This document shows, one piece after another, positions 1 to 64,000 of a stretch of DNA of 64,000 nt. This stretch comes from a virus (lineage: Duplodnaviria > Caudoviricetes): IMG/VR virus record IMGVR_UViG_3300045002_000015, positions 8,781 through 72,780 of that record; one strand, written 5' to 3'. The number at the start of each line of letters is the position of its first letter. Position 1 is the first letter of the stretch. The notes below the pieces were generated by a model. The model saw only the letters and a program-made list of their open reading frames with translations. It was not told the origin of the DNA and made no database searches. A program made the position numbers and the translations under genes.

Positions 1-462
1 AGCGATCTCGCCCGCCCGCCGGCCCTCATACAGCGCCGCCGTCGCCAGTTCATGCACCCGCTTCGCCGCATCGAGCGGTATCGAGGTGATCAGGTCCACC
101 TGCCGCGCCATGAGGTCCTGGTAGGCACCGCCGATCGGGGCGCTGTTCAGTTCCGCCTCGATCGCCTCACCGAGAAGCCGCGCGTGCCGCCGCCAGGCGC
201 GCCTGTCACGGCGCGCGGTTTCGGCCAGCATCCTTGCCGCCACCGCCCGCGCCCAAGGCGCCAGGACCGCCGCGTAGCGCTGTAGCGTGGCCACCAGGGC
301 GGCGACCTGCGTCGCATCCTCGGGGTCGAACCCGCTGGCCACGTGGCCGACCTGCTGGGCGATCTTGCGAAGCTGCGCCCGGTAATAGCGCTCGCCGGCC
401 GCCCGGACGCGCTGCCAGACCGCCCGCTGGCGGCGGGTCTCGCGCCGGAGCGGTTCGGCCAT
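1..462 (-). CDS. Phage head morphogenesis protein (SPP1 gp7/MuF-like), 3' end truncated by window edge
   Basis: Not in ORF track; translated manually: MAEPLRRE..AGERYYRAQLRKIAQQVG..YAAVLAPWARAVA..QVDLITSIPLDAAKRVHELA, the pattern of MuF proteins that follow DUF1073 portals. Confidence 0.8.
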   Translation of the reverse strand, partial: MAEPLRRETRRQRAVWQRVRAAGERYYRAQLRKIAQQVGHVASGFDPEDATQVAALVATLQRYAAVLAPWARAVAARMLAETARRDRRAWRRHARLLGEAIEAELNSAPIGGAYQDLMARQVDLITSIPLDAAKRVHELATAALYEGRRAGEIA

Positions 463-471
463 CCGGTCAGG

Positions 472-615
472 CTAGCGGCGCGACCATTTGCGCCGCAGCG
501 CGTCGAGCACCCTGCGGCCGGCGCCGCGCGCGTCCTCGACGTTCCGGTCCTCGGCTTCCTGCGCCGGCTGCCATTCATCGAGCGCGCGGATGCCGAAAAT
601 GTCGACGACCAGCAT
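472..615 (-). CDS. Small hypothetical protein (47 aa)
   Basis: ATG overlaps stop of the upstream receiver gene; MLVVDIFGIRALDEW... Confidence 0.35.
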   Translation of the reverse strand: MLVVDIFGIRALDEWQPAQEAEDRNVEDARGAGRRVLDALRRKWSRR

Positions 616-1001
616 CAACGGTTGCGCGGCCGCGGCTTCGCCTGTTTCGCGATATCGATCGCCTTCTGCACGGTTTGCAGCGCGATCTCCATCGTGAACG
701 GCTTGGTCACCAGCGGCCAGTGGACGCAGTCCTCGCGCGCCGCCGTCGGATACCCGGAGCAAAGCGCCACGGCGAGATGATCGTCGGCGGCCTGCGCCCG
801 GTACGCCAGATCGACGCCGGCCGTGGGCCTGCCATCAACCCGCACATCGGCGAACAGCACATCAATGGAATGCGCCGCGAGCACGGCCTCCGCCTCGGCG
901 ATCGTCTGCGCGGTGTAGACGGTGAAACCCTGCCCCAGGAACAATTCCTGTTGCAGCCGCAGGATCGCCGGCTCGTCCTCGACGATCAGGATCGCGGTCA
1001 T
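615..1001 (-). CDS. Single-domain response regulator (CheY-like receiver)
   Basis: ILIVEDE, LFADV (phospho-Asp), LCSGY, TKPF motifs. Confidence 0.85.
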   Translation of the reverse strand: MTAILIVEDEPAILRLQQELFLGQGFTVYTAQTIAEAEAVLAAHSIDVLFADVRVDGRPTAGVDLAYRAQAADDHLAVALCSGYPTAAREDCVHWPLVTKPFTMEIALQTVQKAIDIAKQAKPRPRNR

Positions 1002-1441
1002 TGTGGTTTCCCTTCGATGACCCGCTTGATGAAGTCCGAAATCACCGGACCTAGCACCGCCCAGAGCACGCCGCCTACCGAAACGATGAACAGGCCATAG
1101 GCCACCAGGCGGTCGCGCAGGTGCTCCAGCTTCTTGACCGAGTCCTTCAGCACCGCGAGGTCGCCGACCTCCTTGCGCACCGAGCCGACATCGTTGACGA
1201 TCGCCCGGCTCTTGAGGTCGAGTTCGCGGAACTGCGCGGTCAGCAACTCCAGCCGGCTGGTAATGACCTGATCCAATTGCCGCTGCTCGTGCTTGACCGT
1301 GCGCAGTTCATTGGTCAGCCGCTCTTCCTGGCGGACACGATCCTCCTTGACCTCCTTCAGCGTATCGGCGAGACCCCGGACCGTGCCGAGAATTTCGCCG
1401 ATCTGCTGACGCAACTGACCGGCGCCACTCTCCTCGGGCAT
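998..1441 (-). CDS. Coiled-coil protein with C-terminal TM helix (DUF1515-like, possibly holin-like)
   Basis: Long heptad region followed by hydrophobic LVAYGLFIVSVGGVLWAVLG. Confidence 0.55.
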   Translation of the reverse strand: MPEESGAGQLRQQIGEILGTVRGLADTLKEVKEDRVRQEERLTNELRTVKHEQRQLDQVITSRLELLTAQFRELDLKSRAIVNDVGSVRKEVGDLAVLKDSVKKLEHLRDRLVAYGLFIVSVGGVLWAVLGPVISDFIKRVIEGKPQ

Positions 1442-1445
1442 CGCG

Positions 1446-2051
1446 CTACCTTGCCAGCCGCAGCACCGACCACCATGCGACGAGGCCCATCAGCAGCCCG
1501 GAAAAGGCGAACAGCGTATCGGGATTGGCAATCAGCGTGGTGCCCGACATCAGGCACCAGAAAAAGCCGGACATCGCCAATCCGATGCAGCGCGGGATCA
1601 GGCTGCCGCGCTTGTCCTGCCGACTGTAAACCATCGCCAGGCCGAGGATTTTCATCGCGGCAGCGGCCAGGGCGAAGGCTGCCCAGGCCCGTTCATAGCC
1701 CGCCAGTCCGATCGCCGAGCGATAGGGCGCGTTGATACTGGTGAAATGATAGGGCGAGAGCCAGAGCACCGCCGTCGCCCAGAGCGAGGACAGCGATAGC
1801 AGTATCTCGATGACGACGATATCGGTCTGGCGCAGCAGATAGAGCGGCGCGCGCGCGATGCGCAGCAATTCATTGAGTTCGGCAATCTGGATCGACATGC
1901 GCTCAAGATCATGCGCCATGCGATCAAGCTCGCGGATCGTGCCGACGCGAAACTCGACAATGCCACGATCGCCGGTCTCGACGCGCGAGCGAAAGTCGGA
2001 GTCATCCGGGGTAATAGCGACTGGCCGGCGCGGCGGATCGGTCTCGCTCAA
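1446..2051 (-). CDS. Membrane protein, about 4 TM segments in C-terminal half
   Basis: Hydrophobic segments; tightly coupled to neighbours. Confidence 0.6.
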   Translation of the reverse strand: MSETDPPRRPVAITPDDSDFRSRVETGDRGIVEFRVGTIRELDRMAHDLERMSIQIAELNELLRIARAPLYLLRQTDIVVIEILLSLSSLWATAVLWLSPYHFTSINAPYRSAIGLAGYERAWAAFALAAAAMKILGLAMVYSRQDKRGSLIPRCIGLAMSGFFWCLMSGTTLIANPDTLFAFSGLLMGLVAWWSVLRLAR

Positions 2052-3943
2052 GCCGCCAGCGTGTAAACGTCAACGTGGTCCTGGTAAGTCGGCACGAATA
2101 TGCGCCCACCCGAGATCACCGGCGGCGTGAACTTGGCGAAGGTAAATTGCACGTTCCAATCCTGCGAGCGCCACAGCGGGCGCAGCCGCCGCGTGCCATC
2201 GGGCCGGATATCGAAATGCTCTGGATCGTAGACCACGAGAAAACCGCCGGTGACTTCCTTGTTTGCGTTACCATAAGGAAACGTCACCGCCAGCAAGCCG
2301 GTGCCGGCAACATTGCCATTGGACGAGACTGTCATCATGCCGCCGGTCATCCCGCCGGGCGGCCGTTTCGCGTTCGGCGAAGCAAACTCGTCCGAGTTGG
2401 CCAGATACGAGATCGCCTTGGTCGCGCGATCGATCCCCCAGGCCCGCACCGGACCGTTCTCGCCGCAGGTGAACACCATCGGGCCATTGACGGGGGACTC
2501 GTAATAGACCGGCGTCGAATGCTGGTGGTGCGTCTGCTGCGCGTAGTCCACATTCAACTTGGTCAGATCGGTGGGCGCGGGCGAAGCGTCCCAGCCCGGG
2601 AAGAAGGTGAACCAGAACGCCTGTTTGAGGTGCCGGTAGTTCGCCGCGATCGCCTCAGGCGATGCGAAGTCGGCCAGCGCGGTATGGCCCATGGCATCGG
2701 GATCGAGCGTATAGACGATGCCATCCTTGCCGCAACTCAGCAGCAACCCGAGCGAGGGGATCAGCAGCACACCGGCCGAGCCGAGGTCCTGATCGGTCCA
2801 GCCATTGCCGCCACCGGCGGCGTCGGGCGGCACCGGGCGCCGTCCTGGTCGATCGGGTATCGAGTCGATCGGCCCGTCGCCGTCCGGCTCGCGCAGCATC
2901 ATCTGCGCCGGCCGTGGACGCTCCGCGGCGATGCTGACGGTATCGGCCGGCATGCCGGCGCGCAGTGCATCGGTGAACGGCGCGAAATTGCCGGCCACGC
3001 TGAAGCTGTTGCCGTTCAGGCTGAGCTTGACGATCGACTCCGAGAACTCGGTCGCACCATCGAACGAGCCGTTGCCGGTCGCCAGATAGATGTTGCCGGC
3101 ATCGTCGGCGGCCGGCCCACCGCCGGCCAGCCAGATGCCACCGCCATGGTAGCGCGGCGTGTCATTCCACGCCGCCTGCACCTGGAAAGGGCTGACGGAG
3201 AGCGCGAGGACCCAGCCGTGGTTGGTTGGCGCGCTCTCCGCGCCTGCCGCGAAACAGACGACGACGGCTTTCCGGGAAAGAAGAAGCGCGGTGCGCTGCT
3301 TGCGGTAGATCGTCCCGAGCGTCTGCTGCGGTATGCCATGGCCGGCATCGAATGTCACATCGGTCAGATCGACCGGCGCCGCGGCGGGCGAGCCGTCGCC
3401 GGCGTTGAAGGCGTGCGCATAATAGCGCGCGTTGGCAACCGAGCGATCGGGCGACGACCAGGCGACGCAATAGCCGATCATGGTGTTGGGATCGATGACC
3501 GGCGTGCCGAGGATGCCCCAGTTGTCATTGATCGCGAACATGTCGAGGCCGGCCGTGCCCTTGACCGGAATGCCGAGCTTCTTCGCCCAGACCACCTCTC
3601 CGGTCTCGGCATTGAAGGCCCATAGCCCGTCCGACATCGACGCCTGGATCGCGAGATTGAGCCGAAACCCGGTGGGGGTCATCACATTGGGGACGATCAG
3701 CACCGAGGCTTCGCAGCCGCGCGCATCGCCCTCCATTTGCAGCGTATAGGCGCGGCGGATGCCGTGCAGGCGCACAGCGTCCTGGGTCAGCGTCGTCTCG
3801 GCGCGGTTCCAGCCGGAGCGCGCGCTGTCGTAGCCGCGCGTCAGGACCGCCGCAAAGCCGGGCGATGCTGTCGGCTGGGCATCGGCACCCGTCAGCGCGA
3901 AACAGCCGCCAGCGCCAAGCACGGCCCGCCGGGTGAGCCTCAA
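2048..3943 (-). CDS. Tat-exported PQQ-like beta-propeller protein
   Basis: MRLTRRAVLG twin-arginine signal; repeats such as LWAFNAETGEVVW, GILGTPVID, DQDLGSAG, GKDG, KFTPPVISGGRIFV. Confidence 0.7.
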   Translation of the reverse strand: MRLTRRAVLGAGGCFALTGADAQPTASPGFAAVLTRGYDSARSGWNRAETTLTQDAVRLHGIRRAYTLQMEGDARGCEASVLIVPNVMTPTGFRLNLAIQASMSDGLWAFNAETGEVVWAKKLGIPVKGTAGLDMFAINDNWGILGTPVIDPNTMIGYCVAWSSPDRSVANARYYAHAFNAGDGSPAAAPVDLTDVTFDAGHGIPQQTLGTIYRKQRTALLLSRKAVVVCFAAGAESAPTNHGWVLALSVSPFQVQAAWNDTPRYHGGGIWLAGGGPAADDAGNIYLATGNGSFDGATEFSESIVKLSLNGNSFSVAGNFAPFTDALRAGMPADTVSIAAERPRPAQMMLREPDGDGPIDSIPDRPGRRPVPPDAAGGGNGWTDQDLGSAGVLLIPSLGLLLSCGKDGIVYTLDPDAMGHTALADFASPEAIAANYRHLKQAFWFTFFPGWDASPAPTDLTKLNVDYAQQTHHQHSTPVYYESPVNGPMVFTCGENGPVRAWGIDRATKAISYLANSDEFASPNAKRPPGGMTGGMMTVSSNGNVAGTGLLAVTFPYGNANKEVTGGFLVVYDPEHFDIRPDGTRRLRPLWRSQDWNVQFTFAKFTPPVISGGRIFVPTYQDHVDVYTLAA

Positions 3944-5709
3944 ATGCCGAACTCGGACGGATGCAGCTCAACCGGCGCCATGTAGGTCACGCTGCAAATG
4001 AACGGCGTGCGCTGCCCCGCCCCGAATCCGGTGCCGGCGGCAATGATGATGTGCCAGCCGCGTGCGACGGTGTCGCCATAAACGCGATTGGCGTGGCCGT
4101 GCAAAAGCTGGCTGGCGTCGGGACCCAATATTTGCATCTGCACGCCGAACGTGGCCGGCTCGCCGGCGGCATCCAGCATGCGCACCGAGATCGGCGTGTG
4201 CGCCTCGCACCACACCCGGCCCACCCGCATCGGCTGCGCGGTCAACGGCGCGATATCCAGATCGTCGGCGCCGAAGAACGCCTGCGTCGTGTAGCGCGCC
4301 TGCGCCTTGATGACCGGACTGCCCTGATAACCGGCCGGCGCCCAACAGCCATAGCCCAGCCCGTTGGCCGCCGGCGGCACGCCGGTTGTCACCTGCCCCC
4401 AGGCATTCGTCCAGCAGTCCTGCTCGTTGTTGCCGGTATAATCATGCAGCCGCAGATTCGGCCCGAACGCGGTCTGCACCGTCGCCGTCTTCCAGCCCGG
4501 ATTGAAGACGTCGTTATTCAGCGTCACCAGCAGACCGGGATGCCCGGTGCGTTCGAAGACGTAGACATGCGGGTCGCTGCGCAGACGCGGGATGGTCCCG
4601 CCGCCGGAAAAGTGGTGCGCGATCCAGCAGAGGTTGTTGATGCGTTCGTGCAGCCCGTAACAATTCGGCTGCGACGACCAATCGCGGTAGTAAATCTGCG
4701 GCAGGCCCTCGCCAGAAAGCAGCAGCGCGTAGCCCTGGATTTTATTGAAGACTACAGTGGCGAAGCCGTTCGTGTCGCTGTCGAGGCTTTCGACGAACGG
4801 CACCGCATGCATCGGATCGACGGCGATCAGTCCGCGCCCGGCGAGATTGCCCATGAAGAAGGCCCCGCCGTTGTTACACATGGGCATGACCATGTTGTAA
4901 TGAAAATCGAAATCGGCGGCGGACATGAGGCGATCGATAGATTGCAGCCAGTTCTCCAAACCTTCGCCACCGAACCAGGACCAGGTGCCGCCGGAAGCGA
5001 ACTCGCCGAAGAACCATTTGCCCGCCATCCCTGGCGAGCGGACGAAGCGCTTGACGAACTCAACCGCCAGCCCCTTAGTGTCATCGATGCGCGCGCCGTC
5101 GAAATGCACGGTGCGGAACAGCCAGTCGGCGGCCTCGATCAGGCCGGTCGCCACATAATCCGGTGGTTGGGCGTTGATCGGACATAACTCGTCGCCGAAA
5201 CTGAAATCGTCCTGCGGCGCCGGTACCGGGTCCTCGGAGACACGCGGCGGGGCGCCGCGGAAACACGGCGGGTCCTTCGGAAAACGGCCCGCCGTCGGCC
5301 CACCCGATGCGCTGTAGCGGTAGACGCCGTTGTGGCCGCCCATCCGCTGGTGCATCACGTGGTCGGCCAGCACGTTCATGCCGTTGGCATGCACGATCGC
5401 CGCCGCGCGGCGAAGCTGGTCGGCATAGCCGAACCGGGTCGGAATGCCGCCGAACTGCGCCGTGTCCTTCGATCCGATATCGTAGTCGTCGAACACGCCA
5501 TAGCCGTCGGCGCCCGGATAAGGCCCGGCATTGGTCTTCAACGACGGCGGAAACAACACGTCGGTGATGCCCCACGCGGCCCAATGCTGCGCCAGCGCGG
5601 CGATCTGGTCATAGAACCATGGGATGCTCTTGTCGCCATCGAACGGCGACGGCACCGAGACATTCGGCGCCTGGCGGTAGTTCGCCCACATCATGATCCT
5701 AGGCGCCAA
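3940..5709 (-). CDS. GH13 alpha-amylase-like glycoside hydrolase
   Basis: GYGVFDDYDIG..TRFG, FDGARIDDTKG (nucleophile), FFGEF (acid/base), FVESLD, GLPQIYY. Confidence 0.85.
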   Translation of the reverse strand: MAPRIMMWANYRQAPNVSVPSPFDGDKSIPWFYDQIAALAQHWAAWGITDVLFPPSLKTNAGPYPGADGYGVFDDYDIGSKDTAQFGGIPTRFGYADQLRRAAAIVHANGMNVLADHVMHQRMGGHNGVYRYSASGGPTAGRFPKDPPCFRGAPPRVSEDPVPAPQDDFSFGDELCPINAQPPDYVATGLIEAADWLFRTVHFDGARIDDTKGLAVEFVKRFVRSPGMAGKWFFGEFASGGTWSWFGGEGLENWLQSIDRLMSAADFDFHYNMVMPMCNNGGAFFMGNLAGRGLIAVDPMHAVPFVESLDSDTNGFATVVFNKIQGYALLLSGEGLPQIYYRDWSSQPNCYGLHERINNLCWIAHHFSGGGTIPRLRSDPHVYVFERTGHPGLLVTLNNDVFNPGWKTATVQTAFGPNLRLHDYTGNNEQDCWTNAWGQVTTGVPPAANGLGYGCWAPAGYQGSPVIKAQARYTTQAFFGADDLDIAPLTAQPMRVGRVWCEAHTPISVRMLDAAGEPATFGVQMQILGPDASQLLHGHANRVYGDTVARGWHIIIAAGTGFGAGQRTPFICSVTYMAPVELHPSEFGI

Positions 5710-5935
5710 GCGGCACCCGGTCGACCACCACCCAGCAGCGCTTGGTGTTGTTCAGGCAGCCGGAGAAATACGGCCCCGTTCCCACGTGTATCTTCAAATC
5801 GATCCCCGCCAGCGCCGCATCGAACAGCGCCTGATTGAGCGCCTTCACATGCCGTTCGACGTTCTCCATCAGGATACGCCGTTCGGTGTGCGCGTGCGAG
5901 CGGGAGTGGCCGCCCATGGTGTTAACGGCGGTCAT
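5699..5935 (-). CDS. Hypothetical protein
   Basis: ORF coupled by overlaps to both neighbours. Confidence 0.5.
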   Translation of the reverse strand: MTAVNTMGGHSRSHAHTERRILMENVERHVKALNQALFDAALAGIDLKIHVGTGPYFSGCLNNTKRCWVVVDRVPLGA

Positions 5936-6162
5936 CCGGCCGGCAGCTTCCGCTCGGCCGGCTCGGCGTTGACCACGCGCGCGGCCGCGGCGCTGTCCCA
6001 CAGTCGCCCCTCAGTCCCGCACGGCCCGTCCCATTCGCGCATCCGTTCGGCGGAGCGCAGCACCAGGGTGCCGTCGATCAGGCTCACGGCAACATTCGGG
6101 TGGCCGCATTTGCCGCCGTTCTGGTCGCGGAAATGCCCGCAGTCGCGGCATAAGGGCGCCAT
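5932..6162 (-). CDS. Small Cys-rich hypothetical protein
   Basis: CRDC..C..C motif; RBS upstream. Confidence 0.55.
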   Translation of the reverse strand: MAPLCRDCGHFRDQNGGKCGHPNVAVSLIDGTLVLRSAERMREWDGPCGTEGRLWDSAAAARVVNAEPAERKLPAG

Positions 6163-6318
6163 GGCGTTTCCTCCGTTGTTGCTGGAACCGGCCGCCGGAT
6201 GCGCATCGGGAGGAAGAGGGAGGGATGAGACATCCGGCGGCCAGCCATCGGCATAGAGGCTCCGGCCTTCGCCACGGGGAAGGAGCGCCGCTGTGGAGCC
6301 TTGCTGTGCCGATCTGGT

Positions 6319-6504
6319 TTACATGGTGCGCGGGCGCGGCAGCGGCGCGCGGCACTTCGGGCAGATCACCCGCCGCGCGAGGCTTTCCTCGATCTCGGAT
6401 GCCGCACACTCGCTGACGTGGGAAAAGCCGCAGGTGCAGACCCAGAGGAAGCGCGCCTTTGGCTCCATCTGGCCCCCCCACGCATAGTCCTCGTCGAGCA
6501 TCAC
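6319..6504 (-). CDS. Small zinc-ribbon-like protein
   Basis: CTCG..C..CPKC; overlaps portal stop. Confidence 0.55.
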   Translation of the reverse strand: MMLDEDYAWGGQMEPKARFLWVCTCGFSHVSECAASEIEESLARRVICPKCRAPLPRPRTM

Positions 6505-8597
6505 TCGGTGCGCTCCTGGTGATTGGGCGCTTCGGTCTGGAGCACGTAGGGAAAGCCGGCCAGCCAGCGCTTGAACGCCGGGATGCTCATGGTCTCGACG
6601 CCGCCCATGCGGGTGATCCCGCTCTGGTCCGGCCAGGCGTTGATATAGGCGTTCACCGCCTCCTGCTGGGAGCCGAAATCCAGCATCACCTTGTGCTCGT
6701 CGAACCCGCCGTCGGGTTTCTGCTGACGGATGATATAGACCTCTTCGGCATCAGGGTTATCGCCGATGTAGCAGTCCATCTGCTCGGCGCCGCCCTCGGC
6801 GGAGCCGGTGCGCGAAATATAGCCGTAATGCGCCGGGATCGGCACGCCCTCGCTGAAGCGCCGCTGGCCGCGCTCGTATTCCAGCACGATATTCAGCCCA
6901 TGCCGATTGATCAGCGAAAGCTGGTCATTGGTCAGGATGGCTTTCACCTGCGCCGCCTTGCCGCGGTGGCCGAATAGTGCCGCCACCTGCTCGCCCTTGC
7001 CGTTCCGCCCGGCACCATTGAGCGGCATCGGCGCCGCCGTGGCGGCCGCGTTGCCGCGCAGCAATTCGATGACTTGGCGGTTCAGCGGCCGGATCGGTCG
7101 CCGCCGCATGGGCAGATCGGCATCGTCCTCTCGCTCGGGTCGCTCCGGCTCTCTCTCTGGAGCATGCGGCGGCGGGACACGTGCAGCCTCGATTCCCGGC
7201 GCCTCTCCGGGTTCCGCCATCGGATCGGGCGGATTATCCTCGGCCTGTTCAATCTCCTCGTCCGTAATGTTCGACCAGACGGCCGTCCATTTGGACTGTT
7301 CCTTTAATTCCTGCAACACGGTCTTACGCCCCACCATGCCGGCCTCGTACGCCTGAAGCGCGGCCTGGGTGATGGTGGAGGCGACCGAGGCTTTCTGGTC
7401 CTCGGCCAATTGCCAGAGCGGGCGGAAGGAAAAACCAAACCCCTCGGGCAATGGCTCGCCGAACTCGCTGCGGTGCAGCGCCTCGAACAGCGCGGTCACC
7501 GGGCCGCGCAGCTTGGCCTCCTGCTGACTGTTGATCATGTCATAATAGTTGCGAATGTCACTATCGCCGGTCGCGTTCAGACCGGCCGGGCTTTGGCCGA
7601 ACAGCCGCACCAGCGGTATCTGCGCCGCGCCGGAAAGCTGTTGGCCGAATTGCACCAGCACTTCGGAAAGACCGCCGAAATTGTACTGGTATGCCTCGAA
7701 CTTGTCGGTGGTATCCATGATGGTCATGCCCTCATTCTGCTGCATCAGCCGAATGAGACCCATCTGTTCCAGAAACGCCTGGTACGCCTTGCCGCCGCCG
7801 GAGATCAGATCGCGCAGGCCCTCGACGGCGTAAGTGCGCAGGTGCGCCTTGAACACCAGTTGCGCCGCGCCCATCGTGGTGCTGTCGAATGCGAACATGC
7901 GATCGAGCATCGGCTCGATGACCGACAGCCCCCAGAGATTTTCGGCGATCTTCTGCCAATAGGGTAGATCGACGCCCTCGAAACGCAGGCAGCGGGAGTG
8001 GTGCACGCGCATGCTCGGCACCGAGTGCGCATCGGAAACCACGTCGTAGTAACGCGGCAGGCCGAACGCCGGGCCGAGATCGCGGACCGTGTCCTCCAGC
8101 GAGGGATTGACCATCCAGCGGTCGAGCACCATCAGGCCCTGGAAGCGCCCGCGCCCGATCGCCTCGTAACGCAGCGGCTCGCTCGGATTGTGGCCGTCGA
8201 TCATCAGCACGCCGATCGCGCCACCATAGAGCCGCGCCCACTTGATGACGCCCTGCAAGCGCTGCCAAAGCTGCAACTCGATCCACTTCTCCATGAGCCG
8301 GGCCTCGTCCTCCGGCGTCATGTCGGTGGTGAGCATCACGCCAGCGCGTGTCATGTCCTCAGCCACCGAGTCGACGATCGCGCGCACCAGCCATGAGCCG
8401 CGATATGCCATTTCGAGCTGGTTATGACTGCGGCTGATCGGCGAGATTTGGTAGGACGAGCCAGCGAGGAGGTTACGCGCCCCGTAACCCAGATTGGCGG
8501 CGAAGTTGACCAGCGAGTCGGTGACAAACCGGCGCGGCGCCGACGAGCCGGCGGGCACGCGGATACGCGGCTTATCGCTGCTGCTCGAACCGCTCAA
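6501..8597 (-). CDS. Phage portal protein (DUF1073/anti-CBASS Acb1-like portal family) fused to a C-terminal inorganic-pyrophosphatase-like domain
   Basis: YRGSWLVRAIVDSVAEDMTRAG, WARLYGG, AAQIPLVRLFGQSPAGLNATGDSDIRNYYDMINSQQE; C-terminal HYGYISRT..MDCYIG..FDEHKVMLDF. Confidence 0.9.
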   Translation of the reverse strand: MSGSSSSDKPRIRVPAGSSAPRRFVTDSLVNFAANLGYGARNLLAGSSYQISPISRSHNQLEMAYRGSWLVRAIVDSVAEDMTRAGVMLTTDMTPEDEARLMEKWIELQLWQRLQGVIKWARLYGGAIGVLMIDGHNPSEPLRYEAIGRGRFQGLMVLDRWMVNPSLEDTVRDLGPAFGLPRYYDVVSDAHSVPSMRVHHSRCLRFEGVDLPYWQKIAENLWGLSVIEPMLDRMFAFDSTTMGAAQLVFKAHLRTYAVEGLRDLISGGGKAYQAFLEQMGLIRLMQQNEGMTIMDTTDKFEAYQYNFGGLSEVLVQFGQQLSGAAQIPLVRLFGQSPAGLNATGDSDIRNYYDMINSQQEAKLRGPVTALFEALHRSEFGEPLPEGFGFSFRPLWQLAEDQKASVASTITQAALQAYEAGMVGRKTVLQELKEQSKWTAVWSNITDEEIEQAEDNPPDPMAEPGEAPGIEAARVPPPHAPEREPERPEREDDADLPMRRRPIRPLNRQVIELLRGNAAATAAPMPLNGAGRNGKGEQVAALFGHRGKAAQVKAILTNDQLSLINRHGLNIVLEYERGQRRFSEGVPIPAHYGYISRTGSAEGGAEQMDCYIGDNPDAEEVYIIRQQKPDGGFDEHKVMLDFGSQQEAVNAYINAWPDQSGITRMGGVETMSIPAFKRWLAGFPYVLQTEAPNHQERTE

Positions 8598-8896
8598 CGC
8601 TCTTTAATCCGCGAGACGTCGTCCGAGAGGGAACCGGCGCTGAGAGTTACGGCGATCGAGCCGGGCACCAAGACGACGCTATCGCCTTCTTCAAGCCGCC
8701 GGTCGGATATGGTGGCGTCGCGGACCTGAACAGAGCCGAACATCATCCGCCAAGCGTCACCGGAGGCTATGATGGCAGCCACAATCGTCTCAGTATTGAC
8801 GAACGTGTCCCTGGGAACCAGACGCCACAACGACCCGGTGAGGTCAGGGCTGACGGCGAGCACCCTTTTGTCCCTGTCCAGGATACGAACGTACAT
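8594..8896 (-). CDS. Hypothetical protein (about 100 aa)
   Basis: MYVRILDRDKRVLAVSP...; start moved downstream of the lipoprotein gene. Confidence 0.5.
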   Translation of the reverse strand: MYVRILDRDKRVLAVSPDLTGSLWRLVPRDTFVNTETIVAAIIASGDAWRMMFGSVQVRDATISDRRLEEGDSVVLVPGSIAVTLSAGSLSDDVSRIKER

Positions 8897-8901
8897 GCCG
8901 G

Positions 8902-9054
8902 CTATGGATAACGCGGGCGCTCGGGCGTCGTCAAAGCGCCCGCACCAGCGCCTACCCCGGCGCCGATTAGGCCACCGGTGGCCGCGCGTTCGCCGGCGGT
9001 GTTGCCGCATGCGGCCAGCGTGAGCGTCGCAAGCAAGACAAGCAGGAGTTTCAT
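8902..9054 (-). CDS. Small glycine-zipper lipoprotein (50 aa)
   Basis: Below ORF-track cutoff; MKLLLVLLATLTLAAC (lipobox) GNTAGERAATGGLIGAGVGAGAGAL. Confidence 0.7.
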   Translation of the reverse strand: MKLLLVLLATLTLAACGNTAGERAATGGLIGAGVGAGAGALTTPERPRYP

Positions 9055-9188
9055 GGCCTCTCAGTCCTTATGCCGGGCAAGCGCGCGAAACAGCGCGGCA
9101 TGCGCGCCATCCTCGCGCGCAGGCGCTGCATCCGGCGCCGATGGGGCAGGGGGCCACATCAGCCAGCCGGTGGGCAGGAAAGCGTCGC

Positions 9189-10901
9189 TTATACCCATAC
9201 GACCGTCACCGAGGGATCGGGGAAATTCATCGGTGAGGAAACGCCGCCGTTGAATTGCGTCGAGCCGGAGAAGCCGCTCGGACGGCTCTGTGACAACTGC
9301 CATATATTGCCAGCCGCATTGCCGGTCGAATTGACTGGCCATCGGCTGAACGCCACCTGCTTGCTGTTCTGATTGCCTTGGCCATAGTTGACGATCGCCA
9401 TGGCGGCGTGGCCCGAGCCGGAGGAGACCGCAAGCGTCAATAGCCCCACCGGATTGGTGGTCACCTGGAAGCGCGGCCCGGACAGCGTCCGCACCGCCTG
9501 GCCCAGCCAATAACCAGCCGGATAGATCGTGCTGTTATCGGCATCGATGACACCGCACGTGCCGTCGGCGCGGCCGTCCCAGATCGCGGACCACAACTCC
9601 ACCGGCGAGCCGTTCATCAACTCGATGATGTAGACCGCCGAGTAGATCGCGCCGATGTAGTTCTGCTGCTCGGGACACGAGCAGTTCCAGTCAATGTTGT
9701 ATTCACCGGCGAAGATCGCGCGCGGCAGGCCGGCCAGATTGCAGCCGCCGATATCCTTGGTGCCCTTGTTCTGCTGGTACGCCGATTGGCCCGGACCGGA
9801 CGAGCTGGAATAGCCGCCGAGATAGGAGTGGAAGTCGGCCACATCCATGTGCTGCGTCTGCTGCTGGAACTGCGGCATCAGATTGCCGAACCACGCGGTG
9901 GTCGGACCGCAGCAGAGCAGATTGCCGGAGACCGCCTTCACGGCGCTCGCCATGGCGTTGAAATACGAGGTCAGCGGATTGTTGCTGTTCGGCTCGTTGT
10001 CCGACTCAAAGCCAATGATCGGGAATTTTTTGCCATTCGACATCGTGGCGCTGTTCAGGAAGCGGGCGAGATTGCCCATGGCCTTGCCGTAGGAATTCGC
10101 GTCGCTGAAACCCTGCACGCCGCTGATATTGACGCCGATAATGACGCTGGAGACCCCGAGCGGGTCCACATCGGCGAAGCTGCCAACTAGGTTGTTCCAC
10201 AAGCCGGTATTCACCGAGCCGTCGCCGTTGAAATAAGGCGTATCGCCGCGCTGCGGCAGATTGCCGTTGAAGCGCCACAGCCCCGGATTGATCTTGGCCG
10301 CCGTGTTGCGGAACGTGCTGTTGGTGAAAGCCTGAAAGCCGCCGTCGCCCGCGCCACCGGTCGAGACGCCCCAAGCGCGCGGCGAGATGATCTGCTGGCC
10401 GGAGCCGCCGGGGTAGTTCTGCGGCGCCGAGAAGTCGGCGACCAGGAAGTTGGAACTGGCCTGCGGGCCGGTTCCAGCCGGCCCTGTGGGCGTCGGCGGC
10501 TGGGTCGGCTGCGTTGGTCCGGTGGGCGGCGTAGGAGCCGGTGTCGGGCCTGGGGGCGCCGGCGTTGGCGGCTGCGTCGGCTGCGTGGATGACCGCGGAT
10601 CACCGGATGCCGAAACCCAGGGATAGCCTTGCGACTGATCCCAGTACCACCAGCCGTTCTGGTTGTTCCGCTGGTAAATCTTGCCCTGGTAGTACAGCAG
10701 CAGCGTGACATTGGACGTGCGGCTGTCGACCACGCCGTTGCGAACCACCTGCAAGCCGTTGTGGCTTGAGGCGGCAAGGTTCCAGACCGTGCCGCCGCCG
10801 TCGGTGATGCCGGCCGGGGCCGATAGTACCGTGCCGGAACTGGAAGCCTGGGCGGTGATCTGATGCGCGCTGATCGTGGCGCCGTCGGGAGACGCGGTCA
10901 T
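9189..10901 (-). CDS. Clan GH-A glycoside hydrolase (GH39-like) with N-terminal accessory domain and Pro/Thr linker
   Basis: ESDNEP (acid/base), DFHSY, AGEYN (nucleophile); PTQPTQPPTP linker; GAGGAG RBS before MTASPDG. Confidence 0.75.
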   Translation of the reverse strand: MTASPDGATISAHQITAQASSSGTVLSAPAGITDGGGTVWNLAASSHNGLQVVRNGVVDSRTSNVTLLLYYQGKIYQRNNQNGWWYWDQSQGYPWVSASGDPRSSTQPTQPPTPAPPGPTPAPTPPTGPTQPTQPPTPTGPAGTGPQASSNFLVADFSAPQNYPGGSGQQIISPRAWGVSTGGAGDGGFQAFTNSTFRNTAAKINPGLWRFNGNLPQRGDTPYFNGDGSVNTGLWNNLVGSFADVDPLGVSSVIIGVNISGVQGFSDANSYGKAMGNLARFLNSATMSNGKKFPIIGFESDNEPNSNNPLTSYFNAMASAVKAVSGNLLCCGPTTAWFGNLMPQFQQQTQHMDVADFHSYLGGYSSSSGPGQSAYQQNKGTKDIGGCNLAGLPRAIFAGEYNIDWNCSCPEQQNYIGAIYSAVYIIELMNGSPVELWSAIWDGRADGTCGVIDADNSTIYPAGYWLGQAVRTLSGPRFQVTTNPVGLLTLAVSSGSGHAAMAIVNYGQGNQNSKQVAFSRWPVNSTGNAAGNIWQLSQSRPSGFSGSTQFNGGVSSPMNFPDPSVTVVWV

Positions 10902-11211
10902 AGCTCTCGCTCCTCTGTCCAGGACGTCACCACCCCAATTCCATTTCTTCACCCGGGCGGCGTTCGCCGCCGTATCGCCCAGCGCGATCCGCCGGGACGC
11001 TGATCCTTGCCGAGCACCTGGCGGATACGTGCGCGCGAAGGTGGACGGGGGCGCTTGACCGAGATCGCCTCGGCGCGCACCGGACGGCTCAGCGATGAGA
11101 TGCCGGTCAGATTGATATCGATGAATGTCGCCATGCTATGCTGTTGAGCAGGAGCGAAGCGGCTGCGTGAGCGGCTTTGCGTGGCACTCAAAAGGGAAGC
11201 GAGGAGGCGCC

Positions 11212-11442
11212 ATGAGCGAGCCTTATTGGAACAGCGCCGCGTGGCTCAGCGGCGGCATCAAGACGACCGACCATTGGCATCGCAAGACGAACGATCGCAC
11301 GTGCTCGCGCTGTCGGCGGGAGGTGCCGGAGGATGACGTGCCGCTGATGGTCTGGTCGCCCGATGGGCACGACATGCTGATCTATTGCGAGCGGGCGTCG
11401 CCGGCGAGCCGCCGCTCGATGCGTGAACGGACGACGCCATGA
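11212..11442 (+). CDS. Hypothetical protein with CSRC motif
   Basis: GAGGAGG RBS before ATG. Confidence 0.45.
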   Translation: MSEPYWNSAAWLSGGIKTTDHWHRKTNDRTCSRCRREVPEDDVPLMVWSPDGHDMLIYCERASPASRRSMRERTTP

Positions 11443-11732
11443 GCTGGGATCATGTTCGCATTGAGCCGTCTGCCGCTGCCCCTGATTGCGCCGAGCTATT
11501 CCTGATGAACGAGCACGGCAGGGCTTATGACATTGCGATCGCACATCTGCCGATCAGCGGCACGCCATCCCGCATGACGGTGATGGACAGCGCGGACTGG
11601 CGCTTCATCCTGGACGTTCTCGCCGAGGTCAATTGCCGCCATACGAGCGACAAGGATCATCCCTGGGTGCCGGTTGAAACCAGCGACGGGGCGGTGTGGA
11701 TGTATTTCGCTGAGCCGGGGCCGACGCCATGA
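11439..11732 (+). CDS. Hypothetical protein
   Basis: ATGA overlap with previous ORF. Confidence 0.5.
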   Translation: MSWDHVRIEPSAAAPDCAELFLMNEHGRAYDIAIAHLPISGTPSRMTVMDSADWRFILDVLAEVNCRHTSDKDHPWVPVETSDGAVWMYFAEPGPTP

Positions 11733-11825
11733 TCGGCCGCACTTGCCGAGCCGGCGCCAACACCCACCGCGTTTACTTGGCAGCGGATCATCGCCGCCGG
11801 AACGTTCGCGCATCGAATGCAACCG

Positions 11826-12074
11826 TCAGCCCTCGGTCTGCGGCGCGATCCCGGTCAGCCGCGCGATCGCCGCGATGACCGCATCGCACGTCGCCACCTC
11901 GCCCTGCGAGTAGGCAATGTCCTCGGCCGCCTCGTCGGCGGCGAAGGTGTCATAGTTCGCCAGCGCGCGCTTCTGGATCGCCCGCGCCTGCTCGGCCGAT
12001 TCCAGCGCCACCCGGCGGTGGCGCGCCATCTCGGCCAGCAGTTCGAGGAAGATCGCCGCGGCCTCGTCCGTCAT
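11826..12074 (-). CDS. Hypothetical helical protein
   Basis: MTDEAAAIFLELL...; coupled to upstream ORF. Confidence 0.5.
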   Translation of the reverse strand: MTDEAAAIFLELLAEMARHRRVALESAEQARAIQKRALANYDTFAADEAAEDIAYSQGEVATCDAVIAAIARLTGIAPQTEG

Positions 12075-12484
12075 GCCGCCGTCCTGAGGGTCATGGACCG
12101 GATCGGATCGGGCCGGAAGATATAGCCGCCCGCGCCGCCCCAGGCGTAATACCACGCCGTCTCCGGCCGATAGCATCGCTCCTGAATGCAGGGCGAGATG
12201 ATCAGGCCATCCCAGCGCGTCTCAACCGCAAGCCAGTCGATGAATGACCAGAAGTGCTGAAACTCGCGGGTGAACAGGTCCAGTTCGGTGGCCGTGGAAA
12301 GCTTCAGCACATTCGCGCCGTCGAATAGCGCCACATCGTACACATAGGGCAGCGTCTGCGGGCCGGGTTCGCAGTCATCGTCCGAGACCCACAGCCCAAG
12401 CGGCCTGAGCGGGCCGCGCGGCCCGAGGAGGTGCGGCGCCGGGAACCGTCCGAACGGCGTGGCGGAATAGTGCACCAGGCGCAT
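12071..12484 (-). CDS. Phage hypothetical protein (HY..GLWVS..IDW..WDG family)
   Basis: MRLVHYS..PLGLWVSD..FIDWLAVETRWDGLII. Confidence 0.55.
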   Translation of the reverse strand: MRLVHYSATPFGRFPAPHLLGPRGPLRPLGLWVSDDDCEPGPQTLPYVYDVALFDGANVLKLSTATELDLFTREFQHFWSFIDWLAVETRWDGLIISPCIQERCYRPETAWYYAWGGAGGYIFRPDPIRSMTLRTAA

Positions 12485-12510
12485 CGGCCAGCAGCCTAGC
12501 CGCACGCGGC

Positions 12511-13806
12511 CTATGATGCCAGCCGCGCCCAAACGCCCAGGTTGCCGCGCTGCATGATCCACTTGCCCAGCGCGTATCTACACGCGTCAATGGTGTGATT
12601 GTGCTTGTCGACGATCTTCGGCAGGATGATGCGCGAGTCGTGCGGATCGGTCGCATAGGAATACAGCCGGAATTCGCGCGCGGTGTTCTCGCAGCGCGGG
12701 TGTATCTTGATCCGGCGGAAGCCCTTGAGATGGGCAATGCCGTCCTCGACCGAGCCACGCCACTTCTCGGCCGGATGGATCGGAAACCCAGGCGCCCGCC
12801 GCGCCAGATAGGAGATGGTCTCGGGCCGCGCCGAGTCGGCAAAGATCGGCCACTCCAGGCAGCCCGGCACACCCGGATAGGAAACCCCGGTCTTGGCGGC
12901 AACGCCGCCGGCGAACAGCGCGGGCAGATCGTCGATCTCGACGCCCACCGCATACGCCTCGTAATCGATGTACAGTACCTCGTCGGCGATCCAGCAGCGG
13001 ATCAGCACGGAGGGATCGTTGGCGAAGCCCCAGTCGGCGCCGAAATAGAAACGGTCCACATTGCGCGGCGTATCGAAGGGTTCCACATCGAACGTGCCGC
13101 GAAAGATCGCCGCCTCGGATATCCGCCGGCATTCGCCTTCCCAGACCCAGTCATAGGTATCCGGGTGATGCTTCAGCCAGTCGAGGCGCAGATCGTAGAG
13201 CGCGGTCTTTTTGAAAAACGGGTTGTCGCGCCAGGAGGTCTTGCGCACCAGCGCGTTGCGCGGCGCCGGATCGCCGACGAATTTCCTGTGGATCGGGTCT
13301 TCTTCGAATTCCGGGTTATAGCTGATCCAGATTTCGCTGCCCGGCCGGCGGATGGTCGGATCGAGCACGGTCCAGCTATCGAAACGGGTGGAATTGGCCT
13401 CTTCCAGCCAACAGCGGGTGACGCCTTCGAGCGAGCGTATCTCGTTGATGTTGCGCTCGAGGCCTTTGAAGATGAATTCGGATTCGGTGCGCTTGCAATA
13501 GATCGAATTGCGGGTGAACTCAAACCAGTGCTGCACGCCGATCGCATAGATTGACTGCTCGACGACGCGATAGACGCTGTCGGTGATCGAATTCTGGAAC
13601 TGCCGCGTGCACAGGATCAAGTGCCTGTCGCTGTATGCCTGCGCGGTCAGCGCGCGGGCAAAACTGCTCGACTTGGCCGCGCCGCGGCCGCCATAGAAGA
13701 CGCGATAGCGGATGGGCGTGCCATCCGGCATGGTGCGCCAGAACAGCGGCGCGTAGGCCACCGGGATGACGACCGGCGCTTCCGGCCTCGGCCCGCCGTC
13801 CAGCAT
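12511..13806 (-). CDS. terL: Phage terminase large subunit, PBSX family
   Basis: YGGRGAAKS Walker A, WLEEA Walker B, SYNP, ADWG and HNHTIDACRY nuclease motifs. Confidence 0.95.
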   Translation of the reverse strand: MLDGGPRPEAPVVIPVAYAPLFWRTMPDGTPIRYRVFYGGRGAAKSSSFARALTAQAYSDRHLILCTRQFQNSITDSVYRVVEQSIYAIGVQHWFEFTRNSIYCKRTESEFIFKGLERNINEIRSLEGVTRCWLEEANSTRFDSWTVLDPTIRRPGSEIWISYNPEFEEDPIHRKFVGDPAPRNALVRKTSWRDNPFFKKTALYDLRLDWLKHHPDTYDWVWEGECRRISEAAIFRGTFDVEPFDTPRNVDRFYFGADWGFANDPSVLIRCWIADEVLYIDYEAYAVGVEIDDLPALFAGGVAAKTGVSYPGVPGCLEWPIFADSARPETISYLARRAPGFPIHPAEKWRGSVEDGIAHLKGFRRIKIHPRCENTAREFRLYSYATDPHDSRIILPKIVDKHNHTIDACRYALGKWIMQRGNLGVWARLAS

Positions 13807-13812
13807 TGATGA

Positions 13813-14031
13813 TCAGCGCTCGGCCGGCGGCGGCAATCCACCGATCAGATTGGTGCGCACTGTATAGACGGCGCCGAACTGGCTGAAGACCGGCTTGGCC
13901 TCGACCCAGGCGCGAACCTGGGGATAGCCGCGCTGGTGCCAAAGTTCCTCGATCTCGGCGGCCAGTTCCTCGGCGCCGATCCGCGTCGATACATCGCGCT
14001 TGATCCTGGGCGGCGGCGCCTCGAAATCCAT
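13813..14031 (-). CDS. Hypothetical protein
   Basis: 72 aa ORF directly upstream of terL with GGAG RBS. Confidence 0.5.
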   Translation of the reverse strand: MDFEAPPPRIKRDVSTRIGAEELAAEIEELWHQRGYPQVRAWVEAKPVFSQFGAVYTVRTNLIGGLPPPAER

Positions 14032-14074
14032 GCATGCTCCCGAGAAAAATGCGCGGCTTTTTGCGTTTTAGCGC

Positions 14075-14112
14075 TTGACGGCCGCCGTAATATGTAATAC
14101 TTTTATTACATA
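14075..14112 (+). promoter_or_regulatory. Sigma70-like promoter with overlapping palindromic operator
   Basis: TTGACG-N17-TACTTT; inverted repeat TATGTAATA-CTTT-TATTACATA (14091-14112) over the -10 box. Confidence 0.75.
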
Positions 14113-14131
14113 GAGAACGGAGGACGGCGAA

Positions 14132-14350
14132 GTGGTTTTCATCAACGTCAAGTCACCGCGCGAGATCGCCAAGCTGCGCCGCGCCCATGCCTGGTCGCGC
14201 GATATCCCGGACACCCGCTTCGGTTCGCCGCGCGATCAGCAAATCGACCGGCTCGCGGAACTGCGTCTCGGTGACCTGGAGGAGATGAGCGAGGCCGAAC
14301 GCGAACTGACCGAGCGCTACAAGGCATTGATGCGCGAAGTGCTGGCTTAA
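14132..14350 (+). CDS. Hypothetical protein
   Basis: GGAGG RBS plus GTG, downstream of promoter. Confidence 0.6.
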   Translation: MVFINVKSPREIAKLRRAHAWSRDIPDTRFGSPRDQQIDRLAELRLGDLEEMSEAERELTERYKALMREVLA

Positions 14351-14360
14351 AAAGAGAGGA

Positions 14361-14672
14361 ATGGCGAACATGACAACGGCAGAACGCAACCGGGCGATCA
14401 AAAAGACCCTCGAGCGCGCCTTCGGCCGCGGCAAGGTCCGCGTGCGCGGCGGCCGCGGCACCGCCTATGGCTGGGTCTCGGTCGATATCGACTGGACACC
14501 GCTAAGCCACCGCCAAGCCTCGGATATGCGCGCCCGGGTTTGGGATATGCTGAACACCGCCGGCCTCGGCAAGAGCATCGGCACCTACGGCTACAACGAT
14601 CCAGGATCGGATTACGGCTACGGCCACAAAATGTCGCTCACCTTCAACCGCGTGGTCGAGGAGGCAGCGTGA
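14361..14672 (+). CDS. Hypothetical protein
   Basis: GAGAGGA RBS; 103 aa. Confidence 0.65.
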   Translation: MANMTTAERNRAIKKTLERAFGRGKVRVRGGRGTAYGWVSVDIDWTPLSHRQASDMRARVWDMLNTAGLGKSIGTYGYNDPGSDYGYGHKMSLTFNRVVEEAA

Positions 14673-14947
14673 GCGACTTCCGGCATTGGTATGACACGAT
14701 CGATCGCCGACGCTACGCCGCTTGGCTGCGCGCGCGCCCGAAAATCGTGCGCGCGGTTATGCGCGAGTTTCCACTCGGTTCGCATATCGACGTCAACGGC
14801 GCTGATCACGTCGTGTTCGGCGCGACCGAGGGCGGCGATCTGATCGTCGTACCTTATGCCGCCCGGGATTACGATGACGCCTACGCGCGCCGTTCGCACC
14901 TCTGCGCCGCCTGCCAGCGCGCGGGCAAGGTGCATATCCTCAAATGA
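14669..14947 (+). CDS. Hypothetical protein
   Basis: GTGA overlap start; GAGGAGG RBS. Confidence 0.55.
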   Translation: MSDFRHWYDTIDRRRYAAWLRARPKIVRAVMREFPLGSHIDVNGADHVVFGATEGGDLIVVPYAARDYDDAYARRSHLCAACQRAGKVHILK

Positions 14948-15240
14948 CCGCGGAGGAGCTATGCCGGCTCATGTGGGCCTTGGACTGGGGCGACGGCGAT
15001 TTGGCGCGCGAGCTTGGCTGTGATCGGCTTACGGTCTGGCGCTGGACCCGCGGCCGGCAAAGCGTTCCCCTCGCCGTCGGGCGTTGGCTGCGCGATTACG
15101 CACGCGATTACGCTCGCTTTCGCGCCGAGCATCCGCCCCCGGACTGGCGCACCACGGGCCGCCGGCCCAAAGCGAAAGACCCGGCCGGTGCCCCTCGGCC
15201 GGGTCCGTCGTCCGTGGTAATGGAGAAGCGAGACCGATAG
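14944..15240 (+). CDS. XRE-like HTH protein
   Basis: DGDLARELGCDRLTVWRWTRGRQSVP HTH pattern. Confidence 0.75.
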   Translation: MTAEELCRLMWALDWGDGDLARELGCDRLTVWRWTRGRQSVPLAVGRWLRDYARDYARFRAEHPPPDWRTTGRRPKAKDPAGAPRPGPSSVVMEKRDR

Positions 15241-15294
15241 CCCTCACCGGTCACGCCACCTTCCATAGCACGTCTGGCCGGATTGGGGGAAGTC

Positions 15295-15855
15295 CTATCC
15301 TTCGTCGTCGCCGGAGGCTTCGATGATCCGCAGCGCCGGCGTCGGCTGATTGTCCTGGGTCTCCGCATCAACATCGATCGCGCGCACCGGCTGGATCACC
15401 AGCACCGGGGCCACGATCGAGGCGCCCGCCAGCCCGGCGCGAGAGGCGTCGGGCGAGAACCCGTGGCGCACGTTGTCCGTCACCTTCCATTCGTCGCCGG
15501 CATGTGTCTGTAGCCAATATTTCTGCGCCATCACGTTGCCCGCCAAGCCGGAGCGAATGACCGCCAGCCCCATGCTGGCAACCGTGCGCTCGTAACCTTC
15601 ATCCAACTCCTGGCGAAACACCTTGCGCAGCGTTATCTCGCAGATGCCTTCCCGATCGCCGCGGTAGCGCGTGATATTGCGTGCGATGATGCGTTGCGGC
15701 ACGCGGTTTGCCGCCATGAAGCGCACCAGCATGCGCTGCGCGTCATTCGGAACGAATGGCGGCTGACCGGGCATCGCGCGCGGCTGGGTCGGCCCGAAGG
15801 GGTCCGGCTCCTCAACAAAATCGTCAACTATTTCAGTATCTTCGGTGTCCTGCAT
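15295..15855 (-). CDS. Terminase small subunit (putative)
   Basis: PNDAQRMLVRFMAA..IIARNI..ICEITLRKVFRQELDEG..GNVMAQKYWLQTHAG; position between MTase and terL. Confidence 0.75.
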   Translation of the reverse strand: MQDTEDTEIVDDFVEEPDPFGPTQPRAMPGQPPFVPNDAQRMLVRFMAANRVPQRIIARNITRYRGDREGICEITLRKVFRQELDEGYERTVASMGLAVIRSGLAGNVMAQKYWLQTHAGDEWKVTDNVRHGFSPDASRAGLAGASIVAPVLVIQPVRAIDVDAETQDNQPTPALRIIEASGDDEG

Positions 15856-15916
15856 TATGACCGCCCGTCATCAATACGGTTGATACTGGTGTGAATCGAC
15901 CAAAAGAATAGGAACC

Positions 15917-17203
15917 CTAACCTGCGCGCCGCGCGGCGACCTCGGCGAAGCTCTGACCGGTCGCCTCCAGCGTGGCGGATTGGCCGGTGAAAGCCTGCCA
16001 GCGCTGTACAGAAACGTCCACGTAGGCCGGCGCTATTTCCAGGGCGTGGCACGCACGGCCCGTCATTTCCGCAGCGATGATCGTCGTCCCGGAACCGACA
16101 AAAGGATCGTAGACCGCTTGCCCAGGGTTGCTGTTGTTCTCGATCGGCCGCTTCATGCATTCGACTGGTTTCTGCGCGCTGTGCCCAGTCGTCATATCGT
16201 CAGGCTTGCCGCCCTTCATGGTATTTAGATTGGCGATCTGCCACAGAGTGGTCTGCTTCCGGTCACCGCTCCAATGGCCGGTAGCGCCCTTCCGGACGGC
16301 GTACCAGCAGGGCTCGTGCTGCCAGTGGTAATCACCACGGCCAAAGACGAATCCCTGCTTGGCCCAGATTATTTGGCATCGGATATCGTATCCTGATGCC
16401 TCTAAAGAGGATTGGACCGCACTGGCATATCGGCCACCATGCCAAACATACGCAACATCAGTTGGCGAGAGCGACCATGCGTCTGTCCAGTCGGCTCTCT
16501 CGTCATTGACCACGACACCCACTGAGGTTGTCTTCCCGCCCTTATATTGTGCCGGATTGTCCCTGACTCTCCAATCAGGATCGTAATCCACACCGTAAGG
16601 CGGATCGGTCACCATCAGACGCGGCTGCACGCCATTCAGGGCAGCCGCCACGTCGTCCGCAGAGGTCGCGTCGCCACAGACCAGCCGATGCCGACCGAGC
16701 CGCCATACTTCGCCGCGCAGGCTTACGGGATTGGCAGACGGCTCGGGCGCCTCGTCTGGGTCGGTCAAGCCTTCGAATGGCTCGGCGGCCAGGCTGTTCA
16801 GTTCATCCTCGTCAAAGCCGATCAGCGAAAGATCGAAATCAAGATCGGCGAGGGCTTTGAGTTCGGCGTGCAGCAAATCGTCATCCCAACCGGCGTCGAG
16901 CGCTAGGCGGTTGTCAGCTAGCACGTAGGCGCGTTTCTGCGCATCAGACCAACCTGCGGCCACGATGACCGGGACTTCGGCCAGGTCCAGCAATTTGGCG
17001 GCTGCAACGCGCGCGTGCCCAACGATGATACCGCCGCGCTCGTCGATCAGGACCGGCATGGTGAAGCCCCATGCCTGAATCGAGGCCGCAATCTTCTCGA
17101 TCTGCTCAGCCGAGTGCGTGCGCGCGTTACGCGGATATGGCCTCAGTGACGAGAGCGCGCGCCGCTCGGCCTTATCGGCCGGCCACAACACGGGATCAGG
17201 CAT
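15917..17203 (-). CDS. ParB-like N-terminal domain plus DNA (N6-adenine) methyltransferase
   Basis: LRPYPRNARTHS..GHARV ParB motif; TDPPY and DPFVGSGTT MTase motifs. Confidence 0.9.
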   Translation of the reverse strand: MPDPVLWPADKAERRALSSLRPYPRNARTHSAEQIEKIAASIQAWGFTMPVLIDERGGIIVGHARVAAAKLLDLAEVPVIVAAGWSDAQKRAYVLADNRLALDAGWDDDLLHAELKALADLDFDLSLIGFDEDELNSLAAEPFEGLTDPDEAPEPSANPVSLRGEVWRLGRHRLVCGDATSADDVAAALNGVQPRLMVTDPPYGVDYDPDWRVRDNPAQYKGGKTTSVGVVVNDERADWTDAWSLSPTDVAYVWHGGRYASAVQSSLEASGYDIRCQIIWAKQGFVFGRGDYHWQHEPCWYAVRKGATGHWSGDRKQTTLWQIANLNTMKGGKPDDMTTGHSAQKPVECMKRPIENNSNPGQAVYDPFVGSGTTIIAAEMTGRACHALEIAPAYVDVSVQRWQAFTGQSATLEATGQSFAEVAARRAG

Positions 17204-17438
17204 GATCGACCGACCGCTCGCGCTCCTCTTGGAGCGCCTGGCTCAACGCTTCGTTCAGCACGACCAGACGATCGGTGCCGGAGAGAGCATCGACGGCGAC
17301 GTGTACGGCGGCGAGCGCGCGCTGCATCTGATTGGCGCGGTTGCGCACGCGCCGCCGCTCGGCCGATGCTGCCGCTTCGGTTTGCGCAGATTGGTGCATT
17401 GTATGGCGGGATGTACTGGCGCCCGGCGCATGTATCAC
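17196..17438 (-). CDS. Hypothetical protein
   Basis: 80 aa; overlaps MTase start. Confidence 0.45.
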   Translation of the reverse strand: MIHAPGASTSRHTMHQSAQTEAAASAERRRVRNRANQMQRALAAVHVAVDALSGTDRLVVLNEALSQALQEERERSVDHA

Positions 17439-17571
17439 CAGGGTAGAAAAATCATAGCGACCGGCGTGATGCCAATGTCAAGGCTCCGTTGAGCGCGGCC
17501 TTGCGTCAAACCGACGTGTGGGATGGTAGCTCGCTAGGAACCATGCCCGTCAGGTCCGCAGGCGTACCAAT

Positions 17572-18189
17572 CTATATCTGCTGTCGGCGGCCAAGATCGA
17601 TCTCGCGGCTGATCTCGCTCTCGAAGTACTGCCACACCTGGTCGAGCAGGCCGACGAGCAGCCGGCGCTCGCCTTGAGGATCGACGCGGCGCCCCGTTGC
17701 CCGTTGGCGAAACCGGACCCATTCGGCGACCTTGCGGTTTTCCAGGACGACGAAGATCAGCAACCACTGCTGGTCGGGGGTGAAGCGCGCCCAGAGCCGG
17801 CTGAGCCGGCGGGCGGCGCGCACCCGGGCGATCTCGCCGGGCGAGGGGCCGGCGCGGGGCGCTGCGATCATGGCGGCAAAGACGGGCAGCCAGTCGCCGG
17901 AATAGCCGTACATCACAGCGTCGGCCAGTTCGCGCAACTTGTTGGCGGCGTGGATGTGCTTGGCATCGAGGCCGGAGCGGCGGTCGGCGGCCATAGCGGC
18001 GATCGGGTCAAAGGCGCGGAAGCCATGCACGCGGCGCGCTGCGCGCGGCGTGGCGGCGTCATCGGGGTCGGGCCAGTCATTGGGCGCCAGTGCAGTGGGG
18101 CCGGTCCTGGCGGCCCTGCGGACGGCCTGGGGCTGGTCGCCGGCCGGTGGGCGCTGGGGCGGACGTGGCTTGGCGGCGCGGCGGGCCAT
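17572..18189 (-). CDS. Putative late-gene transcription regulator (DUF6456/Q-position protein)
   Basis: Position between replication and packaging genes; LIFVVLENRKVAEW-type helical C-terminus. Confidence 0.5.
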   Translation of the reverse strand: MARRAAKPRPPQRPPAGDQPQAVRRAARTGPTALAPNDWPDPDDAATPRAARRVHGFRAFDPIAAMAADRRSGLDAKHIHAANKLRELADAVMYGYSGDWLPVFAAMIAAPRAGPSPGEIARVRAARRLSRLWARFTPDQQWLLIFVVLENRKVAEWVRFRQRATGRRVDPQGERRLLVGLLDQVWQYFESEISREIDLGRRQQI

Positions 18190-18575
18190 CAGCGGCCGAT
18201 CTCCTCGATGATCGCTTGCAGTTCGCGCCGCGCCTCGGCCAGCCGGCGGCCGAGGTCGTTGGCAATGGCGCGGGACGGCTGCCAAGCGTGGCCGGCGGCG
18301 AGCCGGGCGTCATAAGCGGCCAAGACCTCGGCCTTGGATACCACGACGCCCTGGGCGCGGTCATCCAGCAGATCGGCCAACGCGGCGCAGGCGTCCTGGT
18401 AGCGGTGGGCGAACGGCTGCTGGGCGGCGTGCGCCTCAGCGAAGGCTGCCTCGAGGTGGTATACCTCCTGTTCGAGGGCGGCGCGGCGGGTTTGTAGGCT
18501 GGCGTACCGAGCGGCGCTACCGGACGGCGATGAAGTCCGGCGCTTGGCAACCGGATTTCCGAACAGGTCGCTCAT
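18189..18575 (-). CDS. Hypothetical coiled-coil protein
   Basis: MSDLFGN..; helical. Confidence 0.55.
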   Translation of the reverse strand: MSDLFGNPVAKRRTSSPSGSAARYASLQTRRAALEQEVYHLEAAFAEAHAAQQPFAHRYQDACAALADLLDDRAQGVVVSKAEVLAAYDARLAAGHAWQPSRAIANDLGRRLAEARRELQAIIEEIGR

Positions 18576-18616
18576 GACGGCGGCGCCGGCTGAAAACCGG
18601 TAGCGAGATACCGGAT

Positions 18617-18931
18617 TATACCACCTAAGCCACTATACCACCTGTTCCCAAGATTCTCCCTATGTACCCCTCCTACCCCCTCCCACCTGCCCTCCTCCAC
18701 CCCTGTACCTCCCTCCATACTCTTTTCTCTCTTTTCTTTAGAAAGGTGGTATAGGTGGTATAGGTAGTACAGGGCCTTGAGGTGGTTGAGTTTTCGAGGG
18801 TATACCACCTCTATACCACCACGACGGTAAAGGTCAGCCATACTGGTATAGTCATCATATCTGCCCTATACGTAAACAACCGGAGGCTGGTATTCCACCT
18901 TGGCGGTGCAACTATACCACCTTATACCACC
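18617..18931. repeat. Iteron-like TATACCACC repeats, putative replication origin
   Basis: Perfect copies at 18617, 18634, 18801, 18812, 18913, 18923 and inverted at 18745, 18754; variants at 18763 and 18891; pyrimidine-rich core; directly after VapE gene. Confidence 0.7.
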
Positions 18932-18934
18932 ACG

Positions 18935-20251
18935 CTAGGCGAACGATTCTGGGTCAATCCCCGGCGCGTACCAGCGCTTCGCAAGCTCGCCGGCCCGCAT
19001 CTTCTGGCTCTTTTGCCAGCCTAACTGCTTGAGAATCCTGGCCGCCCGCATCTCGAACGACTTGCTCTGCCGCTCGCGCGGGATGCCCAGCGCCTCAGTC
19101 AGGATTTGCGGAATGCGCACCTCGCGCCTGGGGGAGCCGAACTCGCCGCCCTCCAGCCACTCGCGGACCGCATCACCCCACATATCAGCGGTCAGACGCT
19201 GCAACTGCGCCCTGGCCGCCTCCTCGCGGACCTCCTCGTCCGCCAGAAAGACCGGCTCGCCCTGCGCCTCACGATAGGCAGCCTCCGCCCAGAGATCGTC
19301 CCGGTTGAGCGCGATCCAGCGCACCGAGGCGGCCACGCAGCGCACCGGCCAATAGCGGCGATTACCGGTCTCGTCACGGAGGTAATCGTCCTTGTTGGTT
19401 GTCCCAGCGAACACGGTCTGCCGCGGATGCCTGATGAAATTCCTGCCGTAGGGCGGGCGGAACCAATCGAACGGCCGCGACAGGAACGCCTTGGTGGTCT
19501 CGTCCTCGTTCCTGATCAGGTGGTCGATCTCGGCGCATTCAACGCACCAGACGCCCAGCAGCGAGAGCGCGGCATCGCGGTTGCCAAGATCGAGCGGCAT
19601 CGAATCGGAAAACCAATCCTGCCCGAACAGGATCGCGAGCGACGTCGATTTGCCGATATCCTGCTCGCCCTCAAGGATCAGCATGTGATCGAACTTCGTG
19701 CCGGGACGGCGCACCCGGCGGACGGCGGCGATCAGGAATTTTGCGGCCACCGACCGGTGATACGCATCATCGGGACAGCCAAACGCCTGGGTCAGCCACG
19801 TATCGAGACGCGGCTGCCCATCCCATCTCAGGCCGTCGAGCCAGGTGCGGACCGGATGAAAATGATTGGTGGCGCCGACCGCCAGCATCGCGTCCTCAAC
19901 GGTGGCGCGGGCGAACCGGTAGGACCAAACCCTTTGCAGGTAAGCCTGAATCAGCGCGACGTCCTCGTCGCCCCACGCGCGCGGATAGGGGCCGGATAAT
20001 TCCGGGGTATCATCGTCGTGCCGCGGCGGCGCGCGCGTGATCAGGTGCTCGCTGCGGAACGCGTCGAACACCAGCGCGCCGCGCAAGACTTGATCGTGGC
20101 TCAGGATCAGGATCGCGTTGGTCAGCGTGGGCCTGAATTGGTGCTCATCGATGCGTTGCAGGCGCGAGAACCACGCCTGTTGTTTCAGCGGCCGATGACT
20201 GGCCAGATCGATGACATTGCCAATCCAGTCATCGTCGCTGTCAGCGGCCAT
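18935..20251 (-). CDS. Virulence-associated E (VapE/VirE) P-loop helicase-like replication protein
   Basis: HPVRTWL, KFDHMLILEGEQDIGKST, ECAE, RPPYGR, GTTN..LRDETGNRRYWPV. Confidence 0.9.
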   Translation of the reverse strand: MAADSDDDWIGNVIDLASHRPLKQQAWFSRLQRIDEHQFRPTLTNAILILSHDQVLRGALVFDAFRSEHLITRAPPRHDDDTPELSGPYPRAWGDEDVALIQAYLQRVWSYRFARATVEDAMLAVGATNHFHPVRTWLDGLRWDGQPRLDTWLTQAFGCPDDAYHRSVAAKFLIAAVRRVRRPGTKFDHMLILEGEQDIGKSTSLAILFGQDWFSDSMPLDLGNRDAALSLLGVWCVECAEIDHLIRNEDETTKAFLSRPFDWFRPPYGRNFIRHPRQTVFAGTTNKDDYLRDETGNRRYWPVRCVAASVRWIALNRDDLWAEAAYREAQGEPVFLADEEVREEAARAQLQRLTADMWGDAVREWLEGGEFGSPRREVRIPQILTEALGIPRERQSKSFEMRAARILKQLGWQKSQKMRAGELAKRWYAPGIDPESFA

Positions 20252-21053
20252 GGCGCATCCCGGCCATCAGGCCCGAACGGATGGTGGCCTTGGTCTCGGC
20301 GTGGTCGAGGCCCACCTGACGGGCGGCGCCATAGAGCGCGCCCACCGCCTCGCGCTCATCGAGCAACCCGGCGCCGATCAGCCGGCCGATCTGGAATGCC
20401 CGGCGGTTCAGGATCGCATTGCGCTGACCGTTGACCGCCTGGCTGACCGCCAGCGCGGCGCGATAGAGCCGGCGCCGGGCGGCGTCGCTGGTGTCGATCT
20501 GGACCTTGGGGATGGCCGGCTCCGGCGGCGGCGCCAGCAGGCGCAGCAGCCATTCGGGCGCAGGCGGTGGCGCCACTTCCCAGGGCGCCACCAGCCAGCG
20601 ATAGGGCCGGCGCGTAGTAAGATGCACGCTGGGCGGGATGGTCTGCGACTGGCGGCCGCGCCGCGGATCGATGCCCGCCGCCGGATGGCCGGCCTCGCCG
20701 ATGATCCGCTCGCCCTGGTGACGGAAGAACAGCACGACGCCACCACCGCCCGAGCGCAGTTGCGGGCGCGGCGGTAGCGGCCCATGCACGTTGCAGAGTG
20801 CCGCCAGATTGGCGATGCCATCATGGGCGTGACCGGGCGGCACATCGCAATCAAGCCCCCAGATGCCGGACTTGCCGCAGACCACGCGCCAGTTGCACGC
20901 CGGATAGGCGCGCGCCCATTGTTCCAGCCTGTCGAGGTCGTGCGTGGAGGCGTCGGTGGCGCCCTTGAAACACCCGGCGCGCGAGCGGTTGCTTGCCGGA
21001 TAGAGACACCAGCCCAGCAGCGCCAGCCGCTCGAGGTCCGGGTGCAGCGTCAT
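20241..21053 (-). CDS. Bifunctional DNA primase/polymerase (Prim-Pol) domain protein
   Basis: LGWCLYP, ATDAS, NWRVVCG..GLDCD, RSGGGGVVLFF, IDPRRGRQ, GQRN. Confidence 0.9.
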   Translation of the reverse strand: MTLHPDLERLALLGWCLYPASNRSRAGCFKGATDASTHDLDRLEQWARAYPACNWRVVCGKSGIWGLDCDVPPGHAHDGIANLAALCNVHGPLPPRPQLRSGGGGVVLFFRHQGERIIGEAGHPAAGIDPRRGRQSQTIPPSVHLTTRRPYRWLVAPWEVAPPPAPEWLLRLLAPPPEPAIPKVQIDTSDAARRRLYRAALAVSQAVNGQRNAILNRRAFQIGRLIGAGLLDEREAVGALYGAARQVGLDHAETKATIRSGLMAGMRHGR

Positions 21054-21235
21054 GGCGGCGCTGCCCGCCGGCTCTGCACGGCGGGCCAGCACGCCGCGCA
21101 AAGGCAGCGGACCGGCCGACCGGCGCGCAACAGGAACAGTTCGCGGACCTCGGCCTCACCTGGTTCGATCAGCACGACGTCCTGGGCGCCACAGCGCGCG
21201 CAACGGAGGTCGGCGAGCACGATATCATCGCTCAT
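21050..21235 (-). CDS. Small Zn-binding hypothetical protein
   Basis: CARC and CAAC pairs. Confidence 0.45.
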   Translation of the reverse strand: MSDDIVLADLRCARCGAQDVVLIEPGEAEVRELFLLRAGRPVRCLCAACWPAVQSRRAAPP

Positions 21236-21376
21236 GGCTCAAGCCCCAGCGGGTCAGTTCCGCGCGGCGCGCGTACCAGCAGGCGGCGGCGCGCAGGATG
21301 TCGCGTTGTTCGGCGTCCTCGGTCAGCTCGGCGCGGGCGAACAGTTCGATGGCCCGTGCCTCAAGCTGCGCGGCGG

Positions 21377-21823
21377 TCACGCGGCCGCCACCAGCGGCGG
21401 ATCAGCGGCCGCATCGAGCGGCCGGCGCCGGACATAGGCCCGGCGCGCGTGCTCGGCACAGTACGGCCGGCCTGGCTCGCTTGGCGCATCGCAGAAGCGA
21501 AATCCGGGCGTGCGCGGCTCGCCGATCGGCCAGCAGCACGTGCGCAGACGCAGCCCTGCCAGTGGCGATGGTGCGGGCACGGGCGGTGCCGCAACCGGCG
21601 GCAGCGTTGCCGCGCCGCGCTTCAGGCGCCGCGGCCGCGGCACCGGTTGGGGCGGCGGCTGGCCGGGCCGGATGACTGAGGGCAGCGCTGGCAGGCCAAG
21701 GCGCCGCGCCTCGCCCACCACCGAGCCTTTCGACCGTCCGAGATGGTCGCCGATCGCGCGGCAGGGCTTCTTGCCCCAGTTCTCGGTCAGGTACGCCAGT
21801 TCCTGCGCCGTCCATTCAGCCAT
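21377..21823 (-). CDS. gcrA: GcrA-family cell-cycle regulator
   Basis: WTAQELAYLTENW..GRSKGSVVGEARRLGL N-terminus; CCWPIGEP..FRFC..PYCAEH C-terminus. Confidence 0.85.
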   Translation of the reverse strand: MAEWTAQELAYLTENWGKKPCRAIGDHLGRSKGSVVGEARRLGLPALPSVIRPGQPPPQPVPRPRRLKRGAATLPPVAAPPVPAPSPLAGLRLRTCCWPIGEPRTPGFRFCDAPSEPGRPYCAEHARRAYVRRRPLDAAADPPLVAAA

Positions 21824-23222
21824 CGGTTTCCACGACCCCTCGTGCCGGTAGGAAAAAGTCCTGCTGCGCCCCGGCGCGCGTCACACGCTGCTCGGCCATG
21901 CGGGCGTATCCCGGGCTGAGATCGATGCCGATGCAGTCACGGCCCAACTGGTCGCAGACCACGGCGGTCGTGCCGCTGCCGATGAACGGATCGAGTACCG
22001 TGCAGGGCACGACAGGCGCATCGCACGTGCATGCCGATGCCCAGCCGATGGTCTGCACGCGGCGCTCCAGGCGCACCGGAAACCCGGCTGTCTCGTGTCT
22101 CCGTTCGAGCGAACGCGGACCGTTCGTGGTGCTGTTCTGCGGATTTTCGTAGCGCGCCGCGACCTGCCGTACCCAGGGCGCACCGCAGGCGGCGCAGCAG
22201 CCGCGCTCGGATGTGCCGGCGCGGATCAGCGGCGCGATCAACCTGGGCGGGAAGGTCGCGAAATGCGCGCCGGGGAAAGGCGCGGGATTGACGTCCAGTG
22301 CCAGCGGCGCGCCGCCAGCATCGCTGATCAGGCCATGCGGCTCACCGAGGCTGTCGAAGAACAAGTCCGAATTGCGGAAGCTTCGCTCGCCGGTATATTC
22401 CCAGTACTCGGGCGGCCGGCTGGCCACATCGTCCAGGGCGCTCCGCTCGGCGCTGGCCTTGGCCGCCAAGGTCCCCGCGCTGACCACGCCAACCCGGCGA
22501 ACCGCCGCTTCGTCCCAGAAGTAGCGCGGGCTTTTCGTCAGCAGATACACATACTCAACGGCGGTCGTCGGCCGGTCGGTCACCGACTCAGGCAGGCAGG
22601 ACCGCTTGAGCCAGGGCATGCGGGATCGCACCCACCAGCCATCCGCGCGCAAGGCGAGCGCAAGTTGCTCGGGGATCAGATGAAGGTCTTTTGGTTTGTA
22701 GCCGGGCGGAACCAGGCCCGTGTTACTCGCGAAATCGGGATACCGGCCGTCGAGCGCCGGTTGCAGCATTTCACCATTGATCGGGCGCTGCTGACCGCGC
22801 GTGGCCTTCCGGCCCTGATTGCCCCACGAACCGGCGTAACTGTCCGCGATGTTGACGAACGCGGTACCATCCGCCCGCAGCACGCGGCGTACCTCGCGGA
22901 ACACCGCGACCAGCCGCGCGATGTACGCCTCCGGCGTTGCCTCCAGACCCAGTTGGGCATCGACGCGGACCGCGCCGCACGCGGCGCATACGGAGCGGTA
23001 AGGCTTGGTTTCGTAATCCCGGCGGTCGGCCGGACCGCCGAGGCCGGTGGGAGGCTGTTGGACGAGCCGATGGTCGCAGCCCGGGTCACCGCCTTCCCAC
23101 CGGGCCGTCTGATAATCGCGCAGCCCGTAATAGGGCGGCGATGACACCACGCAATGGACGCTGGCGTCCGGCAGCGTGCGCAGCACAGCGCCAGCATCGC
23201 CGGTCAGGATGCGCACGCTCAC
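21816..23222 (-). CDS. DNA methyltransferase (N4-cytosine/N6-adenine, beta class)
   Basis: SVHCVVSSPPYYGLRDY, AHFATFPP, VLDPFIGSGTT, GIDLSPGY. Confidence 0.9.
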   Translation of the reverse strand: MSVRILTGDAGAVLRTLPDASVHCVVSSPPYYGLRDYQTARWEGGDPGCDHRLVQQPPTGLGGPADRRDYETKPYRSVCAACGAVRVDAQLGLEATPEAYIARLVAVFREVRRVLRADGTAFVNIADSYAGSWGNQGRKATRGQQRPINGEMLQPALDGRYPDFASNTGLVPPGYKPKDLHLIPEQLALALRADGWWVRSRMPWLKRSCLPESVTDRPTTAVEYVYLLTKSPRYFWDEAAVRRVGVVSAGTLAAKASAERSALDDVASRPPEYWEYTGERSFRNSDLFFDSLGEPHGLISDAGGAPLALDVNPAPFPGAHFATFPPRLIAPLIRAGTSERGCCAACGAPWVRQVAARYENPQNSTTNGPRSLERRHETAGFPVRLERRVQTIGWASACTCDAPVVPCTVLDPFIGSGTTAVVCDQLGRDCIGIDLSPGYARMAEQRVTRAGAQQDFFLPARGVVETDG

Positions 23223-23734
23223 AGCGGCTTCCGCGCGCGTTGCAGGCGGGCGAAGCGGATCGGCGAAGCGCGGCGATACCGCGCCTTCGGCGCCGCCTGC
23301 TTGGCCGGCGCCTTCGCCCGCTGCGCGATGATTTCCGCGGCAACCTGTTCGTCCGCCAGCCGCGCCAGTACGCGCCAGTTGTGGCACAGCGGAACGCCGA
23401 AGCGCGCGCACTGTTCGAAATAGCCGACCACGGAATTCGCCCAGCCGGCCGGGTGTTCGAGTGCCGTCAGCCGATCGATCAGCCGCGCCTGCTCGCTGTC
23501 CGGTTTGAGCCGGACGCCAGGCCGCTTGAGTTCGCAGCGAAAGGTCCGGCCGCCGGCCATCGCCAGTTCGGTATCCGGCCAGTTGGACCGTATCCCCCGC
23601 GCCGCCTCCCAGCGATGCTCGTGCTCCGATCGCGCGAAGCCGCGGTCGTGCGAGGCAAACTCGTGCCCGACGACGACGCAGCGCGCCACCATCTCGAAAA
23701 TCTTCCGCTGCAAGATGAATTCCGCCCGGATCAC
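23219..23734 (-). CDS. VRR-NUC-like PD-(D/E)XK nuclease
   Basis: WPDTE..FRCELKRPG..EQ motif. Confidence 0.7.
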   Translation of the reverse strand: MIRAEFILQRKIFEMVARCVVVGHEFASHDRGFARSEHEHRWEAARGIRSNWPDTELAMAGGRTFRCELKRPGVRLKPDSEQARLIDRLTALEHPAGWANSVVGYFEQCARFGVPLCHNWRVLARLADEQVAAEIIAQRAKAPAKQAAPKARYRRASPIRFARLQRARKPL

Positions 23735-23963
23735 GGATGACCGACCGTTAACGTGCGGATCGGTACGCAGGGCTTGACACAGTTACGAATCGTCTGGCTA
23801 AAGTGCCGAAAATGCACAACAAGCGCGACCGCCGCGAATGGACTGGCCACCAGGTCACCTCCAAAGGGAAGAAGTTGGTCGCGATCAACAATGACAGCCC
23901 GCCGCGCCGCCCCTGCCCGGACCGCGTGACGGCAAGGTCACATGCCTGGGGGACCGAGCGGGG

Positions 23964-24209
23964 TCATGTGGTGTCCATTGATCCCTCCCGGACCATCTCG
24001 TCCTTTTGCCAAACGTCAGGCCGAATCTCGTACAGCGCCAAGCCGGTGATCTGCGCCACCGCCCGCGCGTGCCGCACCGGCACCCGCACCCATTGCGTCA
24101 CGGCGCTCGGCACCACGCGCAGGCGCGCGGCGAGCGCCCTGGGACCACCGGCCAGGCGAATGGCGCGGGCAGCTTCGGGGGCATACGCATCGCGGCGTAA
24201 CGGTCTCAT
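23964..24209 (-). CDS. cro: Cro/YdaS-like repressor
   Basis: AIRLAGGPRALAARLRVVPSAVTQW..VP..EIRPDVW; divergent from cI-like gene. Confidence 0.8.
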   Translation of the reverse strand: MRPLRRDAYAPEAARAIRLAGGPRALAARLRVVPSAVTQWVRVPVRHARAVAQITGLALYEIRPDVWQKDEMVREGSMDTT

Positions 24210-24223
24210 GGCCGGCAGCCTAT

Positions 24224-24246
24224 TGCAGAGAGACTGCACATGTCAA
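24224..24246 (-). promoter_or_regulatory. cro promoter -35 box (TTGACA on minus strand) with palindromic operator
   Basis: TGCAG-AGAGA-CTGCA at 24224-24238; TGTCAA at 24241-24246. Confidence 0.75.
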
Positions 24247-24263
24247 TCAGAGGGAAGCCCTGA

Positions 24264-24674
24264 ATGAGCGCGCATGCCGCCGTCCAGTTCTCGTCCGCCA
24301 GCCCCTCGGCCCATCGGCCGGCACGCCGCCAGCGCGACCACCGCCGCGACGAGTACCAATACCGGATCGGCCGCCGCCTTCAGATGGCCGTGGAAGAGAT
24401 CATCGCGCGCGAAAGGATCACCCGGACGGAGTTCGCCCGGCGCACCCATACCACATTGTCCAAGTTAGGTAACTGGATACGCGGCGAGCATTACCCCGAC
24501 CCGCTGTTCGTGTGGCATCTGCACGAGGAGTTCGGCGTGACGGCCGACTGGCTTTACCTGGAAAGGATACCCGGCCTCCCGCCTTCCCTGAGACAGCGAA
24601 TTGCGGGCGGGGCAGGCGATAATCGGTCGGCAATTCCCGCGGCTTCTCGCCATAAGGAACGAACCACCGAATAA
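24264..24674 (+). CDS. CI-like XRE repressor
   Basis: ITRTEFARRTHTTLSKLGNWIRGEHYP..GVTADWLY. Confidence 0.8.
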   Translation: MSAHAAVQFSSASPSAHRPARRQRDHRRDEYQYRIGRRLQMAVEEIIARERITRTEFARRTHTTLSKLGNWIRGEHYPDPLFVWHLHEEFGVTADWLYLERIPGLPPSLRQRIAGGAGDNRSAIPAASRHKERTTE

Positions 24675-24693
24675 ACCCGCCAATCCGCCGATG

Positions 24694-24735
24694 TGCAGAT
24701 AATCTGCTGGACATTGTGCAGAGAGTCTGCATAAT
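24694..24735 (+). promoter_or_regulatory. Early promoter with two operator copies
   Basis: TGCAGATAATCTGCT (24694) and TGCAGAGAGTCTGCA (24717) match the cro-side operator; TGGACA..CATAAT. Confidence 0.75.
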
Positions 24736-24963
24736 GGTCTCCGGACGCCATGCCGGAGACCACGCTTGCCACTTCCCGTACGCCACCCGTCCCCCTCTCG
24801 CCCGCGCCCTGCACCGGGCGCGCGGCGATCCGGCGTCCCGGCGGGACCAGCGGCACCAGCCTATCATCGTCCAGATGACCATGCGAGGTTTTCAGCCCCG
24901 GCGCTGAGCCGCTGCGCGCATTGCGGCGCACTGGCCGAAAGCGGCTGCCCCGCCCCCGGCATA

Positions 24964-25239
24964 TTGCCGGATGCAGACCTGTTCGCGCCCTACCAGCCGC
25001 CGCACCGCCCGGCCTACGACCTCGCCAATACCTACGATCGCACCACGCTCGCCATCCGCATCATCGGCGATGCCGACCGCGCGCACGACTACCTTCAACT
25101 GGTCGCGCACATGCAGGCCGATGGCCAGATGGGCGCCGGCCAGGCGCGGGCACGCATTGGCGAAACGCTGATCACCCTCCACCGCCACGCCCAGGCCCTC
25201 TGCCGGCTGGCCGCTATCGAACAACGGGGAAGCCAATGA
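24964..25239 (+). CDS. Hypothetical protein (start uncertain)
   Basis: Coding-like 3' part of ORF 24766..25239; coupled to next gene. Confidence 0.4.
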   Translation: MPDADLFAPYQPPHRPAYDLANTYDRTTLAIRIIGDADRAHDYLQLVAHMQADGQMGAGQARARIGETLITLHRHAQALCRLAAIEQRGSQ

Positions 25240-25538
25240 GCACACACGCCCACCGCGCCGCGCGCCGCGCGTCACGCGCCGCCCACTCCCTGCCACCGCG
25301 CGATCCGGTCGAGGCCCTGCTCGCCGAGATCATGGCGCGCGTCACCGACGAGGAAATCCGCGGCCCGCAATTACGCCTCGGCGAGGCGACCGACTGGATC
25401 GAGGAACTGGCCATCGACCTCGGCTACATGGTCTACGACCCGAGTACCACGAAAGCCGCGCTGCGCGAAAAATGCACCACGCTCGCGGTCGCGGCGATCC
25501 GTTTCGCCCGCGACGTCTGCGGCGAAACTGCCGAATAA
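25236..25538 (+). CDS. Hypothetical phage protein
   Basis: ATGA overlap; helical, ends LREKCTTLAVAAIRFARDV. Confidence 0.55.
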   Translation: MSTHAHRAARRASRAAHSLPPRDPVEALLAEIMARVTDEEIRGPQLRLGEATDWIEELAIDLGYMVYDPSTTKAALREKCTTLAVAAIRFARDVCGETAE

Positions 25539-25572
25539 ACCCTGGGAAACCACAGAAGGATCGCCGCCGCTT

Positions 25573-25866
25573 ATGCCGCAATTCATCTTTCAGAGCGTGC
25601 TCGAACTGCCCGACAGCCCGTTCGCCGCCGCCCGTATCCTGGTGCAGATCGAGCCGCACTGGAACAGCCTGATCGAGGCGCTGCAAGCCGCAGGCGTCGC
25701 CTGCGAACTGCGCGCCGAGCCAATCCATCCGAGAGTCGAGCGGCCGCCGCCGGTACGGACGCGCGGGCGGCCGCCGGGCAGCCGCAATCGACCGCGCCCG
25801 CTGCCGCGCCAACAGGAAATGCCGGTCACAACGTCCGTCACCGAAACCGAGGACGCGGCGGAATAG
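25573..25866 (+). CDS. Hypothetical protein
   Basis: 97 aa ORF in early operon. Confidence 0.55.
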   Translation: MPQFIFQSVLELPDSPFAAARILVQIEPHWNSLIEALQAAGVACELRAEPIHPRVERPPPVRTRGRPPGSRNRPRPLPRQQEMPVTTSVTETEDAAE

Positions 25867-25867
25867 C

Positions 25868-26737
25868 ATGCAGCGCATTACCGAGCCCGGCAGCTATGCG
25901 ATGCCGCACGAGGTCTACCATAGCGACTGCTGCGACGGTCCCTCGCTGAGCAGCACCGGCGCGCGCCTCCTGGTGCAGAAATGTCCAGCGGTGTACCGCC
26001 ATCTCCAGGACAATCCGGAGGTCAAAGAGGAGTTCGATATCGGCAATGCCACGCACCTGCTGGTGCTCCAGCCGGACGTGTACAGGACCAAGGTGGCCGA
26101 ACTGCCGTTTCAGAACTACCGCGCCCAGGAAGCCTGCGCCGCGCGCGACGAAGCCCGCGCCGTCGGCCTGATCCCGCTCACCATCCCGCAGCAGAACCAG
26201 GTCCACGCCATGCGCGCGGCGTTATTGGCCGACGATATCGCCCGGCACGCGTTTCGCGGCGAGGTCGAGCAGTCGCTGTTCGCCCGCGATCCCGATTATC
26301 CCGGCATCTGGCTGAAATGCCGGCCGGATATCCGCGCCGGCTATCTGGTCGATGTGAAAACCACCACCGACGTCGAGCCGGGAGCATTCGAGCGTGCGAT
26401 CGGCAATTACGGCTATCACCAGCAGGCCGCATGGTATCGCATGGTGGTCGAGATGGTGCTCGGCGAGCGCCCGAAGGGGTTCTATTTTCTGGCGGTGCAA
26501 AAATCGCCGCCCTACCTCGTGGAAACCATGCGCCTCGACGAAGAGGCGATGGCCTGGGGCGATATTCTGAACCGTCGCGCGCGCAGCATCTTTCACTGGT
26601 GCTGCGCACATGATCGATGGCCGTCCTATCGCGCGCGGATCACCGGGCCGTCGGTAGCAATCGACGTCGGCCTCCCGGCCTGGCACCTGCGCGAATTGCA
26701 GCGCCGCCTTGAGGCCGGCGAACTGGAGCCGGTGTGA
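25868..26737 (+). CDS. PD-(D/E)XK exonuclease (DUF3799/RecE-like)
   Basis: YH..SLSST..GNATHLLVL, EQSLF..WLKCRPD..LVDVKTT..YGYHQQAAWY. Confidence 0.85.
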   Translation: MQRITEPGSYAMPHEVYHSDCCDGPSLSSTGARLLVQKCPAVYRHLQDNPEVKEEFDIGNATHLLVLQPDVYRTKVAELPFQNYRAQEACAARDEARAVGLIPLTIPQQNQVHAMRAALLADDIARHAFRGEVEQSLFARDPDYPGIWLKCRPDIRAGYLVDVKTTTDVEPGAFERAIGNYGYHQQAAWYRMVVEMVLGERPKGFYFLAVQKSPPYLVETMRLDEEAMAWGDILNRRARSIFHWCCAHDRWPSYRARITGPSVAIDVGLPAWHLRELQRRLEAGELEPV

Positions 26738-27132
26738 AAATGGGGAGGGACACCATGCCGAAGCCTTCCGTGCCCAAGATCATTGATCGGATCATGCAGG
26801 AACAGGACCTCACCGCGCGGCAGGTGGCCGAGAAACTCGGCGTTGCCGTCTCGACTGTCTATCAATGGCAAAAGGGCCGCAGCCCGCGCCTGGGCGTGCG
26901 CGTGCGCATGCTGAAAAACTTTGATATTGCGCCCGCCGAGCTGGGCCTCAAGGATATGAACACCACCGCGCACGCGGTGGTAAACACGGCCGCGAACGGC
27001 GTCGCCAATGGCGAAGATACATCAATCGCGGTCGCGGTGCGAAGCCGACGCGGCTTGGCGATCGAAATGCAGGTGACGCCCAAGACCGCGTTGCGCGTGC
27101 TACACGTTCTGCTTGCCGAGGAAACCCTATGA
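26734..27132 (+). CDS. HTH DNA-binding protein
   Basis: LTARQVAEKLGVAVSTVYQWQKG. Confidence 0.7.
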   Translation: MKMGRDTMPKPSVPKIIDRIMQEQDLTARQVAEKLGVAVSTVYQWQKGRSPRLGVRVRMLKNFDIAPAELGLKDMNTTAHAVVNTAANGVANGEDTSIAVAVRSRRGLAIEMQVTPKTALRVLHVLLAEETL

Positions 27133-28298
27133 GCGACGTCTATGACGGCCGGTTCGATGACCTGCCCGCGCCACGCACGCCGGAAACGCCACTGCCAGCG
27201 CAGCGCGCCGGACAAGGCACCATGGTGGAGCAGGCGCGCGCCATCGCCGAAGTCCGTGCCGCCGTGATGATCGCCCGCGACAATCCGCGCGATCGCTCCG
27301 CCGCGATCAACGAGATGCGGGAGATATGCAGCATTCCTTGGCTCGCCGAGCGCGCGTTCTTCCGCGTCCAACGCGGCAAGGAATTCGTCAACGGCGAAAC
27401 CATCCACCTGGCGCGCGAACTGGCGCGCTGCTGGGGCAATATCGACTATGGCGTGAAGGAGCTGCTGCGCGACGATGCCAAGGGCCAATCCGAACTGCTG
27501 GCCTTCGCCTGGGATTTGCAGACCAATGCCCGGAGCGAGATTACCTTCGTCGTGCCGCATCGGCGCGATACCCGCAGCGGACCGCGCCCGCTGACCGGGA
27601 CGCAGGAAATATACGAAAACAACGCCAGCTATGCAGGCCGGCGACTGCGCGAAGCGATCTTCGCCGTGCTGCCGGTCTGGTTCAAGGCCGAGGCGGCCGA
27701 GATTTGTCACCGCACGCTCGAACAAGGCGGTGGCAAGCCGCTCAGTATGCGCATCGCCGATCTGCGCAGCGCCTTCGAGTCGATCGGCGTCGGTGCGGCG
27801 CAGTTGGAGAAGAAGCGCGGCCGGAAGGTCGACGATTTCCTGGCCGAGGACGTCGCCGCGCTGCGCGTCATCTATCTCTCGATCAAACGCAATGAGGTCA
27901 CCATCGCCGAGGAATTCCCGCCCGAAGAGTCTCCAGCCAAGGCAGGCCCACCCCGGGCGGAGCCGCCGGCCGATGCCGATGCCTTCGAACGCGCCGCCGC
28001 CGGGGCGCCGGCGGGCGAACGGCCTGGGCCGGCCCAGGAAGCGCCAGCCGAGACCGCGCCGCCGTCCAACGCGGAAGCCGAGAAGCCGGCCGACAAACCG
28101 GCCAGGAAGCCGCAGAACGGCGCCGAGACGGTAGACGCCTTCCTGGCGCGGCTGGCCAAGCTCAGCCTTACCGAGGTCCAGCGCCTCGAAACCAGCGCGA
28201 CCTTCAAGGCGTGGTATCGCGATCTGGACGCGGAGGCGCAAAAGCAGGTCTCGGGCCGCATCGCCGACCGCCTCGCCGCGCCTCTCCGCGCCGGGTAA
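27129..28298 (+). CDS. Putative phage single-strand annealing/recombination protein (RecT position)
   Basis: Follows exonuclease; GETIHLARELARCWGNI..AWDLQTN..RRLREAIFAVLP; low-complexity acidic/Pro tail. Confidence 0.55.
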   Translation: MSDVYDGRFDDLPAPRTPETPLPAQRAGQGTMVEQARAIAEVRAAVMIARDNPRDRSAAINEMREICSIPWLAERAFFRVQRGKEFVNGETIHLARELARCWGNIDYGVKELLRDDAKGQSELLAFAWDLQTNARSEITFVVPHRRDTRSGPRPLTGTQEIYENNASYAGRRLREAIFAVLPVWFKAEAAEICHRTLEQGGGKPLSMRIADLRSAFESIGVGAAQLEKKRGRKVDDFLAEDVAALRVIYLSIKRNEVTIAEEFPPEESPAKAGPPRAEPPADADAFERAAAGAPAGERPGPAQEAPAETAPPSNAEAEKPADKPARKPQNGAETVDAFLARLAKLSLTEVQRLETSATFKAWYRDLDAEAQKQVSGRIADRLAAPLRAG

Positions 28299-28310
28299 AA
28301 GGGGGAAACG

Positions 28311-28739
28311 TTGACCGATCACGATCCGGAACGCCTCAAAGTCACATCCCGCGCCGTTCTGGAGCTATTGGAGGACCGGCTCGGCGGGGATCCCCAGGGC
28401 ATCGCCGCAGTGCTGGGCGCCGTCGTCGGCAGCTTCGCGCTCGCTAGCAACGACCCGCTGCTGGCGTTGCAGATGGTCGAGACTTACGCCGGCGAGATAG
28501 TCACAGACCTGTCGCCCGCGCTGATCCGCAGCAGGAGGGCGCTCAGTGTGGCGACCGACGCCAAGCTGGTTCTACGGGTGATCAAACGGGAAGGGATACC
28601 GGCAGAGCACGCGCTCGCGATCGCCGGCACCGTCGCCTACGGGCTGCTGCGCGAGGCCGCGTCATCGGCGGAGCAGCGGCGGCGGATGACCGATGACCTG
28701 ATACGGGTCCTGGTGAACGGTCCGCCGAAGCGGCAATGA
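28311..28739 (+). CDS. Hypothetical protein
   Basis: 142 aa with internal two-fold helical repeat. Confidence 0.55.
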   Translation: MTDHDPERLKVTSRAVLELLEDRLGGDPQGIAAVLGAVVGSFALASNDPLLALQMVETYAGEIVTDLSPALIRSRRALSVATDAKLVLRVIKREGIPAEHALAIAGTVAYGLLREAASSAEQRRRMTDDLIRVLVNGPPKRQ

Positions 28740-28846
28740 ACGGCGTTTTCGGTTAATCGCGCTGTCACAAAGCCACCGGCCCGCGCAAGCGGCACTTACG
28801 AAAATCGCTGGCGCCAGCGGACAAAGCCTGCAATACCCTCGCCCGC

Positions 28847-29119
28847 ATGGCGAAACGCCCGCCCGCTGATTCGGTCCCCCCGGACAGTTCGGTGTCCCGG
28901 ATCACCACAGCGCTCGGCGCCAATGTCCGCCTCGCACGCATCCGAAAAAATATGACGCAGCAAGAGCTTGCCGACCTGGTGGGCGTCCATGTCGCGCGCG
29001 TATCCGCGCTCGAGAAAGGCCATGGTAACCCGCGCCTTAGTACCCTGGTGCGTTTCGCCGCCGCGCTCGGGCTTTGCGTTAACGCGCTTGTCACGCGCGC
29101 GTCGCGCCGCGGCCAATAG
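28847..29119 (+). CDS. XRE-family HTH regulator
   Basis: LGANVRLARIRKNMTQQELADLVGVHVARVSALEKGHGNPRLSTL. Confidence 0.85.
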   Translation: MAKRPPADSVPPDSSVSRITTALGANVRLARIRKNMTQQELADLVGVHVARVSALEKGHGNPRLSTLVRFAAALGLCVNALVTRASRRGQ

Positions 29120-29186
29120 CGATATACCGCAAAATTAACTTGACGCCACGAGTCCGCCCATGCGGATATGCCGAGCGGTATATCGC
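29119..29186. promoter_or_regulatory. 12-bp inverted repeat flanking a TTGACG box upstream of the T4SS operon
   Basis: GCGATATACCGC (29119-29130) and GCGGTATATCGC (29175-29186); TTGACG at 29140. Confidence 0.7.
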
Positions 29187-29203
29187 AATAGGGAGGGCGC
29201 AAC

Positions 29204-29428
29204 ATGGCGGCGGACCGGTCACCCCAAAGTCTCCCGCCGCCATCGCGCGTCGCGCTCTGCGGTATGCGCACCATCCTGGAGACCCCGGAAACCGACCGCA
29301 CTTGCATAATCTGCCACCTGCCGCGCCGGCCGGACTGTTTCGACGGCTACATCGTGGTGGCAAGCATGTGGTGCCCGAACCTGCGCGCCGCCGATCCGGC
29401 GCAAAACGAGCCGGTCGAGGTCGCCTGA
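29204..29428 (+). CDS. Small Cys-containing protein
   Basis: CIICH, C..WC; GGGAGG RBS. Confidence 0.5.
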   Translation: MAADRSPQSLPPPSRVALCGMRTILETPETDRTCIICHLPRRPDCFDGYIVVASMWCPNLRAADPAQNEPVEVA

Positions 29429-29429
29429 C

Positions 29430-29909
29430 ATGGCGGTGCTCACCCCAGCGGTCTATATGCAGATCGCGCTCGCCTGCGGCAACGGCGCCGATCCGCGGCT
29501 GATTGATGCGATTGCTGCGGTTGAGTCGGGGCGCGATACCGCCGCCGTCAATCGCAACGCCAACGGCACCATCGATGCCGGGCCGATGCAGATCAATTCC
29601 AGTCATTTCGGCGAATTCGGCCTAAACGCCCAGGCGGTGCGCGATCCCTGCACGGCGATCCGCACAGGGGTTGCCATTCTCGCGCAGGCGGCGGGCGGCA
29701 TGGATGCGCTTCAGCCGGAGGCCGTCGATCGGCTTGCCGACCGGCTCGCCGCCGGGGTGTCGGCCTACAACACCGGCTCGCCCACCGCAGGTATCAGCAA
29801 CGGCTATCTGCGCAAGGTCATGGATGCGTTCCGTGGCCGGCCATCGACGCCGCCACGACCGACGCGAACGCTCGCCAGTCAATTTCCGAAAATCGGGGAA
29901 GGTCGCTGA
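29430..29909 (+). CDS. virB1: Lytic transglycosylase, VirB1-like
   Basis: AIAAVESG, GPMQINS, SAYNTG SLT motifs. Confidence 0.9.
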   Translation: MAVLTPAVYMQIALACGNGADPRLIDAIAAVESGRDTAAVNRNANGTIDAGPMQINSSHFGEFGLNAQAVRDPCTAIRTGVAILAQAAGGMDALQPEAVDRLADRLAAGVSAYNTGSPTAGISNGYLRKVMDAFRGRPSTPPRPTRTLASQFPKIGEGR

Positions 29910-30103
29910 TGGCTGCCCAACTGGGTTACTGGATCGGCCAGTTTCAATCCTGGCAGAACGATCTCGCTGTTCTCGCAATGATCGTGATCGTCGCGCTGGC
30001 GCTGTTCCACGTCATCAGCGGGCGCACCATGATCTTCGCCTTTATCTGCGTGGCTCTGCTATTCACGATCGTCTCGCTCATTCGCGGCGCGCCGACCGGT
30101 TGA
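29909..30103 (+). CDS. Pilin-like small hydrophobic protein (VirB2 position)
   Basis: 64 aa with two hydrophobic helices between virB1 and virB3. Confidence 0.55.
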   Translation: MAAQLGYWIGQFQSWQNDLAVLAMIVIVALALFHVISGRTMIFAFICVALLFTIVSLIRGAPTG

Positions 30104-30107
30104 GACG

Positions 30108-30458
30108 ATGGCGCTGCGCGACTATGAGGAGCCGTTGTTCGTCGCGATCACACAGCCGATGATGCTTTTCGGCGTGCCCGTCGAGGGCTTCGGCATCAAT
30201 ATCGGCGTCTGGTATCTGGCATACTTCTTTTGGGGCCATGCCAATCCTCTCTCCATCCGTGGCTTGGAGTCATTGCTGATCGGCCCGGCTCTACACATGG
30301 CAATGAGTGTCTGTGTTGCCTACGATCCCAACATATTCCGGCTGCTGTTTCTTTGGATCGACACGCGCGGCATTCAGCCGCGCCGGCAATCAGTGCTCTG
30401 GGCCGCCCGCTGGTGGCACGCGCGCACCGACGACGAGATCAACTGGGGCAGCCTTTGA
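30108..30458 (+). CDS. virB3: T4SS VirB3
   Basis: PLFVAITQPMMLFGVP..YDPNIFRLL. Confidence 0.85.
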   Translation: MALRDYEEPLFVAITQPMMLFGVPVEGFGINIGVWYLAYFFWGHANPLSIRGLESLLIGPALHMAMSVCVAYDPNIFRLLFLWIDTRGIQPRRQSVLWAARWWHARTDDEINWGSL

Positions 30459-32875
30459 GTCCGTGGCGCACCATCCTGCCGCGCCTGCTGAAATGGATGG
30501 AGCACGAGATCGGCCACTACGTTCCGCTGCGGCGCCATTCCGACACCGACGACCGCATTGTGGTCCTCAATGACGGCTCGCCATTCGCGATGTTTGAACT
30601 CGCCGGCGTGCCGTTCGAGACCGAGGAGGACGTCGACGTCGTCGCGCGTGTCTCGCGGCTGAACGCGAGCTGGAAGCAGTTGGCCACCGATGGACTGATC
30701 ATCACCGTATGGCAGACCCGCACGCCGGTGGTTTCCGACGTTTACCCCAGGCACCGGTTCGCCGAGCCGGCCGCGCGGTGGATCGATGACGCCTATGCCG
30801 ATCATCTGGTCGCGAACAGCCTTTACAGCAATCGCATCTTCGTCGGCTTGCAGCTTCGGGCCTCGCACATCGTGGTGGGAGAGGCCGCCGGCGAATATTT
30901 CGCCGCCGTCAAGCGCGGCAAGGTGCAGGAGGAAGATGTCGGGCGCACCGCCCAATTGATCCGGATCGCCGATCTGGCGCTGCGCGAACTGCGCGAATAC
31001 CAGCCGCGCCAACTCGGCATCCGCACCGAAGGCCGCACTGATTATTCAGAGATCGCCGAGGCGCTGATGCTGGCCACCACCGGCATCTGGCGCAAAGTGC
31101 CGTTGACCACCGGGCCGCTGGGCGAGTCGATGTTCCGCGAGCACGTGGTGTTCGACGGCGACGTCATCAAGTTCCTCGAACCGGGCGCGCCGTGGTATGG
31201 CGCCGTGCTGGGCTTCCGGCATTTCCCGCAGCCCACCTTCCCCGGCATGTTCAACAACCTGCTGACCGCCGAGACAGCACTCACCGTCTGCCATACATTC
31301 CGCTGCATTCCGACCGAAGCCGCCAAGGCGATCATGGGGCGCAAGCAGTGGAAGGCGATGGTGACCAACTCGACGGCCATCGCCCAGCAAGGCTCGCTCG
31401 CCAAGGAAGCCGGCGCGTTGAGCAACGCGGATTACATTCTCGGCGATTACAACTTCACCTGCCTGGTCTTCAACCAGGACCCGGTGCAGCTTGGCCGCTG
31501 CGCCAACGCCGCCTGGGGATACATCGCCGACGGTGGCGCCATCACGACGCGCGAGAACACGCTCGCGATCGAGGCCGCCTGGGCCAGCGTCCTGCCGGGC
31601 AACGCCGCGCTGCGCGCCCGCCCGGGCTACATCAAGTCGAAGAATTTTGTCGGCATGGCGCCGCTGCACCGCTACGAGACCGGCAAGCGCGTGGGTTTCT
31701 GGGGCAAACCGGCCTTTATCTTCCGCACCGGCTCGGGCGAGCCTTTCCACTATCACATCCACAACGGCGACCTCGGCAACACCTTCATTTGCGGCATGAG
31801 CGGCAGCGGCAAGACCACCTGCATGGGCGCGATCGTCGCGCTCTCGGGGCGCTGCGATGTGCGGACCAATATCGGCTACGACAAGGATCGCGGCCTGAAG
31901 GTGCTGATCCGCGCGCTCGGCGGAAACTATGTCGAACTCGGCGGTCCCTTCCTCGCACCATTGAAGCGGCTGCATCCCGACCCGCGCAAGCCGATCCATC
32001 CCGATGACATGGCGTTCCTGCTGCGCCTGGTGCGCGGCGCCATCAAGCGCGACGGCAAGGGCGAACTCTCGGCCGAGGATGATCGCCGCCTGCCGATCGG
32101 TCTGGAGACGCTGTTGCGGCTGCCGCCAACTGAACGGTGGCTGGAGGAACTGTGCGGCTTTCTCGGCATGGACGACGGCCATGCCGGCGCCCGGCTCGCC
32201 AAGTGGTGCTGGGGACAGGAACTCGGCTGGGTGTTCGACGCGCCGGAGGACACTGTCGCCTTCGACAACCGCTGGAATTTCTTCGATCAGACGGCGATCC
32301 TGGACCACGCCGAGGCGCGCGGTCCGACCATCGCCATCCTGCATTACTATACCACGAAGCTGTTGGACGGCCGCCGGCTGCTCGAGAGCTTCGATGAACT
32401 CAACAAGTCGATGACCGAGATCGAGTTTGCGCCCATCATCAACGATGCATTGCGCGTGATCCGTAAACTTGGCGGCGCCACGTTCCTTGCGACGCAATCG
32501 CCGCACGATATCACCACGCATCCGCATCTCGGGCACGTCGTGCGCGAGCAGATCGCCAACATGTTCATGTTCGCCAATCCGCGCGGGCAATGGATCGACT
32601 ATGGCGAAGATGGCGGCTTCGGCTGCACCAAGCGCGAGTTTGAGATCATCAAGGCGCTGCCGAAAGGCGAAGGCAAGTTCCTGTTGAAGGGACTGAACGC
32701 GTCGCAGGTCCTCCAGATGCCGCTGCCGGACGACGTGGCGGCGGTGATCTCGGGCCGGGAGGAAGACACGCGGCTGTTCGATCGCATCGCGATCGAGGAG
32801 GAGCAGGACAATCGCGCGACGCTGGCGCGCTGGCTTAGGGAGCGCAAGCAACGCGAACTGGAGGAAGCGGCGTGA
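30455..32875 (+). CDS. virB4: T4SS ATPase VirB4
   Basis: GMSGSGKTT Walker A, YDKDRG, FDE, RKLGG, TQSP; start set at TTG overlapping virB3 stop. Confidence 0.95.
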   Translation: MSPWRTILPRLLKWMEHEIGHYVPLRRHSDTDDRIVVLNDGSPFAMFELAGVPFETEEDVDVVARVSRLNASWKQLATDGLIITVWQTRTPVVSDVYPRHRFAEPAARWIDDAYADHLVANSLYSNRIFVGLQLRASHIVVGEAAGEYFAAVKRGKVQEEDVGRTAQLIRIADLALRELREYQPRQLGIRTEGRTDYSEIAEALMLATTGIWRKVPLTTGPLGESMFREHVVFDGDVIKFLEPGAPWYGAVLGFRHFPQPTFPGMFNNLLTAETALTVCHTFRCIPTEAAKAIMGRKQWKAMVTNSTAIAQQGSLAKEAGALSNADYILGDYNFTCLVFNQDPVQLGRCANAAWGYIADGGAITTRENTLAIEAAWASVLPGNAALRARPGYIKSKNFVGMAPLHRYETGKRVGFWGKPAFIFRTGSGEPFHYHIHNGDLGNTFICGMSGSGKTTCMGAIVALSGRCDVRTNIGYDKDRGLKVLIRALGGNYVELGGPFLAPLKRLHPDPRKPIHPDDMAFLLRLVRGAIKRDGKGELSAEDDRRLPIGLETLLRLPPTERWLEELCGFLGMDDGHAGARLAKWCWGQELGWVFDAPEDTVAFDNRWNFFDQTAILDHAEARGPTIAILHYYTTKLLDGRRLLESFDELNKSMTEIEFAPIINDALRVIRKLGGATFLATQSPHDITTHPHLGHVVREQIANMFMFANPRGQWIDYGEDGGFGCTKREFEIIKALPKGEGKFLLKGLNASQVLQMPLPDDVAAVISGREEDTRLFDRIAIEEEQDNRATLARWLRERKQRELEEAA

Positions 32876-33627
32876 GGCGCGCGCTCCTCGCGGCTTGCGG
32901 CTGTCTGGCGCTGCTGCGTCCGGCCACGGTCTCCGCCGATGTGCCCGTGGTCGATGCGCAGGCATTGATCGCGCACGCCAAAGAGTTGGTGCAGGATATC
33001 AAAGGCTATGTCCTGCAAATCCAGCAATACACCACGGAATTGCAACAACTCGCCAGCCTCGAGGTGCAGATTCAGTCGACCATCCAGCATCCCTCGCTGG
33101 GCGCCGCTGCGGGGCTGTTGGGCCGGTTCGGCATCCAGGACCCGCTAGGCGGCTTGCCGAGCATCTACTCGGTCATGGCGCTCACCTCGGGCCTGGGCAG
33201 CGGCCAGGGATTGCAGAGCATCGCGTCGCGCATTGCCGGTCTCAATGCGATCTTCAGCAGCATGGGGACGGTCAACAAAGTCTATGACTGCACCGACCAG
33301 TCATTCGCCTGTCAGCAGCAGCAGCAAGCCGCCCGCGCCAACGCCGGCTATCAGGGCATCATCGGGCAAATCTATACGCAACTGCAAAACCACCTGAATA
33401 TTACCAACGCGCTGCGCGACAATCTCGCGACCTCCACCGATCCGGCGCAGCGCGAGAACGCGATCGCGCAACTGACCGCCGAGCAGAACTGGGCGACCAC
33501 CGCGATCGGGCAATTGCAGTCCGCCACCGCGCTCTATCAGGCGCAGCGCCAGGCGAACGCCGACCGTGACGACGAGCGGCTGAACCAGGATATCGACGCG
33601 ATCCTCGCGCATGTGCCGAAAGGATAA
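32872..33627 (+). CDS. virB5: T4SS VirB5-like minor pilin
   Basis: Signal peptide plus ADVPVVD, Gln-rich helical body. Confidence 0.75.
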   Translation: MRRALLAACGCLALLRPATVSADVPVVDAQALIAHAKELVQDIKGYVLQIQQYTTELQQLASLEVQIQSTIQHPSLGAAAGLLGRFGIQDPLGGLPSIYSVMALTSGLGSGQGLQSIASRIAGLNAIFSSMGTVNKVYDCTDQSFACQQQQQAARANAGYQGIIGQIYTQLQNHLNITNALRDNLATSTDPAQRENAIAQLTAEQNWATTAIGQLQSATALYQAQRQANADRDDERLNQDIDAILAHVPKG

Positions 33628-33631
33628 CCTT

Positions 33632-34036
33632 ATGGTCCGCGCCCTCCTGATCGCCTTGTCATTGCTCGCACTCTGGCTGGTTATCGTGCGCGGCCCCGCT
33701 GCGGCGGGCGAATATCGCTCGGCCCAATGGTATGCCGATCATCCGGCGCAGCGGTTCCGGGTCAACGAAGCCTGCAAGAACTGGCCGGGCGAGGCGCATC
33801 GCAACGCGAATTGCGAGAACGCCTTCCAGGGCGGTCTGGTCGCCGATGCGCGCGCCGCCCAGGCCCGCATGGGCGGCGCCGCCAATATCGGCGGCCCCTC
33901 TCTCGCGTGGTGGCGCGCCCATCCCACGAACCGGGACTACTGGGCCGCGCAATGCCGGATCGCCATGCAGAACCACGCGCGCGCGGAAACGCTCGCCGGG
34001 ATGTGGTGCCCGGCCGTGTTCGCCTCGGGAGGCTGA
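33632..34036 (+). CDS. Entry-exclusion-like (EexN-type) exported protein
   Basis: WYADHP..ACKNWPG..NCENA pattern; between virB5 and virB6. Confidence 0.55.
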   Translation: MVRALLIALSLLALWLVIVRGPAAAGEYRSAQWYADHPAQRFRVNEACKNWPGEAHRNANCENAFQGGLVADARAAQARMGGAANIGGPSLAWWRAHPTNRDYWAAQCRIAMQNHARAETLAGMWCPAVFASGG

Positions 34037-34040
34037 TCAG

Positions 34041-34310
34041 ATGCTGACCCCGCCCGACGTCGCCGCGGACATGACGGCGCTGGCCCAGAGCTGCCAAGCC
34101 TGGGAGGCGGCGCAAGGCCAGTTGTTCGTCGCGCAACAGGCCGCGCAGATGCAACGCCCCGTCGTGGTCTGTGAAGTCGTGCTCGATCACCATATGCCGG
34201 TGATCATCGGCGGCATGTATGGCTTCGCCGCCGCCATCATCGTCTGCTTTGCGTTCGCCGCCCTCAAGCGCCTCGGCAAGCGCGTATGGGCATTTGCGAA
34301 GGCGGCATAG
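34041..34310 (+). CDS. Small membrane protein
   Basis: C-terminal TM; GGAGG RBS. Confidence 0.5.
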   Translation: MLTPPDVAADMTALAQSCQAWEAAQGQLFVAQQAAQMQRPVVVCEVVLDHHMPVIIGGMYGFAAAIIVCFAFAALKRLGKRVWAFAKAA

Positions 34311-34313
34311 CGA

Positions 34314-35414
34314 ATGGACCCACTCGCCACGGCAATGGCCGACGCCGCCCAGCCGATGGGCGATCCGAATGCGATCGGCATCAACTGGACATTGTTCTCC
34401 GGGGTGTTCGCCGCGATCGATACACCCACCCGCAATGCGGTGCAGGCGATCGACGCCAGCCTCGCCGGCGTGGTCGCGCCACTCATTCGCGACGCGTTGA
34501 CGCTCTATCTGCTGATTATGATCGTCGCCGCGCTGTTCTCGGCCGAAGGCGGCAATATCCTCGGCCAGGTCATGAAGCAGGCGTTGCGCGGCGCCTTTAT
34601 CGGCATGCTGCTGTCCAACGCCGGGCTGTTCAATGAGCACGTCGCGCAGCCGTTGCTCGTCGATTTCCCGAACGAATTGATCCAGGGAGTCGTCGCGAAC
34701 CTCGGCGGCGGCACGGTCACCAATGGCGGCGGCCCGTTCGATGACGTCTGGAACCACGCGTTTGCCGCCGGGCTGGTGGTCTACAAAAACCTCCCCTCGC
34801 TCAGCGTCAAAGGTTTCATGCTGACGCTCTGCGTCCTGACCTTCTGGCTGGTGTCGCTCGCCACGGTCTCCATCGGCTTTATCATTTTCCTGGCCTGCCA
34901 CGTCATTCAATCGCTGATGGTTGCCGTCGCCCCGCTCGCGGCCGGCTGCGCCATGGTCCCGGTGACCCGGCCATGGTTCGCCGGCTGGTACAACACCGTG
35001 GCCGGCGTGCTGGTCGCGCAGGTGCTGGTGACGGGCCTCATGTCGCTGATGATCCTCGTGCAGACGACGGAACTGGCGCGCATCGCCGCCCAGCCGGCCG
35101 GCGCCAACGAAGTCGGACAGGTCGCCGCCCTGCTCGGTGTGGCCGGCATTATTTTCATCTGCGCGATCATCGCCAAGATGATCCCCAACTTCGCCATGGC
35201 GATCGCCGGCGGCGCCTACGTCCATACCCAGGCATTCGTCTCGGCCGCCGGTTCGACGATGCAGGCGGGCGCCACCGCCGCCGCTGCGGCGCTGCGGGCG
35301 GCCACCTTCGGGCCGCATGGCCTATGGGGCGGAACATCGCCCGCCGTCTCAGGGTTCCAGCGCGCCAATCCGCACTTTGCCGGCGCCGCACTGGGCGGTC
35401 ACTACGCACCATGA
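34314..35414 (+). CDS. virB6: T4SS VirB6/TrbL
   Basis: Polytopic membrane protein, VAPL..VTRPWFAGW, Ala-rich tail. Confidence 0.85.
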   Translation: MDPLATAMADAAQPMGDPNAIGINWTLFSGVFAAIDTPTRNAVQAIDASLAGVVAPLIRDALTLYLLIMIVAALFSAEGGNILGQVMKQALRGAFIGMLLSNAGLFNEHVAQPLLVDFPNELIQGVVANLGGGTVTNGGGPFDDVWNHAFAAGLVVYKNLPSLSVKGFMLTLCVLTFWLVSLATVSIGFIIFLACHVIQSLMVAVAPLAAGCAMVPVTRPWFAGWYNTVAGVLVAQVLVTGLMSLMILVQTTELARIAAQPAGANEVGQVAALLGVAGIIFICAIIAKMIPNFAMAIAGGAYVHTQAFVSAAGSTMQAGATAAAAALRAATFGPHGLWGGTSPAVSGFQRANPHFAGAALGGHYAP

Positions 35415-35427
35415 GGGAGGAGGCAGT

Positions 35428-35793
35428 ATGAGCTTCGAACGTCCGCAGCGTCCCTGGTCGGAACCGGGGCCGTATCTGCCACCGCCGCCGGATCGCAGGC
35501 CGCGCTTCGTGCGGCCGATGACGTCGCGCCAGTTCGGCGGCGCGGTGGTGTTCTGGACCGTCGTGGCACTGGCCGCGGTGCTCTGGACGCTGTCCGGCAT
35601 CGAGCGCTGCATCGCGATCTTCAGTGACTTCGCCCACGCCGCACCGACGCCATTCTTCTGGGCGGCGACCGCGGTGCTTGCCGGGCCGGCGATTGCATAC
35701 CTCGCCTGCAAACTGATCGGGCGCGTCGCGCGGAACTGGTGGGCTTTCGAGGGCGACGCCGCCCAGGTCATCTATGGCCGGAGGCGCCGCTGA
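35428..35793 (+). CDS. Membrane protein (2 TM)
   Basis: GGAGGAGG RBS; hydrophobic segments. Confidence 0.55.
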   Translation: MSFERPQRPWSEPGPYLPPPPDRRPRFVRPMTSRQFGGAVVFWTVVALAAVLWTLSGIERCIAIFSDFAHAAPTPFFWAATAVLAGPAIAYLACKLIGRVARNWWAFEGDAAQVIYGRRRR

Positions 35794-35975
35794 TGCGCTG
35801 GCTGATGCTCGGCCTGCTGGGCCTGCTTGCCGCCTGCGGCAATATCGAGCGCCCGCTCGCTTATACCTCGGTTGATGATCCGATCTGGCAGCTTCCGCCT
35901 GATCCCGAGGGCGGTGGCAATGCCTTCTCGCATCCACCGGTGGCCGGCAACGGCCGCATCAGGAACGGCCTCTGA
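35793..35975 (+). CDS. VirB7-like lipoprotein
   Basis: MRWLMLGLLGLLAAC lipobox; directly before virB8. Confidence 0.7.
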   Translation: MRWLMLGLLGLLAACGNIERPLAYTSVDDPIWQLPPDPEGGGNAFSHPPVAGNGRIRNGL

Positions 35976-36713
35976 ATGGACGACCAGGTCATCGACGACA
36001 CGTGGCGGGCCGTCCCCGTCCCGCCCGAATTGCGCGGCGCAGTGCTGAAGGAACAGCGGTCGTTCGCGGCGATCGCCAAGCAGGAACGTCTCGCTTCCGC
36101 GCGCTGGGCACGCTGGTCGGCGCTGGCGTCCAATGTGGGCACCCTGATCACCATCGCCATCCTCGGGCTGGTGCATTACCGCCAGCAGCCGCAGCCGCCG
36201 CAGTTCATCGTGCTGAACAGAACCGATGCCGGCGTGGCCTACAGTGCGGTGCCAGCCAAGGACGCGGCGAAGCTGTTCGACTCCATCGATCGCCAGGACG
36301 ATGTGCAAAAATACGTCAGCAACCGGCTCGGCTACATCGACGTCATGGACCACGAGCAGTGGGCCACCGTGCGCGCCATGTCCACGCCCGAGCAGTTCCT
36401 CGAATACGAGGCATGGCGCAAGTCGCCGCTATCGCCGCAGAAGCAACTCAATACCGACGGCCATGTGCTGCTGACCGACTGGATGGATGATCCGCACCCG
36501 ATCCACTCGGCCGACGATGTGTGGAGCTACACGATCACGGTGCGAACGCAGCAGGTCAAAGGCCAGCGCATCGAACCCGGCAAGGAAACGTGGCGTGTCA
36601 CATTGAGCTTCCGCTACGTGCCCGACCTCAAAATGCTCAACAACCTCGAGGACCGGCGCCGTAATCGCCGGGGCTTCCAATGCATCACGTTCAAGCAGGA
36701 CCAGCTATCGTGA
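35976..36713 (+). CDS. virB8: T4SS VirB8
   Basis: Single TM then PQFIVLNRTD, YVSNRLGY, NRRGFQCITFKQD. Confidence 0.85.
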   Translation: MDDQVIDDTWRAVPVPPELRGAVLKEQRSFAAIAKQERLASARWARWSALASNVGTLITIAILGLVHYRQQPQPPQFIVLNRTDAGVAYSAVPAKDAAKLFDSIDRQDDVQKYVSNRLGYIDVMDHEQWATVRAMSTPEQFLEYEAWRKSPLSPQKQLNTDGHVLLTDWMDDPHPIHSADDVWSYTITVRTQQVKGQRIEPGKETWRVTLSFRYVPDLKMLNNLEDRRRNRRGFQCITFKQDQLS

Positions 36714-37681
36714 GAGCCGCCGCCTTCGCCTTGCTGATCGCCCCGGGGATCGCGATGGCGCAAGGCATGCCGCAGCCGCTCAAGGTCGATCAGCACTCCT
36801 TCGAAGTGCCGTACAATCCGGATCAGACCTATCCGGTCACGATGCAATACGGTCTGCAATGCGTTGTACAGATCGCGCCCACCGAGCAGATGCTCTATAC
36901 GATCTTCAATCCCGGCTCGCCGGTCGAAAGCCTCAATCCGCAGGATCAGCGGCAGGATGATCCACTGATCAATAGCGTGCCGCTGGTCGGCGCGCAGCCG
37001 GGCGGCCCGGTGTCGGTGACGATTATCGCCAAGGATGTGACCGGCCGTCAGCATGTGTATCCGCTGCTGGTCACCGTCCTGAAGCCGCCACCGGCGGATG
37101 CGAGAAATCCGGGCCAGATCGCGCCCGGCGTCTGTCTCAAGATGAAGTTCACCTACACGCCGCAGCAGCTTGCGGACATTTCGCCCGCCGGGCCGCGCAA
37201 GCCATCATGGAAAGAGCAGCAGGCGGCGAAGGCAGCGGCGGTCGCCAAGGCCCGGCTGAACGTCGACCCGTTCTATGGCCCGCAGAACGATGACTACAGG
37301 TTCTCCGGCCGGGACCGTGATATCGCGCCGCGCTATTCGCCGCATGACAACGGCACGGTGACACTGTTTCCGTATGTCGGACCGGCGCCCACCGTGCTGC
37401 TGGTCGAGTCGCATGGCATGCCGAACATCTGCAAAGGGCTGAAGCCCTCGGCAGAGGAATTGCACGGCCACGAGGAGGCGCTGAATCAGGACAAGTACCT
37501 CGACCAGGTGCTGGTGCACGCAACGGGCTGGCATTTCCGGTTGCGGGAGAATTCGACCTCGGCTCCGAACACGCGCGGCAAGGTGCTCGAGGTCTGGAAC
37601 TGCGGCTATAACCCGCAACCCGATCCGGGCACCGGTACCGACTCGACCGACGTGGTGCGGAGGGTCATCACCGAGCGATGA
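36710..37681 (+). CDS. virB9: T4SS VirB9-like
   Basis: Signal peptide, VPYNPDQTYPV, HDNGTVTLF, FRLR..VLEVWN; position. Confidence 0.75.
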   Translation: MRAAAFALLIAPGIAMAQGMPQPLKVDQHSFEVPYNPDQTYPVTMQYGLQCVVQIAPTEQMLYTIFNPGSPVESLNPQDQRQDDPLINSVPLVGAQPGGPVSVTIIAKDVTGRQHVYPLLVTVLKPPPADARNPGQIAPGVCLKMKFTYTPQQLADISPAGPRKPSWKEQQAAKAAAVAKARLNVDPFYGPQNDDYRFSGRDRDIAPRYSPHDNGTVTLFPYVGPAPTVLLVESHGMPNICKGLKPSAEELHGHEEALNQDKYLDQVLVHATGWHFRLRENSTSAPNTRGKVLEVWNCGYNPQPDPGTGTDSTDVVRRVITER

Positions 37682-38763
37682 GCGATCTGCTGGCCGCGCC
37701 GCGTGGCCCGCAGCAAGGCCGCGGAGTTCTGCGCCGGCTGGCGCGATCGCGCATGCTCTGGCTGGCCGGCGGCGGTATCATGCTGGCGGTGGTGCTTTAC
37801 TATGCCATCCCCGACGCGCCACCGCCGCCGCCACCGCCACCACCACAGCACCCGGCGCCCAACGTGGCCTACGATCCGCCCACCGCGCCGCCGCAGACCC
37901 GGGCGGCGCCGCCCCCAGCGCCGGCCGCCATGCCAGCGGCGGTCACCCAGCCGCAGGCGCAGCCAGCCGTCGAGGAATATCCGCGCCTGCCGCCGTTGAA
38001 AATGTACTCCTTCGGCAACCGTAACTTCACCCCGGAATACCTGAAGCCGGCGCAGGCGCAGGCCGAGGCGACCACCAAGCGCGAGACCGACCGTATCGCC
38101 TATACATCGCCGAAAGTTCCCGCAATCCGATCGATGACGATCAAGGACCGGACCTATGAACTGCCGGCATTCAGTACCATCCCGTGCGTGCTCGATACCG
38201 CCGTCGTCACCGGCGCCGCCGGCACCACGCCCTTCCGCTGCCATGTTAGCACACCGAACGGGCGCGGCGTGCAATCGCCCGCCCATACGGTGCTGCTCGA
38301 GGACAACACCACGGTCGGCGGCTACTACAAGTCGGTGGTCAGCGAGGGCGACAATCGCGTGGTCATGGTCACGGCGCAGGCTGAAACCCCGTTCGGCGTG
38401 GTCGTGCGCTTTGGCGATATGCCGGTCGCCGACCAGTTGGGCGCGGCCGGCGTGCCGGGCGCGGTCGACAACCACTGGGGCCAGCGCATCGGTGGCGCAT
38501 TGATGCTGGCGCTCGCCGATACCGCGGCCTCGCTCGCGCAGGCCGAATTGCAGAACATGGGGCGATCCAACAATTCGCAGTTCAATTTCGGTTCCACCGG
38601 CGGCATTTCGGGGCTGTCCCAGGTCACCAATGCGATCCTCGGGAAGACCATCAACATCCCACCCACCATTACGCTGCACCAGGGCGATCGTATCCTGCTG
38701 TGGGTGACGGAAATGGTGGACTTCTCGCCTTCCTATGAAGTCGTGCCGCGGGAACGGCAATGA
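37678..38763 (+). CDS. virB10: T4SS VirB10/TrbI
   Basis: TM plus Pro-rich stalk; IPCVLDTAV, DQLGAAGVPGAVDNHW, NIPPTITLHQG. Confidence 0.92.
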   Translation: MSDLLAAPRGPQQGRGVLRRLARSRMLWLAGGGIMLAVVLYYAIPDAPPPPPPPPPQHPAPNVAYDPPTAPPQTRAAPPPAPAAMPAAVTQPQAQPAVEEYPRLPPLKMYSFGNRNFTPEYLKPAQAQAEATTKRETDRIAYTSPKVPAIRSMTIKDRTYELPAFSTIPCVLDTAVVTGAAGTTPFRCHVSTPNGRGVQSPAHTVLLEDNTTVGGYYKSVVSEGDNRVVMVTAQAETPFGVVVRFGDMPVADQLGAAGVPGAVDNHWGQRIGGALMLALADTAASLAQAELQNMGRSNNSQFNFGSTGGISGLSQVTNAILGKTINIPPTITLHQGDRILLWVTEMVDFSPSYEVVPRERQ

Positions 38764-39740
38764 AGGCAACCCGCGCCCTGCGGCATCTGATGGCGCCGTT
38801 TGCGCATCATCTGGAGGACACCGAGGTTACCGACGTCACCATCAACGAACCATACGAGTATTGGGTCGAGCGCGCCGGGCAATGGCGGCGCTACGAACAC
38901 GCCGCGCTGTCGCTCGCGCATCTGGACGCGCTCGGGCTGGCTGCCGCCGCCGAAACGTCGAAAGACTTTTCGCGCGCCAATCCGCTGTGCGGCTCGACGC
39001 TGCCGGGTGGCGAGCGCATTCAGATCAATCGCCCGCCGGCCACCATCGGTGACCGCATCACGGTCGCGATCCGGCGCCCGTTCCATCGGCGCATGCTCCT
39101 CGACGATCCGGACTTCGATGAGATGGTGGAGGAGGTCAATACCGGCGGTTCGCGCAAGGAGCGGGCCAGTGGCGAACTGATGCACCTATTTCGCGAACGC
39201 GCGTGGCGGCGGTTTCTCGGACTGGCCGTCGAGCAGGGTATGAGCATCGGCATTTGCGGGGCTCAAGGGTCCGGGAAGAGCGAGCTTGCCAAGAGGCTAC
39301 TCCGCCACGTGCCGGACTGGCGCCGCGCGATCACCATCGAGGACGACAGCCCGGAGTTCGGCGATGCCGGCCCGCCGAACCGCGCGGGCTTTCTCTATGG
39401 CACGGTGGGCCTGCGCAAGGTGATGCCGGCGGCGCTGCGCATGCGCGCCGACGAGGTGATCTTCCAGGAGGCGCGCGGCGAGGAAGTGTATTTCCTCGCC
39501 CAGGCCGCGCTGCGCGGCGCGCGCATCATGACCACCTGGCACGCCGAGTTCGGCCGCGAGTTCGAGGCGCTGGCGTCGATGTACCGCCAGTCCGAGTTCG
39601 GCCGGGTGATCGGCGATGACGATCTTCATGCGCTGCTGCGCCGGCTGATCGATATCGTGGTCTGGCAATACCGCGATGCGCGCGCGCAGAAGTTCCGCAT
39701 CGCGCGCATCTGGTTTCGGGGGGAGGAAAAAGAGGCATGA
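38760..39740 (+). CDS. virB11: T4SS ATPase VirB11
   Basis: VTDVTINEP, GERIQ, GAQGSGKS, ITIED, ALRMRAD..QEARG, TTWHA. Confidence 0.92.
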   Translation: MKATRALRHLMAPFAHHLEDTEVTDVTINEPYEYWVERAGQWRRYEHAALSLAHLDALGLAAAAETSKDFSRANPLCGSTLPGGERIQINRPPATIGDRITVAIRRPFHRRMLLDDPDFDEMVEEVNTGGSRKERASGELMHLFRERAWRRFLGLAVEQGMSIGICGAQGSGKSELAKRLLRHVPDWRRAITIEDDSPEFGDAGPPNRAGFLYGTVGLRKVMPAALRMRADEVIFQEARGEEVYFLAQAALRGARIMTTWHAEFGREFEALASMYRQSEFGRVIGDDDLHALLRRLIDIVVWQYRDARAQKFRIARIWFRGEEKEA

Positions 39741-41119
39741 AGCGATTGATGGCGATTGCCGCCGCGTTGGCGCTGCTCGGTGCCGCACCACCCGCCCAGC
39801 CGCCGTGCCAGGGCACATCGAACGGCTTCACTGTGACGCAGGGCGGCTTCGTCGATCCCGCCGGCCATCCGTGGCACGCGCGCGGCGTCAACATGGACAC
39901 CAAGGATGCCATGCCGATGGCGAACGGGCAGTTTTTCCAACACTTCCCCGGCACAACATTCATCCGGCTCGCCGCCAACTGCGATACCGATACCACGGCG
40001 GTGCTCGATCCGATCGTGCTGGCGGTGACCGGATCGGGCCGCGTGCTCAGCCTGGAGGATCATCACGATACCCAGGGCGGTCGGAACACCGCCTGCTACC
40101 AGGCATGGGGCAAACGCTACGCCAGCAATGCGCTGGTGTGGTACGAGACGCCGAACGAGCCGCCCGCGAGCATGACGGGAGCGCCGCAGACGGCGATCAT
40201 CAACGCGCTGCGCGCGGCCGGCGTGACCGCGCCGATCGGCATTCAGCCGATCTGCTGCGAGGACCAATCGAATGTGCCCGGCGTGCTGGCCAGCGTGACC
40301 TCGAAGGCCAATCTGTACGTCAGCATGCACGTCTATTGCGGCGATGGCGCGGATGCCTCCTGCCCCACCAGCTACCCGAAGAGCGCGAGCCAGCCCGCCT
40401 ACGGCCTGTTCCATCTGATCGATGAGTTCGGCGATGCCGCCGACGGCATGAAGCAGAACCAGTACGGCCCGGCGCTGGTGCGGGCGATGACCGATTTGGC
40501 CGACGGCATCTTCTGGCATTGCTGCAACGGGTTCCATGAAACCGACTCCGCCTGCACGGATCAGGGCTGCGGCGGCCTGACACCGGACGGCAACGTGCTC
40601 AAGCCGTGGCTCTCGTCGACCGGCGGGAGCTGCCCGCTCAGCGCCCAGACCTCGGCGCCATCGGCTGCCGCGCAGGCCGAGCTGGAACCACTGCAACAGC
40701 AGATCGACAGCCTGACCCAGGGCGCCGCCGCGCTGCTCAACCGCGCGAACCAATGGCTGGCGCCGAGTGCTGAAACAGCCTCGTCGCCGCCACCCCAGGC
40801 CGCCCAGGCGGCGCCGCCACCCGTCCCGGTAAGTCCGGCCGCGCAGGCCAGCCCGGCGCCCCAGCGCGTTCAGAGCCTCCTGGCGGGGGCGCCCCAGACC
40901 AGCGCCGCCATGCAGTCGGCGCTTCAGGACCTTCAGAACGCGCTCCAGCAGTTGGGGACCGCCGATCCAGGCGCCACCGATGCGAATGCCGGGGCGGCGA
41001 TGCCGGCCGCGCCGGCCGCGCCGACGAAGCAGCCAGCCAGCGAGCGCCCGGCCGGTATCGGGCAGGATGCCTATCACCCGCCTGCCGGCTGGCATGAAGG
41101 CGACGGCGATGACGACTAG
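39737..41119 (+). CDS. Secreted GH5-like glycoside hydrolase with Ala/Pro/Gln-rich C-terminal tail
   Basis: Signal peptide; GFVDPAG..ARGVN, YETPNEP, MHVY, IDEFG. Confidence 0.75.
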   Translation: MKRLMAIAAALALLGAAPPAQPPCQGTSNGFTVTQGGFVDPAGHPWHARGVNMDTKDAMPMANGQFFQHFPGTTFIRLAANCDTDTTAVLDPIVLAVTGSGRVLSLEDHHDTQGGRNTACYQAWGKRYASNALVWYETPNEPPASMTGAPQTAIINALRAAGVTAPIGIQPICCEDQSNVPGVLASVTSKANLYVSMHVYCGDGADASCPTSYPKSASQPAYGLFHLIDEFGDAADGMKQNQYGPALVRAMTDLADGIFWHCCNGFHETDSACTDQGCGGLTPDGNVLKPWLSSTGGSCPLSAQTSAPSAAAQAELEPLQQQIDSLTQGAAALLNRANQWLAPSAETASSPPPQAAQAAPPPVPVSPAAQASPAPQRVQSLLAGAPQTSAAMQSALQDLQNALQQLGTADPGATDANAGAAMPAAPAAPTKQPASERPAGIGQDAYHPPAGWHEGDGDDD

Positions 41120-42983
41120 GCAAAGCCGGTGCACGGCGCTGGTCTGCGCGCTGCTGGCGTTGTGGGAGGTGCTGGCTTCCCTGGCGTTGGCCTATGCGCT
41201 GCCGGGGCTGGCACGCTTCGGGCTGCTCGCCTGGTTCGGCGGTTATTCGGTCCGTCCCAACCCGTACTTTGGCATGCTGCAATACCTGGCGCCGTTGCTG
41301 CACTTCCATGCGCTCTCGCGCACCACCTGGCGCGCGCTCGAACTGGCCAGCGCCATCGGCGCGGCGGGTGTGCTGGCGGTCATTGCCATCATGATCCGTC
41401 TCGCCACGCTGGCGCGGTTCCGCCGCCGCTTCGTCCGTTGGCCATGGCAATCGGAGGATGATAGCCCGCGCCCTTTAGAACGCGGCATCAGCGATAACCA
41501 CGGCCACGCCCGGATGGCCGACGAGGCTTGGCTCCTGCGCGAGTTTCCGCCGCCCAGGCGCGATGATATCGGCATCAAGGTGGTAGGCTTCACCGAGCGG
41601 GGGCATCTGCTGTTCGACGACTACAGCGAGCGCAGCCGAGTCACGCTCGAATTCAGCGGCACGCGCTCAGGGAAAACCGCGAGCCTCATATCCACCATCG
41701 CCTATTGGGCGCGCGCCGGCCTGCCACAGGTGATCCTCGATCCATCGTGCGAGATCGGGCCGATGATGTGGCGCCTGTTGGCGCTCGAACTTGAGTGCGA
41801 GGTCCGCATACTGAACGCCGATCCCGATCCGCGCGACGGCAACGGCGATCCGGTGCCGTGGCGCCACCTGATCGCTTGCTATGACGCGCTCGGCTGGATG
41901 GATATCAACGATCCGTACGCCTCGGCCAACGTCCAGACGATGGCGAGCTATTTCGTCGAGGTGGAGAACGCGCGGCCGACCGAAAACGAGGTATTCTTTC
42001 GCGACTCGGCGCGCGACCTGATCGCCTGCGTCATGGCCCACATCCTTTGGTACCAAGGTCCCGACGCGCCACCGAAAACCCTGGAAACGGTGCGCGCGGT
42101 TCTCAGTCTGGGCGATACCGAGCTTCGATGCTACCTGACCAAGGTGCACTACGAGTCGAACAGCAGCATGGCCCGCCAGTTGGCAGGCGGCTATTTCGAA
42201 CTGGACGGCAGGGCCGAGGAAACCTTCGGCAACATCAGTTTCACCGCGCGGCTGGCGACGTCGTGGCTGTCCAACCCGCAGCTTTGCGCGATGGTCTCGG
42301 GTGACGACTTCCGTGCCAATGATATCACCGAAAAGCGTCCCGTCGCGGTGATCATCCAGGTGCCGATGCATGTCATGCTGGCCCACAAAGGCATCGCCCG
42401 CGTCGTATTCGGTTCGTTCTTTACCGCCAAGATCGCCGCGCGAAACATGAATGATGCATTGTTCATGCCCGACGAGTGCTGGCTGCTCGGCAAGACGGAG
42501 GCGCACAAGACGGCGCTGTTCGCCGGCGGCAAGCACGGCATCGTCATGCACATGCCCTGGCAGAGTCTCGGCCAGATGGAGGACGTTTGGGGCCGCGACG
42601 GCCGGCGGTTCTGGCTGGACAACGCCGCCTATGTGATATTCGGCCGGTTGCGCGATCCCCAGGTCGCCAAGGAAGTCTCGGAGGCGATCGGCACCATGGC
42701 GGTGGTCGCCGTGAGCGAGGGCGACAACAAGGGTATGCAAGCCGGCATTGGCATCAGCCGGTTCAGCCGCGGCCGCACGGTCAACCGCCACGAAATCAAG
42801 CGGCCGGTGCGCATGCTCTCGGAGATCATCTCCGATCTGGAGCGCGACGACCTGTTGCTGATCGGGCTGGCGCGCCCGGCGCAGATTAAGCGGGCGCTGT
42901 GGTTCCGCATTCCCTGGCTGGCTGCGGCGATCGATCCCAGTCCCTATGCACGGCAGGATGAAATGGAGGAGGAAGCGGCATGA
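41109..42983 (+). CDS. virD4: Type IV coupling protein, VirD4/TraG family
   Basis: N-terminal TMs, NHGHARMA, SGTRSGKT, DPSCE, PDE, WQSLGQMEDVWG. Confidence 0.9.
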   Translation: MTTRQSRCTALVCALLALWEVLASLALAYALPGLARFGLLAWFGGYSVRPNPYFGMLQYLAPLLHFHALSRTTWRALELASAIGAAGVLAVIAIMIRLATLARFRRRFVRWPWQSEDDSPRPLERGISDNHGHARMADEAWLLREFPPPRRDDIGIKVVGFTERGHLLFDDYSERSRVTLEFSGTRSGKTASLISTIAYWARAGLPQVILDPSCEIGPMMWRLLALELECEVRILNADPDPRDGNGDPVPWRHLIACYDALGWMDINDPYASANVQTMASYFVEVENARPTENEVFFRDSARDLIACVMAHILWYQGPDAPPKTLETVRAVLSLGDTELRCYLTKVHYESNSSMARQLAGGYFELDGRAEETFGNISFTARLATSWLSNPQLCAMVSGDDFRANDITEKRPVAVIIQVPMHVMLAHKGIARVVFGSFFTAKIAARNMNDALFMPDECWLLGKTEAHKTALFAGGKHGIVMHMPWQSLGQMEDVWGRDGRRFWLDNAAYVIFGRLRDPQVAKEVSEAIGTMAVVAVSEGDNKGMQAGIGISRFSRGRTVNRHEIKRPVRMLSEIISDLERDDLLLIGLARPAQIKRALWFRIPWLAAAIDPSPYARQDEMEEEAA

Positions 42984-43204
42984 GCGATCGACACCATCGG
43001 CGGCAGGCAGAACGCATAGCGCAGCGCCAGCAGCAGATCGAGCGGCACATCGCCGCCGAGGTCGCGCGCGGGCGCGAACTGGAGGCCGAACGGCGGGCCG
43101 AGCCGGACGGGCGGCAGTTGGAATTCGATAGCCTGTCAGGCGTCAAAAGCGCTAAGGAAAAGGACGATCCTGAACCGCAAAGGGGGCGCTCAAGATCGCC
43201 ATGA
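42980..43204 (+). CDS. Hypothetical protein
   Basis: ATGA overlap with virD4. Confidence 0.5.
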   Translation: MSDRHHRRQAERIAQRQQQIERHIAAEVARGRELEAERRAEPDGRQLEFDSLSGVKSAKEKDDPEPQRGRSRSP

Positions 43205-43329
43205 GAAGTCAGATCGCCTTCGCGCTCGCGCATCCGGTGTTCGATCCCGACACCCAGGTCGTGCGCGGCCATTTCTGGCGCGCCGGCAACCTCTCATTCG
43301 GGCTGACGGCGAATATTGGCATCGAGTGA

Positions 43330-43617
43330 ATGGTCTATGCCGGCGGGCGGCCATTGTGGCAACTATCCATTGCTGTCCACGATGCCCGCGCGCCGGTACC
43401 GGTGCTCCGTTGGAGCCCGACCGATCACCGCCGCGCAGAAGCCGCCCGCGATCGCATCTTCGCCATGTGTGGCACCGACGAGTCACCCATCGCACCCGAA
43501 GGCGAGGAGGCGGCGCTGCTGCGCGTGACGCGGCAGTGGCGCAAGCCGCTCAGCATGGCCGAGGTGGCCCAGCTTGCGCCGACACCGGAGGTCAGGACAC
43601 GTCCTGGTCGCGCGTAG
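43330..43617 (+). CDS. Hypothetical protein
   Basis: 95 aa, plausible composition. Confidence 0.5.
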   Translation: MVYAGGRPLWQLSIAVHDARAPVPVLRWSPTDHRRAEAARDRIFAMCGTDESPIAPEGEEAALLRVTRQWRKPLSMAEVAQLAPTPEVRTRPGRA

Positions 43618-43843
43618 ACGGGTCGCCGGGAACCCAGCGGCCAACGGCTGGATCGCGGCCGACCGGCGGATAGGGCAGCATGTAGAGCTTCCTGGACCGC
43701 GTTCCGCATGTCGGACACCGTAGCAGCCGGCACCACAGCGCCCATATCTTGAGCGGCACATTGACCGGCTGCCAGGCGTTCCAGCGACGGCCACAAGCGC
43801 CGCAGCGCAGCCAAAGCGGTTCGAATCGCGGGCGGTCGTCCAT
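43592..43843 (-). CDS. Zn-finger-like protein
   Basis: CGAC and CPTC pairs. Confidence 0.5.
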   Translation of the reverse strand: MDDRPRFEPLWLRCGACGRRWNAWQPVNVPLKIWALWCRLLRCPTCGTRSRKLYMLPYPPVGRDPAVGRWVPGDPSTRDQDVS

Positions 43844-43884
43844 CGGCTACTATAACCGCCCAGCGAAGAAAAAAGGAGCGGGGA

Positions 43885-44175
43885 ATGTCCGGTAGTAACC
43901 GATTGCGCAGCGGCGCCGAGCGTATGCGCCAGTTCATGCAGCCGCCGTTTCCGTTGCGGGTGCGCGACGCACCGTACGACTGCTGGGAAATCCGCAACGG
44001 GCAGTTGGAGATTTGCGGCTACATCCGCGGCCGGCACGGCCGCTATGAGTTCTGCCTGCATGACTGGCGGAACGCCGAGTGGACCCGCACGACGCAGCGG
44101 TTCCGCGATCTCGCGGCGGCGCTCGTGCGCTGGTCAGATGCCTCCGACAATGGGAAGGCGCAGGACGATATATAG
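43885..44175 (+). CDS. Hypothetical protein
   Basis: AAGGAG RBS; 96 aa. Confidence 0.55.
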   Translation: MSGSNRLRSGAERMRQFMQPPFPLRVRDAPYDCWEIRNGQLEICGYIRGRHGRYEFCLHDWRNAEWTRTTQRFRDLAAALVRWSDASDNGKAQDDI

Positions 44176-44244
44176 GCCACGGACGGCAGAATAACTGAAC
44201 AATACCCCTTGCCACCCCGCCCCGGCTGGTATATATATAGGCCA
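44168..44244 (+). promoter_or_regulatory. Promoter with repeated TATATAGGCC operator
   Basis: TTGCCA-N17-TATATA; ATATATAGGCCA at 44168 and TGGTATATATATAGGCCA at 44227; a similar site recurs at 45311. Confidence 0.65.
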
Positions 44245-44261
44245 GACAAGGGGATGGACCG

Positions 44262-45296
44262 GTGGCCTGCTTCGATCATACCTATGGCGTCGAAATCGAG
44301 TGCTATCTGCCGGAAGGCTCCACAGCGGCCGACGCGGCGGCCGCAATCAATGCGCGGCTGGGCGCCACCGGGCGCTGCGCGGCCGAGAGCTACAATCACC
44401 TCACCCGCGACCATTGGAAAATCGTTCCCGACGGCTCGCTCGGCGACTACGCTCGCGGCATTGAGGTGGTCTCCCCAGTCCTGCGCGGTGAGGCGGGGCT
44501 TGAGGCGCTGAGCCGCGTCATGGACGCGCTCGAGGACTTCGGCTGCACGGTATCGCGCCGCTGCGGCCTGCACGTCCATGTCGGGATCGGCCCACGGCGA
44601 ACGGACTTCTTCCGGCGCCTGCTCAAAGCCTACGCTCATTTCGAGCCGGTGATCGACAGCCTGATGCCGCCATCGCGGCGAGCCAGCGCCAATCTCTACT
44701 GCCGCTCCGTTACCCATATCGCGTTCACCGCCATCGATGCGGCCGTCAGTCTCTCGACCCTTATAGGGCTGATGAGCGCGCGCGCCGAAGCGCGCTATCA
44801 CAAGCTGAACCTCGCGGCGCATCGGCGCTACGGCACGGTCGAATTCCGCCAGCATTCGGGCACGCTCGATGCGACCAAGGCGCGCAATTGGACGCTGCTT
44901 TGCCTGCGCCTCGTCGATGCGATCATACAGGGCCGCGATCCGCGCGCGGCGGCCGTCGCGCCGGGACAAATCAACCGCGCCCCAGCGGACAGCAAGGCCC
45001 GGCTGGTCGGTGACCTCATGCTGCGTCCCCAAGGCGTAAGCCGGCCCGAGGCGATGGCGGCAACCGGATGGCCTTCGATCTCGCTGCCGCAGCAGGCGGC
45101 GATATGCGGGCTTTCCTTCACCACCCAGCGAACTGGTAATCGGACCCGCTATTTCGCCCGCGCCGCGCAGGCGTCATCCGCCACGCCCGCGACGCTGGAG
45201 GCGCTGTTGCAGTTCTGCGGCTGCGCACCACCGGAATGCGCTTACTTCCGCGCCCGTGCCCGGAACCTCTCGCCTCAGGTGCAGTGGGCCGCTTGA
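44262..45296 (+). CDS. Amidoligase (COOH-NH2 ligase type 2 family) with inserted wHTH-like segment
   Basis: TYGVEIEC, WKIVPDGSL, IEVVSP, CGLHVHVG, RYHKLN, TVEFRQH. Confidence 0.9.
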   Translation: MACFDHTYGVEIECYLPEGSTAADAAAAINARLGATGRCAAESYNHLTRDHWKIVPDGSLGDYARGIEVVSPVLRGEAGLEALSRVMDALEDFGCTVSRRCGLHVHVGIGPRRTDFFRRLLKAYAHFEPVIDSLMPPSRRASANLYCRSVTHIAFTAIDAAVSLSTLIGLMSARAEARYHKLNLAAHRRYGTVEFRQHSGTLDATKARNWTLLCLRLVDAIIQGRDPRAAAVAPGQINRAPADSKARLVGDLMLRPQGVSRPEAMAATGWPSISLPQQAAICGLSFTTQRTGNRTRYFARAAQASSATPATLEALLQFCGCAPPECAYFRARARNLSPQVQWAA

Positions 45297-45310
45297 AACC
45301 GCCGGACGAG

Positions 45311-45328
45311 TGGTATTTATATAGGCCG
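45311..45328 (+). promoter_or_regulatory. Second copy of the operator before the HTH gene
   Basis: TGGTATTTATATAGGCC vs TGGTATATATATAGGCC at 44227. Confidence 0.65.
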
Positions 45329-45341
45329 AAGGAGGGCCAGA

Positions 45342-45581
45342 ATGGCTGAAATACACCCCCCAAGCAAGCGGGCGGAGGCCCGCGAAGGCATTCGGCCGGA
45401 GGTGCTGATCTCCTGGCGCGAGCGCATGGGCTATTCGCAGCGCGAGGCGAGCGAGGCGCTGGATTGCTCGCGCGCCGCCCTGCGGCACTGGGAACAGGGC
45501 ACGAACCGTATCCCGCGCTACATCGGGCTGGCCTGTGCTGCGCTCGCGCTTGGCATGACCGCCTATGGCGGTAAGAAGTAA
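45342..45581 (+). CDS. XRE HTH regulator
   Basis: WRERMGYSQREASEALDCSRAALRHWEQG..IPRYIGLAC. Confidence 0.85.
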   Translation: MAEIHPPSKRAEAREGIRPEVLISWRERMGYSQREASEALDCSRAALRHWEQGTNRIPRYIGLACAALALGMTAYGGKK

Positions 45582-45597
45582 ACGGAGAAGCACATAC

Positions 45598-46152
45598 ATG
45601 GGTCTATACTTCGCTTATGGCTCGAACCTGCATGTTGGCCAAATGCGTCTCCGGTGTCCGGCGGCGGTCCCGCTCGCCCGCTACCGGCTCCGCAATTGGC
45701 GGCTGGTATTCCGTGGTGTCGCCGATTGCATCGCGGAGGAAGGCGCGGTCTGCTATGGCGGCGTCTGGCGCATCACCCCGGCGTGCGAACGCGCGCTCGA
45801 TATCTACGAAGGCGTCGAGTCGGGCCTGTACCGCAAGGAATATCTGCCGATCAAGCCAACGCCCGAGGGCGATACGGATATCCTTCTCTACGTCATGAAC
45901 TCGACCGGGATCATGCCGCCGAGCCAGCACTATCTTGGCATCATCCGGCAAGGGTACCGCTACTTTTCCATGCCACCGCGCGCCCGCACCTTGCTCAACC
46001 AGGCAGTGCGCGAATCCTGGGATGACAAGGCGCCGTCCTATCGCGAACGGTGGCGCTATCGCAGAACCGGACGGCCACCACTCGCGGCCCGTCCCGCCGC
46101 GCCGGCCATGCCAGCGACCGGCCAACAAATCACGCTGGCGATCAAGGAGTAA
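45598..46152 (+). CDS. Gamma-glutamylcyclotransferase (AIG2-like) family protein
   Basis: YFAYGSNL, LVFRGVADC, LDIYEG, PSQHYLGII. Confidence 0.9.
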   Translation: MGLYFAYGSNLHVGQMRLRCPAAVPLARYRLRNWRLVFRGVADCIAEEGAVCYGGVWRITPACERALDIYEGVESGLYRKEYLPIKPTPEGDTDILLYVMNSTGIMPPSQHYLGIIRQGYRYFSMPPRARTLLNQAVRESWDDKAPSYRERWRYRRTGRPPLAARPAAPAMPATGQQITLAIKE

Positions 46153-46158
46153 CCAACC

Positions 46159-46401
46159 ATGCGCTTTATTCGTCTGCACAAGATCGTCTCCGACCGCACC
46201 GCCGACTTCTACAGCAACAACGAGGAGGGCGAAGGCGGAGCCGCCGTGCTCTCGACGCCGGTCTCGATCAACGTCGAAAGCATCCGCTGCTTCTATCCGC
46301 GCAAGGAAAACCGTCCGGGCACGAGGATCACGTACACTGATGGCGGCGGCTTCGCCGTGACCGAGACCTACGACGAGGTCGCGCGCGCGGTAGAGGGCTG
46401 A
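46159..46401 (+). CDS. Hypothetical protein
   Basis: AAGGAG RBS; VSINVESIRCF..VTETYDEV. Confidence 0.6.
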   Translation: MRFIRLHKIVSDRTADFYSNNEEGEGGAAVLSTPVSINVESIRCFYPRKENRPGTRITYTDGGGFAVTETYDEVARAVEG

Positions 46402-46663
46402 GCGAAAGCCGGGCCGCGCGCAGAGAAAGGGTCCATCCAGGACGGCGAAGTCGGTGGATCGGTCCGCCCCTCGAAGCGCGCGCGGCCCGCGCCGATCTTA
46501 ATCGGACCGCACCCGCCTTTCCAAGTGCCAATTGATCCTCGCCGCCGATTTTGCCCCGTCTTAAATCGCCGAAATTTTGTGGACTAAATCACCGCACCGC
46601 CCTTCCCTCCGTCCGTATTATATCCTAGGACCGTAATCCTGGACGAAAGGACGGCGAAACATC

Positions 46664-47506
46664 ATGACAACCCGCACCTGGGTCGGCGGCAGCGCCGGCA
46701 ACGACGGCATGAACGCGGCCAACTGGTCGCCCGCCGGCGCCCCGCAGCACGGCGATACCCTGAACATGGTCACCGGCACGCTGGCGCTGAAAGGCAGCAA
46801 CCTGGCCGGCGATCCTTTGCACCTCACGACCGACGTCGGCACCGGCCCGATCACCCTCGATCTCAATGGCGACCGCGCGGCGCTGGAAGCCACCGGCTCG
46901 GCGAATTTCGGCGATGAACTGACCATCAACGTCGCCGGCCACGACAGCCTCAAGGCAGACGATCTCGCGCCGATCAACGGCGTGGTGAATATCGCCGCCA
47001 ATTCGGTGCTGACCACCACCGGCGATATGCATTTCATCTATACCGGCGCGATCAATGGCCCCGGTACGCTGACCAACAATGGCACGATCGCCATGGCGGA
47101 CGGCTCGATCTCGGCCAACGTCAATGGCCGTGGCACGCTCAACCTGCACCGCTACCATGACGGCACCGGCGGTGTGACCATCAGCGGCGGTATCTCCTCA
47201 GGCCAGACCGTGCAGCTTCAGCAGGACGCCACGTTCGACACGCTGACCACACTGGTGCATCCGGGCACCTTCCATGGCGCGCTCGATATCCTGCCGCCGG
47301 CCGGCGCGTTCTCGCAGGCCGACTCCCGCGTCATGCTCGACGGCGTGCATGCGACGGCGGCGCAGCAGCATGGCGACAGCCTCGTGCTGCTCGGCGCCGG
47401 GCGCCCGGTCTATGCGCTGACCGTGCATAACCCGGGCGCCGTGAGCCTCAGCGATACCAGCGCCGGAACCATGGTGACCTTCAGCGCGCACGGTACCATG
47501 GCCTAG
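46664..47506 (+). CDS. Adhesin/passenger-like beta-rich protein
   Basis: TWVGG..AANWSPAGAP..GD N-terminus; Gly/Thr/Asn-rich beta repeats. Confidence 0.6.
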   Translation: MTTRTWVGGSAGNDGMNAANWSPAGAPQHGDTLNMVTGTLALKGSNLAGDPLHLTTDVGTGPITLDLNGDRAALEATGSANFGDELTINVAGHDSLKADDLAPINGVVNIAANSVLTTTGDMHFIYTGAINGPGTLTNNGTIAMADGSISANVNGRGTLNLHRYHDGTGGVTISGGISSGQTVQLQQDATFDTLTTLVHPGTFHGALDILPPAGAFSQADSRVMLDGVHATAAQQHGDSLVLLGAGRPVYALTVHNPGAVSLSDTSAGTMVTFSAHGTMA

Positions 47507-47751
47507 CGTTCCTGCGGCGGCCCTTTGCGTGTGACGACGATCTCGATCTCGGAATTCGTAAAGGCCGCCCACGGTATCCAGATCGGCAGATGCCGATCGG
47601 CGAATGCCTGCACGGCCATATGCAGCAACAGCCGGTTCAGGAATTGGTAGGTGGCAATCTGCCGACGCAGCCGCCGAAGCTGATAAAGATTTACGCCGAT
47701 CGCCGCAAAGGCGAAGAGAATACCGGCCCATTGGAGGATCGCGAACCACAT
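47503..47751 (-). CDS. Small membrane protein
   Basis: N-terminal TM. Confidence 0.45.
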   Translation of the reverse strand: MWFAILQWAGILFAFAAIGVNLYQLRRLRRQIATYQFLNRLLLHMAVQAFADRHLPIWIPWAAFTNSEIEIVVTRKGPPQER

Positions 47752-47760
47752 TGGCCGGTT

Positions 47761-47985
47761 CTACCGCCAGCCAGGGTCGCCGATGTAGCGTTTTTCGAAC
47801 GCGATGCGGTCGCCGTCGACCACGGCATGGTAGTAAGCCGCCCCGGCCGCCACCACGACCTCGCGGACCCGCCCCGGCAACACATGCGGGCGGACCCGCC
47901 GGTACAGCCGCCGCTTATCGTCATGCACGACCCAGCCATTGCCCTTGGGCAGCGGATGCACCGCAACGACTGCGGCGCGTCTCAC
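47761..47985 (-). CDS. Hypothetical protein
   Basis: Overlaps relaxase stop. Confidence 0.45.
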   Translation of the reverse strand: MRRAAVVAVHPLPKGNGWVVHDDKRRLYRRVRPHVLPGRVREVVVAAGAAYYHAVVDGDRIAFEKRYIGDPGWR

Positions 47986-50900
47986 CGCCCGATCCCCCGC
48001 GACCGGTCCGCCCGCCGCTGCCGCCGGCTCGGCGCGGCGGCGCGCGGCGTGCGCTCCGGCGCGCGATCGCGCTCAATCGCCGCGGTCACCGCAGCGGTCG
48101 CCTGCCGGCGGACCACTTCGTGATCCACCGTGCGGCCTTCGGCATCCGCGCGCTCGATCCGGCTCCTGAACTCGAGTTCGATCACATCCGCCAGCATACC
48201 ATCGTAGCCCTTCCCATCCGCGATCTGGCGCGCCCAGGCCGCCGCCTGCGGATCAAGTTGCGGCGCCGACTCCCGCGTCATCGGCCGCTCCGCCGCGGCG
48301 TGGTCGTGGCGCTCGATCGCCGCCACCACCGCATCCGTCGCCCGTTCCCAGAGCGCATCGTGATCCGCTGTGCGGCCCGCCGCCCGCTCGGCTTCCAGCC
48401 GGCTGCGGAATTCGAGCTGCACCACATCGGCGAACATGCCTTCGTAGCCTTTGCCTTCGGCGATCTGGCGCGTCCACACCGCCACGCGAGGATCGATACG
48501 CGGCGCCTCCGGGCCGTCCCTAGCGGCCTCTGGAACAGCCGGGGTATGGGAAGGCGCCCCATGCCCACGCGGCCGCTGTGGCGCCCCTGGCGCCCGCGCG
48601 GCGCGGTCCCAGATCGCGCGCTTGGCCGCCACCGTCCCGCGCTTGACCACTTCGGCCATCCGCGTGAAGTCGGTCGCAAGCTGCTTCAGTTCCTGCCGCG
48701 CCAGATTGCGCGCCATATTGGTCACGATGAATTCCTGCACCGCCGCCCGCCGGGTGATCTGGTTGCGGGGATCGCCGATCGGCCGGCGCTCCTTGATCTC
48801 CTCGAGTTCCGCCCCCTGGCTGGTGATGATCCAGAACCGCCGCCGATGCCGCGATGCCGCAACATAGCCTTTCAGCCCGTTGACCGTCCGCGAGCCGTGC
48901 GGGTAGAGCGCCAGCGCCTCGGTCACGGTGTCGCCCTGGCGGCTGTCAATGGTCATGGCGTCGCCATAGGTCAACCTGATCCGCTCGCCGGTCTCGGGAA
49001 ACCTGAACTGGTCCCACGGCACCGAGGCAACCCGCCCCTTGGCCGTCCGCACCGTCAATCCATCGTCTCGGATCGCCGCCACCTCCACCACGCTGCCATT
49101 GTCGCCGATCCGGCCGATATTGCCCCGCCCGAACCTGCCATAGCCGCGGTTGAACAGTCGCACCCGGTCACCCACCGCGATCGGCAGCCGGTATTCGGTG
49201 CCATGCTGATCAACGGCATCGAGGACCTTGGCATCGCCGCCGATCTCGCCCCGCGACTGGCGGCGCTCCCGGATCGCCGCACCGATCGCCAGCACATCGG
49301 CGTTCGTCGGCACGCTGATCCCGAACCGGTAGCCCGGCTCGGCGGCATGCGCGCGCGTCCGCTCGTCCCAAAGCTCGACGGCGCGCTGGATCGCATCCCT
49401 ATGGTCGCCCGGCACCAGCAGAAGCGTCCCGTCAGCCGCCTTGTGCCGCAGCGCCTCAGCGATCGTCGCCTCGTCACCGGAGTGGAACTTGGCGACAAGC
49501 TCTGCCTCCTCGCGCCGCTGCCGGACGGTCTGCAACAGCGTCGGCAGCTTGCCGAGCACCACTTCGGCCAGCCGCAGTGAATTGCCCGCCTGAATCGGAT
49601 TGCCCTGAAGTTCATGGCCGATACCCACCAGCTTGAAGCCATGCGCATCGCGCAGCTTGGCCAGATCATTCATCATGGCTGTGCCGACCTGGGATAGCTC
49701 GTCGGCGATGACCACGGTGTTCTCGCCCACCGCGATCCTGCCGCGCGCGACGCCATAGGTGAACGCGGCAATCGCCTGCGAACGCTTGACGCCCGAGTCC
49801 TTGCCGGCATGCGCCTGCCGCCAGGGCACTGTCAGGTAAACGGTATCAAGCCCGCGCGCGTGCCACGCTTCCACAAGTGGGGTCAACACGGTCGTCTTGC
49901 CTACTCCAGCAGCGCCACGGCCGACCACGACGCCGCCCGCCTCGCCCAGCGCATGCGCCAGCCCGGCCTGCTCCGCCGTCAGCCTGATACCACTTTCGCG
50001 CGCGACTTTCTCGATCGCCTCGTCGATCTCCCGCGGTGTCAGCGCATGGCGCCTGTCGGTCGCGCCCTTTTTCAGCAAGGCCACGGTCTCCTGCTCCATC
50101 CGCAGGTGCTTTTCCGTGGTGAACCGCTGCCACAGGCTTTCGCCGTCGCGGCCCTCGCCGGGCGGCGCCGGCACCTTGCCCCACAACAGCGCAGTCCGCT
50201 CGCCATCCTGGGCAACGCCTTCGGTGCGGTACGCCTTGGTGAGCGCGGCAATATCGCGCCCCGGATCGTCGCTGATCCCGGCCTCGATCAGCCCTTCCGC
50301 AGCCGCGATGCGTGCCACCTCACCGCCGAAGACCGCGCGCCGGTCCAGTTCCGCCGCGAGTTGCGGCAGTGACCGCTCGAACGCCGCCCGCAAGCGCTCG
50401 CGCTGCCGCGCCAAGAACCGCTCCCGGCCGGGCCGTAGCACGCTGCGGTGGCGGTAACCCGCCGCCTCGGCCTGCCGGTTCCAGGCGTCGAATTGCGGCT
50501 GTTTGTCTTCCGAATGCTTCTCACGGGCGGCCGCAACAGACCGGTCAACCAGCCTGACCCGCTCCTCGACCGACAGCGTGTCCCAATCCAATCCTTGCTC
50601 GCGGGCAAAACCACGTGCCGCCTCATTGCCGTCCACCGTGCGCTTGCTGAACAACTCGACCGCCCAGCGCGGGATATCGCGCACCGCCGCCATCCGGGTC
50701 CGGTCCTCAAGGCCCGCATCAACGCCGTGCTCGCGCAGCCGACGCGCGAGAAACCCTTGATAAACCTTGCCGATCTCCTTGATCTGGCCATTCAGCCGCT
50801 TGCTGTCGATCGCGCCGACATGCCCGCTCTCGGTCATGACCACGTTCGGCGTGATGCAGTGCGTGTGCAGGTGCATATCGCCGATCTGGCCCACCGCCTT

Positions 50901-51470
50901 CAGGATCGTGTTGTCCCGGTCGGCGATCTTGGCGACTGGACGGGCGGTATATTCCTCGAACTTCCACCACATCATGTGGCCTTGTTCGGCGCCTTTGCTG
51001 CCGCCGCGCCCGCGCCGCGCCCAGCCCGTGGTTTGTTCGAGGTAGGCCATGCTGCGGTCGACGGCGTAGCGGTGCGCTTCGAGGAAAATCCCCCGCTCGC
51101 GCTCGGTGGGCGCAAACGCCCAGGCGATCGAGACCGACTTCGGCGCATTCAGCGTGAAATCGTAATAAGTGATCTTCCCCTTCGCTTCGCTCGCCCGCTG
51201 GTATTGCTTGCCCTCGATGCGATCGCCATCGGCGCGCAGACCGCGCACCACGTTGGCCAACTCGCCCTGGGTAATTGGCCGCGCGGTATCGACGCCGAGC
51301 CGTTCGGCCAGCGGTGCGTACGCCCCGTCGCGCGCCGTCCCTTGCACGGCCTTGCCGTAATAACCGGCCACCAGGTCGGCGACGGATGGCTCCTGCATGG
51401 CGACATAATATTTCGCGATCTCGCCAGCGGCGAAGCTCGTCGTGGCGACGCCATCGCGGAAGGTCAGCAC
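47982..51470 (-). CDS. MobF (TrwC-like) relaxase-helicase
   Basis: Start reassigned to GTG at 51470 (MLTFR, GAGG RBS); KYY/GYY, YDFTLNAPKSVSI, DMHLHTH, FSKRT; helicase GAAGVGKT, DE, QTVRQR, YGDAMTIDSRQG. Confidence 0.93.
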   Translation of the reverse strand: MLTFRDGVATTSFAAGEIAKYYVAMQEPSVADLVAGYYGKAVQGTARDGAYAPLAERLGVDTARPITQGELANVVRGLRADGDRIEGKQYQRASEAKGKITYYDFTLNAPKSVSIAWAFAPTERERGIFLEAHRYAVDRSMAYLEQTTGWARRGRGGSKGAEQGHMMWWKFEEYTARPVAKIADRDNTILKAVGQIGDMHLHTHCITPNVVMTESGHVGAIDSKRLNGQIKEIGKVYQGFLARRLREHGVDAGLEDRTRMAAVRDIPRWAVELFSKRTVDGNEAARGFAREQGLDWDTLSVEERVRLVDRSVAAAREKHSEDKQPQFDAWNRQAEAAGYRHRSVLRPGRERFLARQRERLRAAFERSLPQLAAELDRRAVFGGEVARIAAAEGLIEAGISDDPGRDIAALTKAYRTEGVAQDGERTALLWGKVPAPPGEGRDGESLWQRFTTEKHLRMEQETVALLKKGATDRRHALTPREIDEAIEKVARESGIRLTAEQAGLAHALGEAGGVVVGRGAAGVGKTTVLTPLVEAWHARGLDTVYLTVPWRQAHAGKDSGVKRSQAIAAFTYGVARGRIAVGENTVVIADELSQVGTAMMNDLAKLRDAHGFKLVGIGHELQGNPIQAGNSLRLAEVVLGKLPTLLQTVRQRREEAELVAKFHSGDEATIAEALRHKAADGTLLLVPGDHRDAIQRAVELWDERTRAHAAEPGYRFGISVPTNADVLAIGAAIRERRQSRGEIGGDAKVLDAVDQHGTEYRLPIAVGDRVRLFNRGYGRFGRGNIGRIGDNGSVVEVAAIRDDGLTVRTAKGRVASVPWDQFRFPETGERIRLTYGDAMTIDSRQGDTVTEALALYPHGSRTVNGLKGYVAASRHRRRFWIITSQGAELEEIKERRPIGDPRNQITRRAAVQEFIVTNMARNLARQELKQLATDFTRMAEVVKRGTVAAKRAIWDRAARAPGAPQRPRGHGAPSHTPAVPEAARDGPEAPRIDPRVAVWTRQIAEGKGYEGMFADVVQLEFRSRLEAERAAGRTADHDALWERATDAVVAAIERHDHAAAERPMTRESAPQLDPQAAAWARQIADGKGYDGMLADVIELEFRSRIERADAEGRTVDHEVVRRQATAAVTAAIERDRAPERTPRAAAPSRRQRRADRSRGIGR

Positions 51471-51544
51471 CGCTGCGCCTCGATGCCGGCCTCGGCGGGG
51501 TCCATTTCCGTACCCTAAAGCCCAGCGCGCGGCTTTTGCAACAG

Positions 51545-51568
51545 GCACCGTATGGTGCAATGGTCTGA
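51545..51568 (+). other. Putative oriT nic region
   Basis: GCACC-GTAT-GGTGC hairpin followed by AATGGTCT; resembles R388 GCACCGAAAGGTGCGTATTGTCT nic; lies between relaxase and divergent triplet. Confidence 0.7.
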
Positions 51569-51678
51569 TTTTGTGACCGCCGCCTGGAACCGGCAAAATA
51601 TCCGGGTTCACGGCACGCGGTGCGCAACCGAAGAACGCGGCTTGTGCAACCACGATTGCGTCTGATAGGATGTAACCA

Positions 51679-52101
51679 ATGGCGATAACCGACGCACTGG
51701 ACCGGGCTTTGGCCCGGGCGCGGCGACGAGGCCGGGGACAGCGGGCGCGCTCGCCGCTGTTTCTGGCGATGATCGAGCGTGCGGCTCAGGTGACCGAGGC
51801 GCGGAAGGACGTGACCTGGCGCGGCCTGGCGGAGGAGCTGGCCGCCGAAGGGATCACCGGCCCGGGCGGGCGGGTGTACTCAGGCGCGGCCGTGAAGGGG
51901 GCGTTCTACCGCGCGCGGCAGGCGTTGGCTGCTGCGGGCGGGACGGTGGTGTTCGGCGCGGCGCCGAAGATTCGCAGGAAGCCAAGCCGCAAGGGGCGGG
52001 TCCGTGCGCGATCGGCGCCCGCTCTGCCGCAGGCCGATCAACCGGCGGCGATCGAGGAGAAGCCGCGGGTCCGCGACTGGCGCGATCTGATGCAGGAGTG
52101 A
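51679..52101 (+). CDS. Putative oriT/stability DNA-binding protein (TraK/StbA position)
   Basis: VTWRGLAEELAAEGITG..YSGAAVKGAFYRAR HTH-like. Confidence 0.55.
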   Translation: MAITDALDRALARARRRGRGQRARSPLFLAMIERAAQVTEARKDVTWRGLAEELAAEGITGPGGRVYSGAAVKGAFYRARQALAAAGGTVVFGAAPKIRRKPSRKGRVRARSAPALPQADQPAAIEEKPRVRDWRDLMQE

Positions 52102-52116
52102 GGGGAGGAAGGGGAT

Positions 52117-52893
52117 TTGGACACACAGGTGACTGGCGCGCCGGTGGAGACGCGCCCGGTGCTGTTGGCCGCGTCCGGCCGTGGCCGGGTCGGCAAGACC
52201 GAGATGCTGGCCGTGGTGGCGCAACTCCTGGCCGAGGACGCGGGGTTCGAGGTCGAGGTCTGGGACTGCGACCCGGCGCGCGAGGTCGGCTCGCTGAGCG
52301 GACGCTTCAAGGGCGCCAAGCGCCCGCGCTCGGGCGACCTGGAGGATCGGCGGATTTTCCTGGAGGAGCACGGTCGCCGGTTGATGGAGGCGGCCGTGGA
52401 CGGGCGCCCGTTCCATGCCGTGCTGGATGTGGGCGGTGAGGACCTGCTGTTGCCGCTGATGGATGCCGAGGTGGGCTTCGGCGAGTTCCTGTCGCGCGCC
52501 GGGGTATCATTCGTGGTCGCGCATGTGGTCGGCACCGACGATGCCGATCTGGACTACCTGCGCCGGGTCGAGAAGCTGGGCCTGATCCGCGCGACGCGCG
52601 GGGCGATCGTGCGGAACGAGGGGATGCTGCGGACGACGGAGCGGCGCGACGCGGCCTTCCAGCGGGTCAATGACGATCCGGTGGTGCGGGCGTTCACCAG
52701 CAAGGCGCGTGGCGGGCGGTTGCTGTCGATGCCGGCACTGGCGCCGGACGTGATGCAGGACGTCAAGGCGTCGGGCCAGACGTTCCGCGAGTATGCCACC
52801 GATCCCAAACGGTGCTGGGACTTCCGCGCGGTCCGGGTGGCGCACTGGCTGGCCGGCTGCGAGGAGATGCGCCGGGCGATGCTGGGGCCATGA
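52117..52893 (+). CDS. ParA/MinD-like P-loop ATPase (TraL/StbB position)
   Basis: SGRGRVGKT, WDCDP, VLDVGG. Confidence 0.75.
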   Translation: MDTQVTGAPVETRPVLLAASGRGRVGKTEMLAVVAQLLAEDAGFEVEVWDCDPAREVGSLSGRFKGAKRPRSGDLEDRRIFLEEHGRRLMEAAVDGRPFHAVLDVGGEDLLLPLMDAEVGFGEFLSRAGVSFVVAHVVGTDDADLDYLRRVEKLGLIRATRGAIVRNEGMLRTTERRDAAFQRVNDDPVVRAFTSKARGGRLLSMPALAPDVMQDVKASGQTFREYATDPKRCWDFRAVRVAHWLAGCEEMRRAMLGP

Positions 52894-53312
52894 CGGAGAA
52901 GGTCGTCCGCCTGGCTCCGCCACCGACGGGTGCCGAGGACCGGGCGCGGAGCGTATTGGCGGAGTGTGGCCTGCGGCCCGGTGATCCGCCATTCGAGGCG
53001 TATATGGCGACGGCGCGGTCGATTGATGCGGCGGCGCGGCTGGGGGATCGCATCGAGGCGCTTGCGGCGCGGCTGGAGAAGGCGGGTACGCCGTTTGATC
53101 CGCGCGCCTATGAGATCATGCGGGCGACGCTGCGCCGCGCCGTGGGGGCCTTGGGCTGGCGCCGTGTGGCGGCTGCGTTTGCGGTGGGTCTGGTTGCTGG
53201 CGGGATCAGCGCCGGCATGGCGGTTTATTGGTGGCGTGATGTGCAATTGTGGCGGCATTGCCAGAGCGTGTATGCACTGTCGGCCTGCGCCGAGATTGCC
53301 GGCCGGCTTTGA
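52890..53312 (+). CDS. Membrane-anchored protein (TraM/StbC position)
   Basis: C-terminal TM; ATGA overlap. Confidence 0.55.
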   Translation: MTEKVVRLAPPPTGAEDRARSVLAECGLRPGDPPFEAYMATARSIDAAARLGDRIEALAARLEKAGTPFDPRAYEIMRATLRRAVGALGWRRVAAAFAVGLVAGGISAGMAVYWWRDVQLWRHCQSVYALSACAEIAGRL

Positions 53313-53336
53313 CCTTGACGTTCCGAGGAGGAGTAG

Positions 53337-53501
53337 ATGACGGTTAATATTCCAGACGATCTCAGGAGTGCCGTGCATTTAGACGAGCCTGTCCCAGGCG
53401 GCACTGCATGGATCAGAAAATACCAGGACGGGAAGGCAAGCGAGCCAACGCCTCCTTTCATTACGGTTGCAATCCTCGCGAATACGTCCATCGCAAGATA
53501 G
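53337..53501 (+). CDS. Small hypothetical protein (54 aa)
   Basis: GAGGAGGAG RBS; below ORF-track cutoff. Confidence 0.45.
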   Translation: MTVNIPDDLRSAVHLDEPVPGGTAWIRKYQDGKASEPTPPFITVAILANTSIAR

Positions 53502-53558
53502 CACGATGTAGAGCCTCCGCCGCGTCTATTGTCGAGCTGACTACAACCAGCCACTCGG

Positions 53559-53792
53559 TCACGGTCCATTTGGAGGTGACGGCAGAGCCATCCAATGTGT
53601 TAGTTTCCAGTCGCAGTCTGAAAGACCTCCATGCTCGCTATTTCCTGACCATGCCGGCCCCGTTCCCTCCACCCAACAGAAGCGGCCGTTGAAGAACCCC
53701 ACGGTTGCCACGCACTCTCCATCGGTGGCTATAAGGACCGATCCATCTTTCGGGGCCGTCCCGATTGGCTGCCACCGGGGTTCGTCTGTCAT
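53559..53792 (-). CDS. DUF551-like phage protein
   Basis: WQPIGTAPKDG..THWMALPSPP. Confidence 0.8.
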   Translation of the reverse strand: MTDEPRWQPIGTAPKDGSVLIATDGECVATVGFFNGRFCWVEGTGPAWSGNSEHGGLSDCDWKLTHWMALPSPPNGP

Positions 53793-53902
53793 AGACCATT
53801 CTCCCAACTCAAGCCTTCTCCTCGCTCCAACGCTTCGCGCGCCCTTGTGGCGAACCAGGTCCGGTCAGGGTTGTCATTGTCATTGGTGGTTTTGTCGCTC
53901 AT
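53789..53902 (-). CDS. Cassette micro-ORF MSDKTT-NDNDNPDR (37 aa)
   Basis: Manual translation; overlaps both neighbours. Confidence 0.5.
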   Translation of the reverse strand: MSDKTTNDNDNPDRTWFATRAREALERGEGLSWENGL

Positions 53903-54084
53903 AGCGGCAGTCTCCGTCCATACAGCGCGCGCAAGAATTGGGACGCTGTCCTGCGCACCATTGCGTTGTCGTCCGCATCCTTGGGCTGGCCCATGATGCG
54001 CAGCAGCTCACGAACATAGCATTCGGCATGCCTCAATAACTCATCGTGGCCTGCAATAGCGGTCGTCTGGTTCTGATCAGCCAT
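53899..54084 (-). CDS. Cassette ORF MADQNQTT-AIAGH (cassette A, intact copy)
   Basis: Second copy at 57398-57572. Confidence 0.65.
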   Translation of the reverse strand: MADQNQTTAIAGHDELLRHAECYVRELLRIMGQPKDADDNAMVRRTASQFLRALYGRRLPL

Positions 54085-54298
54085 GATTTACCACTCCACA
54101 GTATCCTGCTTCCGGCCCGCGCCCCATACCGTCCATCGGCGTCCATGAAGGCAAGCACCGGGAGCACACCCAACCTTCTTCTGTTCCGTGCTCGCCGTAT
54201 TTGAACCAGCCGTAGGGGCCGCGCCCCAACCATCGACCACAAGCACAACGCGGGCGCATGATCGCCTCCCACCTGCGGGTCGTATTCCCCTTGCTCAT
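54077..54298 (-). CDS. Cassette ORF MSKGNTT-, Cys-rich
   Basis: CACG and CSRC pairs. Confidence 0.6.
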   Translation of the reverse strand: MSKGNTTRRWEAIMRPRCACGRWLGRGPYGWFKYGEHGTEEGWVCSRCLPSWTPMDGMGRGPEAGYCGVVNHG

Positions 54299-54606
54299 TG
54301 CCGACCTTCCACATGCGCTAAGAGGTCGCGTGCTTCTTGCATCAGTCGGGCCTCGTTTGCAGCGTGCCGCTCCTGGTGCCACGCGCCGCCAGGAAGTGCC
54401 ACGAAGCGCTTGACAAGGGAAAGTAGCTCCGGCGCAGCAGCAATCAGACGTGCAGTTCCAAGGTTGCCATCTGAGGCCATAAACGCGACGCGGTTGTCAG
54501 TCCCTGCGACGCAGACTTCGCTGGGGCTCCCGAGCTTGTCTCCCTGAAGCCATACGACTTCCCAGGGGCCGGGCAATGGGGTCGTTTGGGATTTACCGTC
54601 AGTCAC
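54295..54606 (-). CDS. Cassette ORF MTDGKSQTT-PLPGPW, phage hypothetical
   Basis: PGPW..ARLIAAAPELL motif typical of small phage proteins. Confidence 0.75.
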   Translation of the reverse strand: MTDGKSQTTPLPGPWEVVWLQGDKLGSPSEVCVAGTDNRVAFMASDGNLGTARLIAAAPELLSLVKRFVALPGGAWHQERHAANEARLMQEARDLLAHVEGRQ

Positions 54607-54802
54607 GTTTGCAGGCCTCCACCATTGAGGGAGCCATCACTACGTTGCGCATACGCTCGGCGATGCGCGCTGCTTCCTTGCTGCGCTCACGGGCTGGCAG
54701 ATACGCGATACCATCAACCGTGTGAGCCATGCGCACGACCCACGCACGGAGTGCAACTAGTTCTGACACCGCGTCTGGGGTCGTTTGGTTATAGTCAGCC
54801 AT
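54599..54802 (-). CDS. Cassette ORF MADYNQTT-
   Basis: Overlap-coupled ORF. Confidence 0.6.
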   Translation of the reverse strand: MADYNQTTPDAVSELVALRAWVVRMAHTVDGIAYLPARERSKEAARIAERMRNVVMAPSMVEACKRD

Positions 54803-54983
54803 GATCTACAATCCTCAACGAGCGTCGTAGGGCGCCGTCCATGACGCGCGAAAATCGAAGGTAATTCGGACACATCTCGGCACTGGTGCCCACGTAGCCT
54901 TGCAAGCAATCGGCGCGTTGTTCCATGCCACAGCCAGGGCATGGACTGGTCGTCTTGTCGTGCGGTTTCTGATGGTCACTCAT
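54795..54983 (-). CDS. Cassette ORF MSDHQKPHDKTT-, Cys-rich
   Basis: CPGC..C..C. Confidence 0.6.
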   Translation of the reverse strand: MSDHQKPHDKTTSPCPGCGMEQRADCLQGYVGTSAEMCPNYLRFSRVMDGALRRSLRIVDHG

Positions 54984-55284
54984 CAGCGAACATCCTGTAG
55001 CCGTTTGTGGGATGGCCGGCAGTGAACATGTCAGCAGACCGTTGAATGAAGGAGCGAGCTTCGTCCTCCGTCATCCACCCGGCATCGAAAGGCCCAGTGC
55101 CGAAGTCCTCTTCATAGGACCACTCAGGAGCGGCCACGATATCGTCGCCGCCGATATTCATGCGCCAGCTATCGTAGCGCGCCCGAAAGTAGAATGGTTT
55201 GCCATTTATGGTGCCCTCAGCCTGCACTGGGCAATTGCCACCTAACATCTGGATCACGACCTCGGCTGTCGTATCGTTAGTCAT
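54976..55284 (-). CDS. Cassette ORF MTNDTT-, hypothetical
   Basis: GGNCPVQAEGTINGKPFYFRARYDSW. Confidence 0.7.
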   Translation of the reverse strand: MTNDTTAEVVIQMLGGNCPVQAEGTINGKPFYFRARYDSWRMNIGGDDIVAAPEWSYEEDFGTGPFDAGWMTEDEARSFIQRSADMFTAGHPTNGYRMFADE

Positions 55285-55523
55285 CGGCTGATCTCCAATC
55301 GGGCCTGTCCAAAGCCGCAGCACTCGCACTGCCAGTAGAGCCATGCATCTGTCGGATCAGTAACTTCACACGTAGGGTGGGCCTCGATGCACGCGCCTTC
55401 CTCGAACCAGTCGAAGTAAATTGTTGAGACGCCACGATGCGCGCCGCTGATCTCGACCACGGAGCCGCGCACCGTCTGATAGCGCGCGGTCGTTTGGGAC
55501 GCGAGCTTCTGATCTGCACTCAT
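55281..55523 (-). CDS. Cassette ORF MSADQKLASQTT-
   Basis: Overlap-coupled; CECC near C-terminus. Confidence 0.6.
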   Translation of the reverse strand: MSADQKLASQTTARYQTVRGSVVEISGAHRGVSTIYFDWFEEGACIEAHPTCEVTDPTDAWLYWQCECCGFGQARLEISR

Positions 55524-55732
55524 GGGTCGCACCTCTTGCACAGGATCGGGACAGGTGCCCGATGCTCTTTGATATAATCAAACGGCTTTCGACACTGCTC
55601 GCATGAAGCACTTCCCCACGTCACGACTGGCGTTGAGCTTGTCCATGAAAACTGTCCGGGCAGAACGGCGGGGCTGAACACGACATTCCCCACGGTCGTC
55701 GGGTTATCGGCCATGGTCGTTTTGTCGCTCAT
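55520..55732 (-). CDS. Cassette ORF MSDKTT-MADNPTT-, Zn-ribbon-like
   Basis: Two tandem junctions; CEQC and CKRC. Confidence 0.6.
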   Translation of the reverse strand: MSDKTTMADNPTTVGNVVFSPAVLPGQFSWTSSTPVVTWGSASCEQCRKPFDYIKEHRAPVPILCKRCDP

Positions 55733-55998
55733 GCTGATTTTCCGCACTTGATTGTCTTTGCCTCTGGGTGATCGAACGCCATGTGGATTATGCTGCGCAG
55801 CTCACGTTTGATGGCATGATCCAGTTCGACGCCCTCGGTGTAGTCGATGTCGTCTCTCAGGTAGCCACCAAGGCTCAGCATACCGATCAGATCGGATGCC
55901 CAAACTGTCATCTGCTCGTCGTGACAGACAGCTTCGGCGGCAGCCTTCGGTCCGAGGATGACGGTCGTCTGGGAACTGTGCGGTTGATCGTCACTCAT
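55729..55998 (-). CDS. Cassette ORF MSDDQPHSSQTT-
   Basis: Overlap-coupled ORF. Confidence 0.6.
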   Translation of the reverse strand: MSDDQPHSSQTTVILGPKAAAEAVCHDEQMTVWASDLIGMLSLGGYLRDDIDYTEGVELDHAIKRELRSIIHMAFDHPEAKTIKCGKSA

Positions 55999-56173
55999 CG
56001 CTATCGTCTCCATCGTCCAGGCGCCCGCTGCCGCCACACTCGGGGCACTCGCCAGTAGAGCCGCAGAAGTCGCACCCCTCACCATCGCACGCTGGGCATT
56101 CACCAGTCTCAACGCACATAGGACACCGGCCGTCGAAGGCGGCCTCGTAATCCGGCCGCTTGCGCTCAGACAT
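55991..56173 (-). CDS. DnaJ-like Cys-rich zinc-finger miniprotein
   Basis: CPMC..CPACDG..CDFCG..CPECGG. Confidence 0.65.
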   Translation of the reverse strand: MSERKRPDYEAAFDGRCPMCVETGECPACDGEGCDFCGSTGECPECGGSGRLDDGDDSDE

Positions 56174-56246
56174 AGCCGAGGCCCTCGCATGTTGGGCATT
56201 TGGTGATGGTAATGGCGTGGTTGGTCTGAGGGACGTCATTGGCCAT
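56166..56246 (-). CDS. Cassette micro-ORF MANDVPQTN- (26 aa)
   Basis: CPTCEGLG; variant junction. Confidence 0.4.
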   Translation of the reverse strand: MANDVPQTNHAITITKCPTCEGLGYV

Positions 56247-56577
56247 TTGCAAGCTCCCGCACCTTGGCGTTGATAACTTCGCACATGGCGAAGCCGATTG
56301 ATTCAGCTTCACGAATGCGGCCACGAGAATAGGAGCCCTGCTTACCCTCTAAGTCGGTGTCAGCAACGTGTCGCAGAATTTCATCGTCGGCTGTCGCGGC
56401 GCACAGTTCCACAATCTCGTCGCGCACCCAACGCAGGAGATCGATAGCTTGCTGATTGGGTAAGTCGGACACGATCTTAGCTCGAGGTATGTCAATCTCT
56501 GTCAGTGTCGCAGTCACTACTATAACTGACCGGTCAGGGTTGTCATTGTCATTGGCCGTCTGGGAATTGTCATCCAT
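56236..56577 (-). CDS. Cassette ORF MDDNSQTA-NDNDNPDR
   Basis: Shares 26 bp with 53861-53886. Confidence 0.6.
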   Translation of the reverse strand: MDDNSQTANDNDNPDRSVIVVTATLTEIDIPRAKIVSDLPNQQAIDLLRWVRDEIVELCAATADDEILRHVADTDLEGKQGSYSRGRIREAESIGFAMCEVINAKVRELANGQ

Positions 56578-56776
56578 GATTTATCACTCTCCTAGTCCAG
56601 GCAATTGTCGCGGCCACCATGGCTGTGCAATAGAGAAAAGCAAAGAAGCAGACCGCATAAGTCAGCGGCCAACACGGGTAAGCGATGAGCGAGGCCATTG
56701 ACGCGATGATTCCGATACCAGAGCCGATACACACGACGGTCGCATTGTACTCTGTAGCGGTCGTTTTGTCGCTCAT
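56570..56776 (-). CDS. Cassette ORF MSDKTT-, 2-TM membrane protein
   Basis: Two hydrophobic segments. Confidence 0.6.
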   Translation of the reverse strand: MSDKTTATEYNATVVCIGSGIGIIASMASLIAYPCWPLTYAVCFFAFLYCTAMVAATIAWTRRVINHG

Positions 56777-56922
56777 GGTTCATCGTCCTCTATCACTCTA
56801 CGGCAGTGCGGGCAGCGGTCTCCGACCAAATCCGGATCACCTTCCCATCCGCAGCTTTCACAGACCCATGAGCCGCCCTTATGCTCCCAAGGGTCAGGCG
56901 CCTCGGTCGTTTCATCCTTCAT
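56773..56922 (-). CDS. Cassette ORF MKDETT-EAPDPW, Zn-ribbon (cassette B copy 1)
   Basis: CESC and CPHC; second copy at 57252-57403. Confidence 0.65.
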   Translation of the reverse strand: MKDETTEAPDPWEHKGGSWVCESCGWEGDPDLVGDRCPHCRRVIEDDEP

Positions 56923-57118
56923 CTGGTTGATTCTCCCTATTCCATTCCTCAATGGTCTTTGCCTCATTGAAGTAGGCGTGATGGCGCTTATCAATGATGT
57001 CGCGAACACGGTCGGCGAATGGATTGTCCCTGGCGTCCTCAGCAAAGAATGTCGCGTCAAAGATTTCTCGCACGGTTTCCTTCCACGCTGACTCGACAGT
57101 CGTTTTGTTCTCAGACAT
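56912..57118 (-). CDS. Cassette ORF MSENKTT-
   Basis: Overlap-coupled ORF. Confidence 0.6.
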   Translation of the reverse strand: MSENKTTVESAWKETVREIFDATFFAEDARDNPFADRVRDIIDKRHHAYFNEAKTIEEWNRENQPDEG

Positions 57119-57269
57119 CCTGAAGCCCCTTCAACCTATTCGCCTTTACCTCACACGCATGCGCTTCCGCCGAAGCAACGAGCGCTTGCTGACGTAACTG
57201 CACAGCGCGTTCGTAAAGGTAATCAGCGTAGTCTCGCCGTAGGTCAGCTTCGGTCGTCTTGTCGCTCAT
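57111..57269 (-). CDS. Cassette ORF MSDKTT-EADLRR (52 aa)
   Basis: Manual translation; helical. Confidence 0.55.
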   Translation of the reverse strand: MSDKTTEADLRRDYADYLYERAVQLRQQALVASAEAHACEVKANRLKGLQDV

Positions 57270-57415
57270 GGTTCATCGTCCTCTATCTCTCTGTGACAGC
57301 ACGGGCAGCGGTCTCCGACCAAATCCGGATCACCTTCCCATCCGCAGCTTTCACAGACCCATGAGCCGCCCTTATGCTCCCAAGGGTCAGGCGCCTCGGT
57401 GGTTTTGTCGCTCAT
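57266..57415 (-). CDS. Cassette ORF MSDKTT-EAPDPW, Zn-ribbon (cassette B copy 2)
   Basis: Same body as 56773-56922 with a different leader. Confidence 0.65.
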   Translation of the reverse strand: MSDKTTEAPDPWEHKGGSWVCESCGWEGDPDLVGDRCPCCHREIEDDEP

Positions 57416-57587
57416 AGCGGCAGTCTCCGTCCATACAGCGCGCGCAAGAATTGGGACGCTGTCCTGCGCACCACTGCGTTGTCGTCCGCATCCTTGGGCT
57501 GGCCCATGATGCGTAGCATATCGCGAACGTAGTCTTCGGCGTGCCTCAATAATGGCCTGCAATAGCGGTCGTTTGCTCGTCGCTCAC
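57412..57587 (-). pseudogene. Frameshifted copy of cassette A (MSDEQTT-AIAGH, 7-bp deletion)
   Basis: CGATGAG missing relative to 53899-54084, giving an early TGA. Confidence 0.7.
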
Positions 57588-57778
57588 TTGATTCTCCCAC
57601 ATCGCATGCAGCGTTCCTCGTATGGGTTGATCTGTTCCCAATCGTGGCCACCGAAGTCTTCTGCGCACAATCGCTCTCGTGTAGCCTGTCGCATCCCGAA
57701 GCCCGTGAAATGTCGCGGCAGGTTCTGTTGGTACTGATGGATGATCGCAGGTCCGGTGGTTGAGTCCTGGTTAGCCAT
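57584..57778 (-). CDS. Cassette ORF MANQDSTT-
   Basis: C..GHDW..CMRCG. Confidence 0.6.
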   Translation of the reverse strand: MANQDSTTGPAIIHQYQQNLPRHFTGFGMRQATRERLCAEDFGGHDWEQINPYEERCMRCGRIK

Positions 57779-57956
57779 GATTTGCAATCTCCCTGATCTT
57801 GGCCTCCGCTCGAATGAGCGCATTCCACTGCGCCTTGGTCCCGCAGGTTTGCCTCCTCCATTCGCTGAAGTCGCGGGCATTTCCGTCCGTCATCTGGCTA
57901 ATAGCTTCCAGAGCAGCTTGCGCCTCATCCCGCGTAAGTGTCGTTTTCTCGCTCAC
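57771..57956 (-). CDS. Cassette ORF MSEKTT-
   Basis: Helical; overlap-coupled. Confidence 0.6.
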   Translation of the reverse strand: MSEKTTLTRDEAQAALEAISQMTDGNARDFSEWRRQTCGTKAQWNALIRAEAKIREIANHG

Positions 57957-58135
57957 GACATGATCCTCCTAAGTGCGGCTTCGGCCCTCTTCAGACACTC
58001 ACACTCAGCGCCGCATCGACAGGGATCGGGGCATCTGCGGTTCTTGGCTATCTGATCGCGAGCCGATAAGACCCAGCCAATTTCCTCCGCAGTGAAAGCG
58101 GTCGTTCGGTTGCTGCGGTCCTGATGGTCACTCAT
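57953..58135 (-). CDS. Cassette ORF MSDHQDRSNRTT-, Cys cluster
   Basis: CPDPCRCGAECEC. Confidence 0.6.
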   Translation of the reverse strand: MSDHQDRSNRTTAFTAEEIGWVLSARDQIAKNRRCPDPCRCGAECECLKRAEAALRRIMS

Positions 58136-58304
58136 GGTATTTGCTCCACCTCCAATCCGCATATTCTATGTCGGCTGCCGTTGGTTCCCTGCACTCCCAG
58201 ACCGGCATCAATCGGTAAAGTTCCCACACCACAAACATACTGCGGTGTGTGGCTAGAGTGATATGAGACGGGAAATCGTCAGCGGTCGTTTTGTGATCAG
58301 TCAT
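58128..58304 (-). CDS. Cassette ORF MTDHKTT-
   Basis: Overlap-coupled ORF. Confidence 0.55.
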   Translation of the reverse strand: MTDHKTTADDFPSHITLATHRSMFVVWELYRLMPVWECREPTAADIEYADWRWSKYHE

Positions 58305-58491
58305 TCGGATATTCCTCTCTGGCTTCCAGAGCCTCATCGTCCATTCTGTCCTGCAAGCGAGCCAACGCCTCGTGCATCCGTCGTGATGCCTCGCGCTGCT
58401 GGTAAGTCATGCCGTCCCTCTCGATTGCCTGAAGCATCTCAGCCAATTCGCAAAGAGCCTCATCTCGCAGTGTCGTCTCAGCTTTGCTCAT
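58297..58491 (-). CDS. Cassette ORF MSKAETT- (first of array)
   Basis: Start overlaps end of the resolvase-fold gene. Confidence 0.6.
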   Translation of the reverse strand: MSKAETTLRDEALCELAEMLQAIERDGMTYQQREASRRMHEALARLQDRMDDEALEAREEYPND

Positions 58492-59152
58492 TCTGAATCT
58501 CCTTTCGTTTGGCTCTCGCCCGCTTCATTCCAGCCCTATGGGCGATTGCCCATCGTCTAGTGGGTAAGTGCTCTCTAGCTGTCTTCCAGGCCATCGGCTG
58601 CCAGTGGCCACGCTTGGTCTTACGGCCAGCACGGTGCAACAGTTCCTGCAACGTGAACTTGGGGTTTCCCCAGTCCTTCTCAATCAGCTTCACACGGCGC
58701 TTGGTATCGGCCAGCTTCTGTTCGGCAGTAACCTCCCAGCCGGCCCGGCCGGGCTGAACGGCGCCGCGCCGCTTGTCGGCCACGAAGTCTTCCTGGGCTT
58801 GCGCAATTTCGTCGGCACCAGCATCCGGTCCGATCTTCAGGCCGGTATTCAGTGCCACCAGCGTAGCGCCCCGGGCCTTCGCGGCAGCAAGGCAGCGCCC
58901 CAGGTCGCGCAGGTCGAACGCCAGCAGCCCCCAGCAGGCAAAGCGGATCGTCTCATCCCTCGACTGGCGGCCTGTTTGCGCCATCATCTTTCCGCGCCAA
59001 TAAAGCGCCGCAGCGTCCTTCCGCTTACGCTCACCCGGCCTTAGCTCATCCTGGTACTCGGCCTTGGCTTTGCCAGCGGCATCAAGCAACTCCCGCTGGG
59101 CCTCCCAGGTCCAGACCTTGAGGATATTGCTGAGATAGTTGATCTCGGGCAC
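58478..59152 (-). CDS. Divergent serine-recombinase (resolvase)-fold protein with basic C-terminal DNA-binding region
   Basis: Resolvase-like layout (NY..AQRELL..EYQD..R..DETIRFACWGLLAFDLRDL..KARGATLVALNTG); canonical YxRxS and DRLGR not conserved. Confidence 0.6.
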   Translation of the reverse strand: MPEINYLSNILKVWTWEAQRELLDAAGKAKAEYQDELRPGERKRKDAAALYWRGKMMAQTGRQSRDETIRFACWGLLAFDLRDLGRCLAAAKARGATLVALNTGLKIGPDAGADEIAQAQEDFVADKRRGAVQPGRAGWEVTAEQKLADTKRRVKLIEKDWGNPKFTLQELLHRAGRKTKRGHWQPMAWKTAREHLPTRRWAIAHRAGMKRARAKRKEIQNEQS

Positions 59153-59185
59153 TGTGAAAATCTGCTCCGGTCGGCGCTTTTCTGA

Positions 59186-59215
59186 TTGACAAGGTAGCAG
59201 CCTGGGGCATATAAA
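59186..59215 (+). promoter_or_regulatory. Strong sigma70-like promoter facing the right-hand array
   Basis: TTGACA (59186)-N18-TATAAA (59210). Confidence 0.75.
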
Positions 59216-59225
59216 TCAAGCACCA

Positions 59226-59450
59226 ATGACGGACAAGCGAGTGAAACCCCTAGCCCTGGAGGCTCCTATGGCTTCTACTTCCTCTCTTCTCTCCGTCTCT
59301 TTCGCTGACGCCAACGGCGTCTGGTCCGTCTCTCGCTACTTCAACACCATCCGCGCCGCCCGTCGGTGGGCGAAGTGGCTCAGCGGCCATTCTTATGTTC
59401 GTGAGGTGGCGATCCATCGAGGCGGCCAAGGAGGCGAGCGGGTCTCCTGA
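59226..59450 (+). CDS. Small hypothetical protein (likely start 59268)
   Basis: GGAGG RBS before MASTSS. Confidence 0.6.
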   Translation: MTDKRVKPLALEAPMASTSSLLSVSFADANGVWSVSRYFNTIRAARRWAKWLSGHSYVREVAIHRGGQGGERVS

Positions 59451-59497
59451 CCCGCTTTATCTGACAAACGATCAAACCCCTGTATCGGAGGAAACCT

Positions 59498-59683
59498 ATG
59501 AGCGAAGCATTCACACGCAACGATCTGATCGGTCTAGCCGAGTTGTTCAGGCTTGCCGTCCAGACCAATCCTCACGTCATCCCAGGTGTTGTGCCGGTGG
59601 CTCTGTCGCCCGATGACTGCGTGAGGATCGCAGACATTCTCACTGCTGAGATTGAGCGCCGTTGGATGGCGGTCGAGGCGTAG
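59498..59683 (+). CDS. Small hypothetical protein
   Basis: GGAGG RBS after junction. Confidence 0.65.
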   Translation: MSEAFTRNDLIGLAELFRLAVQTNPHVIPGVVPVALSPDDCVRIADILTAEIERRWMAVEA

Positions 59684-59712
59684 GTAGAAAACCCCTGTAT
59701 CGGAGCGGAGCT

Positions 59713-60021
59713 ATGGCCGAAGCTAGCGATCTCTTACGGCGCGTACAAGAGAAGAAAGCAGCGCTGACTGTCGTGACAGACCCCAAGGCCGGCGAGCAGT
59801 GGGGCGAGATGTCGTGGCCTGGCGTATTAGACCAGCCAGCCAGAACTGGACGGCAGATGCTTGAATTCGTGGCGCAGCAATATGGTAAGGTTGGGTGGGA
59901 GATAGGCGACCTCAAGGCGTTCTGGGACGCGTCTCCAACCGGAGAATTGTCCCACGTGTTCGAGTCGTATCAAACGGCATGTATGATCTACGAAGCAGAG
60001 CGTGAGTTGGAAAGCCACTAA
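59713..60021 (+). CDS. Hypothetical protein
   Basis: GGAG RBS after junction; ends TAAACCCC. Confidence 0.65.
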   Translation: MAEASDLLRRVQEKKAALTVVTDPKAGEQWGEMSWPGVLDQPARTGRQMLEFVAQQYGKVGWEIGDLKAFWDASPTGELSHVFESYQTACMIYEAERELESH

Positions 60022-60043
60022 ACCCCGATCTAGGGACGCGAAG

Positions 60044-60256
60044 ATGGTACGGAGCATTGTGATGAGCGGACTGGGGATCACAGTAGGAGCGCATGCCTCG
60101 GAAAGGCGTTCCGCGCAGTTCCTCGCAGAGCTTGAGGAAGTTGAGGGCATGACGCCTGGGCAGCTTCGCGTCGAGTGCCAGAAGATGGCCAAACAAGGCG
60201 GCTTCTCCGGCATGGTCGCGACGTTCGCGCTGGACCGCTACGACAACAAGCGCTGA
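60044..60256 (+). CDS. Small hypothetical protein
   Basis: Bounded by junctions at 60020 and 60256. Confidence 0.55.
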   Translation: MVRSIVMSGLGITVGAHASERRSAQFLAELEEVEGMTPGQLRVECQKMAKQGGFSGMVATFALDRYDNKR

Positions 60257-60264
60257 AACCCCCG

Positions 60265-60504
60265 ATGAGTCCTGAGCGCCTACGCGAGCTGATTGCGATG
60301 ACCGGCCTAGAGCGGCGGGAACTTGCCCGCCTGCTCGGCTATGGCTCCGACAACAGCCTACGCCAGTGCGAGCGAGGGAAGGCGACGCTTCCAGCCGACA
60401 AAGCGAAGTGGCTGGAGGGCTACGCTAAGCTGCGCGCAAGGCATGCGGAACAGATCGCCAAGTGGCTCCAGAAAAATCCGCCGCCCAGCGAAAATAACGG
60501 TTGA
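60265..60504 (+). CDS. XRE-like HTH protein
   Basis: LERRELARLLGYGSDNSLRQCERGKATLP; similar to 14944-15240. Confidence 0.75.
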   Translation: MSPERLRELIAMTGLERRELARLLGYGSDNSLRQCERGKATLPADKAKWLEGYAKLRARHAEQIAKWLQKNPPPSENNG

Positions 60505-60531
60505 CTTCTATGCGCGATGCGCGCATATACT
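60501..60531 (+). promoter_or_regulatory. Internal promoter with palindromic operator
   Basis: TTGACT..TATACT flanking TATGCGC-N5-GCGCATA. Confidence 0.6.
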
Positions 60532-60555
60532 AGGGGCATCAAGACGGAGACGGAC

Positions 60556-60810
60556 ATGGCTATCAATCTTCCGAAGTGGACGGACTGCACCACAGAGCAG
60601 CACATTCGTGCTGGCGCATATCGCGCTGCGGCTGAGCGGCTCGCCATGCTGCACCGGGAATACGTCAGTGCATGCGAGCGTTGGCAGACCGAATGCGCGG
60701 CAGATGGAATCGATCCAGAGCTTGAGCGCGATTACTATGAAATCGATAAGCTGGCTATGCGAAGGAACGCCGCAGAAGCGAACGCAATCGGCTTCGCCAG
60801 CGCTTACTAA
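60556..60810 (+). CDS. Hypothetical helical protein
   Basis: GGAG RBS; ends TAAACCCC. Confidence 0.65.
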   Translation: MAINLPKWTDCTTEQHIRAGAYRAAAERLAMLHREYVSACERWQTECAADGIDPELERDYYEIDKLAMRRNAAEANAIGFASAY

Positions 60811-60852
60811 ACCCCAGTTACCTTCCGGCGCCTCGCGGATCAGGGGCGGAGA

Positions 60853-61110
60853 ATGGAGATGACGAACCATCCGAACCGAAAGAAACCGGTACCTCCTGCG
60901 GTTAAGCGTTACATGCAGGAGTTTGGAGAGACGGAGGCCGATTTCAGGAAATGGTTGGGTATTCAAAGGGATGCCCACAAAGCCATTGCCGACTGCTCTG
61001 ACGCCAATGGTAACCGAATAGGGCTTGTGACATGGGTTGCATACAAAATGGGATGTTCGGCCGCAGCCGCAAAGAGCGCACTAGCATGGGCCGGAATCAT
61101 CGAGACATAA
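60853..61110 (+). CDS. Hypothetical protein with TNHPNR N-terminus
   Basis: Ends TAACCCCC. Confidence 0.65.
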   Translation: MEMTNHPNRKKPVPPAVKRYMQEFGETEADFRKWLGIQRDAHKAIADCSDANGNRIGLVTWVAYKMGCSAAAAKSALAWAGIIET

Positions 61111-61131
61111 CCCCCGAAAGGAAGCCCTCAG

Positions 61132-61392
61132 ATGACCTACGTAGTTCGCGAGATCGAAACCGGGTTCATCATCGTCGGATCACAGGGCGCGCTACTACGC
61201 GATGGTGGTGCTGGCATGAACGGTGAACCGCTGGTCTGGCGTGAGCGCGCTAGGGCAGAGGCCAAGGCTGAGTGGATGAACCGCGTAGTTGCATCGGCCT
61301 TGATGACTAGATCAGAGCGTAGAACACTGCGGAACGAGATCGCCACGAAACATGGCATAAGTGCCGACACTGCACGTGGCCTTCTGAACTGA
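61132..61392 (+). CDS. Hypothetical protein
   Basis: AAGGA RBS after junction. Confidence 0.65.
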   Translation: MTYVVREIETGFIIVGSQGALLRDGGAGMNGEPLVWRERARAEAKAEWMNRVVASALMTRSERRTLRNEIATKHGISADTARGLLN

Positions 61393-61418
61393 CATAAACC
61401 CGATCTTGGAGAAAAGCC

Positions 61419-61598
61419 ATGTGCGGCCCAAGCATCACCCAACTCCTCGCCCGCGAAGGCATCACGCACGAGCGAGATTCCTGGACTGCCAAGGACCATT
61501 GCCACCGCCTTTACGCCAACGGCGAATACATCGGACGCTACGATGCCGCTCAGGCCGTCAAGTTTCTCGAAGCGTTGACCCACGAGAAGCTAACATAA
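61419..61598 (+). CDS. Small hypothetical protein (59 aa)
   Basis: Manual translation MCGPSITQLL..; GGAG RBS; ends TAACCCC. Confidence 0.6.
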   Translation: MCGPSITQLLAREGITHERDSWTAKDHCHRLYANGEYIGRYDAAQAVKFLEALTHEKLT

Positions 61599-61612
61599 CC
61601 CCGGAGAACGAC

Positions 61613-61816
61613 GTGCATCACATCGCCAAGCAGGACGACAAGCTCTACATCTACTCGATGGGCAAACGCCTTCGGGTTACCGCCGTTTTCTCTGACGATG
61701 AATCGGCCAACGCACACATGGCGCGCCATTCCGACGATGCGGTGATCGCCTGCTTTGGCCAGTTCGTATTCCTGGCTAATAAGTATGACCACGGCGAACG
61801 CGCCGCAGTGTCCTGA
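61613..61816 (+). CDS. Small hypothetical protein
   Basis: GGAG RBS plus GTG right after junction. Confidence 0.6.
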   Translation: MHHIAKQDDKLYIYSMGKRLRVTAVFSDDESANAHMARHSDDAVIACFGQFVFLANKYDHGERAAVS

Positions 61817-61838
61817 ACCCCAGTCTAGGAACCCAACA

Positions 61839-62039
61839 ATGACTTTGGATGAAAAGTTTGGCGAGAAGTCTGGTATGACAAAAGAACGGAGATACGAACA
61901 AGTACTGAAGCAAATCGCGGAGGGCAGTGATGCTGTGCCGGCACATGCCTGGAGGTACTTGGCGCACACCACGCTGGGTGAGTTCGGCGTTTCCTCCGAG
62001 TACCGAGAGGATGAGCGCCACCCATGGCCCGAAGACTAA
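61839..62039 (+). CDS. Small hypothetical protein
   Basis: AGGA RBS; ends TAAAACCCC. Confidence 0.6.
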   Translation: MTLDEKFGEKSGMTKERRYEQVLKQIAEGSDAVPAHAWRYLAHTTLGEFGVSSEYREDERHPWPED

Positions 62040-62203
62040 AACCCCGTCCAGCTTACACATACTGCATCTACGAGAAGTCTGAGACCGACTATCGCGTGAT
62101 GCACGGCAACAAGATCGTCAGCCGACACAGCACCGAACAAGAGGCCCGTGCCGCGCTTAAACGCGATTTTTTCAAAGAAACACTAAACCCCGGAGTAGAC
62201 TGA
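62024..62203 (+). CDS. Small hypothetical protein (59 aa) spanning two junctions
   Basis: MARRLKP-RPAYTYCIYEK..ETLNP-GVD. Confidence 0.5.
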   Translation: MARRLKPRPAYTYCIYEKSETDYRVMHGNKIVSRHSTEQEARAALKRDFFKETLNPGVD

Positions 62204-62454
62204 TGCAGTACGAGCAAACAGCGCGCCGGATGAGTGCGATGGACATTCACCCCAGCCTACGCATCACAGACACAGGTCCGGCGATCGGCACCTATCGAGG
62301 CAGGAAGATTGCCGAGTGGATCGACAGGGCCGGCGAGCGGTTCCTGTATGATCGTCCAGCGGTGGAAGATGCTGACGGTGGCGTGCCGCTGTCACAACTC
62401 AGGTCGGACGAGTTCGTGGTCGCTCCCGGCCTGATCTATCGACGTGCGACATAA
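62203..62454 (+). CDS. Hypothetical protein
   Basis: GGAG RBS; ends TAACCCCC. Confidence 0.65.
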   Translation: MQYEQTARRMSAMDIHPSLRITDTGPAIGTYRGRKIAEWIDRAGERFLYDRPAVEDADGGVPLSQLRSDEFVVAPGLIYRRAT

Positions 62455-62474
62455 CCCCCGAAAGGACCTATGCC

Positions 62475-62687
62475 ATGACCGTCACGATCGAGATAATCGG
62501 TCCTCGCGATGAGATCGTTGAGATGGGCCACTTTATATCGGACGCTATAGGGCTCAACATGGATCGGGCGCGGCGCCCTAGACCTCTACTGCGCCGTCTG
62601 ATTGATTCATGGAAGCCTGATGTCTTAGCGTACCCCATGATCGGCAGCGAGGGTCACGGCGCGGCGTTCAAGTACCGGAGCAAATAA
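62475..62687 (+). CDS. Small hypothetical protein
   Basis: AAGGA RBS; ends TAAACCCCC. Confidence 0.6.
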   Translation: MTVTIEIIGPRDEIVEMGHFISDAIGLNMDRARRPRPLLRRLIDSWKPDVLAYPMIGSEGHGAAFKYRSK

Positions 62688-62705
62688 ACCCCCGAGAGGA
62701 AGGAT

Positions 62706-62888
62706 ATGTTAGCTTATGTGATTCTAATGTGCCTCGGCGGTAGCCAGTGCATTCCGTTCCCTATATCGTTCCAGGATTTGGCAACGTGTCAGGCTAATGT
62801 CAGCTACTTGAATGGCTCGGCGCTCAGTCAGGCAGTGACCTCTCGTTGTGAACCGTGGAGCCTCGTTCCTTCGGACAAGAAGTCCTAA
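62706..62888 (+). CDS. Small exported Cys-containing protein
   Basis: Hydrophobic N-terminus, four Cys. Confidence 0.6.
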   Translation: MLAYVILMCLGGSQCIPFPISFQDLATCQANVSYLNGSALSQAVTSRCEPWSLVPSDKKS

Positions 62889-62911
62889 ATCCCCGGATAA
62901 AAAGGTCGCCT

Positions 62912-63037
62912 ATGCGTGATCCATTCCAGCAGTTCGTCACTTTTGGCCTTCCTGCAAGAAATGGGCGCGCGATCTGGATCACGCCAAGGCAGCGTTTGCG
63001 TATCACTGCCACAATGACCCAGCCTGGAAAGCGTTAG
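62912..63037 (+). CDS. Micro-ORF (41 aa)
   Basis: AAGG RBS after junction. Confidence 0.4.
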   Translation: MRDPFQQFVTFGLPARNGRAIWITPRQRLRITATMTQPGKR

Positions 63038-63074
63038 GCGAAGCCGAAATCAATAGAAGGATCGACGTGCTAAC

Positions 63075-63323
63075 ATGATAAAGGCAACAGGCAAAGGGCC
63101 GTGGGGACGTAACACTCTGTTCGTCGGCCTGTCGTTCGGCAACCTCGATAAGTTTCGCGCGGCCCCATGCGACACCTACATTCGCATCGACGGCAAGGAA
63201 GTCGGGCTACCGTTTGATGTGATGATCTTCTCTGGCGAGACAGAAGCACAAATGGCGGACATGATGGCCAGTGGCTTCGGGCCTAACACGAAGGTCCACA
63301 TCAGCGACCGATCGAAGAACTGA
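63075..63323 (+). CDS. Hypothetical protein
   Basis: LFVGLSFGNLDKFR; AAGGA RBS. Confidence 0.65.
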   Translation: MIKATGKGPWGRNTLFVGLSFGNLDKFRAAPCDTYIRIDGKEVGLPFDVMIFSGETEAQMADMMASGFGPNTKVHISDRSKN

Positions 63324-63357
63324 GACGAAACCCCACTCAAGGGAGGCCATTACACCC

Positions 63358-63540
63358 ATGCTGACTGACGAAGAAATTGATCTGCTAAGAAAGCGAGCAG
63401 AAAAGGCGGTGAAGTCAAAGTGGCAAGTTCATGTGGATGCCGATGACTTGCTTGACTTAATTTGGCTGGCACAAGGCGGCGATGCCTACAACAGTCTAGC
63501 GCCCTACCACGGCTGTCCGATTGCGCAACGAGTCCGATAA
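63358..63540 (+). CDS. Small hypothetical protein
   Basis: GGGAGG RBS after junction. Confidence 0.55.
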   Translation: MLTDEEIDLLRKRAEKAVKSKWQVHVDADDLLDLIWLAQGGDAYNSLAPYHGCPIAQRVR

Positions 63541-63602
63541 CCTAAACCCCGGTAGGGGGCGGCATAAAGATTAATGAGTAGCCCGAGAGAGGCAAAAAAC
63601 AC

Positions 63603-63785
63603 ATGATTGAGGACACGGGAATGGTCGGAGTGAGTGAAGAAGCTATCGCTAATATCCTGAATGACCCGGAGATTTGGACCGCCTTAAAGGCGATACCAGC
63701 CGATCAGAGGGCAGAGTTGTGGCGTGATCTGGGTGTGCCCGACGATAAAATCGCCGAGATGCAAGTAGAAATCGAACAGCACTAA
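63603..63785 (+). CDS. Small acidic hypothetical protein
   Basis: GAGG RBS; ends TAAACCCCC. Confidence 0.6.
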   Translation: MIEDTGMVGVSEEAIANILNDPEIWTALKAIPADQRAELWRDLGVPDDKIAEMQVEIEQH

Positions 63786-63794
63786 ACCCCCGTC

Positions 63795-63989
63795 ATGACG
63801 CGGATTACCGCAAAGGCGGTGTTGGCAAAGATGATGGAAGAGCTTAGCGAGAACGATTGGCCATCGGAGCAGACTTGGACGGATGCATGTCGAGTCCTGG
63901 GCCGTCGGGTGCCGAAACCTATTAGGCCGGGTAAGACAGTAAGCGTCTATCGCGCCGTTGATGGCGCGCCTCGCAAGTTCGAACCGTAA
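63795..63989 (+). CDS. Small hypothetical protein
   Basis: Bounded by junctions; ends TAACCCC. Confidence 0.6.
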   Translation: MTRITAKAVLAKMMEELSENDWPSEQTWTDACRVLGRRVPKPIRPGKTVSVYRAVDGAPRKFEP

Positions 63990-64000
63990 CCCCGGATGAG

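Follow-up and report, generated by a model that had tools for sequence, protein, structure and literature searches.

The 64-kb window analysed here lies within a 72.8-kb IMG/VR contig from a soil metagenome (IMGVR_UViG_3300045002_000015), and this contig is one continuous mobile element, in which the genome of a contractile-tailed temperate phage is joined to a complete-looking mating system. The virion and packaging genes, the replicon, the switch, the type IV secretion system (T4SS), the coupling protein (T4CP) and the relaxase were found on a single uninterrupted DNA molecule in two strains, and no insertion sequence and no host gene was found between or among the phage and conjugation genes of the 72.8-kb contig. 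The reading we favour, with a probability of about 0.6, is that the contig represents most of a ~100-kb temperate contractile-tailed phage, probably kept as a plasmid, which has its own conjugation system and belongs to a soil alphaproteobacterium. The features are listed in the table below. Their content and order, from phage head and packaging genes, replication and a cro/cI switch to an exonuclease with its partner, an XRE gene, virB1-B11, the T4CP and a MobF relaxase, agree with the first-pass annotation, as judged by Pfam and NCBIfam, with VirB2 and VirB7 assigned by position and sequence features.

Table. Features of the element; positions are counted from the first nucleotide of the window unless marked otherwise.
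Feature	Position	Strand	Basis or remark
DUF2213 scaffold/protease, cement protein, major capsid (PF09950), DUF4054 connector, g189	genome 1-8780		Left of window, same contig; Pfam
MuF-like head morphogenesis gene, 3' part	1..462	-	Pfam; runs off window; collinear with G016 and other relatives
Clade-typical block, portal to MuF	615..5709	-	Pfam; PDB match; G016 equivalents
Receiver-domain protein	615-1001	-	Followed by 147-aa and 201-aa proteins
631-aa protein	2048-3943	-	
589-aa GH13 alpha-amylase-family protein	3940-5709	-	
Portal (Phage_portal_3) fused to C-terminal InPase domain	6501..8597	-	Pfam 1.3e-107 and 1.9e-23
587-aa GH5-like protein, terminase-portal interval	9189..10952	-	Weak Pfam Cellulase match
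TerL (Terminase_3 + RNaseH-like nuclease domain)	12511..13806	-	Pfam; 57% to G016 TerL
Strain-variable insert with ParB-N6/N4 DNA methylase (15917-17203)	15414..17215	-	
Replication/early block: VapE-like helicase, PrimPol, GcrA-like regulator, N6/N4 methylase	18935..23411	-	Pfam
VapE	18935-20251	-	
PrimPol	20241-21101	-	
cro-like gene (P22_Cro/YdaS)	23964-24209	-	Divergent switch 23964..24674
cI-like HTH gene, without S24 peptidase domain	24264-24674	+	Faces cro-like gene
Early-left operon: exonuclease, HTH, 389-aa partner, 142-aa protein	25868..28739	+	
DUF3799 exonuclease, RecE-type PDDEXK	25868-26737	+	
HTH protein	26734-27132	+	
389-aa exonuclease partner (phrog_3657)	27129-28298	+	
XRE regulator	28847-29119	+	Pfam 3e-14
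Intergenic region with 11-nt perfect inverted repeat, arms ~29120-29130 and ~29176-29186	within 28847..29203		Read from sequence
MPF_T-type T4SS operon	29204..42983	+	Pfam; NCBIfam; synteny with L061 and L319
VirB2-like, two TM helices	29909-30103	+	Position and sequence features only
VirB4	30497-32875	+	PF03135 8.8e-18; TIGR00929 1.6e-118, below curated cut-off
VirB7-like lipoprotein	~35799-35975	+	Position and sequence features only
Secreted GH5-like protein	39737-41119	+	
TraG/VirD4 coupling protein (T4CP)	~41094-42983	+	PF02534 2e-33; PF12696; TraG-type NCBIfam match
Accessory genes: amidoligase_2, small HTH protein, GGACT/AIG2-like cyclotransferase	44262..46152	+	Pfam; gene table
MOBF (TrwC-type) relaxase-helicase	47982..51470	-	Pfam PF08751 3.7e-38 + AAA_30
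Divergent intergenic region, relaxase/ParA-like operon	51471..51678		Only candidate oriT site
Three-gene operon: 140-aa protein, ParA-like Walker ATPase (258 aa), second 140-aa protein	51679..53312	+	
Two divergent mini-gene arrays (~40-150 aa) around 224-aa gene (58478-59152)	53400..64000		Run off contig end

For the phage part, the closest complete relative is a 112.8-kb genome (G016, IMGVR_UViG_3300048999_000056). At least 20 genes are shared in the same order at 33-74% identity, which places the element in the G016-like clade of large myoviruses with a portal-InPase fusion. The two are collinear from TerL through the portal-InPase gene, the block that follows it, MuF, scaffold, cement protein, capsid and connector to tail terminator, sheath, tube and tape measure, with identities of 70% for the major capsid protein, 70% for the sheath, 74% for the tube and 57% for TerL. 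The clade-typical block, which gave a PDB match to 1mwo at 4e-23, is also present in G016 (receiver-domain, 147-, 201-, 631- and 589-aa proteins, 33-63% identity), and the 587-aa GH5-like protein has a 27% homolog within the tail-fibre region of G016. A short DNA match links the TerL region to Rhizobium phage terminase genes. The Pfam families matched here take their names from proteins of E217-type myoviruses. G016 differs in that it lacks VirB4, TrwC, T4CP and integrase and shares no replication, switch or array genes with the element. Extension of the contig, as suggested by the first-pass annotation, gave capsid genes just left of the window and tail genes in a 96% variant, and no integrase or att site in the 72.8 kb. 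Only that variant (L060) shows the tail terminator, sheath, tube, chaperone and tape-measure genes, which follow immediately beyond the left end of the contig. As these genes are directly next in the variant and in G016, a tail-less, capsid-forming satellite of the cf-PICI type was rejected. No small terminase was identified, and no lysis gene was found among the annotated genes.

The minus strand of the phage part also carries GcrA and two N6/N4 methylases, and the insert with the ParB-containing methylase is replaced by 331 bp in the 96-98% variant. There is no classical plasmid Rep gene in the contig, which has a PrimPol/VapE replicon. In the early-left operon, the 389-aa phrog_3657 protein is probably an annealing protein; it comes after the exonuclease in 58 of 80 relatives.

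The T4SS operon is ordered as a 74-aa gene, VirB1/SLT, VirB2-like, VirB3, VirB4, VirB5, a 141-aa gene, VirB6, VirB7-like, VirB8, VirB9, VirB10, VirB11, the GH5-like gene and TraG/VirD4. VirB3, B5, B6, B8, B10 and B11 have Pfam matches; VirB9 is matched weakly here, and PF03524 matches its 62% homolog in L061. The NCBIfam scores of VirB4 (427 bits against a cut-off of 957) and of the T4CP (238 against 443) are low, which fits a divergent lineage, because homologs at 52-74% identity keep an identical operon order. The relaxase has a YY motif and an HLHTH histidine triad in its sequence, and homologs at 96, 63, 58 and 40% identity. With VirB4, a T4CP, a relaxase with catalytic motifs and the MPF_T accessory set present, the system would be typed from its sequence as MPF_T/MOBF. 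The palindrome between the XRE gene and the operon is a candidate operator or promoter of the T4SS operon, and a 40% homolog of the XRE regulator heads the T4SS of another genome (G022, described below). The oriT that had been claimed was not recovered, since 51350-51750 contains no convincing inverted repeat or nic-site repeat.

The ParA-like ATPase gave a weak CbiA match in Pfam and no NCBIfam match. Its operon is found beside the relaxase in the variant contig L077 as well and, at 25% identity, in two 116-kb contigs, and is a candidate partition or relaxosome accessory system. A small ParA-like operon diverging from the relaxase resembles stbABC of R388. Beyond it, GC content falls from 0.66 to 0.57 at ~53.4 kb, where the arrays begin, and the order of the array cassettes is shuffled in a sister strain.

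Several lines of evidence bear on the junction between the two parts. A 10,722-bp Logan contig, at a depth of 12.8, agrees with 20419-31140 of the window save for one mismatch, and the next contig has a depth of 14. A second strain, ~2-4% divergent, has a 7,662-bp contig across 22685-30342, and depths in this strain are 7.8-10.4 over the phage and conjugation parts alike. The phage and conjugation genes are thus linked under two assemblers at even depth, and most of what remains, from tail genes to arrays, is covered at 96-98% identity by the variant contigs L060, L002 and L077. The earlier statement that there is no insertion sequence, att site or composition break holds at this junction, where no repeat longer than 14 nt is shared between 28250-29450 and the rest of the contig and the structural part has nearly the same tetranucleotide signature as the T4SS part (correlation r=0.95); as to composition, it does not hold at ~53.4 kb, given the change in GC content there. 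A chimera of a phage contig and a plasmid contig could be suspected, as the metagenome holds several closely related strains and contigs are often broken. However, the junction is crossed at even depth by the independent Logan contig and by the second strain, and is therefore not an assembly artefact; together with the overlapping JGI variants over most of the remaining span, this makes a chimera very improbable. The proposed fusion into a conjugative phage-plasmid or prophage thus stood at the level of its genes, as one DNA molecule in two co-occurring strains.

The contig is ~85% complete according to CheckV, its ends are not joined, and ~15-30% of the element lies outside it. The total of ~100 kb follows from adding a tail region of ~29 kb, as in G016, to the 72.8 kb, and falls within the 95-121 kb range around which contigs of the portal-InPase clade, where this fusion is common, cluster. 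Neither integrase nor resolvase was found in the 72.8 kb (PF00589 and PF00239 without match), and within the contig an integrative conjugative element (ICE) was rejected, as it contains no recombinase and the conjugation module has no flanking repeat longer than 14 nt. An integrase, att site or host DNA could lie beyond the right-hand array. A phage-plasmid is nevertheless the better supported fit than a prophage, and the most likely state, from gene content, would be a non-integrating phage-plasmid of ~100 kb with its own conjugation system.

The search for other elements that pair phage and conjugation genes, which the first-pass annotation had proposed, gave one genome and, in part, two contigs. 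A 106.8-kb genome without integrase (G022, IMGVR_UViG_3300031472_000015, CheckV 100%) has portal, major head protein, sheath and baseplate together with TrwC, T4CP, VirB4/10/11, XRE and GcrA on one record. It differs in its module order, with the T4SS abutting the terminase, and it may be an independent fusion because it is only remotely similar (TrwC 40%, VirB4 31%, portal 28%). Two further contigs, from JGI (116,035 and 116,120 bp, shifted against each other by ~9 kb), carry TrwC (58%), a T4SS, a ParA-like gene, GcrA and resolvase-centred mini-gene arrays. The 589-aa and 631-aa proteins of the virion block have homologs there as well, and a podophage fibre-adaptor domain is present; the 41.6 kb read from these contigs showed neither a capsid nor a terminase gene. 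The pairing of phage-type and conjugation genes therefore recurs, at a distance, in G022 and incompletely in the 116-kb contigs. However, VirB4 or TrwC is absent from G016 and from each of the other portal/sheath relatives tested, and a T4SS relative at 69% has unrelated genes upstream, so the pairing does not characterise the clade as a whole. It may date from a fairly recent capture, and one or other system could be inactive.

Compared with known systems, the element resembles phage-plasmids of the P1, N15 and SSU5 types in having virion and packaging genes, a replicon and a ParA-like gene, with no integrase in the sequenced part. Phage-plasmids of Klebsiella, Salmonella, Erwinia and Enterobacter (36-77 kb) have the same DUF1073 portal/MuF/DUF2213/DUF4054 head module, with portals at 44-55% identity, but 27 of 29 were typed as non-mobilizable, whereas the element here combines a full MPF with a T4CP and a relaxase and is roughly double their size. 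Among 222 E. coli phage-plasmids, only 6 had a conjugation-related element of any sort (PMC10123127). MPF_T/MOBF plasmids (R388/IncW; alphaproteobacterial VirB/TraG) share the VirB1-B11 order, the TraG-like T4CP and the TrwC-type relaxase-helicase. However, no plasmid VirB4 in PLSDB exceeds 37% identity, a glycoside hydrolase gene stands between virB11 and the T4CP gene here, and a phage genome makes up the remainder of the replicon. E. coli p1002-1, termed a conjugative phage-plasmid, also has phage-plasmid and conjugative-plasmid genes on one replicon and was interpreted as two known enterobacterial plasmids that had fused (SegMantX preprint, bioRxiv 10.1101/2025.03.14.643293). In the element here, by contrast, both halves are without a close free-standing relative, no scar marks the junction, and comparable pairings occur in distant genomes.

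The p1002-1 case is a precedent for reading the contig as two co-located elements, a prophage inserted in, or forming a cointegrate with, a conjugative plasmid or ICE, with parts that move or moved separately and an old insertion scar at 28.7-29.2 kb. Phage relatives without the T4SS, T4SS relatives at 67-69% in other or unknown contexts, a T4SS with its own regulator and promoter region, and ends that lie outside the contig would all suit this explanation. The first-pass annotation had named an att core at 28.7-29.2 kb, or phage relatives without the T4SS, as signs of two insertions; the former was not found, and the latter were, but only as distant ones, with the 69% T4SS relative elsewhere. 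These observations show modular evolution rather than two separately inserted elements here. Two co-located elements are unlikely, as the 72.8 kb, the junction included, yielded no integrase, resolvase or att-like repeat, the junction is identical in two strains 2-4% apart, composition is the same on both of its sides, the total size is within the range of the capsid clade, and G022 and, partly, the 116-kb contigs show comparable pairings.

Another, quite unlikely explanation is one element with a single live route, either a conjugative plasmid with a decaying or domesticated prophage or a phage with an inactive or repurposed T4SS and relaxase. That no lysis gene, small terminase or oriT was identified, and that VirB4 and the T4CP score far below their NCBIfam cut-offs, would agree with it. 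However, in both strains every large gene is an unbroken reading frame, the relaxase retains its YY and HLHTH motifs, the virion module is gene-for-gene collinear with a complete phage, and the low scores also fit a divergent lineage.

If the element is a conjugative phage-plasmid, as we favour, the cI-like repressor would silence the leftward cro, replication, packaging, head and tail genes during lysogeny, the PrimPol/VapE replicon and the ParA-like operon would maintain the element, and the XRE protein would gate the VirB operon through the palindrome ahead of it. Upon de-repression, TrwC would nick an oriT near 51.5 kb and the TraG-like coupling protein would feed the strand to the VirB channel, with the mini-gene arrays perhaps the first genes to enter the recipient. 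Upon induction, capsids of a clade whose usual content is 95-121 kb would take up the same genome. With both routes working, the element could spread by lysis or by mating.

More broadly, it is a tentative proposal, short of even odds, that soil Alphaproteobacteria host a lineage or lineages of non-integrating, ~100-116 kb tailed phages that would be self-transmissible both by contractile-tailed virions, into which the entire genome is packaged, and by transfer of this same genome through their own VirB/TrwC system under a separate XRE switch. A tailed phage genome with a complete mating system in one element had not yet been found according to a 2025 review. If the proposal is true, these would be the first natural conjugative phage-plasmids, and the shuffling arrays beside the relaxase would be an exchangeable set of establishment or anti-defence genes for entry by mating.

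The first-pass annotation had described this DNA as a temperate phage and a complete conjugation system apparently fused in one element. Gene content was checked by Pfam, PHROG and NCBIfam scans, which bore out the phage and conjugation genes as described (see the table). In our reading of the sequence, the element is a contiguous join of a large temperate myovirus genome and an intact-looking MPF_T/MOBF conjugation system. It is recorded in IMG/VR as a single contig of 72,780 bp (linear class, CheckV completeness 85%), of which the window takes in 8781-72780, and sequencing-run matches show soil metagenomes to be its source. The GC content falls from 0.65 to 0.57 at ~53.4 kb of the window, and no tRNA or Rfam family was matched in the record.

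Genes and gene blocks of the element and of sequences compared with it. G016, phage relative; G022, distant phage and conjugation genome; L077, sister-strain contig; L061 and L319, loci with T4SS homologs; L078 and L079/L080, loci of two 116-kb JGI contigs
Sequence	Coordinates	Strand	Feature	Counterpart
Same contig, left of window			DUF2213 scaffold, cement protein, PF09950 capsid, DUF4054, 189-aa protein	
Window	615-1001		Stand-alone response-regulator receiver-domain gene within virion block	Homolog kept in G016 (33%)
Window	2048-3943		631-aa protein, inside head-gene block	
Window	3940-5709		GH13 protein (589 aa), inside head-gene block	
Window		minus	Leftward of portal-InPase: five-gene block including GH13 alpha-amylase-family protein, then MuF	
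Window		minus	Leftward of VapE and small genes: strain-variable ParB-methylase, TerL, GH5-like, portal fused to InPase domain	
Window	15414-17215		ParB-N6/N4 methylase gene, a strain indel	331 bp instead in variant
Window		minus	Leftward series, right to left: cro-like, methylase, GcrA, PrimPol, VapE, small genes	
Window	21377-21823		GcrA-like cell-cycle regulator gene	G022 (about 62.3 kb); 116-kb contigs (L078 1731-2222)
Window		plus	Diverging from cro: cI-like HTH gene, RecE-type exonuclease, HTH gene, 389-aa protein	
Window		plus	After 389-aa gene: 142-aa gene, then XRE gene	
Window		plus	After XRE: VirB1 to VirB11, GH5-like gene, TraG-like coupling protein (T4CP)	
Window	39737-41119		GH5 in slot between VirB11 and T4CP	L061 13049-14539, GH5 (48% identical); L319 9919-11919, GH16 (666 aa)
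Window	44262-46152		T4CP-relaxase interval: Amidoligase_2, GGACT/AIG2-like and small HTH genes	Kept in sister strain
Window		minus (relaxase)	Accessory genes after coupling protein, then TrwC relaxase	
Window			Operon divergent from relaxase: 140-aa gene, ParA-like gene, second 140-aa gene	
Window	53400-64000		Cassettes of mini-gene array	Sister strain (96%), L077 1-8000: 95-99.7% identity, different order
Window	60517-60810		Cassette family of the array	116-kb contigs, 50% over 90 aa
L079/L080	13000-17000		Cassettes; the two contigs differ by about 1 kb of them	
G022	46131-47363		IS-type transposase (phrog_506), only recombinase-like gene seen in G022	

Of 80 metagenomic relatives, 58 have the gene for the 389-aa protein after that of the exonuclease, and the protein is taken to be its probable annealing partner. 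A perfect 11-nt palindrome lies just behind the XRE gene. The TrwC relaxase carries the YY and HLHTH motifs, and inspection of the sequence identified no oriT. The GcrA-like gene, together with the CcrM-type methylases, points to an alphaproteobacterial host.

The junction between the two halves was also present in other assemblies. In Logan, where another assembler was used independently, the same DNA is present as a 10,722-bp contig. It corresponds to 20419-31140 of the window with one mismatch and links PrimPol to VirB4 by way of the switch and the exonuclease pair. A second run from the same sample contained a strain that was ~2% divergent, and its 7,662-bp contig spans 22685-30342. Contig depth was 7.8-10.4 over both halves in the divergent strain, and 12.8 and 14 in the first strain. 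Among JGI contigs of a variant with 96-98% identity (the sister strain), L060 covered genome positions 1-6284 and the tail genes, L002 covered genome 11.5-28.9 kb, and L077 took in both the arrays and 38.0-53.4 kb of the window. Read joints with sides of 20-24 nt were counted as noise from other organisms. As the Logan contig, the second-strain contig, the even depths and the JGI variant contigs agree, an assembly chimera is very unlikely.

The earlier view of one contiguous phage and conjugation element with no visible break was likewise supported, since there was no detectable tyrosine or serine recombinase in the contig, no repeat >14 nt linking the junction zone to elsewhere in the contig, and no host gene in the contig. 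The tetranucleotide signature of the T4SS compared with the structural part gave r=0.95, a match as good as that of the phage modules among themselves. Near-identity searches of phage and plasmid collections returned no useful close DNA matches. The most likely form of the element is a phage-plasmid that does not integrate and has a size of about 100 kb.

Both contig ends are cut. On the left, the variant runs on into tail terminator, sheath (E217_gp31 type), tube, chaperone and tape measure genes, and a third variant, L347 (IMGVR_UViG_3300045002_000001), extends the tail region by 765 bp only. L347 is 96% identical to L060 but matches the element contig, over its first 807 bp, at only 92.6%. 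The assembly break at this end is probably due to strain mixing. The right end falls inside a mini-gene array, where the variant contig L077 likewise stops, and no extension was found when the right-end genes were used as queries in exact-protein matching and a metagenome scan. These arrays are recombinationally active. The 224-aa hub gene is missing from the sister-strain array, and the hub of the array in the 116-kb contigs is a true PF00239 resolvase. The 224-aa gene was rejected as a resolvase, as it neither matched PF00239 nor showed similarity to the resolvase of those contigs.

For the phage part, the closest complete relative read was G016 (IMGVR_UViG_3300048999_000056; 112,818 bp, CheckV 100%, terminal overlap of 126 bp), which is collinear with the element from TerL through the tape measure (identities: TerL 57%, portal 47%, MCP 70%, sheath 70%, tube 74%, GH13 protein 63%, 631-aa protein 57%). 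VirB4, TrwC, T4CP and integrase are all absent from G016. The possibility that the 6-kb portal-MuF block is an insertion was rejected because G016 has it conserved, and its conservation in this collinear genome argues that the block is typical of the clade. Homologs of the GH13 and 631-aa proteins adjoin fibre-like genes in the 116-kb contigs, so the two proteins may be carried on the virion and serve as glycanases or in receptor binding. A tail-less, capsid-forming satellite was ruled out by the tail genes of the variant.

Contigs bearing full-length portal-InPase homologs pile up at 95-121 kb, with none larger among the 120 matches listed, and identical sizes of 115,570 and 115,562 bp recur across runs. 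The portal-InPase clade looks like one of free genomes of about 100-120 kb. Addition of a G016-like tail region (about 29 kb) to the 72.8 kb gives about 100 kb, which is within the clade size, therefore the conjugation genes would fit the capsid of the clade. It is not the case that all 95-121 kb portal-InPase genomes are conjugative, as G016, G011 and others are without VirB4 and TrwC, and the sizes of portal-match contigs do not coincide with those of TrwC or VirB4 matches. A few of the portal-InPase homologs (P0084-P0131) carry extra fused domains, namely RelA/SpoT (PF04607) and Zeta toxin (PF06414).

Close homologs of VirB4 amounted to a handful among 5.8 billion proteins (99, 74, 70, 69, 67 and 52% identity), and the best match on sequenced plasmids was 37%, in Acetobacteraceae, Azospirillum and Methylorubrum. 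No close relatives of VirB4 were found in the species genomes scanned, nor of TrwC in IMG/VR. The operon order is preserved in the T4SS relatives, and the glycoside hydrolase slot is kept by this lineage. In L061, the genes upstream of the T4SS are unrelated to those of the element, which argues that the module has moved between contexts. A 40.8-kb contig with the 52% VirB4 has upstream genes of 100, 292 and 389 aa, the same sizes as in the element, compared by length alone. The GH5-like genes of the phage part and the T4SS were considered as paralogs and rejected, as they share no significant similarity.

A scan of IMG/VR with a VirB4 alignment found G022 (IMGVR_UViG_3300031472_000015; 106,826 bp, CheckV 100%, GC 0.63). 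Its virion genes include portal, major head protein, neck terminator, sheath (1e-117), tape-measure-like, Dit-like, baseplate hub and baseplate J genes, with a weak terminase-like frame right before the portal. Its conjugation genes are TrwC (40% to that of the element), T4CP, VirB11, VirB10 and VirB4 (31%), headed by an XRE gene (40%); GcrA is also encoded and integrase is absent. Two JGI contigs, 116,035 and 116,120 bp in size, carry the 58% TrwC homolog, and the ~9 kb offset in their coordinates suggests circular permutations of one molecule. The 41.6 kb read from them contained a T4SS, relaxase, ParA-like gene, GcrA, two divergent mini-gene arrays around the PF00239 resolvase, a podophage GP4 fibre-adaptor domain and large proteins of fibre-like type. 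The 589-aa (47-53%) and 631-aa (35%) proteins of the element have homologs there as well. The pairing of virion and conjugation genes thus appears in at least one further public genome, and the two 116-kb contigs may share it. As close relatives of either half are found without its partner, the pairing arose by module capture and is not an ancestral trait of the phage clade.

Phages are regarded as one vehicle of gene transfer and conjugative elements as another, with differences in cost (lysis versus mating), host range and cargo limit. Conjugation-related elements were found in only 6 of 222 E. coli phage-plasmids (PMC10123127), and the fusion plasmid p1002-1 was termed a conjugative phage-plasmid in one preprint (10.1101/2025.03.14.643293). 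If both machineries are intact, the element could switch between wide dispersal that kills the host and quiet transfer by cell contact. Receptor-based phage resistance could then be bypassed by mating, and barriers to conjugation could be bypassed by infecting. Such an element would be mislabelled by classifiers that have to call it either a virus or a plasmid. The limit that the clade capsid sets, about 95-121 kb, allows a direct test of how room is made for 24 kb of conjugation genes, and the further genome and possibly the 116-kb contigs would make the question amenable to experiment when a host has been brought into culture.

Follow-up and report, generated by a model that had tools for sequence, protein, structure and literature searches.

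The closest published system to the gene array described here is PeSL shuffling in T4-type phages. PeSLs (promoter-early stem-loops) are mobile regulatory cassettes, namely intergenic promoter-plus-terminator modules (Arbiol et al. 2010, PMC2839356). As in the array, recombination at short conserved junctions shuffles the small orphan genes of hyperplastic regions and causes their loss and gain, and close relatives differ mainly at these junctions (PMC2839356). Unlike the PeSL modules, the junctions of the array contain no promoters or terminators above chance. Their core of about 8 nt is coding and frame-fixed, and translational coupling links the genes within a single operon.

Integrons (IntI, attI, attC) share other properties with the array. 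Promoterless, mostly unrelated small genes lie in one orientation and adjoin a conserved recombinase-family gene, order and content vary between close relatives, and exchange occurs at a short conserved junction. However, the array has no tyrosine integrase, and attC-like hairpins were not found at its junctions, which agrees with the integron-like logic without attC proposed in the initial annotation. The array junction is part of the reading frame, located 4-11 codons past the start, and the unit carries the ribosome-binding site, ATG and leader of the next gene, not its own. The product of the adjoining gene has the fold of a serine recombinase but not the canonical active site.

Shufflons and multiple-inversion systems (Rci/sfx; Gin, Cin, Min) and the vsa-type switches of Mycoplasma use in-frame sites, with a constant 5' part and alternative 3' parts. 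Shufflon-type sites are inverted repeats of 19-34 bp, and inversion switches the C-terminal part of one expressed gene. These recombination sites lie in frame within an ORF, as the array motifs do. In contrast, the motifs of the array are without exception direct repeats, translation stops and restarts within each unit, and whole genes are re-ordered, lost and gained. The earlier statement that no described system resembles this one was too strong, because PeSL shuffling and in-frame shufflon sites share parts of it.

Start-associated sequences of Cluster K mycobacteriophages (described, reportedly, by Pope et al. in 2011) are said to precede the start codon, and no role as exchange points is reported for them. 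Internal head proteins of phage T4 have a conserved, cleaved capsid-targeting leader. Both cases resemble the array in the short conserved sequence at the starts of many unrelated small genes within one mobile genome, but neither is an 8-nt in-frame crossover motif.

Architecture of the array

The window is the whole 64,000-nucleotide stretch of DNA analysed. ORF analysis of its 4.9-kb part 53559-58491 gave 23 intact minus-strand ORFs of 37-113 aa and one frameshifted paralogue (about 57412-57602). The initial annotation was right about the minus strand and the overlaps but not about the count, which it gave as 25. The ORFs are coupled stop-to-start via ATGA or ATGGCTGA overlaps. The features are given below; L154 and L155 are related loci.

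Head gene ("hub"), 58478..59152, minus: 224 aa, resolvase-fold; stop overlaps the ATG of g1
g1, 58297..58491, minus: leader MSKAETT, hexamer ACGACA 58471-58476; body also behind leader MWENQVSDEQTT (P0137; L155)
g2, 58128..58304, minus: leader MTDHKTT, hexamer ACGACC 58284-58289
g3, 57953..58135, minus: leader MSDHQDRSNRTT, hexamer 58100-58105
g4, 57771..57956, minus: GTG start, leader VSEKTT, hexamer ACGACA 57939-57944
g5, 57584..57778, minus: leader MANQDSTT, hexamer ACCACC 57755-57760; body also behind MSDHQKPHDKTT in P0143 and L155
g6-psi, 57412..57602, minus: frameshifted g22 copy (91% identity to 53885-54069), leader MWENQVSDEQTT, hexamer 57567-57572; short deletion just past the motif
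g7, 57266..57415, minus: zinc-ribbon body, leader MSDKTT, hexamer ACCACC 57398-57403; homologue is the first gene past the hub in L154
g8, 57111..57269, minus: leader MSDKTT, hexamer 57252-57257; body in L155 behind MVDQTGMPQTT
g9, 56912..57118, minus: leader MSENKTT, hexamer ACGACT 57098-57103; body also behind MTDNPTT and MNDRPTPVKTT
g10, 56773..56922, minus: zinc-ribbon body, leader MKDETT, hexamer 56905-56910
g11, 56570..56776, minus: hydrophobic small protein, leader MSDKTT, hexamer 56759-56764; variant with leader MSENQTT is P0148
g12, 56236..56577, minus: leader MDDNSQTA, variant hexamer ACGGCC 56554-56559; 26 nt past the motif identical to g23
g13, 55991..56239, minus: leader MTSLRPTT, variant hexamer ACCACG 56220-56225
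g14, 55729..55998, minus: leader MSDDQPHSSQTT, hexamer 55963-55968
g15, 55520..55732, minus: tandem leaders MSDKTT-MADNPTT, hexamers 55715-55720 and 55694-55699
g16, 55281..55523, minus: leader MSADQKLASQTT, hexamer 55488-55493; body also behind MADYNQTT in P0150 and L155
g17, 54976..55284, minus: GGNCPVQ-family body, leader MTNDTT, hexamer ACGACA 55267-55272; variants with leader MSDEKTT or an in-frame fusion ending ..GLTT
g18, 54795..54983, minus: leader MSDHQKPHDKTT, hexamer 54948-54953
g19, 54599..54802, minus: leader MADYNQTT, hexamer 54779-54784
g20, 54295..54606, minus: GTG start, leader VTDGKSQTT, hexamer 54580-54585; match to phrog_1273 begins at residue 11
g21, 54077..54298, minus: leader MSKGNTT, hexamer 54278-54283
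g22, 53899..54084, minus: leader MADQNQTT, hexamer 54061-54066
g23, 53789..53902, minus: 37 aa, leader MSDKTT, hexamer ACCACC 53885-53890
g24, 53559..53792, minus: DUF551 (Pfam), last gene of the array, no T-T leader and no motif; moves with g22-g23 as a single block in L155
Distal array end, 53513..53558, minus: 46 nt, truncated here; opens a further small gene in L155

The Thr-Thr junction first noticed near the start of nearly all ORFs is confirmed. It lies at codons 4-11 in 21 of the 23 ORFs, and a one-base variant of the hexamer gives Thr-Ala in g12. All the hexamer positions recorded earlier are correct (15 ACGACC, 3 ACCACC, 3 ACGACA, 1 ACGACT), as are the variants ACCACG at 56220 and ACGGCC at 56554. 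The 15 ACGACC comprise 13 first leaders, the second motif of g15 and the pseudogene.

The junction motif as a DNA-level signal

The motif is an in-frame 8-nt sequence with the consensus A-R-ACG-ACC, read as x-Thr-Thr. The minus strand of the 4.9-kb array has 15 copies of ACGACC, versus 12 in the remaining 59 kb (Poisson p = 3e-13), which bears out the suspected enrichment. Beyond the motifs, the 23 proteins together contain only one further T-T dipeptide. The ORF list of the neighbouring plus-strand array of about 18 genes contains no T-T within the first 12 codons.

Thr codons outside the leaders are used evenly (ACA 20, ACT 16, ACG 16, ACC 13; by a stricter count 19, 13, 13 and 13). Of 22 motifs, 18 have ACG as their first codon (p = 6e-9) and 16 have ACC as their second (p = 7e-7). 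The preceding codon keeps A at position 2 in 19 of 22, as the initial annotation had it, and favours AAA/CAA/GAA, whereas gene bodies favour AAG/CAG/GAG (pooled Fisher p = 1e-4). Independently of this, among 25 leaders of other loci, ACG was found in 19 and ACC in 17. Synonymous Thr codons are not used freely; ACG-ACC is strongly preferred, and the proposed DNA-level consensus stands. The motif alignment contains no flank information beyond 8 nt, and no dyad or hairpin was found at the conserved core of about 8 nt. To our knowledge, this fits no known recombination site.

The leader could also be a protein tag, x-Thr-Thr ending an N-terminal peptide that is cleaved or used for targeting (export, packaging, degradation), its DNA being conserved because recombination and gene conversion spread the leaders. 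The cleaved leader of the T4 internal proteins would be consistent with such a tag. The leader is an add-on: g17 has 519 homologues, and of the 120 examined most are leaderless and begin where the body of the array version begins. It replaces just the Met of such homologues, as a removable tag would, and a 43-aa domain is naturally fused in frame to the g17 body via ..GLTT. However, independent lineages show fixed silent positions. The residue that precedes T-T can be K, Q, E, D, N, R, P or S and so differs in charge, while at the DNA level A is retained at its second codon position and a purine (mostly A) at its third. T-A replaces T-T in distant arrays, and the array lies in the leading region of a conjugative element, not in a phage head module. 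We know of no protease or secretion signal that reads x-Thr-Thr. A tag function is considered improbable.

Exchange of gene bodies between relatives

The same bodies, up to 99.7% identical, were found in other orders and behind other leaders in L155, in Logan contigs and in 90% protein clusters. Gene order in relatives was found not to be fixed in L155 and four sequencing runs, with breakpoints at the hexamer. Of 48 block ends or joints in total, 41 are no more than 6 nt away from a hexamer, compared with 9% by chance. The L155 backbone is 96.2% identical over 4.8 kb, yet its cassette order is completely different, and 15/18 block ends are within 6 nt of a hexamer. Four L155 cassettes are 99.4-99.7% identical to those of the window, above the backbone identity (p = 2e-11), which points to recent exchange between the elements.

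Logan contigs from four soil and rhizosphere runs (three samples, three studies) join cassettes in further orders, with 16/18 joint ends at most 2 nt from a hexamer. In run X10, the g3 cassette is precisely lost, hexamer to hexamer, by a 161-nt deletion (57939|58101). Internal duplications of the array have 10 of 12 ends within 3 nt of a hexamer. Public proteins include identical bodies with different leaders. In seven leader families the leader is constant with the upstream body and the downstream body varies, with about one exception. The unit first proposed (body of gene n, stop/start overlap and leader of gene n+1) is thus seen directly. Imprecise junctions are a minority and include 8-nt and 19-nt fillers, ends at ATG and a 26-nt common stretch terminating inside two bodies. 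The array region is hypervariable and consists of small accessory genes. Comparison of these sequences demonstrates exchange of gene bodies as cassettes within and between related mobile elements.

An explanation without mobility would be a paralogous family with a common N-terminus and rearrangements arising as assembly artefacts. Paralogues are indeed present (g7/g10; g22/g6-psi), and the comparison data are all metagenome assemblies. However, the bodies are mutually unrelated, self-comparison of the array giving only two body-scale repeats. Family searches, Pfam among them, gave few matches, to different families, and no known cassette function was recognised. Independent data sets (a JGI assembly, Logan contigs of several studies, ENA) supply the rearranged forms, and leaderless homologues exist. 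Logan assembly works with 31-letter words, and the two sides of the joints have only 0-10 letters in common, which should be too short for mis-joins, so assembly chimeras are not expected there. Immobility of the array is largely refuted and very improbable.

In-frame cassette exchange and the hub gene

The best explanation, with a probability of about 0.6, is that the array consists of cassettes shuffled at in-frame A-R-ACG-ACC, the motif being a factor-recognised crossover signal, with an early-establishment or anti-defence role probable. A cassette extends from motif to motif and includes body n and its stop, the Shine-Dalgarno sequence and ATG overlapping there, and the leader (4-11 codons) of gene n+1. 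Since crossovers fall at the motif, a new neighbour is read in frame and coupled to the operon, as had been predicted for junction insertions. The array is thus a natural plug-in system for small genes. The motif may be kept even at silent positions as the crossover signal itself. The crossover appears bounded to hexamer positions 3-6, a bound from few informative cases that is partly expected under plain microhomology. Strand exchange could occur by motif-directed or short-homology recombination.

Site recognition or synapsis is most plausibly assigned to the resolvase-derived hub protein, the best candidate for such a factor. Its gene heads T-T or T-A leader arrays in 8/8 loci with a hub-family gene (W, L152, L153, L154, L156, L157, L158, L159). 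Its fold resembles the gamma-delta resolvase catalytic domain (Z 13.4, rmsd 2.5 A over 109 residues), and the family profile matches Tn3 and gamma-delta resolvase with E 7.5e-4. The hub is similar to small serine recombinases (Tn3, gamma-delta resolvase, Hin, Gin) in length and keeps the C-terminal helical domain; like tnpR, its gene lies at a divergent promoter region. Unlike these enzymes, the hub family reads Y-L-S-N-I for Y-x-R-x-S and A-V-L-A-W for D-R-L-G-R, the canonical catalytic arginines are missing, and no res-like site of at least 28 bp with dyad symmetry is present here. No recombinase was found for the array, and other functions of the element or the host may provide the DNA chemistry. 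The motif differs by hub lineage (ACCACC in L158, AC(N)-GCY in L159). The array head of L155 has no hub despite the near-identical cassettes in common.

The motif might also be an mRNA expression element near the ribosome-binding site, such as a regulator site (perhaps for the hub protein), an sRNA site or a translation enhancer, with recombination as a by-product. Rare short-homology or microhomology events would fall at the sole common sequence, and selection would remove those that break ORFs. A hub that looks catalytically dead yet retains the C-terminal domain, shuffling in L155 without a hub in cis and the imprecise part of the junctions are consistent with this. In each of the two divergent arrays the motif runs with transcription; on the plus strand this is a separate A/C-rich motif, T[AG]A(A)ACCCC, placed immediately before every Shine-Dalgarno sequence. 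The leaders are A/C-rich and favour A-ending codons, and the bodies differ on both counts. PeSLs give a precedent for regulatory sequences doubling as recombination substrates (PMC2839356). However, larger genes of the same operons (hub, MTase in L155, DUF551) are motif-free, which indicates that the motif is not needed for expression. The ATG-to-motif distance varies between 12 and 30 nt, no sequence pairs consistently with the motif, and no Rfam match was obtained. An independently arisen RNA site would not need the single reading frame shared by 47/47 motifs. Longer common leader-start stretches, e.g., ATGAGCGAC in leaders of the MSD... type, seldom mark the crossover point, and the lineage differences of the motif also argue against an expression site. 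This role of the motif is regarded as rather unlikely.

Position of the array in the element

The element carries a TrwC relaxase and an oriT-like hairpin on the plus strand. The array is on the leading side of the TrwC-type oriT of a soil mobile element, and its orientation makes the transferred strand the template. From this position and orientation, the proteins of the array probably serve early establishment or anti-defence, a repertoire that cassette shuffling would renew. The leading regions of plasmids contain anti-defence islands (Samuel et al. 2024, PMC11541004). As in the array, small, mostly uncharacterised genes lie by oriT on the recipient-first side, in the orientation that lets the transferred strand be transcribed; unlike in the array, a junction motif or cassette exchange is not described for them (PMC11541004). 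Family searches including Pfam recognised no known anti-defence gene in the array. A further likeness to these islands is that MTase and SSB genes are found in related arrays.

Layout of the array

The features on which the analysis turns are the following:

53559-58491, minus strand: array of small genes, g1 to g24, numbered away from the hub
58478-59152, minus strand: hub, the gene (224 aa) at the head of the array
55694-55732, minus strand: start of g15, with tandem leaders
59226-64000, plus strand: divergent array

The minus-strand array comprises 23 intact ORFs (37-113 aa) plus a frameshifted paralogue, and every ORF begins on or just before the preceding stop through an ATGA or ATGGCTGA overlap. 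The hub is the upstream continuation of this chain, its stop overlapping the first small gene. A Thr-Thr pair at codon 4-11 closes a short leader in 21 of the 23 ORFs; one has Thr-Ala, encoded by ACGGCC, and the last gene, coding for a DUF551 protein, has neither. The hexamer positions and counts reported in the initial annotation proved exact when checked in the window sequence, and all motifs (24/24) are oriented on one strand.

For the genes of the array, the only families recognised with Pfam and PHROGs are DUF551 and others whose function is unknown, and no recognised anti-defence gene was found in the array with these collections. A blastn search of the array against phage and plasmid collections gave no match. 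The GC content of both arrays (window 53500-64000) is 55-59% against 64-71% elsewhere in the record, and the related hub loci have 56-63%. At its start, g15 carries the tandem leaders MSDKTT-MADNPTT, 21 nt apart, which looks like the loss of a cassette body between a hexamer and the next ATG.

The junction motif as a DNA-level signal

Thr codons outside the leaders are used almost equally (20, 16, 16, 13), whereas the first codon of the motif is ACG in 18 of 22 cases (p = 6e-9) and the second is ACC in 16 of 22 (p = 7e-7). Among 25 leaders taken from other contigs the preference is the same (ACG 19/25, ACC 17/25). Directly before the motif stands a codon for K, Q, E, N, D, R, S or P that nevertheless keeps A at its second position; it also favours an A ending, while gene bodies favour AAG, CAG and GAG. 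ACGACC is about 15 times as dense on the array strand as in the remainder of the window. In a logo built from 47 leaders (the window plus seven other loci), information is confined to A-R-ACG-ACC and the flanks are uninformative; all 47 motifs occupy the same reading frame inside coding sequence. The earlier suggestion of a DNA-level consensus is thus borne out by synonymous Thr codons, biased at the motif and evenly used outside the leaders. One rival explanation, an unlikely one, takes the leader for a cleavable or targeting N-terminal peptide; the bias described here falls on the choice among synonymous codons.

Another rival regards the motif as an mRNA element whose homology is used incidentally for recombination. 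Folding of 21 start regions revealed no consistent pairing partner for the motif, and Rfam gave zero matches at E up to 1. Promoter- or terminator-like sites showed no excess over shuffled controls, and none lay at a junction. A scan with the 18-mer encoding MSDKTT returned 17 matches in IMG/VR and at least 120 in GTDB genomes, all of them lone chance N-termini without arrays.

Shuffling within the array and among relatives

Cassettes exchange in frame at the motif, both within and between elements. The array contains three internal repeats, and 10 of their 12 ends come within 3 nt of a hexamer; a 26-nt identity ending inside two bodies is the exception. One relative, L155, is a 26-kb contig from another JGI metagenome whose backbone (TrwC and a ParA-like gene) matches the window at 96.2% identity over 4.8 kb. 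Its cassette order is g17, g5, g1, MTase, g18, g16, X, g22-g24, g19, X, g8, X, g9, X, where X denotes cassettes missing from the window, and 15 of the 18 block ends fall within 6 nt of a hexamer. Four L155 cassettes are 99.4-99.7% identical to those of the window, which exceeds the backbone identity (p = 2e-11) and therefore indicates recent exchange between elements.

Further cassette joints were found in Logan contigs, assemblies of public sequencing data from four soil or rhizosphere runs, two of which share a sample that is possibly the source of the window itself.

Cassette joints in Logan contigs (window coordinates)
55487/54779
57754/54948
58471/57568
57939/58101, precise deletion of one cassette
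58473 to 56763 or to 57102

Of the 18 joint ends, 16 fall no more than 2 nt from a hexamer. As these joints come from assembled reads, an artefact has to be weighed as a further rival explanation. Logan assembly uses words of 31 letters, so the 0-10 letters that the two sides of a joint have in common should not yield chimeras. In L155 and the Logan contigs, cassette order and content differ among relatives with breakpoints at the junction, which supports the cassette mobility initially inferred. The variants seen are re-orderings and deletions.

The leader as an addition and the exchanged unit

The g17 protein (102 aa) has 519 homologues, and most of the 120 examined begin directly at the conserved core. 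In the array copy and a few close relatives, x(3-9)-T-T stands in place of the initial Met and of nothing else. Phages with leaderless g17 homologues (L023, L024, L149) have no T-T leaders on the neighbouring genes either, so the leader is specific to the element rather than to the protein family. Identical bodies were also found behind different leaders.

Leaders preceding the same body (90% protein clusters)
g1: MSKAETT or MWENQVSDEQTT
g5: MANQDSTT or MSDHQKPHDKTT
g16: MSADQKLASQTT or MADYNQTT
g17: MTNDTT, MSDEKTT, or an in-frame fusion ending ..GLTT

A natural in-frame fusion is P0154, a public protein of 182 aa from an ENA contig. Its 43-aa N-terminal part, a zinc ribbon ending ..GLTT, runs straight into the g17 body without a stop/restart between them; its C-terminal part differs too.

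Seven leader families keep their upstream body while the downstream body changes. The exchanged unit is hence the one first proposed, namely the body of one gene, the stop/start overlap and the leader of the next. The third base of the first Thr codon tracks the upstream leader; one leader has an ACC variant that precedes three different bodies. At its last base the hexamer mostly goes with the downstream body (g1, g9, g4), and one case departs from this. These tendencies would place the crossover between hexamer positions 3 and 6. A fixed exchange point within the hexamer is no more than compatible with them, given the small number of informative cases and a second bound that any model would predict.

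The hub and related loci

Residues 1-130 of the hub AlphaFold model (pLDDT 78) fit serine-recombinase catalytic domains, with Z 13.4 to 2gm5_C, clearly above unrelated folds, and the top 27 rows of the structure search are all serine recombinases or related entries. With the family profile (50 sequences), Tn3 and gamma-delta resolvase are hit at E 7.5e-4; among the 50 members, 9 show a weak Pfam Resolvase match. The single hub sequence gave no sequence match in Pfam, PHROGs or PDB, and the family, with proteins of about 215 aa, is without a Pfam model. The HMMER alignment sets hub A-s-l-a-v-L-a-w opposite resolvase K-K-L-D-R-L-G-R; the hub consensus has A-V-L-A-W where D-R-L-G-R is expected. 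Y-x-R-x-S was not found in this consensus, where the residues are Y6-L-S8-N9 and no serine has an arginine two positions ahead of it. The family conserves an N-terminal Y-L-S-N-I-S-P-x-W-P as well as S8, D35, R53 and D83. The resolvase-type fold and profile match, taken with the replaced catalytic motifs, argue that the hub is a resolvase derivative without a canonical active site. No Phage_integrase domain was found in the scanned flanking ORFs, including the hub, the ParA-like gene and TrwC.

The hub has 14 close homologues (58-76% identity), and its wider family comprises at least 226 clusters. Wherever sequence downstream of a hub-family gene was available (counted were the window, L152, L153, L154, L156, L157, L158 and L159), an array of small genes with leaders comes next, in most cases stop/start-coupled. 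Gene content among these loci is almost entirely different. The sole body common to the arrays of the window and L154 is a zinc ribbon; in L154 it is the first gene after the hub, and nucleotide homology to the window begins inside the hexamer. Distant relatives, in small samples, have motif variants: ACCACC in L158 and AC(N)-GCY (Thr-Ala) in L159. The hub-based search for related loci in viral contigs found none and the metagenome scan two short loci only. A hub alignment of 50 sequences proved too diverse to serve as a query.

Short metagenome contigs also carry the motif: on 6/6 genes of L150, on 3/5 genes of L028 together with one AGGACC variant, and on 2 genes of L026. The latter (L026:400-1100, on a contig of 66% GC) lie between an ABC-transporter ATPase-like gene and a second flanking gene, whose start is overlapped and whose N-terminus resembles iron-type alcohol dehydrogenase. 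The arrangement could be a mini-array in a chromosomal operon, or else a chimera of the assembly.

At the head of the L155 array, a T5orf172/MUG113 (GIY-YIG-related) nuclease-like gene (L155:1997-2603) replaces the hub. A perfect TTGACA-N17-TATAAT promoter precedes it and ends 7 nt upstream of an ATG. In L158, the gene that directly follows the hub-like gene (L158:6635-7192) has an N-terminal motif similar, as judged by eye, to that of the nuclease-like gene.

Possible mechanism and known systems

The motif can be regarded as a crossover signal with a probability of roughly 0.6. Silent-site conservation across lineages, variants specific to hub lineages, near-exclusive use of the motif despite longer leader homologies, and the constant resolvase-like neighbour speak for a motif-directed process, whereas the tiny site without dyad or hairpin, the missing catalytic residues of the hub, the array without a hub in cis (L155) and the imprecision of some joints speak against it. 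It is rather doubtful that the array forms a dedicated site-specific cassette-exchange platform of serine-recombinase ancestry. In such a platform, the 8-nt in-frame core sites and likewise the T[AG]A(A)ACCCC sites in the divergent array would be recognised by the resolvase-derived head protein, acting by itself or with a nuclease as partner; cassettes would be exchanged at a central dinucleotide, without attC and with each insertion translationally coupled.

Rejected candidates include a link to the nic core of TrwC (GGTCT), which has only 4 nt in common with the motif complement (GGTCGT) and implies a cleavage position outside the crossover bounds. With an integron-type crossover inside AAC, hexamer position 3 should go with the downstream body; the opposite was observed.

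Mobile elements must change small accessory and counter-defence genes fast, and the described cassette-exchange routes for this are integrons and the PeSL cassettes of T4-type phages. Integrons have the IntI tyrosine integrase beside the array and an attC hairpin at the end of each cassette; here the adjacent conserved gene has a serine-recombinase fold, and no integrase domain was found in the flanking ORFs scanned. The claimed absence of attC stands, since inverted-repeat and folding searches found none at the junctions, the one inverted repeat of at least 12 nt in the 5.1-kb array lying away from them. Variable order and content with breakpoints at the junction site are common to integrons and the array. 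Each PeSL junction consists of a sigma-70 promoter and a stem-loop terminator, both absent from the junctions here, but in both systems recombination at the junction repeat inserts, deletes or replaces small ORFs between close relatives. In-frame recombination sites occur in shufflons and similar inversion switches. The motif shares this in-frame position within coding sequence; unlike those systems, with inverted sites and switching by inversion, it lies on one strand and its variants are re-orderings and deletions. The closest published logic is that of PeSL shuffling (PMC2839356) and integrons. None of PeSLs, integrons and shufflons combines a direct-repeat 8-nt in-frame junction with stop/restart coupling.

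Through the in-frame junction, a gene receives its ribosome-binding site, its start codon and its initial codons from the cassette upstream, so that bodies joining at the motif need no signals of their own. Should the motif be recognised by an enzyme, it would represent a new recombination system and give a function to a resolvase-like family of at least 226 clusters; a dedicated platform would offer conjugative elements and phages an integron-like renewal of early and anti-defence genes. If short homology alone suffices, 8 conserved nucleotides would be enough to organise modular evolution. Either way, motif, array and candidate protein form a defined, easily testable substrate and a natural design for standardised, translationally coupled gene stacking.

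Element context and the divergent array

The following features set the array in its context:

47982-51653, minus strand: TrwC relaxase gene
about 51546-51567, plus strand: hairpin GCACC-GTAT-GGTGC followed by AATGGTCT, just upstream of the TrwC gene start
30-43 kb: T4SS genes VirB4, VirB9-like and VirD4

The hairpin with AATGGTCT resembles the R388 nic region, and we take it for an oriT/nic candidate that sets the polarity of transfer. Given the placement of TrwC and this candidate, the array would thus lie on the leading side of the putative oriT, and the transferred strand would serve as template. Such a layout would be that of leading-region anti-defence islands (PMC11541004).

Phage genes occupy window 1-21000 (portal with a fused pyrophosphatase domain, large terminase, ParB-MTase, VapE, Prim-Pol), and the conjugation set VirB4, VirB9-like, VirD4 and TrwC lies at 30000-52000. 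Their presence in one record could mean that two elements lie side by side, that the element is a hybrid or that the assembly is chimeric. The hub and array of L153 adjoin tail-fibre genes; with the portal and terminase of the present record, this places the module in both conjugative and phage contexts.

The divergent array has its own motif, T[AG]A(A)ACCCC, fused to each stop and followed by a Shine-Dalgarno sequence and a start. This motif is kept on the divergent sides of L152, L153 and L154 and at L155:1346-1707. The divergent array is probably shuffled too, because its cassette at 59663-60027 is 97% identical to an L155 block that ends at this motif.

Follow-up and report, generated by a model that had tools for sequence, protein, structure and literature searches.

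In integron arrays (IntI, attI, attC), promoterless cassettes all run in one direction, and what moves is an ORF whose 3' end carries a recombination site. A short conserved core is where cassettes are duplicated, lost or re-ordered, and a fixed head region has the first of these sites at its end. In T4-type phages, promoter-early stem-loops (PeSLs; Arbiol et al. 2010, PMC2839356; Comeau et al. 2014, PMC4122927) are a short expression signal repeated between small non-essential genes, at which genes are gained, lost and swapped among close relatives. These are the closest known systems to the mini-gene array described here, which resembles both in the respects just named but lacks what defines each of them. 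Unlike integrons, the array lies on an element without a tyrosine integrase, and unlike attC sites its junctions, of 18-36 nt, have neither inverted repeats nor a single-strand fold. Its crossovers fall inside coding sequence and in frame, on a carrier that is a phage/conjugative hybrid; an array cassette therefore has no start of its own; ribosome site, start codon and the initial 6-13 codons are all supplied by the cassette upstream. PeSLs, in turn, lie between genes, combine a promoter with a terminator and recombine through homologous stretches of tens of nucleotides (PMC2839356, PMC4122927), whereas the array has no intergenic space, stem-loop or promoter; its joints are modules for translation initiation, with the crossover at a 6-nt in-frame core and microhomology of sometimes only 3-5 nt.

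A row of coupled mini-genes with a standard leader

The window, by which we mean the whole stretch of 64,000 nucleotides analyzed, belongs to an element from soil that is a hybrid of phage genes and a conjugation system. We compared its array with Logan contigs from other runs (one from the same soil sample, two from other studies; compared over 53500-58600) and with a sister element, L016, a 26-kb JGI contig whose backbone is 96.5% identical to the window. The array adjoins the relaxase of the element:

25868-26737, plus strand: RecE-like exonuclease (phrog_412, DUF3799)
47982-51653, minus strand: TrwC/TraA-type relaxase on the array's strand (its L016 orthologue matches PF08751)
53559-58491, minus strand: whole array, ~25 small genes
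58478-59152, minus strand: anchor gene (224 aa) at the array head; its product has the catalytic-domain fold of a serine recombinase (resolvase), and the first leader is encoded within the 3' end of the gene

The mini-genes are translationally coupled, with overlapping stop and start codons, and 21 of the ~25 open with a leader of 6-13 codons ending in Thr-Thr, most often written ACGACC. Five promoter-like sites (2.0 ± 1.3 expected) and 5 terminator-like sites (4.7 ± 2.4 expected) were counted in the array, whose mini-genes are promoterless and hypervariable. Apart from the duplicated units listed further below, its genes are:

58297-58491, minus strand: gene 1; hexamer 58471-58476 (ACGACA); leader overlaps the anchor gene 3' end; body also behind three other leaders
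58128-58304, minus strand: gene 2; hexamer 58284-58289 (ACGACC)
57953-58135, minus strand: gene 3; long leader; hexamer 58100-58105 (ACGACC)
57771-57956, minus strand: gene 4; GTG start; hexamer 57939-57944 (ACGACA)
57584-57778, minus strand: gene 5; hexamer 57755-57760 (ACCACC); in L016 the body stands behind the leader of gene 19
57111-57269, minus strand: gene 8; hexamer 57252-57257 (ACGACC); the sole unit with its L016 downstream boundary at the start codon instead of the hexamer
56912-57118, minus strand: gene 9; hexamer 57098-57103 (ACGACT); body seen with three different leaders
56570-56776, minus strand: gene 11, hydrophobic mini-protein; hexamer 56759-56764 (ACGACC)
56236-56577, minus strand: gene 12; degenerate hexamer 56554-56559 (ACGGCC, Thr-Ala), followed by a 26-nt piece common to gene 24
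56166-56246, minus strand: gene 13, 26-codon mini-gene without a clean Thr-Thr leader
55991-56170, minus strand: gene 14, Cys-rich mini-protein without a Thr-Thr leader
55729-55998, minus strand: gene 15; long leader; hexamer 55963-55968 (ACGACC)
55520-55732, minus strand: gene 16; tandem leaders; hexamers 55715-55720 and 55694-55699, separated by 21 nt that form a body-less leader
55281-55523, minus strand: gene 17; hexamer 55488-55493 (ACGACC); in L016 and run X3 the body stands behind the leader of gene 20
54976-55284, minus strand: gene 18; hexamer 55267-55272 (ACGACA); phrog_10518 match; homologues outside the lineage lack the leader
54795-54983, minus strand: gene 19; long leader; hexamer 54948-54953 (ACGACC)
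54599-54802, minus strand: gene 20; hexamer 54779-54784 (ACGACC); body seen with three different leaders
54295-54606, minus strand: gene 21; GTG start; hexamer 54580-54585 (ACGACC); phrog_1273 match from residue 11 on
54077-54298, minus strand: gene 22; hexamer 54278-54283 (ACGACC)
53789-53902, minus strand: gene 24, 37-codon remnant; hexamer 53885-53890 (ACCACC); the counterpart in run X3 and L016 is an 18-codon frame only, leader plus next junction
53559-53792, minus strand: gene 25, DUF551-like, the last gene of the array, without a Thr-Thr leader

From 53.5 to 58.5 kb the minus strand has ACGACC 15 times, always in frame and 3-11 codons past a start codon. ACG, which makes up 28% of the Thr codons in bodies, is the first Thr codon of 29 of 35 leaders, and ACC, at 22% in bodies, is the second of 23 of 35; the silent positions of the hexamer are therefore conserved. 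Five more positions upstream of it are also biased, and the motif at joints reads A-C-n-A-R-ACGACC-G/C. Examination of the junctions for dyad symmetry and a single-strand fold found neither. When every anchor-homologue locus with downstream DNA covered was scored, leaders and hexamers were found to recur downstream of the anchor homologues (L005, L006, L008/L009, L010, L011, L012, L013); outside the lineage, homologues of two bodies have no leader (L002-L004, L014, L015).

Two cassettes are present twice, with limits at the hexamers

A first-pass annotation had reported two cassettes that each occur twice, with similarity starting and stopping at GGTCGT or GGTGGT (on the minus strand ACGACC and ACCACC, encoding Thr-Thr). 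Both repeats were recovered by repeat search, by global alignment with 40-nt flanks and by blastn:

53885-54066, minus strand: unit A copy 1, gene 23 body, stop/start overlap and next leader; hexamers 54061-54066 and 53885-53890
57398-57572, minus strand: unit A copy 2, with a frame-shifting 7-nt deletion; hexamers 57567-57572 and 57398-57403
56759-56910, minus strand: unit B copy 1, gene 10 body (zinc-ribbon-like mini-protein) and next leader
57252-57403, minus strand: unit B copy 2, gene 7 body and next leader
53885-90 and 57398-403: GGTGGT boundary hexamers of the units
54061-66, 57567-72, 56759-64, 56905-10 and 57252-57: GGTCGT boundary hexamers of the units

Overall, the copies are 91-95% identical: unit A reaches 94% over its first, ungapped 155 nt and 90.8% over 185 nt with gaps, and unit B, at 152 nt per copy, 93-95%. 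Given blastn E-values of 1e-66 to 1e-70 and the in-frame placement of 15/15 ACGACC, chance is excluded. In both flanked alignments identity drops off 0-3 nt beyond the hexamers, which upholds them as the limits of A and B; homology running well past them was not seen, and the flanking sequences proved unrelated, as had been said of the neighbors. The substitutions between copies are indeed clustered, 6 in ~17 nt in B and 8-9 in ~33 nt in A. Two details need correcting. The second copy of unit A is a genuine repeat, but its body is not intact: the 7-nt deletion (175 versus 182 nt) shifts the frame, so that ORF 57587-57546 ends after 13 codons, and this is a broken copy. Likewise, the copies do follow differing leaders, but the one before the second copy of A starts with GTG, not ATG. 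The upstream hexamer of unit B copy 2 is at the same time the downstream hexamer of unit A copy 2, and a third repeated piece (family D11), 26 nt long and 100% identical at 53861-53886 and 56530-56555, begins directly after a hexamer.

Duplicates and alternative orders could also arise if different strains had been assembled into chimeras at short repeats, an explanation that we consider very improbable. Runs X1 and X3 show array variants side by side in the source sample, units A and B interrupt the Logan contigs of X1, the depth of segment 56878-57331 is 7.6 against 10.5-12.9 in its flanks, and no long read spans the array; since variants co-occur, the exact order over long distances in the window contig rests on assembly. 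On the other hand, in run X1 the shared part of unit A has a depth of 25, double the ~12.5 of all four flanks, as for two copies per genome, and a 57-nt contig (57371-57427) bridges the B/A joint at full depth. The letters common at junctions number 3-10, up to 18-36 for whole leaders that are single per genome. The Logan assembler uses words of 31 letters, and most junction repeats, being shorter, therefore cannot mis-join its contigs. Alternative joints moreover recur across three studies and in the output of two assemblers (Logan contigs, JGI contig L016). Even if single contigs were chimeric, the variants would still diverge at hexamers.

The same bodies stand behind other leaders in related elements

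The first-pass annotation had called the hexamer a real recombination boundary and had suggested looking for the units elsewhere. This reading gains support from four sides: the contigs of other runs, L016, protein clusters, and the ending of homology at hexamers. Window bodies do occur in other genomes in other orders and behind other leaders, with identities of up to 99.7%. The Logan contigs join them in differing orders, and 19 of 28 joint or loose-end positions (15 of 24 distinct ones) lie at most 2 nt from a leader hexamer, where chance would give 4.7%. In protein clusters, seven window bodies are found with more than one leader (two or three each), and leaders likewise recur in front of different bodies. 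L016 holds ten window units in scrambled order, four of them at 99.4-99.7% identity; of the 20 block ends, 16 are no more than 6 nt away from a hexamer and 2 are at a start codon. Among the nine bodies common to L016 and the window, eight retain the downstream leader. The piece that moves does not coincide with a gene: it runs from a body through its stop codon and the following gene's ribosome site and start as far as the end of that gene's leader. These data show that units are duplicated, lost, re-ordered and exchanged among related elements.

Much of this could follow from short-homology recombination, either relaxed homologous or microhomology-mediated, combined with selection that keeps a standard junction for expression, an alternative that we regard as plausible but would adopt only tentatively. 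The junction comprises a ribosome site, start codon, A-rich leader and Thr-Thr, and only in-frame joints at the leader end would survive; the RecE-like module or host enzymes would recombine concatemers or co-infecting relatives, as in the PeSL shuffling of T4-type phages (PMC2839356, PMC4122927). The element does encode a RecE-like exonuclease as its own general-recombination module, an alternative candidate for the shuffling, and phage recombinases perform relaxed recombination (PMC3945230). The crossover point varies, position 3 of the hexamer going with the leader at some joints and with the body at others, and a minority of unit boundaries fall on the start codon, another conserved island. 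Three L016 joints have both parents in the window at 99.5% identity, with 3, 5 and 10 letters in common; the ten letters fit this alternative, whereas 3-5 fall far below what annealases need, which is known to be much more. A crossover at another leader position or within the opening codons of the body would give a viable joint too, yet such joints are rare; silent-site conservation and the extended motif would require a separate explanation; and several rearrangements separate units only 0.3-0.6% diverged, against 3.5% for the backbone, with many single-unit moves inside that small divergence.

The anchor protein has a resolvase fold

Short-homology recombination is also favored by the outcome of our searches for an active dedicated recombinase, with Resolvase Pfam and for tyrosine recombinases, which found none; no tyrosine recombinase was found in the record. 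The anchor protein had no Pfam match (for Resolvase, none even at E 10) and no sequence match in the PDB. By structure, its residues 1-130 match the resolvase fold (Z 13.4, rmsd 2.5 Å over 109 residues), with Z 9-13 against the gamma-delta, Sin, Tn3 and Gin recombinases and 44 chains at Z of at least 8, all serine recombinases. Like the small serine recombinases (gamma-delta/Tn3 resolvase, Sin, Hin/Gin invertases), it combines this fold with a similar size and a helical C-terminal part; unlike them, it has catalytic Ser/Arg positions that appear substituted, and its presumed sites are direct, asymmetric and within genes.

The anchor could itself be the cassette recombinase, a divergent serine-recombinase relative reading the junction motif, which would make the array a counterpart of integrons with another kind of enzyme; we think this unlikely. 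In its favor, besides the fold, an anchor homologue stands at the array head in 9 of 9 loci that have one, its 3' end supplying the first leader and hexamer, and Ser at position 8 is nearly invariant in the family alignment. However, the equivalents of the canonical Arg8/Ser10 and Asp67/Arg68/Arg71 are unconserved there, in a register taken from the structural match, and this register together with the alignment would place Ile at the nucleophile position and leave the DRLGR arginines absent. The sites also have no two-fold symmetry of the resolvase/invertase kind, and the L016 array is shuffled with the anchor gene absent and a homing-endonuclease-like gene in its place. The anchor gene stands first in the array of most relatives, but its product seems to be without catalytic residues; it is a weak candidate recombinase, or a candidate regulator.

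Discussion

As the best explanation of the whole, to which we give about an even chance, we propose position-specific, integron-like shuffling of a hypervariable mini-gene array at leader hexamers. The data show that crossover takes place inside the hexamer, placing any body in frame behind the leader at the target, and that units A and B are two such units in double copy. We infer that a position-specific process, not homology alone, steers crossover to the joint motif, because of silent-site conservation, the upstream bias, joints sharing 3, 5 and 10 letters, moves at such low divergence, the recurrence of leaders in anchor loci, the leaderless outside homologues and the resolvase fold of the anchor, which would be a weak candidate for the acting enzyme. 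Weighing against this explanation are the anchor sequence without a Resolvase match, its apparent Ile at the nucleophile position and missing DRLGR arginines, the anchor-less L016, the lack of a tyrosine recombinase, the asymmetric, unfolded junctions, the variable crossover, the few boundaries at start codons and the RecE-like alternative.

The setting of the array resembles leading-region anti-defense islands, which the accessible text of Samuel et al. 2024 (PMC11541004) and Shaw et al. 2026 (PMC13478746) describes as small genes clustered on the relaxase/oriT side. As in the leading regions of conjugative plasmids described there, the array genes all lie on the strand that lets the transferred strand be the template, and the array shows signs of fast-translation tuning. 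By the general rule in the accessible text of PMC11541004, the relaxase position would put the array on the side transferred first. Unlike in those islands, oriT was not located here, and the cassettes have no match among known anti-defense families; shuffling at a standard in-frame joint is a feature of the array, and not part of the descriptions in the accessible text of PMC11541004 and PMC13478746. The array probably provides early or establishment functions, such as anti-defense, and if so, shuffling would vary which of these functions are present and in what order.

An array of translationally coupled small genes with a common leader junction

Between 58491 and 53559, on the minus strand, lie some 25 small genes of 26 to 113 codons, each of which overlaps the stop codon of the gene that precedes it. 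A leader of 6 to 13 codons closing in Thr-Thr opens 21 of these genes, while 2 more have a degenerate version of it and 2 have none; the remainder of each gene is called its body here, and the genes are numbered 1 to 25 from the head of the array (58491 downwards). The Thr-Thr pair is encoded by a hexamer that appears as GGTCGT or GGTGGT in the window and as ACGACC or ACCACC on the coding strand. All 15 occurrences of ACGACC on the minus strand between 53.5 and 58.5 kb are leader ends, and one gene (55520-55732) carries a tandem pair of leaders. Promoter-like matches inside the array (5, against 2.0 ± 1.3 expected) and terminator-like matches (5, against 4.7 ± 2.4) are few, and we therefore read the array as a probable single coupled operon.

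The cassettes are mostly orphans: scans with Pfam and PHROGs returned DUF551 and three phage families to which no function is assigned, with the family matches beginning downstream of the leader. The array DNA gave no match in phage and plasmid collections, the exact 18-nt leader was not found in IMG/VR, and the protein of one duplicated cassette, unit A, had no homologue other than itself. An exact 19-nt direct repeat is present at 53436-53454 and 58353-58371, one copy lying within the body of gene 1 and the other past the far end of the array, in a 180-nt spacer preceding the backbone; it may be the remnant of a former cassette.

Two duplicated cassettes begin and end at the leader hexamer

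The first-pass annotation had proposed that two cassettes each occur twice, with breakpoints on the hexamer. Pairwise alignment with 40 extra bases per side bears this out for unit A (53885-54066 and 57398-57572) and unit B (56759-56910 and 57252-57403), with identities in the range of 91-95%: similarity ends 0-3 bases from GGTCGT or GGTGGT, the flanks are unrelated, and the substitutions between copies are clustered as had been described. For the second copy of unit A the repeat itself stood, but the annotation needed correcting, as this copy opens its leader with GTG and has its reading frame broken by a 7-base deletion. A third piece present twice, 26 bases long and 100% identical (53861-53886 and 56530-56555), starts immediately past a hexamer.

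Cassette order varies between populations and in a sister element

We compared the region 53500-58600 with Logan contigs from four soil or rhizosphere runs, comprising the source sequencing run, a second run of the same sample and two runs of other studies. A single contig of the second run leads from 53889-54063 through 433 unknown bases to 55268-55487 and then to 54779-54959, and another joins sequence ending at 58471 to 57568-57754 and then to 54948-55272; in the runs of the other studies, 58473 is joined both to 57102 and to 56763. Among 28 positions of joints or loose ends, 19 lie no more than 2 bases from a leader hexamer, against 4.7% expected, and the remainder are mostly at start codons. 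Parts of the array are uncovered in the contigs of these three runs.

Alternative orders of this kind could be produced by chimeric assembly of mixed strains, given that variants do co-occur in the source sample. Against this, the alternative joints come from three studies and two assemblers, and an assembler working with words of 31 letters, as Logan's does, would not be misled by the short identities at the joints. In the source run, moreover, the part shared by the two copies of unit A has a depth of 25, compared with 10.5-12.9 in all four flanks, which fits two copies within one genome, and a 57-base contig bridges the joint between units B and A at full depth. We therefore argue against a chimera as the source of the alternative orders; the exact order in the window's own contig rests on the original assembly, because variants co-occur and the array is not bridged by any long read. 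In the source run, depth drops to 7.6 across the segment that separates the copies of unit B (56878-57331, genes 8 and 9), against 10.5-12.9 in the neighbouring segments, a hint that some of the population is without it, as would be expected if it had been lost through recombination between the B copies in some members.

Searching for seven cassette proteins by exact sequence identified a sister element on a 26-kb JGI contig (L016), the backbone of which is 96.5% identical to that of the window over 4.6 kb. It contains ten of the window's units in the order 18, 5, 1, ..., 19, 17, ..., A, 24, 25, 20, ..., 8, ..., 9, four of them 99.4-99.7% identical to their counterparts. Of its 20 block ends, 16 are no more than 6 bases from a hexamer and 2 fall at a start codon. 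Unit A is part of the sister element's order, and unit B is the first cassette of another relative (L005), where the similarity begins precisely at the leader's end and stops precisely at the stop codon. Protein clusters show the same exchange, as seven bodies each stand behind 2-3 different leaders and the same leaders stand on different bodies. The downstream leader is kept with its body in 8 of 9 cases, and so the moving unit consists, as had been claimed, of a body, the stop/start overlap and the leader of the next gene.

By-products of shuffling include tandem leaders, near-empty units (e.g., an 18-codon frame made up of a leader and the next junction) and, at 7264-7662 of the sister element and in protein P0030, pairs of bodies that a leader links in frame without an intervening stop. 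Proteins of several modules can therefore be built by way of the junction as well. In the former case the leader is internal to a 132-aa frame; in the latter (182 aa), a zinc-ribbon body is linked to the body of gene 18 via Thr-Thr. The sister element has further features at 1997-2603 and 3872-4699: it lacks the gene that heads the array in the window, having instead a 51-aa gene and a 152-aa gene of the T5orf172/MUG113 type (homing-endonuclease-like), and its Thr-Thr array includes an N6/N4 DNA methyltransferase as a large member.

The design recurs in relatives of the head gene

The gene at the head of the array (58478-59152, 224 residues), which we call the anchor, has 14 metagenomic homologues at 60-76% identity. 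Wherever downstream DNA was available, the design recurs: coupled mini-genes with Thr-Thr leaders follow the homologue in L005, L006, L008/L009, L010, L011, L012 and L013, with almost no cassettes in common among these loci. Relatives of the anchor were absent from the viral_contigs and genome_contigs collections, and a metagenome scan yielded two short loci only. Homologues of two bodies do occur without a leader in unrelated phage contigs (L002-L004; L014 and L015), indicating that the leader belongs to the array and not to the proteins. In L015 (103-255), which carries a homologue of unit B outside this lineage, a leader ending in Pro-Thr (CCCACC, one base off the hexamer) is followed by the same body starting Glu-Pro/Ala; this may be a trace of the capture of a gene into the system.

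Conservation at the junction reaches silent positions and lies on one side of the hexamer

Codon counts over 35 leaders from the window and its relatives show that the first threonine is encoded by ACG in 29 and the second by ACC in 23, while these codons make up only 28% and 22% of the threonine codons in cassette bodies. Given this excess, the constraint reaches silent positions. Bias is also seen at five positions ahead of the hexamer and at one position behind it, giving a motif of roughly A-C-n-A-R-ACGACC-G/C, and information content is about zero from two bases into the body, so that conservation lies on one side of the hexamer only. Synonymous variants of the hexamer are tolerated (ACGACA, ACCACC, ACGACG and ACTACA). 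In 76-nt windows at 22 junctions, folding was no better than that of shuffled sequences on either strand (mean z of -0.1 and +0.15; control positions -0.04), and no inverted repeats were found at the junctions. All junctions are direct repeats on one strand, with no inverted unit seen in the window, the contigs of other runs or the sister element.

A possible position-specific crossover and its candidate enzymes

Recombination joints pile up within the hexamer and keep the reading frame, in the contigs of other runs as well as in the sister element, which upholds the original proposal that the hexamer is a recombination boundary. Whether the crossover process is itself position-specific we consider an even call. 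In favour of such a process are the silent-site conservation and extended motif, joints that share only 3-5 letters between parents otherwise 99.5% identical, and several single-unit moves that took place within 0.3-0.6% divergence while the backbones are 3.5% apart. The rival account holds that short-homology recombination, by the RecE-like module of the element (exonuclease at 25868-26737, plus strand) or by host enzymes, is filtered by selection; similar schemes were proposed for PeSLs (PMC2839356, PMC4122927), and, for temperate phages, relaxed recombination was proposed (PMC3945230). That the crossover point shifts within the hexamer, and that a few boundaries lie at start codons, fits this account better than a position-specific process, and we regard it as a serious if rather less probable explanation, with roughly one chance in three. 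The presumed annealase at 24921-25538 received no name from PHROGs.

There is a substantial chance, which we place somewhat below even, that the array is a dedicated cassette system of a new kind, parallel to integrons in function and built of unrelated parts. In such a system, an enzyme would recognize an asymmetric motif of about 11 nt, located in frame just past each start codon, and would excise and re-insert units that each bring along the start of translation and the N-terminal codons for the gene that follows. The candidates would be the anchor, or a product of the backbone common to the window and the sister element.

The predicted model of the anchor (mean pLDDT 77.8) has the fold of a resolvase catalytic domain, with a Z-score of 13.4 and an rmsd of 2.5 Å over 109 residues against 2gm5_C; the 44 chains with Z of at least 8 are all serine recombinases, and the top Foldseek hits agree. 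A protein atlas gave a resolvase cluster at rank 7 (score 0.88), a weak lead. The Resolvase HMM found nothing in the anchor at E 10, nor did a profile of the anchor family among PDB sequences at the same threshold. Small serine recombinases have a catalytic Ser10 together with Arg8, Asp67, Arg68 and Arg71; in the gap-free register implied by matching residues 2-130 of the model to 2-119 of the chain, the anchor family would have Ser8 and Ile10 in place of Arg8 and Ser10, and the loop that follows strand 3 would be devoid of conserved arginines. That the sister element was shuffled without an anchor, with a homing-endonuclease-like gene in its place, speaks against the anchor as the cassette enzyme.

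The Pfam Resolvase and Phage_integrase models matched nothing in the record, and no tyrosine recombinase (PF00589, E ≤ 1) was found in all 72.8 kb, while 14 of 14 control genomes matched; as the record is estimated to be 85% complete, such an enzyme could lie on the missing part. We also considered the hexamers as nic-like sites cut by the relaxase of the element, and dropped this idea for want of a comparable backbone site near the relaxase: a weight matrix of the 22 junctions has only four hits of at least 12 bits outside the array, all distant. A nic-like string at 53521-53533 was dismissed, since it travels with a cassette in the sister element.

The surrounding element

The 72.8-kb IMG/VR record to which the window belongs carries phage packaging genes as well as a conjugation set (positions are those of the window):

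6501-8597, portal protein (Phage_portal_3), a 698-aa frame with a fused C-terminal InPase (pyrophosphatase-like) domain
12511-13806, terminase
30230-32875, VirB4
37678-38763, TrbI/VirB10-like protein
38760-39740, VirB11
40980-42983, coupling protein
47982-51653, TrwC-type relaxase of 1223 aa

Such a gene set between 6501 and 51653 suggests either a hybrid of phage and conjugative element or a tandem of two elements. Upstream of the relaxase gene, at a distance of 1.9 kb from its start, the array runs on the same strand; oriT and nic were not located. By the general rule on leading region and strand orientation given in PMC11541004, this position and orientation make the array probably a leading region for which the transferred strand serves as template. 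Leading-region anti-defence islands sit beside oriT, on the side that enters the recipient first, and contain known anti-defence genes.

Small genes also form a second array, divergent from the first, on the plus strand (59244-64000), where AAACCCC recurs as punctuation: its 4.8 kb contain 12 exact copies, and the whole window has 15 on this strand. The same string marks opposite-strand arrays of relatives, with 4 copies in L005, 7 in L007 and 3 in L008, and a block at 59663-60027, shared with the sister element (1346-1707, 97%), ends at a copy of it. Weak matches to glycoside-hydrolase family 5 (cellulase), at or just under the Pfam threshold, were seen at 39737-41119 and 9189-10952, one of these genes being wedged between virB11 and the coupling-protein gene.

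Comparison with known cassette systems

As in integrons, the mobile unit of the array is an open reading frame with its 3' site, the cassettes are re-ordered and duplicated at a core site, and the head is fixed. Unlike integrons, there is no IntI-type tyrosine recombinase in the available record and there are no attC-type imperfect inverted repeats that fold as single strands. Integrons read promoterless cassettes from a common upstream promoter; the genes of the array overlap stop to start, with few internal promoter-like sites. PeSLs of T4-type phages resemble the array in that gains, losses and replacements of sequence among close relatives have their ends in a repeated motif, but are characterized by an intergenic early promoter and stem-loop terminator, in contrast to the stop/start overlap and the lack of fold or promoter signal at the array junctions. 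The likeness to PeSL shuffling is one of outcome, as the array contains none of its parts; excised mini-circles are a further mark of PeSL-type shuffling. The sites of small serine recombinases consist of two inverted half-sites around a 2-nt crossover, unlike the one-sided hexamer, and shufflons rely on inverted 19-nt repeats and segment inversion by Rci, where the array has direct repeats.

New in the array are a crossover that is in frame and falls directly behind the start codon, cassettes that each supply their neighbour with a translation start and N-terminal codons, and a location next to the relaxase gene in a hybrid of phage and conjugative element. The data provide population-level evidence, from natural samples, for gene shuffling with the swap point within the reading frame. 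The ribosome site, start codon and first codons of a cassette all come from its neighbour, which amounts to a "standard part" design found in nature: whichever body is placed behind whichever translation start, frame and coupling are retained. With a dedicated enzyme, the integron principle would have been invented a second time, independently, in an element with a phage head and conjugation genes; such an element would continually re-deal its early accessory genes and could also fuse protein modules in frame. The system would then also offer a handle on how such elements keep their fast-changing early genes, which probably serve in anti-defence or establishment. Even under general recombination, the array would be an unusually clean case of second-order organization for evolvability.
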